A stretch of 32,262 bases of DNA from an uncultured Alistipes sp. (GTDB lineage Bacteria; Bacteroidota; Bacteroidia; Bacteroidales; Rikenellaceae), in NCBI GenBank assembly GCA_964514795.1, contig CAZESW010000001.1, positions 1 through 32,262 on the forward strand, given 5' to 3'. The notes under the pieces were generated by a model. That model did not search any database and was not told where the DNA came from. It worked only from the letters and a program-made list of their open reading frames with translations. How positions within the stretch are numbered: the first letter of the stretch is position 1; the number at the start of each line of letters is the position of its first letter. The translations under genes were made by a program, and so were the position numbers. This document shows, in pieces, positions 1-32,262 of the stretch.

Positions 1-168
1 GAATTGGGAATTGGGAATGCGGAATTCCGAATTAAGAATTCCGAACTAAGAATTAGGAATTGGGAATTGGGAATGCGGAATTCCGAATTAAGAATTCCGA
101 ACTAAGAATTAGGAATTGGGAATTGGGAATGCGGAATTCCGAATTAAGAATTCCGAACTAAGAATTAA
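1..168. repeat. Tandem repeat: 3 copies of a 56-bp unit, each made of 8 GAA(T/C)NNN heptamers; probably continues left of the window
   Basis: Unit gaattgg-gaattgg-gaatgcg-gaattcc-gaattaa-gaattcc-gaactaa-gaattag at 1-56, 57-112 and 113-168 (last base differs in copy 3). It ends 6 bp before the hsdR ATG. Confidence 0.97.
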
Positions 169-174
169 ATAAAG

Positions 175-3100
175 ATGAGAAACTTCGATTACCTGAAAGA
201 GCTTGACAATCTTACGGATCTGTACAACTACTGCAATGCAGCGGAGGTTACGCAGGTGAAGGATCCCGACAAGTCGGCGCTCAACAGCCGGCGGGCGTTG
301 GAGTGGCTGGTGCGTGCAATCTACGAGATGAAAGGCATCGAGGTGGACAGGGACAACCGCCGTGCATCGCTGTTCGAACTGGTGGACGGCGAGCCGTTCA
401 GGGAGTTCGTCGGCGACGATATGCTGATGAAGTCGGTGCACTATATCCGCAAGGCGGGCAACCGTGCGGCACACCTGGGTGCAGCGACGCGGAAAGAGGC
501 GTTCTTCGCACTGCTCAATCTCTATAATTTCGTCGGCGCGGTGCTCGTGAAGCTGCGGGTAATCGAGAATTTCGCCGATTTCGACCGCACGCTGGTGCCG
601 TCGTATTCGCCTATGCACGTCGCGGCGGCACCGCAGCCGCAGCCCGACCGCTCGTTCGTCGAGAGCGTGGACGTGTCGAAGATTGCGGATGAGCCGGTCG
701 AACGGCGCGCGACGGGAATCTCGGAGGCGGAGACTCGCCGCTACTTCGTCGATATGATGCTGCGCGAAGCGGGCTGGGAGGTCGCGACGACGAACGGAGC
801 AATCGCCCCGCTGCGGGCATGCGTCGAGGTCGAAGTGGATGGCATGCCGAACGCTTCGGGCCGCGGATATGCCGACTACGTGCTGTTCGGTGCGGACTGC
901 CTCCCGCTGGCGGTTATCGAGGCGAAGAGCACGAGCCGCTCGGTGGCGGAGGGCAGGCAACAGGCGGCGCTTTATGCCGACTGCCTCGAACGCCGCTACG
1001 GAGTGCGCCCCGTAATATACTGCACCAACGGCTACCGCACGGAGGTCGTGGACGGGCTGGGCTATCCTGCGCGTAACGTGTACGGCTACCATACTGCCGG
1101 GGAGCTCGAACTGCTGATACAGCGCAGGGGGCGTTCGGCGATTACGAATCTGGCGGTGAACGACGCAATCACGAACCGCGAGTACCAGAAACGCGCCGTC
1201 CGCAAGGTGTGCGAGCGCTTCAACGGCAATTTCCGCCGTATGCTGCTGACAATGGCGACGGGTACGGGCAAGACGCGAGTGGCGATTTCGCTTACCGACG
1301 TGCTTGTGCGCAACAACTGGGTGAAAAACGTGCTGTTTCTCGCCGACCGCACGGCGCTCGTGAAGCAGGCGGCGAAGAACTTCGCCAGACTGCTGCCGTC
1401 GGCGACGACCTGCATCCTGTCGGAGGATGCCAAACCCGACATGAAGGCGCGCGTGATGTTCAGCACCTATCAGACGATGATAAATTATATCGACGGCGAC
1501 ACGAAGGAGTTCTCGGTCGGACGCTTCGACCTCGTAATCGTCGATGAGGCGCACCGCTCGGTATTCGGCAAATATACGTCGATACTCGACTACTTCGATG
1601 CGCTGCTTGTCGGACTTACCGCGACTCCGCGTGACGACGTGGACCGCAGCACGTTCGACCTGTTCGGAGTCGATGCGGCGCAGACGTTCGCATACGAGTA
1701 CGGCGAAGCTGTGAGGGACGGCTATCTCGTGCCGTACAATGCTCTGAAACGCGGTACGCTGATTCTGAAATCGGGCATAGTCTACAACCGGCTGAGCGAC
1801 GAGGAGAAAGAGCAGATGGAGACCGTGTGGCGCTACGAGAAGGCGCGCAAGGCGCTGGACGACGGCGACGATTACAGCCGCAACATCGACAACAAGGAGA
1901 TTTTCCGCTACATATTCAATACGGACACGGTGGACAAGGTGTTGCAGGACACGATGAAGTGCGGACTGCGGGTGCAGAGCGGCGAATGTATCGGCAAGAC
2001 GATAATCTTCGCCTACAACCACCGCCATGCCGAGATGATTGTCGAGCGGTTCGGCGCGCTGTATCCGGAGTACGGAGCGGATTTCTGCGTGCTGATAGAC
2101 AATTACGTGAATTATGCGCAGAACCTTATAGACAATTTCGGGTTCCGCGACAAACTGCCGCAGATTGCCGTGTCGGTCGATATGCTCGATACGGGCATCG
2201 ATGTTCCGGACGTACTGAATCTGGTGTTCTTCAAGCCCGTTCGCTCGAAGATAAAGTTCATGCAGATGATTGGCCGCGGAACACGTCTGTCGGAGAATGT
2301 TTTCGGTGCGGGGCAGCACAAGGCGTATTTCAACATCTTCGACTGGTGCGACAACTTCGGATATTTCAGTCTCAATCCCGACGGCCGGGAGAGCGCTCCC
2401 GCTCCGTCGCTTACGGAGCGGCTGTTCGGCGTGCGGCTGGATATCGCAGTGGCATTGCAGGGCGCCGAGTACCGTCGGGACGAGTTCGCCGTGTCGCTGC
2501 ACGACCGAATCAAGACCGAATTGCGCGGACAGGTGGCGGAGCTGAACGAGGCCCGCATCGACGTCCGGACGAAGATTGAAACGGTGGACAGGTTCCGTAA
2601 GGCGGAGAGCTGGACATGCGTATCGCCGGTCGATGCCGCTGCACTGAAAGAGGAGATTGCTCCGCTGCTGGTGCGTCATTCGGGCGACGAGGCGGCGAAG
2701 AAATTCGACCTGCTGATGCTGAACGTCGAGTTGTCGAGGGTGGTTGCAGGTGTTGATGCCTCTGCCGGCAAGCACAGGGTCGTGCAGATTGCAAGACTGC
2801 TGCGCGAGCGGGCCTCGCATCCGTCCGTGGCGGCGAAAATCGCGACGATAGACGAGGTGCTGTCGCCGGATTTCTGGCACGAGCCGTCGCTCGGCGACCT
2901 CGAACGGGTGCGCACGGAGTTGCGCGACATAGTGCGGCTTATCGTCGGTGAGGGCGGTCGCACGTTTACCGTGAATATCGAGGATGCTGTGGTGGAGTCG
3001 GGCGAGGCCGAACCGTTCGTGCCGAAGATGACGTACCGCCAGTGCGTCATGGAGTATCTGGCGCAGAACAGGGATTTGCCGGTGATTCGCAAAATCATGA

Positions 3101-3507
3101 ATATCGAACAGCTCGACGGCGGCGATGTGCTCGAACTCGAACGCATACTGTGGAAGGAGCTTGGCACGAAGGAGGACTATCGCCGATACGTCGCCGAGGG
3201 TCGTATAATGTGCGGCGACAGTGTGGCGGTGTTCATCCGCTCGATTGTCGGTATCGACCGCAAAATCGCCGTCCGCAGATTCTCCGATTTCCTGTCGGGA
3301 CACGTGCTCAACTCGGAGCAGGAGGAGTATCTGAAAACAATCATCGACTACGTGTGCCGGAACGGCGACATCACGCTGGACGACATAGTCGGCAAATCGC
3401 CGTTCGATTCATTCGACTGGGGGCAGACCTTCGGCGAATATGTCGGATGCGTGAGGGACTATGTGAACGTGCTGCACGGTTCGATAATTCCGGACAATGT
3501 CGCTTAG
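175..3507 (+). CDS. hsdR: Type I restriction enzyme R subunit (EcoEI-like, DEAD/DEAH helicase-nuclease)
   Basis: 1110 aa. Nuclease motif ADYVLF...AVIEAK, Walker A MATGTGKT, DEAHRS, GLTATP, MLDTGID and QMIGRGTR helicase motifs. N-terminal SALNSRRALE...RKAGNRAAH region resembles DUF4145. Confidence 0.93.
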   Translation: MRNFDYLKELDNLTDLYNYCNAAEVTQVKDPDKSALNSRRALEWLVRAIYEMKGIEVDRDNRRASLFELVDGEPFREFVGDDMLMKSVHYIRKAGNRAAHLGAATRKEAFFALLNLYNFVGAVLVKLRVIENFADFDRTLVPSYSPMHVAAAPQPQPDRSFVESVDVSKIADEPVERRATGISEAETRRYFVDMMLREAGWEVATTNGAIAPLRACVEVEVDGMPNASGRGYADYVLFGADCLPLAVIEAKSTSRSVAEGRQQAALYADCLERRYGVRPVIYCTNGYRTEVVDGLGYPARNVYGYHTAGELELLIQRRGRSAITNLAVNDAITNREYQKRAVRKVCERFNGNFRRMLLTMATGTGKTRVAISLTDVLVRNNWVKNVLFLADRTALVKQAAKNFARLLPSATTCILSEDAKPDMKARVMFSTYQTMINYIDGDTKEFSVGRFDLVIVDEAHRSVFGKYTSILDYFDALLVGLTATPRDDVDRSTFDLFGVDAAQTFAYEYGEAVRDGYLVPYNALKRGTLILKSGIVYNRLSDEEKEQMETVWRYEKARKALDDGDDYSRNIDNKEIFRYIFNTDTVDKVLQDTMKCGLRVQSGECIGKTIIFAYNHRHAEMIVERFGALYPEYGADFCVLIDNYVNYAQNLIDNFGFRDKLPQIAVSVDMLDTGIDVPDVLNLVFFKPVRSKIKFMQMIGRGTRLSENVFGAGQHKAYFNIFDWCDNFGYFSLNPDGRESAPAPSLTERLFGVRLDIAVALQGAEYRRDEFAVSLHDRIKTELRGQVAELNEARIDVRTKIETVDRFRKAESWTCVSPVDAAALKEEIAPLLVRHSGDEAAKKFDLLMLNVELSRVVAGVDASAGKHRVVQIARLLRERASHPSVAAKIATIDEVLSPDFWHEPSLGDLERVRTELRDIVRLIVGEGGRTFTVNIEDAVVESGEAEPFVPKMTYRQCVMEYLAQNRDLPVIRKIMNIEQLDGGDVLELERILWKELGTKEDYRRYVAEGRIMCGDSVAVFIRSIVGIDRKIAVRRFSDFLSGHVLNSEQEEYLKTIIDYVCRNGDITLDDIVGKSPFDSFDWGQTFGEYVGCVRDYVNVLHGSIIPDNVA

Positions 3508-3550
3508 GCGGATGATTTAAGGCCTGACCGGCAAAAACAAGATAAAGGTG

Positions 3551-3691
3551 CGTTTTAGATACTCCCGTTCGGGAATGCTCAAATAAATTTGGCATTCCGC
3601 TCACTTATTCGTATCTTTAACTTCGTTTTAGATACTCTCGTTCGGGAATGCTCAAATAAATTTGGCATTCCGCTCACTTATTCGTATCTTT
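3551..3691. repeat. Direct repeat, 2 x 68 bp with a 73-bp period and an internal palindrome (REP-like)
   Basis: cgttttagatactc(c/t)cgttcgggaatgctcaaataaatttggcattccgctcacttattcgtatcttt at 3551-3618 and 3624-3691, one mismatch. Each copy contains a ggaatgc...gcattcc stem. Confidence 0.95.
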
Positions 3692-3692
3692 G
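3661..3692 (+). promoter_or_regulatory. Bacteroidetes housekeeping-sigma promoter (-33/-7) for the nuclease pair
   Basis: TTTG (3661-3664), a 20-nt spacer and TATCTTTG (3685-3692) match TTTG-N19-21-TAnnTTTG; 37 bp lie between it and ATG 3730. Confidence 0.75.
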
Positions 3693-3729
3693 ATTGCCTT
3701 TTCGGGGCATAAAAACAAATGAATAGAGT

Positions 3730-4509
3730 ATGAAAAAGACCATTATTCTTACACTTGCGGCCGTTGCTCTGTTGCCGCAGACCGTTTTTGCATGGGGCAC
3801 GCTGGGGCATGCGACGGTAATCAAAATCGCCGAACGCCATCTCACGGACAAGACGAAGGCGAACATCGCGAAATACATGCCTTACGACCTGAAAACCGAT
3901 GCCGTGTGGATGGACAAGCACCGCTGGGACGAGGAGTATGCCTATACGGGACGCTGGCACGGCTGCTATGTAGACCCCGTAACCTGCAAATACGATATGG
4001 ACCGCAGCGCCGTGAGCGACGATATAGTCCGCGGTATGGAGGTCGTGGAGCACAATCTGCGCAACTATCGCAATCTGACCGACTCGGCGGTGAACATGAA
4101 TCTGAAACTCATTCTCCACATGGTCGGCGACATGCATTGCCCGGTGCACAACCACTACGGACGCAAAGAGATGTGGCCGTGCACGCTCAACGGCGAGCCG
4201 TACAAGAAATTCCACACCGTGTACGACCGTATGCCGCAGCTCGTTCACGGTGACATCACTCCCGAACAACTCGCCGCGAAACTCGATACCTTCACGAAAA
4301 GCGAAATCCGCAAGACGCAGAAGGGTAGCTACGAGGATTGGATTTACGACTGCGCGGCGCAGTGCAAGGTTCTCTATGAGTGGAACCCTTACGATACGGA
4401 GGTGCTGAATCCCAAAACAGTCGAACTGTCGGCGGAACTCTCCGATGCCCAGCTGCGCAATGCGGGCTACCGTCTGGCGCGTTTGCTCAATGAATTTTTC
4501 GGCAAATAA
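3730..4509 (+). CDS. Secreted S1/P1 family nuclease
   Basis: Signal peptide, then mature N-terminus WGTLGH; AVWMDKHR, WH, HMVGDMHCPVH, FHTVYD and AGYRLA match the trinuclear-Zn ligand pattern of P1 nuclease. Confidence 0.9.
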   Translation: MKKTIILTLAAVALLPQTVFAWGTLGHATVIKIAERHLTDKTKANIAKYMPYDLKTDAVWMDKHRWDEEYAYTGRWHGCYVDPVTCKYDMDRSAVSDDIVRGMEVVEHNLRNYRNLTDSAVNMNLKLILHMVGDMHCPVHNHYGRKEMWPCTLNGEPYKKFHTVYDRMPQLVHGDITPEQLAAKLDTFTKSEIRKTQKGSYEDWIYDCAAQCKVLYEWNPYDTEVLNPKTVELSAELSDAQLRNAGYRLARLLNEFFGK

Positions 4510-4541
4510 TAACCAAAAACCATTATAACACAAAACCGTTT

Positions 4542-5318
4542 ATGAAAAAATTTCTTTTGCTTGCCGCAGCAAGCGTATTGTTCGCCCAAAGCGCGATGGC
4601 TTGGGGCAAACTCGGACACGAGGTGGTAATCAAGGTCGCCGAGCGTCATTTGACCAAAAAGACCAAGGCGAATATCGCCAAATATATGTCCTACGACCTG
4701 AAAACCGACGCCGTATGGATGGACAAGCACCGCCGCGACAAGGAAATCGCCTATACGACGGCTTGGCATGTCTACAATGTCGGCGACGACCACAACTACG
4801 ACCCGAATCCGCGTCTGATGAAGGGCGACGTTATGACGGGTGTGCGCACGGCCGACTATAACCTGCGCAACTATCAGAAACTTACCGACTCGGCGGTCGT
4901 TATGAACCTGCGGATGATTCTCCATTTCATCGGCGACATGCACTGCCCGACGCACTCCTATTTCCCGGGTCCTCGCTGCTTCTGGAAATGTTCGCTCAAC
5001 GGCAAGGAGCAGAAGTCGTTCCACGGCGTATACGACAACATGCCGTCGTTCCTCTACAAGAAGACTTCCGCAGAAACCGTTGCAAAGCAGATTGACAACC
5101 TCAAAAAAAGTGAAATCAAGAAGATTCAGGACGGAACGTTCTACGACTGGATTAAGGATTGCGCCGACAACAACTGCGTGATTTATGCGTGGAATCCGTT
5201 CAACACCGAGGAACTCAACCCTAATACGGTCGAACTCTCTCGCGATCTTGTAAATACCCAGATGCGCAACGCGGGCTATCGTCTGGCACTGCTGCTCAAC
5301 GAGTATTTCGGCAAATAA
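4542..5318 (+). CDS. Secreted S1/P1 family nuclease (paralog)
   Basis: AMA|WGKLGH, AVWMDKHR, WH, HFIGDMHCPTH, FHGVYD, AGYRLA; colinear with the preceding gene. Confidence 0.9.
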   Translation: MKKFLLLAAASVLFAQSAMAWGKLGHEVVIKVAERHLTKKTKANIAKYMSYDLKTDAVWMDKHRRDKEIAYTTAWHVYNVGDDHNYDPNPRLMKGDVMTGVRTADYNLRNYQKLTDSAVVMNLRMILHFIGDMHCPTHSYFPGPRCFWKCSLNGKEQKSFHGVYDNMPSFLYKKTSAETVAKQIDNLKKSEIKKIQDGTFYDWIKDCADNNCVIYAWNPFNTEELNPNTVELSRDLVNTQMRNAGYRLALLLNEYFGK

Positions 5319-5335
5319 TCGCGGATTGTCCGCAC

Positions 5336-5370
5336 GAAAAAAGGCTGTCTTGCAGAAGACAGCCTTTTTC
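5336..5370. terminator. Bidirectional intrinsic terminator
   Basis: aaaaaggctgtctt-gcag-aagacagccttttt between convergent genes, with A/T tracts on both sides. Confidence 0.9.
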
Positions 5371-5387
5371 GTTCCGGTCGGTAATCG

Positions 5388-7043
5388 CTATCGCTTTATC
5401 GACGGCATTGCGAATGCCTTCCTCGGTGCGATGCGCTTGGCCGGCTGCGCAGCCGCACGGCTCTGTCTGCCGATTTTGGCAGCCTGCTTGTGCATCTTGT
5501 GTGCAGTCGAGAATACTGCCAGAGCGCCGAAATCGCTTTCGTCCTCGGCGACAGGCATCTTGCCGCTCCACGAGCCGTTGAATTCATTATACAACTCGTC
5601 CAGGAGCTCGAAACTTACGGTGGTGATGTCGCCCTCCTTCGCGAGTTTCACCCAGCCTTCGATTGCTGCGGCGTAATCTTGAACATATCCTTCATTGTCC
5701 ATTGTCGCAAGGCTGATATACCATGTTCCGAGCATGCCGAACATAGGGTCGTCCTCTCCCATGACGAATCCGACGCCGTAATCGACGCTCATGTTGTACT
5801 GCTTCTCCGGGAGCGGAATCTCGGTTTTCGACGTGTTCGGGGTGATAAGCTCGATTATGATGCCGTCACCTGCCGAGTCGCCGATTTCGAGCACCCAGTT
5901 CGCGAGTCCGTTCTCGTAGAAGTCGCCGTAATATGCGAGAGATACCTCGTCGGCTTTCGAGAGGTCGAGCGTGTAGTCGCCGGTGAGCGTCGTGGTCGGA
6001 TCCTGCTGCGGCGACTGGTCTTCGAAATAAATCTCGCCCGTGTACGTTCCCTTGACCGAAACTCCTTCGGCGGTCGTCAGGTCGAGCACGAACTTGTAGC
6101 CGTCGAATCCGTACTCCGATACGGTTACCGTTCCGCCGGTGATGACGCTGAGTTCATCTGCCTCACCGTCGGCATCGACCTTGGCGCAGAACGAACCGTA
6201 TATCTCTCCGAGGAAGATTTCGCCCGGCTCGACAGTGCCGATTTCGTAGGTGTCGGCCACCGTGTAGGTGCCCGGTTCGAGGTATATGAAGGAGTTGCAA
6301 GGCTCGGCATACATCGTCAGAACGACATTGTAACCCGCCGCCGTCATCATGTAGTCGTCGTCGAGAGCCACATCCGACAGTCCGACCATGAACGTCGCCG
6401 TTCCCGTGCCGTACTGGTCGCCGCCATATACGCCTACCGCGCTGATAAGGTTCAGGTCTACCGGATTTTTGAGTGCCGGCAAATCACCCTCCGTTTCGTC
6501 GGGGTCGCCGAATACGAGTGCGCCTTTGTAGATGCAGGACAGCGTTTGGCCGTCGATGAGGGTGAATGTCGCCTGGAGCAGCTTGCCCTCCGAGCAGTCG
6601 GATACCGAAAGCGAACCTTCGGTGAAATCGACGCTCTTCTGTGCGCCGTTGTCCCAGATTTGCAGACGTGTGAAGTAATTGTTCAGCGTGCCCGCGGCGT
6701 TCGTGTCGGCGAGGATATATTTGCCGTTAGGCAGCACCGCAGTCTCGAACGACTCGGCTCCCTTGTCGCTGTAAAGGTCGAAGAATATGATGTGTCCTCC
6801 CTCCGGAGCAGCGTCGTCGCCCTGCTCGTCCTTGATGAATTCGGAGTCGCCGAGTCCGAAGTAGTAGTTGTAGACGCCTTCGGTCTTCCGGTCGCCGTAG
6901 TAGAGCACCTTCGTGGTGCGGTCCATTGTGATTTCTATGTCCGCCTTGACAGGAGGAAAATCGTCTTTCTGTTTCTCTTCTTTTTCGCACGATGCGAATA
7001 CGGCAGCAGTGAACAGAATTGCTGCAAGGAATAATTTTTTCAT
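5388..7043 (-). CDS. Acidic lipoprotein with three internal repeat domains, function unknown
   Basis: MKKLFLAAILFTAAVFAS-C lipobox followed by charged EKEEKQKDD; repeats begin LYYGD..., VYGGD... and AYYGD...; basic C-terminal tail. Confidence 0.8.
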   Translation of the reverse strand: MKKLFLAAILFTAAVFASCEKEEKQKDDFPPVKADIEITMDRTTKVLYYGDRKTEGVYNYYFGLGDSEFIKDEQGDDAAPEGGHIIFFDLYSDKGAESFETAVLPNGKYILADTNAAGTLNNYFTRLQIWDNGAQKSVDFTEGSLSVSDCSEGKLLQATFTLIDGQTLSCIYKGALVFGDPDETEGDLPALKNPVDLNLISAVGVYGGDQYGTGTATFMVGLSDVALDDDYMMTAAGYNVVLTMYAEPCNSFIYLEPGTYTVADTYEIGTVEPGEIFLGEIYGSFCAKVDADGEADELSVITGGTVTVSEYGFDGYKFVLDLTTAEGVSVKGTYTGEIYFEDQSPQQDPTTTLTGDYTLDLSKADEVSLAYYGDFYENGLANWVLEIGDSAGDGIIIELITPNTSKTEIPLPEKQYNMSVDYGVGFVMGEDDPMFGMLGTWYISLATMDNEGYVQDYAAAIEGWVKLAKEGDITTVSFELLDELYNEFNGSWSGKMPVAEDESDFGALAVFSTAHKMHKQAAKIGRQSRAAAQPAKRIAPRKAFAMPSIKR

Positions 7044-7148
7044 CGCGTTTTTCTTTTTTGCCTCCGCAGAGGCGTGTTAAACAATATGTAAGGCGGACCG
7101 GAAAATGTTTCGGCTGAAATCGTACGAAATCCGCTCATAACCTGCGTG

Positions 7149-7156
7149 CAAATATA
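7149..7156 (-). promoter_or_regulatory. Putative -7 promoter box for the lipoprotein gene
   Basis: Reverse strand reads TATATTTG (TAnnTTTG) about 105 bp upstream of ATG 7043; no clean -33 element seen. Confidence 0.55.
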
Positions 7157-7259
7157 AGTAATAAAACGATATGGAAATGCGCGTGTGCGAAATTTGTGCC
7201 CGTATGGCGGAATATGTCCGAAAAAGTCTTAATTTCGCATATCGAAAACAACCGAAAAT

Positions 7260-7802
7260 ATGATAGACAAGATTTTGGAGCACAATCGACGTTTCGTCGA
7301 GGAGAAGGGATACGAACGGTTCATCACCGACAAGTATCCGAACAAACGCATCGCGATAGTGACCTGCATGGATACACGTCTCGTGGAACTGCTGCCTGCG
7401 GCGCTCGGATTCCGCAACGGCGACGTGAAGATTATCAAGAATGCGGGTGCGACCATCACCAACCCGTTCGACAGTACGGTGCGCAGCCTGCTCGTGGCGA
7501 TATACGAACTCGGGGTCGAGGAGGTGATGATAATCGGACATACCGAGTGCGGCGTTCAGGGCATGGACAGCGCGGAGATGCAGCATGCCATGCGCGAACG
7601 GGGCATTTCGGAGCAGCATATCAATCTGATGAAACACTGCGGCATCGACCTCGACAGCTGGCTCCACGGCTTCGACGACACCGAATCGGCAATCCTCGAA
7701 ACGGTCGATTTGGTGCGCAACCATCCGCTCGTTCCGGACGATATCGTCGTCAAGGGCTATATCATGGACTCGACGACCGGCGAACTCCGCCCGATAGAGT
7801 AG
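7260..7802 (+). CDS. Beta-class carbonic anhydrase
   Basis: 180 aa with Zn ligands TCMDTR and GHTECG, plus the IKNAG motif. Confidence 0.93.
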   Translation: MIDKILEHNRRFVEEKGYERFITDKYPNKRIAIVTCMDTRLVELLPAALGFRNGDVKIIKNAGATITNPFDSTVRSLLVAIYELGVEEVMIIGHTECGVQGMDSAEMQHAMRERGISEQHINLMKHCGIDLDSWLHGFDDTESAILETVDLVRNHPLVPDDIVVKGYIMDSTTGELRPIE

Positions 7803-7821
7803 TGGCAAATGTAATAATCTT

Positions 7822-7854
7822 AGCACCCTGCGATAAATTTTATCGCAGGGTGCT
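7822..7854. terminator. Strong hairpin, probable terminator after the carbonic anhydrase gene
   Basis: agcaccctgcgataaa-t-tttatcgcagggtgct, perfect 16-bp arms; the following U-tract is short. Confidence 0.75.
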
Positions 7855-7924
7855 TTATTGTCATTATCTACACAATAAATACGATGATAATTATTGACAG
7901 GTAGCGCTATAAGCGATGCTTCAT

Positions 7925-8196
7925 ATCTCTACACAAGAGATTTTGCAAAGTTATCACAAAAATCATTAAATCAAAACATTTGTAAAAAATAAATATTATT
8001 ATTTATTTGATTTCATAAAACATACGGACATTGATCGTATTCCAATTTTCTGTTTTGGGTATATATTGTTTTATATGTGTATTTGGATGTTCTTAATGAA
8101 CAATAAACCCTGTTTTTAATACATATATCCGTCGTATCCGCTTAATTCATTTATTCATAGTGCTTTATCCGCTTGCAAAATCTCTTGTGTAGAGAT
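7925..8196. promoter_or_regulatory. Candidate invertible promoter (inverton): 24-bp perfect inverted repeats flanking 224 bp
   Basis: IR-L atctctacacaagagattttgcaa (7925-7948) is the exact reverse complement of IR-R ttgcaaaatctcttgtgtagagat (8173-8196). Inside, the minus strand carries TTTG (7972-7975), an 18-nt spacer and TAACTTTG (7946-7953). Confidence 0.8.
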
Positions 8197-8237
8197 CGGT
8201 GGCGGATTATAATTACTAATAAAATATATTTAGCACT

Positions 8238-8987
8238 ATGAGTAACAACAAAACCGTTGTCCCTGGAATGGGCAACTCTTTCGGATTTGGAGGTTCGTCG
8301 AATCAGAACGGACAATTTTCTAATAATCAGCAACCTGCGCAAGGATACAATGGAACGCATTTCCCGGGAATGGATGCAGGAGTCCGTGGCGGAACGATGG
8401 CGGCGACTGAAACGCACAAGCCTGTTATGGGATTTTTGTACAGTGTTTCGCGTACGGCTTGCGGCGAATATTGGCCGCTTTACATGGGTCTGAATACGAT
8501 AGGCCGCTCTACCACCTGCTCCGTCCGTCTGTCGGAGGCTACGATTTCGGACAATCATGCCGAAATAGTTATTCGCCAGATGAAAAATCCGGACAGCGTT
8601 CTGGTTTCGATTCAGGATGCCCGTTCGACCTGCGGAACCCTGCTCAACGGAAGCAGCCTCGGATTCGATGCGCAGGAGTGCCATAACGGCGATATTATTA
8701 CTATCGGCGAACATTACGAGTTGTATTTTGTGCTTATAGACACCAAGGCTCTCGGTCTGGATGTCAGAACGGATTTCATCCCGACAGGAGCCGCACTCGG
8801 AGGCGGTCAGATGCCGATGAATCCTATGGGCGGTCCTGCCGGCGTAACTATCCCGTTCGGTCAGTCGCAGACTCCACAGCCGGCTCCGGCTCCGCAGTTT
8901 ACCCAGGTGGCTGGCGGTAATGCGAATGCAGGTTTCCAGCAGCAGCGTTCGAGCTCGACTGTAATTATGCCGGGTTTAAAGAAATAG
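8238..8987 (+). CDS. Cytoplasmic FHA-domain protein with low-complexity flanks
   Basis: NTIGRS...ATISDNHA...DARSTCGTLLNG...NGDIITIG FHA pattern; Gly/Gln/Pro-rich termini; no TM segment. Confidence 0.85.
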   Translation: MSNNKTVVPGMGNSFGFGGSSNQNGQFSNNQQPAQGYNGTHFPGMDAGVRGGTMAATETHKPVMGFLYSVSRTACGEYWPLYMGLNTIGRSTTCSVRLSEATISDNHAEIVIRQMKNPDSVLVSIQDARSTCGTLLNGSSLGFDAQECHNGDIITIGEHYELYFVLIDTKALGLDVRTDFIPTGAALGGGQMPMNPMGGPAGVTIPFGQSQTPQPAPAPQFTQVAGGNANAGFQQQRSSSTVIMPGLKK

Positions 8988-9031
8988 GTAACATACAATC
9001 CGCGAATGCCGGATAGCTGGTAAACTGTTGT

Positions 9032-10012
9032 ATGCAGAATGTTGTAGTAGGGCAGAACTCATCGATTGTTTATCTTTTAGTAAACGGATTCTGGTATTGT
9101 TACGACTCTGCCGGATACACTCTGGGCGATGGCGCAATGGGAGTCGTTTATCTCGGTTTCAGATGCGACAATCAGGACCGGGTGGCGATAAAGAAGGTAA
9201 AAGACGAATACGCTAATAACAGACGGGTCAGAGAGTGTGCACGCAATGAAGCGCTTATGGCGTTCTCGCATCCGAATATCGTCAGGATGCTCGGATATTG
9301 CGAATATGCCGAGGATTATGGACCTATATATATATTAAGCGAATATGTACCGGGTATTACGTTCGAGGATCATGTAAGGATGCGGCTGTCGGTGCTCCCT
9401 GCGAAAGACCGTATTGCCAGGATAGTTTCTGATTTGCGCCCGATATGGTCGGCTTTGCAGTATCTGCATTCCAACGGTGTGGTGCATAAAGATATTAAAC
9501 CGTCCAACCTGATGATAGACAGTATGTCCCGGGTGAAACTGATGGACTTGGGCGTATCCGGGTTGTTCGGCGATTCGTCGGAGCGTATTTTGGAGTTTGT
9601 CGGAACCCCGCAATATGCGGCTCCGGAACAGATTCCGAGTTCGGGGGTCTACGGCGCGATAGATGCGAGAACGGACATTTATGCATTCGGGGTCATGCTT
9701 TACGAACTGATTACAGGCGTCAATCCGTTTGCGGGAGACTCTTATGAAGAAACATTGAGCAACCAGATTCATAAAGAGTTGCCGAATGATAACGTCTTGC
9801 CGCCGGAGTTGTTCAGGATAATCAGAAAGGCAACGGCTAAGAATCCGGATTCGAGATACGGTTCGGTTGCGGAGGTTGATGCGGATATCGTCCGGTTCCT
9901 TAATCCGAAAAGTCCGGACGGCGTGTCGTCGAAGGTCGTAGTTGCGGTTGTCGGTATTATGCTAATATTGCTGTCTGTTGTTGCGGCGGCTTTAATTATA
10001 AGTAGTTTATAG
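9032..10012 (+). CDS. Hanks-type Ser/Thr protein kinase with C-terminal TM anchor
   Basis: GDGAMGVVY, VAIKK, HPNIV, HKDIKPSN, DLG, GTPQYAAPE, DIYAFG; hydrophobic C-terminal helix. Confidence 0.93.
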   Translation: MQNVVVGQNSSIVYLLVNGFWYCYDSAGYTLGDGAMGVVYLGFRCDNQDRVAIKKVKDEYANNRRVRECARNEALMAFSHPNIVRMLGYCEYAEDYGPIYILSEYVPGITFEDHVRMRLSVLPAKDRIARIVSDLRPIWSALQYLHSNGVVHKDIKPSNLMIDSMSRVKLMDLGVSGLFGDSSERILEFVGTPQYAAPEQIPSSGVYGAIDARTDIYAFGVMLYELITGVNPFAGDSYEETLSNQIHKELPNDNVLPPELFRIIRKATAKNPDSRYGSVAEVDADIVRFLNPKSPDGVSSKVVVAVVGIMLILLSVVAAALIISSL

Positions 10013-10987
10013 ATGGAACTCATTAAAACAAAATTTGCGTCGAAAGGCGTTGTCGTATCCCGAATAGGCGGACGGAGCGAGAATCAGGATTGTTACGGTT
10101 TTCGCGATACGCCGCTCGGGCAGGTCGTCGTCGTGTGCGACGGTATGGGCGGAATGCAGGGCGGACGAATCGCCTCGACGATAGCGGTGAACAGCATTAT
10201 CGGTTATCTCGCATCGCAGTCGGAAGATGCCGATGTCTCCGATGCGCTGGTTCAGGCTGTCGGGCATGCCAATGCCGATATTATCAATACGGGTAGCGAA
10301 AATCCCGATTTGTATGGAATGGGAACTACGGTTACCGTATTGATTCTTAACAAAACCTGTGCGACGATAGCGTATGTCGGCGACAGCCGCATATATCAGT
10401 TGCGGGGCAAGAAAAAGGTATTCAGAACATTCGACCACTCCATGGTGTTCGAAATGGTGAAAAGCGGAGTCCTGACCGAGGAGCAGGCGCGTTTGTCGGA
10501 ACAGTCCAATGTTATTTTGAAGGCTTTGGGTGTCTATCAGGAGATTGTTCCCGATATTCACAGGCTGCCATATCTCAAAGGCGACAGATTCGTATTGTGT
10601 TCAGACGGATTCTGGGGTGCGATGCCGGAGAAAAATTTCCTGTCCTATGTGTCGCACAAGACGGACAAGATTGCGAATGTAATCGAACATACGGCAAATG
10701 TGGTCGATAAGATAGGCCGCGACAAGGGTGGAAATCATGATAATCTGACTGCCGCCATTATCGATGTGAAGTGTAATTCATTAATGAAAGTGAAAATGAG
10801 CAAGACTGTTAAATTTATTTTGGCAACGCTTATCCTGCTGTTGGTTTCCAGCGTGGCGTTGAACGTATATTTCATTGTTAAGCAGAGAAATACCGCTCAG
10901 ACCGAGCAGACAGCAGACGCCGGTTCGGCTGCTGCCACGGAAACTGGCGACGGCGCAACGAAATCTGCCGGGGCTCCCGAAGAATAG
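10013..10987 (+). CDS. PP2C/PPM family Ser/Thr phosphatase with C-terminal TM
   Basis: GGRSENQD, VCDGMGG, MGTT, VGDSR, DHS, LCSDG, HDN motifs; TM FILATLILLLVSSVALNVYFIV; starts immediately after the kinase stop codon. Confidence 0.94.
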   Translation: MELIKTKFASKGVVVSRIGGRSENQDCYGFRDTPLGQVVVVCDGMGGMQGGRIASTIAVNSIIGYLASQSEDADVSDALVQAVGHANADIINTGSENPDLYGMGTTVTVLILNKTCATIAYVGDSRIYQLRGKKKVFRTFDHSMVFEMVKSGVLTEEQARLSEQSNVILKALGVYQEIVPDIHRLPYLKGDRFVLCSDGFWGAMPEKNFLSYVSHKTDKIANVIEHTANVVDKIGRDKGGNHDNLTAAIIDVKCNSLMKVKMSKTVKFILATLILLLVSSVALNVYFIVKQRNTAQTEQTADAGSAAATETGDGATKSAGAPEE

Positions 10988-11011
10988 CAAATAATTAAAA
11001 ACAATTTGGAT

Positions 11012-11620
11012 ATGAAAAAATTTCTGACTATCGGTCGCGATACTCAATGCGATATCTGTATCAATGACAGTACGGATGTCGTGAGTCGCAATCATGCAAT
11101 TTTGGAAATCGGTTCGAACGGGAAGTATTTTATTACCGACCAGAGCCGCAACGGAACTTATGTAAACGGCATGAGAATATCGCCGAACGAGAAGGTTCCG
11201 GTAACGCGAAACGATGTCGTATCATTGGCGCACGTAAGGGAGCTCGATTGGTCTCTCGTTCCGAAGAACAACACTGTCGTGCTGTGGGCTGCAATCGCAT
11301 GCGGTGTCGTTGCAGTCGTTGCGGTCGTTGCCCTGCTGCTGCATTTCGGGGTATTCTCCGGCACCGACAGCAACAAAGGCGCTCTTAATCTCGGTGGCGG
11401 CGGTTCTGCCGTGGAGCAGCCCGGTGGCGGCGGTGCGGTAGTCGAAACTCCGGATAACGGCGACAATGCCGAAGACCCCGACAATCAGGCCCAGGAAGAG
11501 ACCAAGCCTGCCGACGAAAAGGAAAATCCGAAACCAGACAAGAAGAAACCGGCGGACGGCAACAAGAAAACGGACGACGGCAAGAAAGACGACAGCGCGG
11601 TTGTCGATGCAATTTACTAA
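11012..11620 (+). CDS. FHA-TM protein with charged low-complexity C-terminal tail
   Basis: TIGRD...VSRNHA...QSRNGTYVNG, then a TM helix and a Gly/Asp/Lys-rich tail. ATG 11012 preferred over TTG 11006. Confidence 0.88.
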   Translation: MKKFLTIGRDTQCDICINDSTDVVSRNHAILEIGSNGKYFITDQSRNGTYVNGMRISPNEKVPVTRNDVVSLAHVRELDWSLVPKNNTVVLWAAIACGVVAVVAVVALLLHFGVFSGTDSNKGALNLGGGGSAVEQPGGGGAVVETPDNGDNAEDPDNQAQEETKPADEKENPKPDKKKPADGNKKTDDGKKDDSAVVDAIY

Positions 11621-11646
11621 CAGAATAAAATAAAAACTTAAATAAT

Positions 11647-13092
11647 ATGAGACTCATTTCAATAGGAAGTTCCGCCCAGGCGCAGATTGTGCTGAACAGT
11701 CAGTTTGTCAGCGGATATCATGCAGAATTGTTGCAGCTCGACAATGGCGATATGCTGCTTGTGGACAAGGGCAGCCGCAACGGTACATTCGTTAACGGCA
11801 ACCGTATCGCTCCGGAAAAGGAGGTGTCGGTAACCCGCAACGATACGATTACTATCGCCGACCAGACTCTGGCGTGGTCGAGCATTCCGGTAATGAATAT
11901 TCCCGACAAGAATAATATTAAGGTTATCAAGGGTATAGGTACCCATTACATGAATGCGATTCATGTTTCGGGCAATCAGGTGAGCCGATTCCATGCGACT
12001 GTCAAACAGACGAAGGACGGCAAGTGGTATATCTGCGACCATAGCACCAACGGCACCACGGTGAATGGTGTACGTATTCCGAAAGACCAGTATGTCCGCT
12101 TCAAGAAAGGCGATGCGATTGCCTGTGCGGGCGTAAGTGTTCTGAACCCGGCTACCGGCAGCGGTGGCGACGGCAATATCGTTAAGACATTGAGTATCGC
12201 ACTTTGCGCCTGCCTGCTGATAGGACTCGGTGTATTTGCAGCATTGAAGTTCATTGATTTCCCAGGTTCAAAAATGTCGAATGAAGAGATATATGCCGAG
12301 TATGCGCCATCGACCGTTCTTCTGCATACCGCTTATTATTTCAAGATAACTACGCCTAAATTCGGAACGCAGAGATTTGTCGTGGAAAATGGCAAATTGC
12401 CTTATTATGACGGAAGCAATGCCATGCATGCTCTTGCATCCGGATTCTTTATTTCCGAGGACGGCGTGATTGTTACCAATCTGCATGTCGTCGCTCCGTG
12501 GCTGTTCGGAGAGGACAAGGATGTGCTGGAATATGTTAAGAATCTGTATTATAAAGCGAATTTTTCTACTGCACTCTCCGATATTAAGGTGGAAGGCGCT
12601 ATCGAATATATTGGTGCTGTTCCGAACAATCAGTTTTTCGATTCTACCAATAACATCAAGTTGCGGATTGTTATGCAGAGCGACAAAACGGATATAGATT
12701 TGGCGCTTCTGCAAACGATGAATGGCAAACTGCCTGCCGGTTCGACATACGTTCCGGTAGACAAAATCTGTACGGACAATGTTCCGGTGGGAACTAAATT
12801 GTTTACTATGGGTTTCCCGATTTCGAATTATTTGCAGGACCTGGATGACTTCGAGCGCAGTCATACGAAAGTCTTGCAGGCTACGGGTGCTGCCGGAGTG
12901 ATTACACAAAACAATGACAAATATATATATGGATTCGATGCCGCATCCTATCATGGGGCAAGCGGTTCGCCTATTTTCGATGAACACGGACGTCTGATCG
13001 GTGTTGCACGTGCCGGACTTGTCGTGCAGGGATATAATTTCGGAGTAAAGGCGAGATATCTCAAAAAACTGCTCGAATCCGACCAGGACTAA
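11647..13092 (+). CDS. Tandem FHA-FHA-TM-trypsin-like serine protease
   Basis: Two FHA-like units (VSGYHA/SRNGTFVNG and VSRFHA/STNGTTVNG), a TM helix, then ASGFFIS, TNLHV (His), DIDLALL (Asp) and GASGSP (Ser). Confidence 0.9.
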   Translation: MRLISIGSSAQAQIVLNSQFVSGYHAELLQLDNGDMLLVDKGSRNGTFVNGNRIAPEKEVSVTRNDTITIADQTLAWSSIPVMNIPDKNNIKVIKGIGTHYMNAIHVSGNQVSRFHATVKQTKDGKWYICDHSTNGTTVNGVRIPKDQYVRFKKGDAIACAGVSVLNPATGSGGDGNIVKTLSIALCACLLIGLGVFAALKFIDFPGSKMSNEEIYAEYAPSTVLLHTAYYFKITTPKFGTQRFVVENGKLPYYDGSNAMHALASGFFISEDGVIVTNLHVVAPWLFGEDKDVLEYVKNLYYKANFSTALSDIKVEGAIEYIGAVPNNQFFDSTNNIKLRIVMQSDKTDIDLALLQTMNGKLPAGSTYVPVDKICTDNVPVGTKLFTMGFPISNYLQDLDDFERSHTKVLQATGAAGVITQNNDKYIYGFDAASYHGASGSPIFDEHGRLIGVARAGLVVQGYNFGVKARYLKKLLESDQD

Positions 13093-13116
13093 CCACTTAA
13101 ATAAACAGGAACGACT

Positions 13117-14421
13117 ATGATTAGACATATTGCAACTTGTGTTATGGTGTCGTGTGCGGTCGTTTGTTCGGCGGCGGCACAAAATATCGACAAAGTTTTC
13201 GTGAAGGACGGCTCCGTGTATGAAGGCTATATATCGAGCCAGACTCCCGGCTGCAGGATATCCGTAAAGACGGAGTGCGCGACGCTGTTCGTGAACTCAA
13301 AAGACGTTACCGAACTCGTATATACGACATGCGATGTCAAAGATTTGCCCGAGCGGCTGGGCGACTGGGCAAAAAAGAATCATCCGAACGATAAGACCTT
13401 GAATGTCGCTTCCATGAGAGTGGCGGACAAGTCTTATACGAATGTCGTCGTTTTGGAAACAGGCGTGAGAATCAAGATTCTCTCCTTTGCCGACGACATG
13501 TTCGACTTGGACTGGAAAAACGTCGAGAAGACTGCCAAAACGGAGGAGTGGCTGACGAATACCGCCGGAATAATCGATGTGGTTACGCTGAAAGACGGAA
13601 AACATTTCGTCGGTCATGTGATAGAGCAGATTATCGGTTACGAACTGCGCATTCGGCTGAAATCGGGAGAGGTAAATGCCGTCCGGTTCCCGGATATTCT
13701 GAGTATCCGTTCGGAGCAGACGGATGCCGCCAAATCGCTGTGGGAGCAGCTCGACCTGCTCGACAGAGTGGAGCTTAAAGACGGTACCGCCGTCGAGGGA
13801 TTCATTACTTCGCGTGTGATGGGCCGTCATTTGACGATGATAACCCGGGACAATGCCGTGGAGAAAGAGATTCCGCTGAAAGATGTGGCGAAATACGTCA
13901 AGGTTTACAACGGGCGCAAGAGCCGGAGTGAAGAAAAGTCGGATAAAAAGAGAACCGAGCCGCGTGAGTCGCACAAGCGAAGCAGCAACCGTGATACCGG
14001 GAAGCCGAACGATGCCGAGAACAATGACAGCTCGGAGGTGTATATGAACGGACTTCCGATGACGCTCAACAGCGTAGTGCTGTGCGACGGAAATCTTAAT
14101 GCCGTCAAGAATCCGGTTAAGGATAAGGTGAGCGTCGGAATGGAAATCAAGATTGAGATGCCTGCCGCGTTTAACAATCCGGAACTGAAAATCGTTCGTA
14201 CACAGATGCGTGCCGTCGCGATGGTGAATGCCGGCAACGGAAGCAACGCCGTACCGACATTCAACAAACGGGATATAGATAAATCCTGTATAGGTTTCGG
14301 CATATCCGGTTTGGACAACGGCAATGTGGTGTTGTCGATTGTGATTACCGAGCCGGGAGTCTATGCTGTCGTTCCGGTGTCGGATGACAATAAATGCATC
14401 GTATTCGAGGTAATCAGTTAA
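13117..14421 (+). CDS. Secreted protein with repeated DxVx(L/V)KDG...G modules, function unknown
   Basis: Signal peptide ...SAAA|Q; repeats DKVFVKDGSVYEGYI, DVVTLKDGKHFVGHV and DRVELKDGTAVEGFI. Confidence 0.75.
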   Translation: MIRHIATCVMVSCAVVCSAAAQNIDKVFVKDGSVYEGYISSQTPGCRISVKTECATLFVNSKDVTELVYTTCDVKDLPERLGDWAKKNHPNDKTLNVASMRVADKSYTNVVVLETGVRIKILSFADDMFDLDWKNVEKTAKTEEWLTNTAGIIDVVTLKDGKHFVGHVIEQIIGYELRIRLKSGEVNAVRFPDILSIRSEQTDAAKSLWEQLDLLDRVELKDGTAVEGFITSRVMGRHLTMITRDNAVEKEIPLKDVAKYVKVYNGRKSRSEEKSDKKRTEPRESHKRSSNRDTGKPNDAENNDSSEVYMNGLPMTLNSVVLCDGNLNAVKNPVKDKVSVGMEIKIEMPAAFNNPELKIVRTQMRAVAMVNAGNGSNAVPTFNKRDIDKSCIGFGISGLDNGNVVLSIVITEPGVYAVVPVSDDNKCIVFEVIS

Positions 14422-14441
14422 AAAGTATACTCTGACTTGCT

Positions 14442-15539
14442 ATGAATATAATAAGAATCATCGGAGATGCCGAACGGCAGCAGGGTGTATATTACGAGTA
14501 TGACAGGGACGGTGCTCCGCTCGGCGAAGGCGGAATGGGCCGTATTTATCAGGGATTCCGCGTAGACGAATTGTCGGGCGGCTTCCGTACTCCTGTGGCG
14601 ATAAAGGCTATTCATGACAATATTTCCAGGGATCCGCAGCTGATAGAACGGGCGATGCGCGAAGCATCCATACAAATCGTTCACGAGAATCTGTTGCGCA
14701 TGTACGGATTTGTTCAGAATGTCGAGTACGACCCCGCACACGACCTCAATCTGATGCGCTACTATATGGTTATGGAGCGGCTGATAGGCGTGAATCTCGA
14801 TCAGATACTCAACGGTGTGGTATATGACCGCTCGGGTTTGGAGGTTCCTTATGCCTGCGAACTCTACCGGATGTATGCCAACGACAGAACCGCGGCTATC
14901 GTCATGGTTATGAAGAGTGTGGTGTCCGGTATCATGGCGTTGCATGACAGAGGGTTCATCCATCGCGATATCGACCCGAGCAATATCATGATTACCATAG
15001 ACAACCGAATCAAGCTGATTGACTTCGGCGTTTGCAAACACATAGATACGATGTTTGCGGAGAAATCGCTCACGCAGGCGGGTTCGTTTATCGGCAAGGT
15101 CAATTATGCGGCACCGGAGCTGGCTTTGGGCGATGTGGCGCATCAGAACCGTACGACGGATATTTATGCGCTGGGAGTGCTGATGTATCAGTTGGCTGTC
15201 GGCAGACTGCCGTTTACGGGTACCAATCAGGAGGTGCTTGCTGCGCATGTGTCCAGAAAAATGCCGGTGAACGATATTCCTAACAAGGATTTGCGCCGCA
15301 TTGTCGAAAAGGCGACCCAGAAAAAACAGGAGAAACGTTACCAGACGGCTGCCGAGCTGCTCGTGGATTTGGAGAAAGTCTCGCGCACGACTACCGGCAG
15401 CGGAACAAGAACGACAAGCGGAGGCGTAACGACTCCGGTACCGCAGGTTGATGATACCGTGAAAAATGTTCTGCTTTGGGTCGGTGTGGCTCTCGGAGGT
15501 TTGTTGATAGGTTTGTTGCTCAAACTCATAGTCGGATAG
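14442..15539 (+). CDS. Second Hanks-type Ser/Thr kinase with C-terminal TM anchor
   Basis: GEGGMGRIY, VAIK, HRDIDPSN, DFG, GKVNYAAPE, DIYALG; Thr-rich linker and terminal TM. Confidence 0.92.
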   Translation: MNIIRIIGDAERQQGVYYEYDRDGAPLGEGGMGRIYQGFRVDELSGGFRTPVAIKAIHDNISRDPQLIERAMREASIQIVHENLLRMYGFVQNVEYDPAHDLNLMRYYMVMERLIGVNLDQILNGVVYDRSGLEVPYACELYRMYANDRTAAIVMVMKSVVSGIMALHDRGFIHRDIDPSNIMITIDNRIKLIDFGVCKHIDTMFAEKSLTQAGSFIGKVNYAAPELALGDVAHQNRTTDIYALGVLMYQLAVGRLPFTGTNQEVLAAHVSRKMPVNDIPNKDLRRIVEKATQKKQEKRYQTAAELLVDLEKVSRTTTGSGTRTTSGGVTTPVPQVDDTVKNVLLWVGVALGGLLIGLLLKLIVG

Positions 15540-15541
15540 AT

Positions 15542-17095
15542 ATGGAAAATGTAAAAAAAATTGCGATACTGTTGTGTCTGTTGGTGCCGATGTTCGCCGC
15601 CGCACAGACTTTGTCCAATAAGGAGCGGCGTCATATCAATATGCGGCTGCTTAATCTTGTAGAGCAGTACGAGTCTACTGCTGCACTGTACGACGACGGG
15701 GCGAAATATGCGTTCATGCAACTTTTCGGCGACGAGAAAGCTCCGGTGTACAGCGATATGCTCGATTATGCGGCAGGCAGACAGATAGATGCCGCCGAAT
15801 ACGTGAAAGTGTTGGGCAGTAAACAGAATGTCTCCATACACATGATGAACGTCAGCCACGACGACTATGTGTTGGAGAACGGACGTTGGACGACCACCGT
15901 AACTTTCGATAAATCCATTGTTTACAATGACGACAATGGCATTCTGTTCTCGTCGCCCGAATATTATAAGGCGAACTATTCGCTTTCGCTGAAATGCGTA
16001 TACGACAAGGAGGCGGACCGCTGTTTCATCCGGTCGGTAGACGGAACGATGAACTCGGAGCGGCAGCATCTGCCGGACAAATTCGTCGTCATCAATCACA
16101 CCGACGACAAGGTGGATAAAATATCGGTGGACGGCAGTCATTTGGAGTTCAACAGCTTCGACCAGGCGTTCGCTTCCTCGGGTTCGATTCACGCCTGGAA
16201 TGACGATGTCCGCATAAAGGCCGATACGCTGGCTAAGACGGACAATTACGAGTTCGTAAACCTGAAATACCGCAAGGTGCATTGGCGTGCGAAAGTCCGT
16301 TTCGCTTACGCTCTCGGGTCGGTTTTCAAAGTCGCATCGCCGATGAAGGCGTACTCCGCCAAATCTTCCGGATTCGAGGTCGGTGCCGAATTGGGATATA
16401 ATATCCCGCTCGGCCGGACGACATCCATGGGTCTGTTCGCGGGTGCAGCCTATTCGTCGAGCAAACTCGAACTCGGAATGAACAATGTCGAATATTCCTA
16501 TCGGACGATGGACCATAGCGGCAAGGGCTATACTCGTCATTATAAGTTCGACAGTATCACGGAGGGAGTGTCTTATACCGACATCGCGGTTCCGGTTTAT
16601 CTGAATTTCGACCATAAGCTCGTCAAGAATCTGTATCTGAGTTGGAATGTAGGGGCTAAAATCTATCTTAACGGAACGATGAAGATTCAGCCTTACCATT
16701 TGTCGGGTGCGGTATATGGAGACTACAACGGCAATATCGTTTCGTCACAGTCGTCGGATGCTTTCGGCGATGTCAGCGGCGATTGCAACGTATTCCTCTA
16801 TCCGAACAGTTACAACCGCAACAAGACGGATTTAAGCGTTTTGGGCGGATTGAGCCTGAGTTACAATATCTTCAAGGGCTCGGTGCTGGCATTCCTTAAA
16901 TACAGTTACGAATACGGTCTTACGGACGTTCACAAATCCGACGGCAAGGTTTTGTTCGATGCGGACAGCAATCAATACCCGATGGTATATTCGGCTCATC
17001 GCAACGCCAATGTCGCCACCCGTTCGTTTATGGATTGCGTATCGTATAAAAGACAGACCATGTGGCTCGAACTGGGATTTATGTTTAAATTTTAA
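15542..17095 (+). CDS. Outer-membrane beta-barrel protein (PorT-like barrel) with N-terminal soluble domain
   Basis: Start at ATG 15542 gives signal MENVKKIAILLCLLVPMFAAA|Q; amphipathic strands GFEVGAELGYNI and YTDIAVPVYLNF; C-terminal BAM-type LELGFMFKF. Confidence 0.78.
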   Translation: MENVKKIAILLCLLVPMFAAAQTLSNKERRHINMRLLNLVEQYESTAALYDDGAKYAFMQLFGDEKAPVYSDMLDYAAGRQIDAAEYVKVLGSKQNVSIHMMNVSHDDYVLENGRWTTTVTFDKSIVYNDDNGILFSSPEYYKANYSLSLKCVYDKEADRCFIRSVDGTMNSERQHLPDKFVVINHTDDKVDKISVDGSHLEFNSFDQAFASSGSIHAWNDDVRIKADTLAKTDNYEFVNLKYRKVHWRAKVRFAYALGSVFKVASPMKAYSAKSSGFEVGAELGYNIPLGRTTSMGLFAGAAYSSSKLELGMNNVEYSYRTMDHSGKGYTRHYKFDSITEGVSYTDIAVPVYLNFDHKLVKNLYLSWNVGAKIYLNGTMKIQPYHLSGAVYGDYNGNIVSSQSSDAFGDVSGDCNVFLYPNSYNRNKTDLSVLGGLSLSYNIFKGSVLAFLKYSYEYGLTDVHKSDGKVLFDADSNQYPMVYSAHRNANVATRSFMDCVSYKRQTMWLELGFMFKF

Positions 17096-17913
17096 TGTAC
17101 ATGAATAATTCTGTAAAAATAATATTGATAGCCGTTGTCTTCGTCGCGTGCGCAGCGATTGGCTATATGGTTATGCCGTCGAAAAAGTCGGATATTACTA
17201 CCACGGTTACCGGCGGTGGAGACGGAGGCGGCGTTGGAATGACAGGTCCGACTCCCCAACCGCCGATTACACCACCTGGGACGGGGTCGGAACCTCCGGT
17301 AGAAGTACAACCGGACTCGGACTCCGAACCGGACTCGGACCAGGAATCGGAACCGGAACCGGAACCCGAACCGGCAAATGCCGATGCTGTTCCCGAAATC
17401 AAGAGCGTGGTTGTCGGACAGAGAAATTCCAATAATTACAAAAAAATTGGAGTTCCGTTTAGTATTAAGGCTACGGTCGCATCGGGCGACCCGTTGGTGT
17501 ACGAATTGTACGAAATCGGCGGAACGACAGCCAAATATACGTCGAATAACGGCAGCTTCGCAGAGGTTTACCCTGTCGATGGCGGCAAGTATCTGCTGAA
17601 AGTCGTAAATAAAAAGACGGGTGATTTCGCAGAACGACAGGTCGCCGGATTCGACAAGATAAAAAAATATTCGTCTGCCGATTTGCAGGCGCAGTTGAAT
17701 GTCGAGACTACAGAGCGGTTGTTTTATTTCCATTTCGATACCGACAATCTGAAATTCGACTGCGAGGGTGTTGATCCATCTGAAAAGCCGACGAGTCTCA
17801 ATGCCTTATTGTCGAGCCGCTCGGCTAACGGCTGGGGCTATGTTGTCGTAGGCACACCGCAGTACGATAAGTATAATAGAATCACTTATTTTAAAGTTAG
17901 GGTAACGGAATGA
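17095..17913 (+). CDS. Membrane-anchored protein with Pro/Glu/Asp-rich spacer, function unknown
   Basis: N-terminal TM, Gly/Pro/acidic linker, beta-rich C-terminal region; TAATG overlap with the upstream gene. Confidence 0.75.
   Translation: MYMNNSVKIILIAVVFVACAAIGYMVMPSKKSDITTTVTGGGDGGGVGMTGPTPQPPITPPGTGSEPPVEVQPDSDSEPDSDQESEPEPEPEPANADAVPEIKSVVVGQRNSNNYKKIGVPFSIKATVASGDPLVYELYEIGGTTAKYTSNNGSFAEVYPVDGGKYLLKVVNKKTGDFAERQVAGFDKIKKYSSADLQAQLNVETTERLFYFHFDTDNLKFDCEGVDPSEKPTSLNALLSSRSANGWGYVVVGTPQYDKYNRITYFKVRVTE
17311..17373 (+). repeat. Coding hexamer-type repeat (ccggaa/tcggac variants) encoding PDSDSEPDSDQESEPEPEPEP
   Basis: Read directly: ccggactcggactccgaaccggactcggaccaggaatcggaaccggaaccggaacccgaaccg. 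Confidence 0.8.
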
Positions 17914-17915
17914 TT

Positions 17916-18545
17916 ATGAAACGGGCATTTTTAATATTGTTGTCGTTGGCGACGATTCTGCCGTCGCGGGCGCAGATTGTTTCGACGAATCAGGATTTGT
18001 CGTTCGTCTATGTCGCGCATGATGAGAATACACCGGTTCAGGTGCTTATCGGACGTCTGAAAGATACATACAACGATGCGCTGAATTATCCGGAGGAGCG
18101 TGCCGCGATATTTTATCTTCCTAACGGAGAGTTTCCCGTTGTCGTTCGGGTGAATACCGCCAATGATAATCGTGAGGCATTCGGTGAACTCATCAATGAA
18201 TTGCAGACCAAACGGTCGCACGACATAGACCGTTATACCGACATGACACGCATTCAGTCTATATTGGAGGAAAACGACATAGTCGATGATTACGGCAAAC
18301 CGCGTTTCCGTTCCGTAGAGTGGCTCTATTATATCAATTCGACGTTCTGGAATCTGGGCAACCACGAGTATATAATCGCTTCCCTGTTCTGGATTTTCGA
18401 TATGGAGCAGTTGATAAAATCCAAATATCTGCGGGTAAATATTTTTTATAGCGGTGAATACGACGTGATTCCGTTCAACAAAGAACAGCCGTTCGGCGAC
18501 AAGGCGTTGTGCCGTTCGATGAACTTTATCCCGATGCCGTACTAA
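17916..18545 (+). CDS. Secreted hypothetical protein
   Basis: MKRAFLILLSLATILPSRA|Q signal peptide (alternative ATG at 17910 overlaps the upstream stop); in-operon position. Confidence 0.75.
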   Translation: MKRAFLILLSLATILPSRAQIVSTNQDLSFVYVAHDENTPVQVLIGRLKDTYNDALNYPEERAAIFYLPNGEFPVVVRVNTANDNREAFGELINELQTKRSHDIDRYTDMTRIQSILEENDIVDDYGKPRFRSVEWLYYINSTFWNLGNHEYIIASLFWIFDMEQLIKSKYLRVNIFYSGEYDVIPFNKEQPFGDKALCRSMNFIPMPY

Positions 18546-18576
18546 CAAAAGAAGAGTATAAAAAGTTACATAAATA

Positions 18577-21018
18577 ATGAAGAGAGCATTTTTAATAACA
18601 TTGTCGGCATTTATCGGTGTTGCCAGCAGCTTCGCCCAGCCGAATCTTCCTGCCAAGTGTCAGGCTTCCTTGCCGAAAATATTGACAGGTATTATATTGA
18701 ACGAAAACGATGCTGTCGCATTGAACAATTCCCGTGATTTCGGTCAGTCTAATACGGTTGGTAAATATTGGATAGCGTATAGTGATCGCGATAACAATAC
18801 GACATATATGGAGCCGAATACGGCGTCTGCGCAGTGTTCTGCACTTCAATTCAACGAAACCGTCCGTATAGCCAAGATTCAGAACGGATTCGCGCTGGTT
18901 TATGTAGAGCCTAACAAGACTCTTGAATATCCTTTGATTTCGGCTGATGCCAAGTGTCGCGGATGGATTCCGATGAAAAAACTGCTTTTGTGGAATTCGT
19001 GCCTGGCAAATGACAAGGGTATCTACAATAAAGCGCTGCTGTGCGTAAACCTCGATAAGAGTTCTGCACAGACAAAGAATTTCGGATTGGGTTATTACGG
19101 ACCTTCGACATCGAGTTCGAGCATGCAGCTGACTACCGATATGAATTTCTATTATATCATGAAACGCGAGAACGGTATGTCTTTGCTTGCAACGCAGAGC
19201 AAGATGGACGGATCGTTCTCCGATAAGGTGCTGTTCTGCTGGGCTCAGGAGCAGTCTTTTGTGCCTTGGAATCAGCGTTCCTGCCTTGAACCGACATGGA
19301 AACATGAGGATGTCGAATATTTTGCGGCAAAGAATATCAAGGTCAATATCTATAAAAATAATAAGTTCGATTCGAAGGCGATTTCCAATATCCCGTTTAG
19401 AAAAAAGAATTCATCTACTTATGATCAGTATCTGTATCGTATGAGTGGTTCGAGCCTTCGCTATCCGATTCTCGATGATGGTAGTGACATGATTTACAAT
19501 ATGTCTACGTTCAGTACTATCGGTGGTCAGGCTGCGGGTACTGATCCGCAAGCAGACGGGCTTAGCACGGCGGATTCCATCAAACTGGCTCGACTCAACA
19601 GGATGCTCAATATCAATCTTGCTATTGTTATTGACGGAACATCGTCTATGGAACCTTACTATCCTGCGGTCAAGGAGGCTATCAAATCAGGTATCCAATA
19701 TTTCTCGCAGAATTACAATATTAAAGTAGGCGTGGTTATTTATCGAGATTATGCAGATGGTGACGCAGGATTGGTTGAAGTGTTGCCGCTGACGAATGTG
19801 AAAAATATTACGCGCATCAATGACTTCCTCGATTCCGGCGGTCGCTATGGCATTCGCAGTTCTGCGAACGATAAGACTCAAACCGAGGCGTTCTATTACG
19901 GTTTGAACGAGGCCCTTGATAAATTGCGCTTCCGTGATGGTGAAAGCAATATTATGCTTGTTGTCGGCGATTGCGGCAATGATGCCAACGATACCAAGTG
20001 CGCAAGCCGTGAGGATATAATATCCAAAATCGTAGCTAATAAGATGCACGTCATGGGCTTCCAGGTGCAGAATCAGAATGTCGCGGCATTCAATTCGTTC
20101 AACAACCAGTTGCTGTATATCCTGCGTAACAGTTTGTTGGCTAATTATAAGAAATACAATGCCGATATTAAAGTGTCCTCGCGTCAGTCCAAGAATGCCG
20201 CTGGGGCAGTTGAAGGTTATAACTATGTTGCGAATACTGATTATCAGCTATATATTGGCAATCACCGTTTTGCTGACGCTAATGTTAATAAGGGCAAAAT
20301 GGATCCGAAGATGCTGACGGGACACATGACATCTGCAATATCCGATTTCGCTTCGGCTATTCAGGAGCAGATAAACCTTATCGTAAATAGCGGAAGGGAT
20401 CCAAAACCAAAGAAGCCGTCTAATCCGGGAACTGGATTTACAGGAACTGGCCCCGGAGGCGGTATTAATATCGCCGATGAATTCATCCGCGAAACTCTCG
20501 GTGAAGAGTGGGCGGAAGCAATGAAGGGAACGAATGCTTTGGTAAATTTCCGTGGATATGCCAAAAAGAAGGACGAAAGCGGTCGCGATTTCTTCAAGCC
20601 GGTTATCTTCATTTCGATGGAAGAGTTCGATGATTTGTTGAAACGACTTGCTCCGGTGAGTGAGGCTGCATTGAGTTCGAATGTCAAAGACCGCACACCG
20701 TATATCGAAGCAATGAAGGCTTTGGTGCGCAGTCTCGTTCCTGGTATCAGGGACAATGATATGGCGAAACTGAGCAACGGTCAGATAACGGCGATGATTG
20801 GCGGTCTTAATGAAGCCGCCGGAGCGTTGAAGACATACACTCTCGATGACCTTTCGGATCAAACGGCTATTCCTGCTGCGGAATACCAGCGTATCATTAC
20901 CGATTTTAGCCGTAAGTTCAAAAATTTGAGCCGCACTCGTGCCAGCAAAAGTTATAAGTTTGTCAAGGAGTTCAACGGAGCGAAATACTATTGGATTCCA
21001 ATCGAGGACCTTCCTTAA
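18577..21018 (+). CDS. Secreted von Willebrand factor A domain protein, TssR-like
   Basis: Signal peptide; MIDAS-like IVIDGTSSM, VVIYRDY, LVVGDCG. N-terminal WIAYSDRDNN and GWIPMKKLLL resemble, from recall, Bacteroidetes T6SS TssR; this link is inferred. Confidence 0.72.
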   Translation: MKRAFLITLSAFIGVASSFAQPNLPAKCQASLPKILTGIILNENDAVALNNSRDFGQSNTVGKYWIAYSDRDNNTTYMEPNTASAQCSALQFNETVRIAKIQNGFALVYVEPNKTLEYPLISADAKCRGWIPMKKLLLWNSCLANDKGIYNKALLCVNLDKSSAQTKNFGLGYYGPSTSSSSMQLTTDMNFYYIMKRENGMSLLATQSKMDGSFSDKVLFCWAQEQSFVPWNQRSCLEPTWKHEDVEYFAAKNIKVNIYKNNKFDSKAISNIPFRKKNSSTYDQYLYRMSGSSLRYPILDDGSDMIYNMSTFSTIGGQAAGTDPQADGLSTADSIKLARLNRMLNINLAIVIDGTSSMEPYYPAVKEAIKSGIQYFSQNYNIKVGVVIYRDYADGDAGLVEVLPLTNVKNITRINDFLDSGGRYGIRSSANDKTQTEAFYYGLNEALDKLRFRDGESNIMLVVGDCGNDANDTKCASREDIISKIVANKMHVMGFQVQNQNVAAFNSFNNQLLYILRNSLLANYKKYNADIKVSSRQSKNAAGAVEGYNYVANTDYQLYIGNHRFADANVNKGKMDPKMLTGHMTSAISDFASAIQEQINLIVNSGRDPKPKKPSNPGTGFTGTGPGGGINIADEFIRETLGEEWAEAMKGTNALVNFRGYAKKKDESGRDFFKPVIFISMEEFDDLLKRLAPVSEAALSSNVKDRTPYIEAMKALVRSLVPGIRDNDMAKLSNGQITAMIGGLNEAAGALKTYTLDDLSDQTAIPAAEYQRIITDFSRKFKNLSRTRASKSYKFVKEFNGAKYYWIPIEDLP

Positions 21019-21033
21019 ACACAACGCATTACA

Positions 21034-21900
21034 ATGAAGAAACTTTTCGATATAGAAAATTTGAGATGCTCCTATGCCAAGAATTATGAGGAGGGAGTGT
21101 CGAAAGTGGTATTGGAGATAAACAAACTTGTTATCCCGAAAGGGAAAAAGGTGTTTATCGTCGGCGAATCGGGTATAGGCAAGAGTACGATTCTCGAAAC
21201 GCTCGGCATGATGAACAATACCATCGTACCCGACGGCAAGGCGAAATTCCACTTCTGCGAGGACGACAGGATAGTCGATCTCGTCCATCTGTGGAAAAGC
21301 GGCGACAGAGAATTGTCGGGCTTCCGTCAGAAACATTTCAGTTTCATATTCCAGAGCACCAATCTGATGCGCAACTTCACCGCATACGAGAATATCGCAC
21401 TGACGCGCATGTTGCAGGGATACTCCCGCGAGTCGTCGTTCGCCCGTGCGAGCGAGGTGATGAAAGACCTCGGATTGGAGCATATCGACGAAACCCGCAT
21501 GACGCAGGAGTTGTCGGGCGGTCAGCAGCAGCGACTGGCGTTCGCCCGTGCGGTGCTGCCCGATTTCACGGTGCTGTTCGGCGACGAGCCTACCGGCAAC
21601 CTCGACAGCGACAATGCCGTGAAAGCGATGGACTTGCTGTCGCACAAACTTTCGCAGCTCGACGGCAGTTCGGCTATCATCGTGTCCCATGATATGCATC
21701 TCGCCGTTACGTTCGCCGATATAATCATCAAGATTCGCAAGGAGAGCCGTCTGTCGAAATCGGCGAATGACGAAATCGTGTATTACGGCGTAATCGATGA
21801 CGACAGCGTATTCGTGCCTGACGAGAGCGGCGCAGCATGGTCCAATGGCAAGGAGTCCTATGCGTCTGCCGATTTTGAATCATACTTAAAGAGATGGTAA
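21034..21900 (+). CDS. ABC transporter ATP-binding protein, LolD/MacB/FtsE family
   Basis: GESGIGKS, FIFQ, LSGGQQQR, FGDEPTGNLD, VSHD. Confidence 0.93.
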   Translation: MKKLFDIENLRCSYAKNYEEGVSKVVLEINKLVIPKGKKVFIVGESGIGKSTILETLGMMNNTIVPDGKAKFHFCEDDRIVDLVHLWKSGDRELSGFRQKHFSFIFQSTNLMRNFTAYENIALTRMLQGYSRESSFARASEVMKDLGLEHIDETRMTQELSGGQQQRLAFARAVLPDFTVLFGDEPTGNLDSDNAVKAMDLLSHKLSQLDGSSAIIVSHDMHLAVTFADIIIKIRKESRLSKSANDEIVYYGVIDDDSVFVPDESGAAWSNGKESYASADFESYLKRW

Positions 21901-21901
21901 T

Positions 21902-23473
21902 ATGAAATTCAACAACATAGCATCAAACGACTATTTCAAGCTTTTCGTCAGACGCGAAGGCAAGGTCGTACTCGGTAAACGGTATTCGAGTCTGTGGCTT
22001 TTGTGCAGCGTGCTGACGACTACGTTCATCGCAATCGCATTCAGCAATGCGAGTCTGGATTATCTGTCTTATAAGATGAACGATCCGTTCATCAACTGGG
22101 TCGATATCAAGAACAATTTCGGCGAAAACGACTTTGTCGGTTTCGAGGAGGCTATCCGCGACGGGGAGATGATGGAGAAATACCATTACAAGAGCTACCA
22201 GACCGACAAGTACTGGTATACGCTTTTCTGTACCCGCGACAAGGACAGCAAACACCTGAAATGCCGCTATTTCGCAGATATAAAAACGCCGCTGGTCGAG
22301 GCTATTATGGCAGACGACAATGTCATAGACGGTGCGCGTATTGCGGAACAGAACATCGACAACAATTCGTTCGGCGTGATTATCACCCAGGATGCGTTGT
22401 TCAATAAACTGGGCTATAAGGAGATTCCGTCGTATGTCTATTACCGTGCCTATTGCGATGAGCAGGCCGCCGAGGAGTTTAGCATCGACCTGGTCGGCGA
22501 TCATTATGCTATGGTTCCGGTGCCGGTTTTGGCTGTGGTCAAGCGCCTGCCGACCAATATGGACATTATCGGAACCAAATTCCTGTATCTGCAAAATCTC
22601 GGACAGTCGCTGAACCTGTACGAGGCAGGTTATCACAGTTCGTTGATATACTATCTGCCGGATAAGATAAACGCAGCGAAATTCATCGCCGATTTGGAGC
22701 GTGCGACGACCGACCGCACGTCGGCATCGTATTATACGCTCTCGGGTGAGGATATGCCGTTGCCACGAATGGTGAATTTCCGTGCCGGTTCGTTCGTCCT
22801 GCTTCAATTCGATTATGACGACGAGGTGGATTTCGCAATCAACAGGCAGATTAACGACGAAATTATCGGCAAATACGGAGATGCCGGAGTTTTCAGGATA
22901 TACGATTACAACGAGACGAGCAGCACCGGTGACGATGACGACTATATCTCCGTCCATTTTACGGATTTGGATATGATTGCGGCTTTCCAGGAGTATGCCA
23001 AGAATTTCAAGATAGACATAGAGATGTCGCAAATCAATGCCAAGGAGAATTTCAACGAGGTGAGCATCATGGCGAATATCCTGTCGTGGACAATGATTGT
23101 GTTCGCTATCGTATGTATCATTATGTTTATCGTAAATCTGTTGCAGTCCTATTTCCAGAAGGTCAAGCGCAATCTCGGAACCTTCAAGGCATTCGGTATC
23201 GGCAACCGCGATTTGATAGGCGTGTATGTGCTGATTATGGTGGCCATGATTCTTGCGGCGATTTCGATTTCGCTGGGTATTTCGTGGTTTGTTCAGGAGT
23301 TGCTGCCGATTGTCGGCTTGCAGAAAGACGGAACGTTCGACTATCTGTCGCTGTGGAGCAGCAAGACGCTTTATTCGCTGCTCGTGATTGTCGCGGCGTC
23401 GGTTACGACCGTATATATCGTTATGAGCAGACTGCTTAAAACTACTCCGGGCGATCTTATTTATGACAGATAG
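21902..23473 (+). CDS. FtsX/MacB-type ABC permease
   Basis: One N-terminal TM, a large periplasmic domain, three C-terminal TMs with the RNLGTFKAFG coupling motif; adjacent to the ATPase. Confidence 0.85.
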   Translation: MKFNNIASNDYFKLFVRREGKVVLGKRYSSLWLLCSVLTTTFIAIAFSNASLDYLSYKMNDPFINWVDIKNNFGENDFVGFEEAIRDGEMMEKYHYKSYQTDKYWYTLFCTRDKDSKHLKCRYFADIKTPLVEAIMADDNVIDGARIAEQNIDNNSFGVIITQDALFNKLGYKEIPSYVYYRAYCDEQAAEEFSIDLVGDHYAMVPVPVLAVVKRLPTNMDIIGTKFLYLQNLGQSLNLYEAGYHSSLIYYLPDKINAAKFIADLERATTDRTSASYYTLSGEDMPLPRMVNFRAGSFVLLQFDYDDEVDFAINRQINDEIIGKYGDAGVFRIYDYNETSSTGDDDDYISVHFTDLDMIAAFQEYAKNFKIDIEMSQINAKENFNEVSIMANILSWTMIVFAIVCIIMFIVNLLQSYFQKVKRNLGTFKAFGIGNRDLIGVYVLIMVAMILAAISISLGISWFVQELLPIVGLQKDGTFDYLSLWSSKTLYSLLVIVAASVTTVYIVMSRLLKTTPGDLIYDR

Positions 23474-23494
23474 AAAATAAAAGAAAATCGATAT

Positions 23495-26464
23495 ATGAAA
23501 AAGATTCTGTTAATAGTTTTTTCGATTGCGGCATTCGCTGCCTGCGACAAAGAGAATCACGATCAGGGTATCATTCCGGGAACTGCCGGTAATGCAATTT
23601 CGATTACCGAGGCTACTATCTCTCCAATCGGTAATGAGGCCGAAAGTGAACGTATTGTATTTACCGTAACGTCGGATGTCCCGTGGAAGATTCAGAACAG
23701 ACCGTCGTGGCTGAACGTCGCTCCGGTCGAGGGAAAAGCCGGAACGACCTCCGTTACGATGTTCGCCGGAATAAATAATCAGTCCGAACCGGTCAGAACG
23801 TGTACGCTTCGGATTGTGGCGTCGGATGGGACGTTCTCGGAACAAATCGAAATCTCTCAGGAGAGACCGTATCTTAGGGTTTCGCGTGATAAAATCGATT
23901 TCACATGGGATCAGTGCGAAACATTTAAGACTGCCCGCGAAACGATAACGATTAGCAGCAATACCGACTGGGAGATTGTCGTATTGCGCAGTAGTTCACA
24001 GTCCTCCGATGTCGCAGTCGCTGCGGAGGACAGCGGTACGCTCGTTGATTGGCTTTCATGTTCCGAACTGCGCGGTTCGGCCGTTCCGGAAGACCATCTG
24101 CTGTATTTCAATCCTGCAATCTATAATATAGAGCGGCAACCAAAATCTCTTGAACTCGAAATCCGCGGAGCGTTGGACAGCTACAAGTTGTCGTTTACTC
24201 AGGCGAATCTGCTTTTTACGGTCGATGTGGCGGATTCCGACGATGATGAACATTGCGAGTTCCCTGCCTGCAACACGAAAGAGGTGAATCTGACTATTGA
24301 GTCCGAACTGAACTGGAAAGTGGACAGCAAGCCGAACTGGGTGAAAGTAACACCGGAAGCAGGCAAGAATATGACGGATGTCCGGTTCGATGTCGATGGA
24401 GCAAATCCGGGTGCGGAGGCGCGTGTCGGCAATCTTGTATTTGTCAGCCAAGCAGGAACTAACCCGCTTCCTCAGCGAGTTATAGAGGTTCGCCAGAAAG
24501 GCTACATGTTCTATGTGCAGCCCGCATCCGTGTCTGTTTCTAATAATGATTTGACCTCCAAGGAGGTATCTCTTGTGTCTTCGGGCAGTTGGGCAATCGA
24601 GTCGTCGAGCGTTCCCGAATGGCTCGACGTTTCGACAATGTCGGGGCTGGGCTCGGAAAGCGGAGTGCCGGTTGCCGTCGCCGCCAAGAATCGGAATCTC
24701 GATTTCACGGACCGTTCGGCAAAGGTCGGGTTCCGCAGTACGCAGCAGGGCAATACCATGCAGCAGGTTTTGGATTTCAAGCAGGACAAGTTTGTTTTCG
24801 ATGCAAGTGTTTCCGAATCGAGTATCGGTACAATTCAAACGACTTCGCATGACCTGACAATTCACAGTTCCGGAGAGTGGGCGATAGATGTTTCGTATGA
24901 CGGATCTCCTGAGGCTGACTGGTTGAATGTCGGACAACTGTCCGGAGAAGGCAATGCTGTGATAAAGTATAATGCAAAGACCGGTAATGCGCTTGATTCC
25001 AATCGAACCGCTACGGTTTCCGTGCGGAGCATAACCCATGAAATGGCGGGAATAACGAATGTGGTGGCGTCGCTGGATATTACTCAGCGCAAGTATACTT
25101 TTGATGTACAGCCTACACCCGATGTGCTGACGCTGGCTTATGGCGCAGTCGATGATAAAACGATAAGCATATATGTCGATTGTTCTGCGAATTGGGAGAT
25201 AGAGTGCCCGAATTGGCTGGTTCCAAGTCAGAAGAGCGGAGCTAATTATGCGACAGTGTCGTTCACGGCGCAGAATAATCTTGATTACGTGGCGCGTAGC
25301 GGTAAACTTATAATTAAGAGTGAGTATCTTGGCGTTAAACGAAGTTTCTCGTTTGATGTGACCCAATCTGCATTCGAGTTTAACAGCGATTCCGTAGAAT
25401 TTGCGAATATCGAAGCTGTGAATGCCGGAGTATATACTGTGAACGTGGTATGTTCCGGAAGCTGGGAACTCCGTGATTATGAGTCGTGGATTGGGGCATC
25501 GGTTACTTCCGGATTCGGAAATGCGACTATTGCTCTTACGCCGCAGGATAATGTAGAAATGAAGACGCGACAATCTGCTTTCTATGTGTACAGCATCCTG
25601 AATGGCGCGAGAAAGAATATTACCATATCTCAGAAACAGTTCGTATTCGATACGCAGAGTGTTGTTATTCCGGAGTTCTCTGCACTTGAACCAAAGCCGG
25701 TGAATGTCGTTCTGGGAGAATCGCTGTCTACATGGACGGTTCAGAACATTCCTTCGTGGGTAACCGTATCTCCATCTTCCGGCAGCGGCTCGACGACACT
25801 TACCGTTACGCCTCGGGAGAATGTGGATACATCGTCCCGTACTGCGACTATAAAAGTCGTAAGCGACAAGAACGCTTCTCTTGTCAAGGAGATTGCCGTT
25901 TCGCAGGCTGCATTCGTGTTCGATACAGCGGCGGTAACGATTCCGGAGTTCGATGTCCTGAATCCTGCATCGGCAGAGGTTGCGATAGGTGATTGCAGTG
26001 CCGGCTGGCGTGTTGTCGGTATTCCTGACTGGGTAACGGTTTCTCCGGATTCTGGCAATGGCGCCGGAACGATAACGGTAACGGCATCGCCGAATCTCAA
26101 TGCTGGTTCCCGCAGCGGTAAATTTTATATTGAGAGCAATAAAAATAGTGCATTGCGCAAGGAAGTTACGGTGTCTCAGAAAGGCTATGTGCTTAATGCC
26201 AGCACATTGAGTATGAATGTACCGGCAGGTGCAGCTACATACCTGGTCGATGTCGATTGCAGCGGTCAATGGAACGCCGAATGCAGCGGCAAATGGGTTC
26301 ATTTGACTGCTGCAAACGGTGCCGGTGCCGGTAAAATAACCTTTACGGTAGATAACAATACCGATTCCACTCCCCGTGAGGCTACGATAGAGATATCGAG
26401 CCTTGACGGCTATGCCGGAACGGTTGCAGTAAAAGTTATTCAGGCTGCCGCTGCGGGGAAATAA
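23495..26464 (+). CDS. Lipoprotein built of about 10 tandem BACON (Ig-like) domains
   Basis: FAA-C lipobox; recurring S..W....P.W..V.P..G.G...N....R.....V.Q pattern about every 90-100 aa. Confidence 0.88.
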   Translation: MKKILLIVFSIAAFAACDKENHDQGIIPGTAGNAISITEATISPIGNEAESERIVFTVTSDVPWKIQNRPSWLNVAPVEGKAGTTSVTMFAGINNQSEPVRTCTLRIVASDGTFSEQIEISQERPYLRVSRDKIDFTWDQCETFKTARETITISSNTDWEIVVLRSSSQSSDVAVAAEDSGTLVDWLSCSELRGSAVPEDHLLYFNPAIYNIERQPKSLELEIRGALDSYKLSFTQANLLFTVDVADSDDDEHCEFPACNTKEVNLTIESELNWKVDSKPNWVKVTPEAGKNMTDVRFDVDGANPGAEARVGNLVFVSQAGTNPLPQRVIEVRQKGYMFYVQPASVSVSNNDLTSKEVSLVSSGSWAIESSSVPEWLDVSTMSGLGSESGVPVAVAAKNRNLDFTDRSAKVGFRSTQQGNTMQQVLDFKQDKFVFDASVSESSIGTIQTTSHDLTIHSSGEWAIDVSYDGSPEADWLNVGQLSGEGNAVIKYNAKTGNALDSNRTATVSVRSITHEMAGITNVVASLDITQRKYTFDVQPTPDVLTLAYGAVDDKTISIYVDCSANWEIECPNWLVPSQKSGANYATVSFTAQNNLDYVARSGKLIIKSEYLGVKRSFSFDVTQSAFEFNSDSVEFANIEAVNAGVYTVNVVCSGSWELRDYESWIGASVTSGFGNATIALTPQDNVEMKTRQSAFYVYSILNGARKNITISQKQFVFDTQSVVIPEFSALEPKPVNVVLGESLSTWTVQNIPSWVTVSPSSGSGSTTLTVTPRENVDTSSRTATIKVVSDKNASLVKEIAVSQAAFVFDTAAVTIPEFDVLNPASAEVAIGDCSAGWRVVGIPDWVTVSPDSGNGAGTITVTASPNLNAGSRSGKFYIESNKNSALRKEVTVSQKGYVLNASTLSMNVPAGAATYLVDVDCSGQWNAECSGKWVHLTAANGAGAGKITFTVDNNTDSTPREATIEISSLDGYAGTVAVKVIQAAAAGK

Positions 26465-26492
26465 TTAGATGATGATTAAAAAATAAAAAACG

Positions 26493-27518
26493 ATGAGAAC
26501 ATTTTATATAGGAAGAAATCCGGACAACGACATCGTATACAACGACGGTCAGGTCAGCGGGCGTCATGCCGAAATTACGGTCGGGGACGACGGACAGATT
26601 GTTTTTACTGATTACAGTACCAACGGTTCGTATATCAACGGCAATCCGATTCATCATGCGTCGCAGCAGGTGATGTATGGGGACGAAATCGTATTTCCGG
26701 GCGATATCCGGTTCGACTGGAATATGATTATACCGCAGTCGCAGCCGGACGTTATGTCGCAGCAGGTCAATATAATCTATAATCCGGGCATGGCAGATAA
26801 CGGCGGCTTCCCGCCGATTCCTCCCGTGCAGGATTCTCCGTGGCAGCAGTCGCCGAATGCCGGAGGGCTGAATTTCTCGCTTGCATTCAGCGAGGGTTTT
26901 GCGAGCGGTACAAGGAATGTTCTGCGGTTGTTGGCAATGTCGCTGTTGTTTGTGCTGACATGCTGGATTCCTTATATTAATGTCGGAACATTCATTGCCT
27001 TGTCTACACTGCCGGCACAGTATGCGACGGGCAATGCCGTCAATCCGCTGTCGATATTCGACAGCCGTTTCCGCAGGCCGATGGGTAATTTTATGATTTT
27101 GCAGGTGCTGTTTGCAGTGGTTGCTTTCGCATCGGGCTTCTTGGGGTTTATACCTGCCTTGGTGCTCTTCTACTCGTGGAATCTGGCTTCGTTGTTTGTC
27201 GTTGAGAACGGCATGAATCCGTTCGACGCGATGGATGCGTCGCACAAATGCACGTATGGCAGCAAATGGACGATGTTCGCCATTCATTTGGTTTACGTCC
27301 TGTGCGTTGCGCTCGTACTGGCAATAATCATCGGTTTGGCATATATTGTATTGGCCGGCATTGCAGGAGACATCGTAGAATACTATCGGAATATGACGGC
27401 CTGCACTGTCGTTACGGTGATATTCGGTATCTTATTGCTTGTATGCATGCTCTTTGCATCGTCGATAGGCATCGGAATAAACGGCTCGATTTGGCGGCAG
27501 CTTAAACAGATACAATAA
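26493..27518 (+). CDS. FHA domain fused to a multi-pass membrane domain
   Basis: YIGRNPDNDI...VSGRHA...STNGSYING, Pro/Gln linker, then about 5-6 TM helices. Confidence 0.85.
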   Translation: MRTFYIGRNPDNDIVYNDGQVSGRHAEITVGDDGQIVFTDYSTNGSYINGNPIHHASQQVMYGDEIVFPGDIRFDWNMIIPQSQPDVMSQQVNIIYNPGMADNGGFPPIPPVQDSPWQQSPNAGGLNFSLAFSEGFASGTRNVLRLLAMSLLFVLTCWIPYINVGTFIALSTLPAQYATGNAVNPLSIFDSRFRRPMGNFMILQVLFAVVAFASGFLGFIPALVLFYSWNLASLFVVENGMNPFDAMDASHKCTYGSKWTMFAIHLVYVLCVALVLAIIIGLAYIVLAGIAGDIVEYYRNMTACTVVTVIFGILLLVCMLFASSIGIGINGSIWRQLKQIQ

Positions 27519-27565
27519 ACACCACATTTAAATATCATTTTTTTATTAACCAAACTTTTATTATT

Positions 27566-28048
27566 ATGAAAAAATTATTTGTAATCGGAGCATTGGCTGT
27601 ATTGATGTCGTCCTGCTCCACCCACAAGGCAATGGTAAACACGACCCGTGTAAATCATCCGGTTATCGAATCGACTACTATGGCAACTGTCGATGTGGAT
27701 CAAAAGCGTATCACTTATAACTACGTTCCGACCCTCCAGGATACGAAGGCTCTCTCGGAGGCGCAGTTGATTCAGAATGCCATGTATATGGCATTGCAGG
27801 CTAACGGCAACGCCGATGTCCTCGTTAAGGTGAACAGTTTCGTTACTTATAAAAAGGGTCTGTTCGGCAAGCGCATCAAGAGCATATCCATATCCGGATA
27901 CCCTGCACGTTATGTCGATTTCCGTGAACCTTCGGACGACGATTTGAAGCGTGTGTTTGTCTTCAAATATTCCGGCGACAGCACGGAGCATTGCTGCTGT
28001 GATGAAAAACAGTCGTTCCTTTCCCGTCTGTTCGGCGGAAAGAAGTAG
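27566..28048 (+). CDS. Small lipoprotein, function unknown
   Basis: MKKLFVIGALAVLMSS-C lipobox; ADVLV...ISGYPA; no acidic patch after the Cys. Confidence 0.78.
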   Translation: MKKLFVIGALAVLMSSCSTHKAMVNTTRVNHPVIESTTMATVDVDQKRITYNYVPTLQDTKALSEAQLIQNAMYMALQANGNADVLVKVNSFVTYKKGLFGKRIKSISISGYPARYVDFREPSDDDLKRVFVFKYSGDSTEHCCCDEKQSFLSRLFGGKK

Positions 28049-28062
28049 CGAATAAAAGTATC

Positions 28063-28100
28063 GACTCCATTGAGATACAACACTCAATGGAGTCTTTCTT
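28063..28100 (+). terminator. Intra-cluster hairpin/terminator
   Basis: gactccattgag-atacaaca-ctcaatggagtc, 12-bp perfect stem followed by tttctt. Confidence 0.7.
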
Positions 28101-28116
28101 ATCGCCATAATAGCTT

Positions 28117-28893
28117 ATGAGAACAATTTATATAGGCAGAAACGTTTCGAACGATATCGTTCTGGACAGCCTCGTGGTTAGCGACCGTCATGCCGAATTG
28201 GTCATTGACGGCAACAATCGAATGATGCTTGTCGATTACAGCAGAAACGGAACAAGCGTGAACGGCAGACTGCTTTGCAACAACAGATGCGAGGTTTTTG
28301 TTAATGACCGGATAGTGTTTCCCGATGGACACGAACTGGACTGGAGTCAGATTTGTCAGCCTTCGCCCAAGACAATAGTGAATAGGCCGATGACGATGCC
28401 GGCGCCGTTAACCGATGGACCGGTCAATGTGGCGAATCCTGCCAACCACGGTATGGCTCAGAATGTAAATATCGTAATCGGTACGCCTAATCAGAACGGG
28501 AACTCCGGACAGTACACGGGTAATGGCATCCCGAACGCACCGGTTGAATATACCTCCATGTCAATGGGCGATGCAATAAATTCGGTATTCTCTAAGTTCG
28601 CTACATTTAATGGCCGTGCCCGCAGAAGCGAATACTGGTATTGGCAGCTGTTTTATATTCTGATTGCAATTATTCCGTTCTTAGGCTGGTTTGTCTGGCC
28701 GATAGTCGCATTTATTCCGACCCTGGCACTGACCGTTCGCCGGCTCCATGACACGGGAAAGAGCGGATTGCTGCTGCTGTTATTGTTGATACCGTTTGCG
28801 AATTTTATCATAAGCATAATATTTTTTGTCTGGTACTGTACCGACAGCGAGCCCGGAACCAATCAATACGGTCCGAATCCCAAGACAAGATAA
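28117..28893 (+). CDS. FHA domain fused to DUF805 (YhaH-like) membrane domain
   Basis: YIGRNVSNDI...VSDRHA...SRNGTSVNG; DUF805 hallmarks FNGRARRSEYW, VRRLHDTGKSG and GTNQYGPNP. Confidence 0.9.
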   Translation: MRTIYIGRNVSNDIVLDSLVVSDRHAELVIDGNNRMMLVDYSRNGTSVNGRLLCNNRCEVFVNDRIVFPDGHELDWSQICQPSPKTIVNRPMTMPAPLTDGPVNVANPANHGMAQNVNIVIGTPNQNGNSGQYTGNGIPNAPVEYTSMSMGDAINSVFSKFATFNGRARRSEYWYWQLFYILIAIIPFLGWFVWPIVAFIPTLALTVRRLHDTGKSGLLLLLLLIPFANFIISIIFFVWYCTDSEPGTNQYGPNPKTR

Positions 28894-28987
28894 ATCAGGT
28901 AACTATATACAACTTTACACCAAAATAAAATTAGGTGACGTTGTTCGCCCGACGGGCTATGTTCATGTAGTTCTCGCGAAGGTAAAG

Positions 28988-29027
28988 AAAAGAGGTCCGG
29001 CATTTGAACGCCGGACCTCGGTTTTTT
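28988..29027. terminator. Bidirectional intrinsic terminator
   Basis: aaaa-gaggtccggc-atttgaac-gccggacctc-ggtttttt between convergent units. Confidence 0.85.
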
Positions 29028-29040
29028 CAACGGACGGAGC

Positions 29041-31515
29041 CTATCGGTTCGGGGTCGTCCATTTTTTACCTTCGGAGCAGACGATATTCAGAACCTTGTC
29101 GCCTGCCTGCATGCGGAAATCGCCCTTTTCGAGCACCCATTTTCCGTCATAGCCCACGAATGCGAGGTCGGAACCCTTGATTCTTAACTCGACGGTCTTC
29201 GTTTCGCCCGGTTGCAGCTCGATTTTTTCGAAAGCGCGCAGACGGCGGTTGTCCGGCGACAGCGAAGCCACCAAATCGCTGCTGAAAAGCAGTACGCTCT
29301 CCTTGCCCGCACGGTTGCCCGTATTGGTCACATCGACGGTAAATGTCAGCGTGTCGTCTGCCTTGAATTCGGATTTGTCCACCTTGAAGTTGCCGTATGC
29401 GAATGTGGTATAACTCTGTCCGTAGCCGAATGCCCACTGTACCGCAACCTGCGCGTCGTAGTTGTAGGCTCCCTCCATCTGTTTTCCGATGTGCTCGCAC
29501 GGCTTGTAGTCGTAGGTAATCAGCGAATTAATCTCGCGCGGATAGGTGAACGGAAGTTTTCCGCTGAAATTGGCGTCGCCCGCCAGCAGATTCGCGAGTG
29601 CATCGCCTCCGTAGTTGCCCGGCAGCATAATGTCCACGACGGCTTTTGCCAGCGGTTCGATGTCGGCTACCAGTCGCGGACGACCTTCGTTCAGAATCAG
29701 GACAACAGGTTTACCCGTGCGAGCGAGGGTCTTAACCAGTTCGCTCTGGTTCTCCGAAAGGGTGAGATTCGTGAGGTTGCCCGGCGTCTCGCAGTAGGAG
29801 TTCTCGCCGATACATGCCACGATACAATCGACATTCTCGGCAGCCGCTACCGCCTTTTCAATCTCGGGCGCGTTCTCCTCCCACCAGTTGCCGCCCTGCT
29901 TGTAGGTGACGCCTGCTTCGTAGACTACGTTCTCGGCGCCGAATTTCGCGGTCAGGGCTTCGAGAATCGTGTTGTAGTCGGCTGCGCAGGCATCGGTCTT
30001 GTCGCCCTGCCACGAGTAGGACCAGCCGCCGTTGAGCGTGCGCATGGAGTTGGCATTCGGACCCGTTACCAGAATCTTCGTTCCCTGTGCCAGCGGCAGT
30101 ATGCCGTCGGTATTTTTGAGCAGAACGAGCGACTCCTCGGCGGCTTTCAGCGCTACGGCTGCATGTTCCTTGCTGCCGAACAGCGGGAAATCCTTAATGT
30201 CGTAGTACGGCTTTTCGAAGAGGTTCAGACGGTATTTCATGCGCAGAATGCGGCGCACCGCATCGTCGATACGGCTCATCGGCACTTCGCCCTCCTCGAC
30301 AAGTTCTTTGAGCAGCGGACAGAAATTATAGTCGTACGGGTCCATCGACATGTCGATGCCGGCATTGATTGCCAGTTTGATAGCCTCCTTCTTGTCCTTG
30401 GCGATATGGTCGCGGGTATAGAGGTTGTTGATGTCCGCCCAGTCGGTTACAATCATGCCGTCCCATCCGAGGTCCTCTTTGAGCCACTTCGTCAGCAGTT
30501 CGTAGTTGGCATGCATCGGCAGACCGTTGTTCATCGCCGAATTTACCATCACCGAGAGCGCTCCCGCACGGACCATTTCGAGATACGGCGCGAAATGCTT
30601 CTCGCGCAGGTCCTGAACCGTAATCGAAGCCGGAGTGCGGTCTTTGCCGCTTACGGGAACTCCGTAACCCATATAGTGTTTCATGCAGGCTGCGACGTGT
30701 CGGTCGTCGATGCGGTTCGGATTGTCGCCCTGAAATCCGAGCACTGCCTCGCGTCCCATTTCGGCGTTCAGATAGCAGTCCTCGCCGTAGTTTTCCCACA
30801 TGCGCGGCCAACGCGGGTCGCGTCCGAGATCTGTCACTGGGGCATAGGTCCACGGAATGCTTCCCGCCTTGGTTTCGTAAGCCGAGATGCGGGCACCTTC
30901 GCGCGTAAGTTCGCGGTTGAAGGAGGCTGCCATGTTTATACCCTGCGGGAAGAACGTTCCGCCCAGCGTGTAGGTCGTGCCGTGAATCTGGTCTACGCCG
31001 TAGATGCACGGGATGCCGATTGCCTCCATCGATTTCTCCTGTATGCGGCGGATAATCTCCTGCCACTTCTCGGGAGTCTGCGCCACGCCTGCCGGAACGT
31101 TGAGTATCGAACCGACCTTGTAGGTGCCGATAATCTTGTCGAGCATCGCTTCGTCCAGTTGGAATCCGCCGGCGTTCTCGATGTCCATGATGCGCGTATA
31201 AATCGCCGTCATGGTCTCCTGCGAGAGGTTCGAGAGGTCGAATTCCTTTTCGACGCCGTATTTCACGAGCAGCCGTTCGATGTCCTCTTTCGTGGTCGTC
31301 TGCGGCGAAAGTCCCGCAAACGGGTTGTTGCGCTTTTGCAGCACGTCGATGGTGAGTTCGCACATCTGACCGACCTTCTCGTCGAGTGTCATTCGGCGCA
31401 GCAGCTTCTCGACCTGCCGCTCGATTTTATCGTTGCGCGGAATTGCGGTTTCCGCCGCACGGAGCGCTGTCGTCAGCAGTCCGACAGCGCAAAACAGCAT
31501 TAATATTCTTTTCAT
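29041..31515 (-). CDS. Glycoside hydrolase family 3 beta-glucosidase (BglX-like)
   Basis: Signal peptide; [23 protein letters not shown], nucleophile [20 protein letters not shown] and a C-terminal Fn3-like domain. Confidence 0.93.
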
Positions 31516-31528
31516 AGTGTCAGTAGTT

Positions 31529-32260
<732 letters not shown>

Positions 32261-32262
32261 CC

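Follow-up and report, generated by a model that had tools for sequence, protein, structure and literature searches.

A predicted invertible promoter, OFF in the present assembly, in front of a Ser/Thr kinase, FHA and envelope operon of an uncultured Alistipes sp.

The segment and the operon behind it

The window, by which we mean the whole stretch of 32,262 nucleotides that was analysed, contains a short segment enclosed by inverted repeats and, behind it, a long run of co-directional genes. The features are listed below with their positions in the window.

7822 to 7854, plus strand: terminator-like hairpin with a 15-bp stem, 3′ of the carbonic anhydrase gene (putative function)
7864 to 7880, plus strand: third, degenerate recombination site outside the segment, matching at 13/17 positions and with an identical core
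7925 to 7948, plus strand: left inverted repeat, with a dyad at 7925-7941, arms ATCTCT/AGAGAT and the asymmetric core ACACA at 7931-7935
7946 to 7975, minus strand: predicted Bacteroidetes sigma-A-type promoter, -7 box TAACTTTG at 7953-7946, TTTG at 7975-7972, 18-nt spacer, directed away from the operon
7949 to 8172, no strand assigned: predicted invertible segment, 224 bp, 25% GC, OFF in the present assembly
8173 to 8196, minus strand: right inverted repeat, dyad at 8180-8196, core at 8186-8190, 41 nt from the first ATG
8238 to 28893, plus strand: predicted operon of 17 genes spaced by -4 to 68 nt, GC 48.5% against 56% in both flanks
8238 to 8987, plus strand: g1, soluble FHA protein, the first gene
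9032 to 13092, plus strand: g2-g5, Ser/Thr kinase, PP2C phosphatase, FHA protein and protein with two FHA domains and a trypsin-like protease, each with one hydrophobic membrane segment
13117 to 15539, plus strand: g6, exported protein without a Pfam family, and g7, second membrane-anchored Ser/Thr kinase
15542 to 17095, plus strand: g8, predicted beta-barrel of the outer membrane, NTF2-like domain at the N-terminus
17095 to 21018, plus strand: g9, membrane-anchored Pro-rich protein, g10, predicted exported protein with a vWA-like fold, and g11, TssR-like protein
21034 to 26464, plus strand: g12, ABC ATPase, g13, FtsX-like permease, and g14, predicted multi-BACON lipoprotein of 989 aa
26493 to 28893, plus strand: g15, FHA protein with multiple TM segments, g16, small predicted lipoprotein, and g17, FHA-DUF805 protein

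The arms at 7925-7948 and 8173-8196 are complementary at all positions and spaced by 224 nt, so that the perfect 24-bp repeats around AT-rich DNA claimed in the original prediction were found as described, and the dyad ATCTCT-ACACA-AGAGAT is present in both arms, as was also claimed. The GC content of the segment (25%) stands against 53.6% for the genome. Further copies of the 24-mer, which the prediction had proposed to look for, do not occur at up to 5 mismatches in the 1.82-Mb assembly, which is 73% complete, and the inner segment had no homolog among 61 genomes searched at the DNA level. A single site-like match on another contig (C94) was dropped because it lies in coding-like sequence and has no partner site. 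How unusual is such a pair in this genome? Perfect inverted pairs of at least 14 bp, 40-1000 nt apart, number 46 in the assembly, mostly of 14-15 bp, and two pairs only (27 and 42 bp) outrank the 24-bp pair in length. Other possible invertons or MITEs are three inverted pairs that are related to one another (15-22 bp, spaced by about 150-190 nt; C4:2746-2896, C14:6461-6654 and C81:1302-1481) and one 27-bp pair that has a promoter-like box at either end (C234:2361-2910). The degenerate third site is oriented like the left repeat, from which it lies 61 nt to the left.

The Bacteroidetes promoter consensus used here is that cited in PMC4747536. Its only match tied to the segment is the minus-strand TAACTTTG, whose last three bases fall within the left repeat, while the opposite, right end of the segment reads TCCGC+TTG; both ends agree with the earlier description, including the TTTG 18 nt upstream. 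If the segment is inverted in silico, TAACTTTG moves to 8168 on the plus strand, 70 nt 5′ of the ATG at 8238, and this reproduces the operon-facing box expected at 8168-8175. It had also been claimed that no plus-strand TAnnTTTG lies between the repeats and this ATG. None exists as an exact match in 7801-8240, though one-mismatch -7 candidates with a TTG 19-20 nt upstream are found at 8002 and 8078; with a TTG required 17-22 nt upstream, no plus-strand TAnnTTTG occurs in 7855-28893, the whole operon included. A second box, TACATTTG, lies on the minus strand at 7813-7806, just past the stop codon of the carbonic anhydrase gene and antisense to that gene, without a TTG upstream.

All 17 reading frames of the operon are open. 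In total they encode two Ser/Thr kinases, one PP2C and five FHA proteins, one of which is fused to a trypsin-like domain, and the kinases, the phosphatase and most FHA proteins have a single membrane segment. The predicted structure of g8 (pLDDT 88) gives OmpA/Ail-type matches with E about 1e-5 and an NTF2-like match with E 1.5e-3, and its sequence has no match among solved structures. The vWA-like fold of g10 is a modest assignment (TM about 0.45). All three TssR Pfam domains (PF17643, PF20782 and PF20781) are matched by g11 over the cut-off, while LolD/MacB-like matches of g12 stay below the cut-offs. The original prediction spoke of an entire Ser/Thr phosphosignalling apparatus. The kinases, PP2C and FHA proteins are indeed there, but the barrel, the vWA-like protein, the TssR-like protein, the ABC/FtsX pair and the BACON lipoprotein stand beside them, and because of this the cargo is better called a signalling plus envelope/surface operon, which fits phase variation of the cell surface. 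Relatives of g1 were not found in viral contigs.

Does the TssR-like protein mark a type VI secretion locus? No operon protein matches TssN, TssO, TssP or TssQ, a family profile search found no tube, spike, sheath or baseplate genes in the operon, and the VgrG-type family PF04717 was matched in 0/5 genomes carrying the operon; the search for PF17642 (TssD) carries no information since its control was silent. As the spike gene family had no match in these five genomes, the locus is not a T6SS locus on present evidence.

The rest of the window has features of its own. Tandem GAATT-type repeats of 7/14/56 nt at 1-168 precede a type I restriction HsdR gene (175-3507), a 73-bp direct repeat (95%) at 3551-3696 lies 5′ of two tandem S1/P1 nuclease paralogs (3730-5318), and the minus strand at 5388-7043 encodes a predicted lipoprotein of 551 aa without a Pfam or NCBIfam match.

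The site family and the candidate recombinase

The dyad in the repeats has a published counterpart. Yan, Hall and Jiang described in 2022 the invertons IP-ARG-1, IP-ARG-2 and IP-ARG-3 with repeats TCTCT-N5-AGAGA, ATCTCT-N5-AGAGAT and TCTCC-N5-GGAGA, respectively, which are validated by reads and have a TAnnTTTGC promoter and an upstream invertase of about 400 aa, the IP-ARG-2 sites having locus-specific cores (PMC8748976). In our survey, paired TCTCT-N5-AGAGA sites 100-450 nt apart occur in 59/401 genomes of the family, against 3 for a reversed-pattern control. Inverted cores match in 37 of the 41 pairs examined, drawn from 43 sources (the window, L028 and L060-L100, of which L060-L067 had been chosen for matching cores and L071-L100 had not); no pair is direct, and the four mismatches are cross-pairings of tandem switches. 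Most of the examined pairs have a -7 box just inside one site. A promoter in this position that points outward is a trait of the IP-ARG-type class and is present in the window, where the -7 box is 5 nt from the dyad as against 10-19 nt in 27 members of the site family, and the promoter spacer is 18 nt as against mostly 19-20 nt. Tyrosine recombinases account for 16/53 ORFs flanking the site pairs, and the named cargo beside them includes SusC-like, UpxY/NusG, DUF3575 and LRR proteins. At two of these loci, L075 and L076 (also in G220), two tandem invertons with the cores TCATG and CCGCA lie beside one recombinase, a four-state arrangement like that of IP-ARG-2. Judged from its sites, the switch in the window belongs to the published Bacteroidales class operated by tyrosine invertases, an assignment supported by the motif, and the switch type as such is known.

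This has a consequence for the mechanism. The original prediction had named Mpi of B. fragilis as its precedent, and this part has to be given up: the sites carry the motif of tyrosine invertases, and the serine-recombinase (Resolvase) family PF00239 has no match in the 73%-complete assembly, while the control was positive in 12/14. Since the site motif is that of the IP-ARG invertons, the suitable precedent is distant action of the Tsr19 type.

Then, which enzyme could act on the segment? As had been noted from the start, there is no recombinase gene in the window: the recombinase families have no match among the 24 ORFs scanned. The assembly has five PF00589 matches, three of which belong to the invertase family with Phage_int_SAM_5 and Phage_integrase domains (on contigs C85, C155 and C58); thus the search for a cognate enzyme brought three candidates, though none adjacent. 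The C155 enzyme has its own local switch with TTCT-type arms, and that of C58 is distant. The C85 enzyme, the best candidate, has no local site pair. By visual inspection it keeps the conserved motifs of the catalytic region, and its sister group (98/97) consists of invertases located at TCTCT sites (L160-L163); it is to be noted that 21/25 C85-like loci, C85 included, lack a nearby site pair, so that the site preference of the group rests on four loci. We tentatively propose, at somewhat less than even chances, that this orphan invertase operates the window's switch in trans; otherwise the enzyme would be that of C155 or C58 or be encoded in the missing 27% of the genome. The local switch of C155 (C155:2422-2856) consists of a single left site and two right ones (TTCT-TGTTA-AGAA), and similar promoter-like sequence precedes each of them. 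Many members of the genus have invertase-family genes of about 400 aa (L164-L182) that share 54-60% identity with C85 and are followed by no site pair over the next 900 nt; these are possibly trans-acting invertases as well.

Orientation in relatives and other explanations

If the segment is a switch, both orientations should be seen somewhere. Orthologs of g1 were collected from 31 genome loci and 25 metagenome loci, and the order of the operon genes is largely conserved among them; a second variant of the operon has WG-repeat proteins, barrels and an S41 peptidase in place of the TssR block. At least 400 nt of upstream sequence are available at 49 loci, which contain near-duplicate lineages and are not independent, and 12/49 have a site pair directly upstream of g1, four in the ON state (L105, L116, L117 and L122) and eight OFF (L108, L119, L120, L123, L132, L134, L139 and L148); the pair finder gave 0/200 on shuffled controls. 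The other 37, including the closest relative L101, have no site pair within 700 nt, and among them are L107 and L138, where g1 is not the first gene. Seven short loci were not counted, of which L104, L133 and L137 end inside or just past the gene-proximal site. Carriers of the operon under such switches include Alistipes, Odoribacter, Paludibacteraceae and other Bacteroidales. The operon is also found in records titled Barnesiella and Treponemataceae (L109 and L110), whose copies group tightly with those of Bacteroidales, by transfer or misbinning. The operon genes of L139 appear split into many fragments, which would fit sequencing indels in its assembly.

Opposite orientations do exist among near-identical contigs of other lineages. 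L132 (OFF) and L133 (ON) share 99.96% identity over 2248 bp, and their inner 68 nt run in opposite directions, and L139 (OFF) and L137 (ON) are 98.7% identical over 5098 bp with a reversed match of 32 nt, 22 nt of which are repeat. For the window's own switch, six sequencing runs were compared (word shares 0.05-0.11; no RNA run was listed), and X1 alone was informative. A contig from this run is about 86% identical over g1-g2, and its match starts exactly at 8173; of the 30 nt before this point, 25/30 match the flipped segment and 13/30 the present orientation, as counted by eye, and these 30 nt complete a -7 box facing the operon with the 18-nt spacer kept. This contig is from a relative, not this strain, with the segment flipped ON, as seen over 30 nt only. 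A piece from run X2 at 7965-8001 was disregarded, its flanks being unlike. The flipped state of this strain itself was not seen: no listed run exceeds 11% of words, no matched contig crosses the segment, and the 21-mer was not found in metagenome contigs. The proposal to look for both orientations in reads or strains is borne out for the relative and for two other lineages.

A tyrosine recombinase lies directly upstream of the switch in 8/12 switched operon loci, and 4/12 are, like the window, without it. The eight operon-adjacent enzymes do not form one clade among 25 (5 changes, AU p 7e-6), and the presence of a switch changes 8 times, at least 5 of them forced, on a rapidly built tree that had 49 operon rows and omitted 8 loci with truncated PP2C; neither the recombinase nor the operon tree separates gain from loss. 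An NCBIfam search with eight invertases gave Xer matches below the cut-off only and no named invertase cluster. Arms and cores vary by lineage (TCTCT, TTTCT, TCTCC and GTTCY). Because enzymes and cores are unrelated between lineages, the pattern suggests repeated capture or replacement of the switch on this operon. At L102, L103, L135 and L136, an ON-facing promoter lies about 80-100 nt 5′ of g1 with a single decayed site that has no partner, apparently a locked-ON relic.

Such relics tell us that switches on this operon do decay. Is the segment in the window, then, a switch that could once be inverted and was locked OFF when the lineage lost its invertase? No flipped reads come from this strain and no recombinase is adjacent, as this would have it, but the repeats match at 24/24 positions, 17/17 frames are open, and three recombinases of the family are in the assembly. 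Moreover, the lack of an adjacent enzyme is shared with four other operon switches, one lineage of which is found in both states (L139/L137), and Tsr19 offers a precedent for a distant promoter (PMC4747536). We regard a frozen switch as unlikely. It is less likely still that the segment is just one input among others, a non-consensus promoter being active also in the present orientation and giving high and low states. The cmr switch of C. difficile has extra promoters (PMC8844915), and the boxes at 8002 and 8078 are candidates here; both, however, break the TA of the -7 box, such matches are expected in a segment of 75% AT, and a plus-strand consensus promoter is absent from 7855-28893. As for the idea that the repeats mark the ends of a small mobile element, are scars left by one or arose by chance, without any role in switching, inverted pairs of 15-42 bp that are unrelated in sequence do occur elsewhere in the assembly, but the repeat is single-copy in the genome and has the published invertase motif, and the flipped X1 contig and the adjacent invertases in relatives speak against it as well. 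The opposite orientations of L132/L133 and L139/L137 already largely refute it, and we give it hardly any weight.

It is very likely that the inverted-repeat switch is real, and we consider it probable that it is an active phase-variation switch which controls the operon. The central claim of the original prediction, an OFF invertible promoter before a kinase operon, thus gains from the flipped relative, the contig pairs of opposite orientation and the invertases adjacent to the switch in relatives.

Proposed mechanism, meaning and known systems

Tyrosine recombinases bind palindromic arms as monomers and exchange strands across matching cores. In the window, the two ATCTCT-N5-AGAGAT sites would be recombined by a tyrosine recombinase whose gene lies elsewhere in the genome, its monomers sitting on the arms, and strand exchange across the matching 5-bp cores would flip the 224-bp segment with its promoter. 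These matching, asymmetric cores would impose inversion over excision and would prevent recombination between switches that differ in their cores. In OFF cells, transcription would run leftward into the hairpin region, and the hairpin at 7822-7854 would stop read-through into the operon; in ON cells, all 17 genes would be transcribed, probably as one transcript. An assembly that spans the envelope and is in part exposed at the surface is presumably governed by the kinases, phosphatase, FHA proteins and membrane protease, and by switching, part of the population may hide this apparatus or be spared it, under pressure from phage or host or on account of its cost. This strain presumably still flips the segment.

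What would this mean? On a broader scale, we put forward as a conjecture, with odds slightly against it, that gut Bacteroidales share a widespread and uncharacterised envelope machine controlled by phosphorylation, which was independently put under ON/OFF switches of tyrosine invertases perhaps at least five times, sometimes in trans; its parts would be Hanks kinases, PP2C, FHA proteins, a membrane protease, the TssR-like protein, the vWA protein, the outer-membrane barrel and the BACON lipoprotein. If true, the operon encodes a surface-exposed apparatus that is costly or targeted by phages, and phase-locked strains would be a direct route to its function, with natural ON and OFF states at hand for testing. 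In gut Bacteroidales, an invertible promoter marks those loci on which fluctuating selection is strongest, and repeated switching of one operon with invertases and cores that are unrelated points to a surface system, as yet unknown, that it pays to hide. In addition, many cells may keep such a 20-kb operon silent, and the presence of its genes then overstates activity.

How new is the cargo? Capsule, EPS, SusC/D, fimbriae and resistance genes are mainly what has been described behind invertible promoters of gut Bacteroidales. Our literature search found no publication in which an invertible promoter of Bacteroidales stands in front of an FHA/Ser-Thr kinase operon, though an unremarked entry in large inverton tables is possible. 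The word "kinase" does not occur in the main text of PMC11892184, nor do "kinase" and "FHA" in the accessible text of PMC11602134, which gives "signal transduction" as an enriched class. It thus appears to be a known type of switch on a recurrent cargo for which we found no description. No description was found of FHA, kinase and envelope genes as such a cargo; phase-variable signalling as such is known, for example from CmrRST.

Among known systems, the IP-ARG invertons are close in their sites, as the window repeats carry the IP-ARG-2 motif; they differ in that their cargo is glycan or resistance genes, often on ICEs, and their invertase is local, whereas the window has FHA, kinase, PP2C and envelope genes, no local invertase and a -7 box overlapping the repeat. 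The plasmid pMMCAT has two adjacent invertible promoters and an upstream tyrosine invertase at its eps locus (bioRxiv 10.1101/2024.04.29.590671). A 98-kb B. fragilis plasmid, probably pMMCAT, encodes an integrase that shares 40% identity with the L116 enzyme, and carries two T[CT]CT-N5-AGAGA-type site pairs before upxY; in contrast to the window, pMMCAT is plasmid-borne with a local enzyme and exopolysaccharide cargo. Tsr19 (BF2766) of B. fragilis inverts one local and one distant promoter (IVp-I and IVp-II) of surface loci (PMC4747536) and is the precedent for action in trans; its cargo differs from that of the window. In gene content, the TssR-like g11 recalls type VI secretion. In Proteobacterial T6SS, a PpkA/PppA/Fha pathway gives post-translational control, and the kinase, phosphatase and FHA logic of the operon resembles it. 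TssR is a subunit of the membrane complex (TssNQOPR) of Bacteroidota T6SS-iii (PMC10781749), from which the operon differs in that its proteins gave no TssN/O/P/Q match and the five genomes none to the VgrG-type family. In regulatory logic, a comparable case is CmrRST of C. difficile, a signal-transduction operon under an inversion switch whose ON state has a promoter (PMC8844915), as proposed here; that is a two-component system of a Firmicute, whereas the window combines Hanks kinases, PP2C and FHA proteins with parts of the envelope.

What the first reader, a model, noticed from the sequence alone, without database searches (positions are those of the whole stretch)
8238..28893. Envelope-spanning kinase/PP2C/FHA system resembling the T6SS threonine-phosphorylation pathway but without a T6SS
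Seen: 17 co-directional genes, several abutting or overlapping (10012/10013, 15539/15542, TAATG at 17095, 21900/21902), encoding 2 kinases, 1 PP2C, 6 FHA domains in 5 proteins, a protease, a vWA protein, an ABC ATPase plus permease, lipoproteins, an OM barrel and a BACON array, predicted to cover cytoplasm to cell surface. Known: the Pseudomonas aeruginosa H1-T6SS activation module comprises PpkA (kinase with periplasmic vWA), PppA (PP2C), Fha1, TagS/TagT (Lol-like ABC) and lipoprotein TagQ. The parts list here parallels it, yet no TssB/C, Hcp, VgrG or ClpV gene is in the window. Inference: a stand-alone contact or envelope-damage sensing system whose outputs are proteolysis and FHA-recruited membrane proteins.
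Basis: partly seen in the sequence, partly recalled or inferred. Interest (0 to 1): 0.85.

Follow-up and report, generated by a model that had tools for sequence, protein, structure and literature searches.

The report
Split PpkA/TssR envelope sensor without T6SS
A 17-gene operon of gut Bacteroidales, mostly in genomes with no type VI secretion gun, encodes a kinase/phosphatase switch and a wall-spanning set of proteins whose centrepiece is related both to the sensor part of the type VI activating kinase PpkA and to the gun-anchoring protein TssR, so it likely senses contact or envelope damage and may resemble the machine from which Bacteroidota built their secretion anchor.

Summary
The 17-gene operon is real and as described. 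The 'vWA protein' (18577-21018) is a full-length homologue of TssR, a subunit of the Bacteroidota T6SS membrane complex (HHalign 99.9%). It is also homologous to the proteobacterial PpkA-type periplasmic module (99.3%), which precedes TagT/TagS-type ABC genes just as here. So part of the parallel to the T6SS phosphorylation pathway is homology, not only analogy. TagQ and TagR are absent, and both kinases end at their membrane helix. The six-gene core (barrel, anchor, vWA, TssR-like, ABC pair) keeps its order in 45 of 51 related loci; the other 6 are cut by contig ends. Only 2 of 50 carrier genomes have TssC or Hcp (background 9 of 400). A folding test supports binding of the TssR-like protein to its membrane-anchored neighbour (0.68, best control 0.15), like TssP-TssR. 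Best reading: a stand-alone split-PpkA envelope sensor (0.45); rival: an assembly machine for a surface rod (0.3). No function was tested. Stand-alone ppkA/tagQRST loci are published for Deltaproteobacteria; I found no paper on the TssR-PpkA link or this Bacteroidota form. The scan had noted this operon on other DNA (e1-4298186).

The parts
8238..8987 (+). g1: soluble FHA protein flanked by low-complexity arms with conserved Thr motifs (KTVVPGM at 5, STVIM at 240); likely a self-locking phospho-switch
   Evidence: PF00498 aa87-157; N-terminal T-x-x-P in 16 of 17 relatives whose N-terminus is present, read from the alignment; the role is inferred
9032..10012 (+). g2: Hanks Ser/Thr kinase with canonical catalytic loop (HKDIKPSN), C-terminal membrane helix, no periplasmic domain; missing from some relatives
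10013..10987 (+). g3: PP2C phosphatase, one membrane helix (271-289), short periplasmic tail
   Evidence: present in 38 of 51 loci
11006..11620 (+). g4: FHA - membrane helix - low-complexity tail (start may be the ATG at 11012)
11647..13092 (+). g5: FHA-FHA - membrane helix - periplasmic trypsin-like protease with His280/Asp/Ser439 triad motifs
   Evidence: both His and Ser motifs matched a strict pattern in 17 of 28 long relatives
13117..14421 (+). g6: secreted protein with short repeated units; travels with the switch rather than the core
   Evidence: only weak hits; found in 42 of 80 kinase-selected metagenome loci, most without the core
14442..15539 (+). g7: Hanks kinase with unusual catalytic loop HRDIDPSN (Asp for Lys), tail-anchored by a GxxxG helix, no periplasmic domain
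15542..17095 (+). g8 (core): signal peptide - NTF2-like domain (about 24-176) - small beta domain - OmpA-type outer-membrane barrel with long loops, C-terminal Phe
   Evidence: AlphaFold pLDDT 90.9; OprF barrel Z 18.5, rmsd 2.3, 131 aligned; NTF2-like Z 14.0, rmsd 2.2, 119 aligned
17095..17913 (+). g9 (core): inner-membrane anchor - Pro/acidic linker - Ig-like domain - C-terminal domain; sits in the slot of a TssP-architecture protein; predicted to bind g11
   Evidence: direct homology to TssP not shown (1.2%)
17910..18545 (+). g10 (core): secreted single vWA-fold protein without a canonical metal site
   Evidence: AlphaFold pLDDT 89.6; top structural matches all vWA, best Z 10.3, rmsd 3.4, 152 aligned; Foldseek E 1.9e-5
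18577..21018 (+). g11 (core): secreted 813-aa homologue of T6SS-iii TssR and of the PpkA-type periplasmic module, with intact metal-binding motif DGTSS (353-357)
21034..21900 (+). g12 (core): LolD/FtsE/MacB-class ABC ATPase with intact motifs; a dedicated clade that follows the TssR-like gene
21902..23473 (+). g13 (core): FtsX/MacB-type four-helix permease with a large periplasmic domain
23495..26464 (+). g14: lipoprotein made of BACON (Ig-fold) repeats, likely a surface rod; replaced in other loci by a large secreted Ig/PKD/BACON-repeat protein upstream of g8
26493..27518 (+). g15: FHA - linker - four-helix membrane domain (accessory; 12 of 51 loci by BLAST)
27566..28048 (+). g16: small lipoprotein of no known family (accessory; 11 of 51 loci); not a TagQ homologue
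28117..28893 (+). g17: FHA - linker - DUF805 membrane domain (accessory; 5 of 51 loci)
28992..29028 (+). 10-bp stem-loop followed by a T run; likely the operon's terminator
   Evidence: read directly from the sequence

Best explanation
This operon is likely a stand-alone, Bacteroidota form of the PpkA/TagT/TagS threonine-phosphorylation envelope sensor, in which the kinase ends at its membrane helix and the related sensor module is a separate secreted protein that is predicted to be held at the inner membrane by its neighbour. Shown: the parts, their conserved order, the homologies of g11, the missing periplasmic domains of the kinases, and the rarity of a T6SS in carrier genomes. Predicted: g11's vWA domain binds the C-terminal domain of the membrane anchor g9. 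Inferred steps: (1) the BACON rod g14 and the barrel g8 report surface contact or outer-membrane disturbance to the periplasm. (2) g11, with the second vWA protein g10, changes shape or clusters through its metal site, and the ABC pair g12/g13 supplies ATP-driven work or resetting, as TagS/TagT are required in Pseudomonas. (3) g9's membrane helix passes this to the GxxxG tail anchor of kinase g7, which dimerises and, with g2, phosphorylates Thr motifs such as those of g1. (4) Phospho-Thr gathers the FHA-tethered membrane proteins g4, g5, g15 and g17 at the site, and the periplasmic protease of g5 acts locally on envelope or surface proteins. (5) PP2C g3 resets the switch.
For: g11 family vs the PpkA-type module: HHalign 99.3%, E 4.3e-20, 559 columns to the last residue; separately vWA 98.8% and C-terminal domain 71% (E 3.6e-5). 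The module occurs fused behind a kinase and membrane helix in P0126 (37% identity over 98% of the stand-alone protein). In a Tistrella T6SS locus it lies in the order PP2C - kinase - module - ABC ATPase - permease - FGE protein. The window has the same module-ATPase-permease order. In GTDB loci, 43 of 43 kinases lying last before the barrel gene end within 7 residues of their membrane helix, and 41 of 43 carry GxxxG, although at least two kinase subfamilies fill the slot. In metagenome loci, 13 of 13 core-linked g7-type kinases lack a periplasmic domain, whereas 15 of 15 T6SS-linked and 48 of 50 complete others have 130 residues or more. g11-g9 complex: score 0.68, best of 3 controls 0.15; the mark was reached by 116 of 157 solved complexes and 2 of 215 mismatched pairs (counts hold only roughly, own alignments); runs agree in at least 95% of contacts; partner pLDDT at least 87. 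No solved TssR or TssP relative was found by sequence. Kinase in 46 of 51 and PP2C in 38 of 51 gut loci. T6SS markers in 2 of 50 carrier genomes vs 9 of 400 background, Fisher p 0.35.
Against: 10 of 11 non-gut relatives of the core have no kinase, PP2C or FHA gene in the same operon within the DNA fetched (three of them lie on short or cut contigs). The switch also stands without the core in most of the 80 kinase-selected metagenome loci. So the coupling is optional. No TagQ or TagR homologue is present, though TagQ/TagR are the activating complex in Pseudomonas (PMC13713981). Permease vs TagS-like: 0.7%. The ATPase tree does not join g12 to TagT (only 4 other ATPases as context). The N-terminal part of g11 matches the PpkA-type module only weakly (2.5%). 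g7's Lys-to-Asp change may lower or abolish activity (the role of that Lys is recalled). GxxxG also occurs in 5 of 15 T6SS-linked and 23 of 53 other kinase helices. The g9-g7 contact, the stimulus and the protease's target were not tested. P. aeruginosa PpkA itself was not fetched.
Confidence: 0.45

Rival explanations
1. The core is first of all a structural machine that exports, anchors or moves a large surface Ig-repeat rod (adhesin). The kinase/FHA/protease switch is an add-on that controls its assembly or release from inside, as phospho-Fha controls T6SS assembly.
For: A large Ig-fold array almost always accompanies the core, in two mutually exclusive forms. One is a secreted Ig/PKD/BACON-repeat protein directly before the barrel gene in 12 of 51 loci (type IX tail hit at E 0.01 or better in 5 of the 12; the rest judged by eye). 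The other is a BACON lipoprotein after the permease in 33 of the 35 other loci that have DNA there. Type IX cargo also precedes the core in G646, G660, G526, G834 and G1015. The core occurs without the switch in 10 of 11 non-gut loci. TssP and TssR are structural subunits in the T6SS (PMC10781749). The ABC pair is of the Lol class, which handles lipoproteins.
Against: Type IX cargo has its own export route (established knowledge), so the ABC pair need not export it. The loss of the kinase's own periplasmic domain exactly where the core is present fits the core acting as input. The homologous module is the kinase's extracellular part in PpkA-type proteins.
Confidence: 0.3
2. A conflict (anti-phage or anti-T6SS) system: sensing leads to kinase and protease activation that arrests growth or kills the cell.
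For: Patchy spread (2 of 250 same-family genomes carry this locus) across several Bacteroidales families; G+C of about 0.49 against 0.54 for the genome; kinase plus trypsin pairs occur in conflict systems (PMC7159879 passages).
Against: PADLOC hits are confined to generic kinase, PP2C, trypsin and ABC domains; 12 of 17 proteins have none. There is no nuclease, NADase, MoxR or STAND gene. The protease faces the periplasm.
Confidence: 0.12
3. An orphan accessory or relic of a type VI system: it serves, or once served, as the membrane anchor or activator of a T6SS encoded elsewhere.
For: g11 is a TssR homologue. Kin of kinase g7 and of a second switch architecture sit at the end of a divergent T6SS in 14 of 80 metagenome loci. 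The 2 carrier genomes with a T6SS have this divergent type, which lacks TssN and a T6SS-type TssR; 2 of 50 vs 2 of 400, p 0.06.
Against: 48 of 50 carriers (completeness not given) and 11 of 11 non-gut carriers of 94-100% completeness have no Hcp match. Two complete genomes with the divergent T6SS lack any TssR-family gene. The genes are intact and conserved. T6SS TssR is a separate clade (support 100) that has lost the metal motif in 11 of 11, against 59 of 63 intact in ABC-linked rows.
Confidence: 0.07

Closest known systems
Proteobacterial threonine-phosphorylation pathway PppA-PpkA-TagT-TagS-TagR-TagQ-Fha1 (P. aeruginosa H1-T6SS; split form in Tistrella pTM1)
   Same: PP2C, membrane Hanks kinase, FHA proteins, and a homologous periplasmic vWA module followed by a Lol/MacB-class ABC ATPase and permease.
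   Different: No TagR or TagQ, no T6SS; kinases end at the membrane; adds a barrel, a membrane anchor, a second vWA, a surface rod, a protease and five FHA proteins; orthology of the ABC pair is unresolved.
T6SS-independent srfABC-ppkA-tagQRST neighbourhood (PMC3608642 passages; bioRxiv 10.64898/2026.09.18.752743 passages; loci L248, L251)
   Same: The same vWA module-ATPase-permease cassette without a T6SS; a Bacteroidales locus in G319 bridges the two, with an FGE protein, three TssR-like genes, the ABC pair, SrfB and SrfC.
   Different: The window has no SrfA/B/C, TagR or TagQ; it has active-looking Hanks kinases, PP2C and FHA readers instead.
Bacteroidota T6SS-iii membrane complex TssNQOPR (PMC10781749: passages and sections 11 and 16 read)
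   Same: Full-length TssR homologue; the gene upstream encodes a membrane-anchored Ig protein predicted to bind it, as TssP binds TssR; in G890 that gene has TssP's TM-PKD-PKD-domain layout and length.
   Different: No TssN, TssO or TssQ; metal motif intact; linked to an ABC pair and a barrel, not to a baseplate; g9-TssP homology not shown directly.
vWA-MoxR ternary conflict systems (PMC7159879 passages)
   Same: vWA, trypsin, kinase and FHA domains occur in both.
   Different: No MoxR AAA+ ATPase, VMAP, iSTAND or effector-fused vWA; the vWA proteins here are secreted.

Membership tests
H1-T6SS threonine-phosphorylation pathway | Membrane Hanks kinase with its own periplasmic vWA module (PpkA) | tested here: not met
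   Both kinases end at their membrane helix; the homologous module is a separate gene four genes downstream. Split forms exist in Proteobacteria.
H1-T6SS threonine-phosphorylation pathway | Homologue of the PpkA-type periplasmic module followed by ABC ATPase and permease | tested here: met
   HHalign 99.3%, 559 columns; order g11-g12-g13. Tested against P0126 and six plasmid proteins, not against P. aeruginosa PpkA itself.
H1-T6SS threonine-phosphorylation pathway | TagT/TagS orthologues | tested here: inconclusive
   Same class (PF00005, PF02687) and slot; permease profiles 0.7%; ATPase tree unresolved, AU p 0.34.
H1-T6SS threonine-phosphorylation pathway | TagR (FGE domain) and TagQ lipoprotein | tested here: not met
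   No FGE hit among the 17 proteins; 9 operon families vs TagQ-like and TagR-like profiles at most 10.5%, over 24 N-terminal columns.
H1-T6SS threonine-phosphorylation pathway | PP2C and FHA proteins | tested here: met
H1-T6SS threonine-phosphorylation pathway | Linked T6SS whose assembly it triggers | tested here: not met
   None in the own genome (73.5% complete); 2 of 50 carriers.
H1-T6SS threonine-phosphorylation pathway | Activation by envelope damage | not testable with these tools
   Needs phosphorylation assays.
T6SS-iii membrane complex | TssR (three-domain) | tested here: met
   Three Pfam domains above cut-off; 99.9%, 668 columns; but a separate clade with an intact metal motif.
T6SS-iii membrane complex | TssP | tested here: inconclusive
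   g9 vs TssP 1.2% whole, C-domain P 0.057. G890's protein in the same slot vs TssP 98.9% over TM+PKD+PKD (PKD pairs are common); its C-domain vs g9's P 3e-4 (best of 17 nulls 0.037) but not vs TssP's. Predicted g9-g11 binding.
T6SS-iii membrane complex | TssN, TssO, TssQ | tested here: not met
   14 families vs TssN/O/Q profiles at most 4.5% (the TssN profile had 2 rows); no TssN in the own genome.
srfABC-linked vWA/ABC/FGE cassette | SrfA, SrfB, SrfC and FGE genes beside the cassette | tested here: not met
   No such Pfam hit in the operon; SrfB, SrfC and FGE are present in relative G319.
vWA-MoxR ternary systems | MoxR AAA+ ATPase plus effector-fused cytoplasmic vWA | tested here: not met
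   The only ATPase is ABC-type; the vWA proteins have signal peptides.

The most novel reading that the evidence does not exclude
TssR, and with it TssP, of the Bacteroidota T6SS membrane complex was taken over from a T6SS-independent trans-envelope machine of this kind, whose TssR-like protein is the detached periplasmic sensor module of the PpkA kinase family. The window holds a living version of that ancestral machine re-coupled to a tail-anchored kinase. The T6SS anchor of Bacteroidota and the 'tit-for-tat' sensor of Pseudomonas would then share one origin.
Probability: 0.5. Interest if true: 0.85.

Novelty: new variant of a known kind. Interest (0 to 1): 0.72.

Why it matters
The paper that defined the Bacteroidota T6SS membrane complex states that its origin is hard to identify because no locus independent of the T6SS encodes this set of genes (PMC10781749, sections 11 and 16). 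This operon family gives a T6SS-free home for TssR and probably TssP. It also ties TssR by homology to the PpkA-type sensor module and its neighbouring ABC pair. The role of TagS/TagT is still undefined in Pseudomonas (PMC13713981); a system that keeps the module and an ABC pair but lacks TagQ, TagR and the gun offers a simpler setting to find it. It also points to an undescribed threonine-phosphorylation circuit in gut and rumen Bacteroidales.

Tried and rejected
g9 as a direct TssP homologue by profile comparison: not significant. g8, g10, g6 and g16 as TssN/O/Q or TagQ/TagR: no match. A dedicated PADLOC defence system: only generic domain hits. Solved structures of TssR or TssP relatives: none by sequence beyond generic PKD domains. 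No NCBIfam family for the TssR-like proteins. No plasmid match for the permease. Direction of co-option from trees: T6SS TssR nests among ABC-linked proteins when rooted on the PpkA-type module, but with support 80-82, a long-branch warning, and monophyly of the ABC-linked group not rejected (AU p 0.175; 28 rows). The first tree (43 of 74 rows, quick search in place of the careful one) has no root. Promoter scan: 3 sites vs 3.3 expected, uninformative. Expression: no RNA holder listed. The ESM Atlas gave no answer for g9 or g10. A type IX tail search of the own genome found nothing, but no control rang. Literature searches with no paper: TssR+FHA+kinase+Bacteroid; TssR+von Willebrand+ABC transporter (46); Alistipes+type VI secretion+threonine kinase+FHA (91); PpkA+vWA+periplasmic+Serratia (92); TssR+PpkA (136). 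The library lacks most subscription papers, and no supplements were read; those of PMC10781749 and PMC7159879 could list such loci.

Full report
OBSERVATION. The window is contig C1 of a 1.82-Mb, 73.5%-complete genome, inferred to be Rikenellaceae from kinship labels and record titles. Between 8238 and 28893 lie 17 intact plus-strand genes with gaps of -4 to +68 nt, closed by a stem-loop and T run at 28992-29028. The own genome has no match to TssD, TssC, TssN or the VgrG OB domain; it is incomplete, so the comparative test below carries the weight.

WHAT THE vWA PROTEIN IS, PART 1. g11 (18577-21018) hits all three Pfam TssR domains above cut-off. Its family aligns with 5 TssR proteins from T6SS loci at 99.9% over 668 columns, and with 11 at 100%. 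TssR is a subunit of the Bacteroidota T6SS membrane complex and binds TssP (PMC10781749, passages). No operon family matched TssN, TssO or TssQ. The vWA metal motif D-x-T/S-x-S is intact in 49 of 51 gut rows and 10 of 12 non-gut rows linked to ABC genes, and in 0 of 11 T6SS TssR. T6SS TssR form one clade with support 100 (43 of 74 rows, quick tree).

PART 2. A distant member (G319) found five proteobacterial plasmid proteins at E 3e-4 to 9e-3. In the three loci fetched, the protein stands directly before an ABC ATPase, an FtsX-type permease and a further gene that is an FGE (TagR-like) protein where annotated or scanned; lipoprotein-like genes follow. Profile comparison with seven such proteins gave 99.3%, E 4.3e-20, 559 columns ending on the shared last motif. 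By parts: vWA 98.8%, C-terminal domain 71.3% (E 3.6e-5), N-terminal part 2.5%, middle none. T6SS TssR itself matched at 96.0% over 290 columns. The same module is fused behind a kinase, membrane helix and proline-rich linker in P0126. In the Tistrella pTM1 T6SS it follows tagF, PP2C and a kinase and precedes ATPase, permease and FGE protein. P. aeruginosa PpkA is described as a membrane kinase with an extracellular vWA domain, and tagT and tagS are PA0073 and PA0072 (PMC3224232 passages); that ppkA is PA0074 is recalled. I did not fetch that protein, so 'PpkA-type module' rests on architecture and gene order. All 7 proteobacterial modules keep the metal motif. Rooted on them, T6SS TssR nests among ABC-linked proteins, but weakly (support 80-82; AU p 0.175). 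Independently of nesting, ABC linkage and the intact motif are shared with the outgroup, which makes the T6SS state the likely derived one (inference).

CONSERVATION. A scan of GTDB with the g11 alignment gave 51 loci, nearly all titled as gut or rumen Bacteroidales; they were selected on g11. The order barrel - g9 - g10 - g11 - ATPase - permease is complete in 45; the other 6 are cut by contig ends and agree as far as they go. A kinase lies within the 10-kb flanks in 46 and a PP2C in 38, in at least three arrangements. The locus is patchy: 3 of 250 same-family genomes matched, one of them a T6SS TssR. Samples of the order and phylum gave 11 more distant carriers, 94-100% complete. All have TssR-like plus an ABC ATPase, and the permease wherever the contig reaches that far; 5 of 7 tested have a g8-like barrel. 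Their ATPases form one clade with g12 (support 99). The profile finds 1,263 clusters at E 1e-30 or better among 50%-identity representatives (this may include T6SS TssR).

T6SS INDEPENDENCE. Of 50 gut carriers tested (L025 left out), 2 have TssC and the same 2 have Hcp; their completeness is not given. Background TssC is 9 of 400 in the order (Fisher p 0.35; kin are not independent). None of the 11 distant carriers has Hcp. The 2 positives have a divergent T6SS without TssN or T6SS-type TssR; so do two complete genomes with no TssR-family gene at all, so that T6SS does not need this operon.

THE SWITCH IS A SEPARATE MODULE. Among the best 80 of 478 metagenome matches to kinase g7, 13 have the barrel gene, 14 have TssF and other T6SS genes, and most of the rest show the switch alone or are too short to tell. 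At the T6SS only part of the switch is present. Core-linked kinases end at their membrane helix (13 of 13). T6SS-linked ones carry 184-217 further residues (15 of 15, counting one locus recognised by its zinc-ribbon-FHA gene), and 48 of 50 complete others carry 130 or more. In the GTDB loci all 43 kinases lying last before the barrel are tail-anchored and 41 have GxxxG, though at least two kinase subfamilies fill the slot. This suggests that the core replaces the kinase's own sensor and acts through the membrane helix (inference). Against an obligatory link, 10 of 11 distant carriers have no switch in the operon.

OTHER CORE PARTS. g8 is NTF2-like domain plus OmpA-type barrel. g10 has a vWA fold. 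g9 is an inner-membrane anchor with an Ig-like and a C-terminal domain. It does not match TssP significantly. In G890 the gene in its slot has TssP's layout and length (98.9% over TM and two PKD domains, which are common), and that protein's C-terminal domain weakly matches g9's (P 3e-4; best of 17 nulls 0.037) but not TssP's. The complex job for g11 (21-813) with g9 (98-272) scored 0.68, best of 3 controls 0.15; the mark was reached by 116 of 157 solved complexes and 2 of 215 mismatched pairs (roughly, as my alignments were used); runs agree in at least 95% of contacts, partner pLDDT at least 87; the interface joins g11 499-568 and g9 204-246. This supports binding and does not show it. A large Ig-fold array accompanies the core in one of two exclusive forms: secreted and upstream of the barrel (12 loci; type IX tail hit in 5), or a BACON lipoprotein after the permease (33 of the 35 other loci with DNA there); L047's upstream protein joins BACON repeats to a type IX tail.

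MECHANISM. Best reading (0.45): a split-PpkA sensor. The surface rod and barrel report contact or damage; g11 and g10, held by g9 and worked by the ABC pair, cluster the tail-anchored kinase; phospho-Thr gathers FHA-tethered membrane proteins and a periplasmic protease; PP2C resets. Only the parts, homologies, topology and co-occurrence are shown; g9-g11 binding is predicted; the rest is inferred by analogy with PMC13713981 (abstract, introduction, section 13 and discussion read), whose activators TagQ and TagR are missing here. Main rival (0.3): the core builds or anchors the surface rod and the switch controls it from inside. Conflict system 0.12; T6SS accessory or relic 0.07.

NOVELTY. T6SS-free ppkA/tagQRST neighbourhoods with srfABC are published for Deltaproteobacteria (PMC3608642 passages), and the vWA/ABC/FGE cassette beside srfABC is noted in a 2026 preprint (passages). 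The general idea of a stand-alone pathway is therefore known. The Bacteroidota form, the TssR-PpkA-module homology and a T6SS-free TssP/TssR-like pair were not found in print (also a 2026 review, PMC13584744, has no occurrence of TssR or vWA, and PMC12607579 passages). The defining paper reports no complete membrane complex outside T6SS genomes and leaves its origin open; this operon has at most two of its five subunits, so it does not contradict that, but it offers a source for them. The operon itself had been noted by this scan in another genome. Verdict: new variant of a known kind, interest 0.72.

Noticed in passing
L088 (G253:C6), L118-L120 (G691:C19), L121-L123 (G492:C65), L090 (G298); metagenome loci L177, L180, L182, L183, L186, L187, L190-L193, L195-L197, L204: A divergent Bacteroidales T6SS (TssC E about 1e-105 to 1e-131 vs about 1e-220 for the usual type) with tssG next to tssK and no TssN or T6SS-type TssR found. 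In G253 and the metagenome loci it ends in a membrane or peptidoglycan-binding protein, a zinc-ribbon-FHA gene and a kinase-FHA gene; most add a g7-type kinase with a helical periplasmic domain and a secreted protein, in some with WG repeats. Its membrane anchor is unexplained.
   Followed up: partly
L206-L246 (many): The switch alone (g1 - long kinase - kinase - PP2C - FHA - FHA/protease - WG-repeat protein - g6) without core or T6SS is the commonest context among the 80 kinase-selected loci.
   Followed up: partly
L091-L092 (G319:C15): Bacteroidales locus with MORN and FGE proteins, a probable barrel, three TssR-like genes, the ABC pair, then SrfB and SrfC: a bridge to proteobacterial srf loci.
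   Followed up: partly
L154 (G890:C1:275600-293300): FHA, PP2C, kinase, large secreted protein, barrel, TssP-architecture protein, two TssR-like genes and the ABC pair in a 100%-complete genome without TssC or Hcp; its TssR-like protein is the weakly supported sister of T6SS TssR.
   Followed up: yes
L047:6986, L050:4245: Two gut TssR-like proteins have lost the metal motif, as T6SS TssR has; L050's genome has the divergent T6SS.
   Followed up: no
L121:1068-7429, L118:7959-8627: ThiF (E1-like), JAB-like and E2-like hits inside divergent T6SS loci.
   Followed up: no
g9 family: 17 of 54 members carry an N-terminal zinc ribbon on the cytoplasmic side of the anchor; some loci have two copies.
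   Followed up: no
The stand-alone PpkA-type vWA module is on 126 plasmid records, 114 of them from Klebsiella.
   Followed up: no
L020, L199: The g1-g3-g4 block is inverted relative to the rest of the operon.
   Followed up: no
window 175-3507, 3730-5318, 5388-7043, 7260-7802: Type I restriction subunit R, two tandem S1/P1 nucleases, a lipoprotein with no Pfam hit, and a carbonic anhydrase whose terminator-like hairpin lies at 7822-7854.
   Followed up: no
window 29041-32260: GH3 glycosidase and an esterase on the minus strand; unrelated to the operon.
   Followed up: no
L016, L023, L043: Record titles name an archaeon, a treponeme and an Eggerthellaceae genome for typical Bacteroidales loci; probably misbinned contigs.
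   Followed up: no
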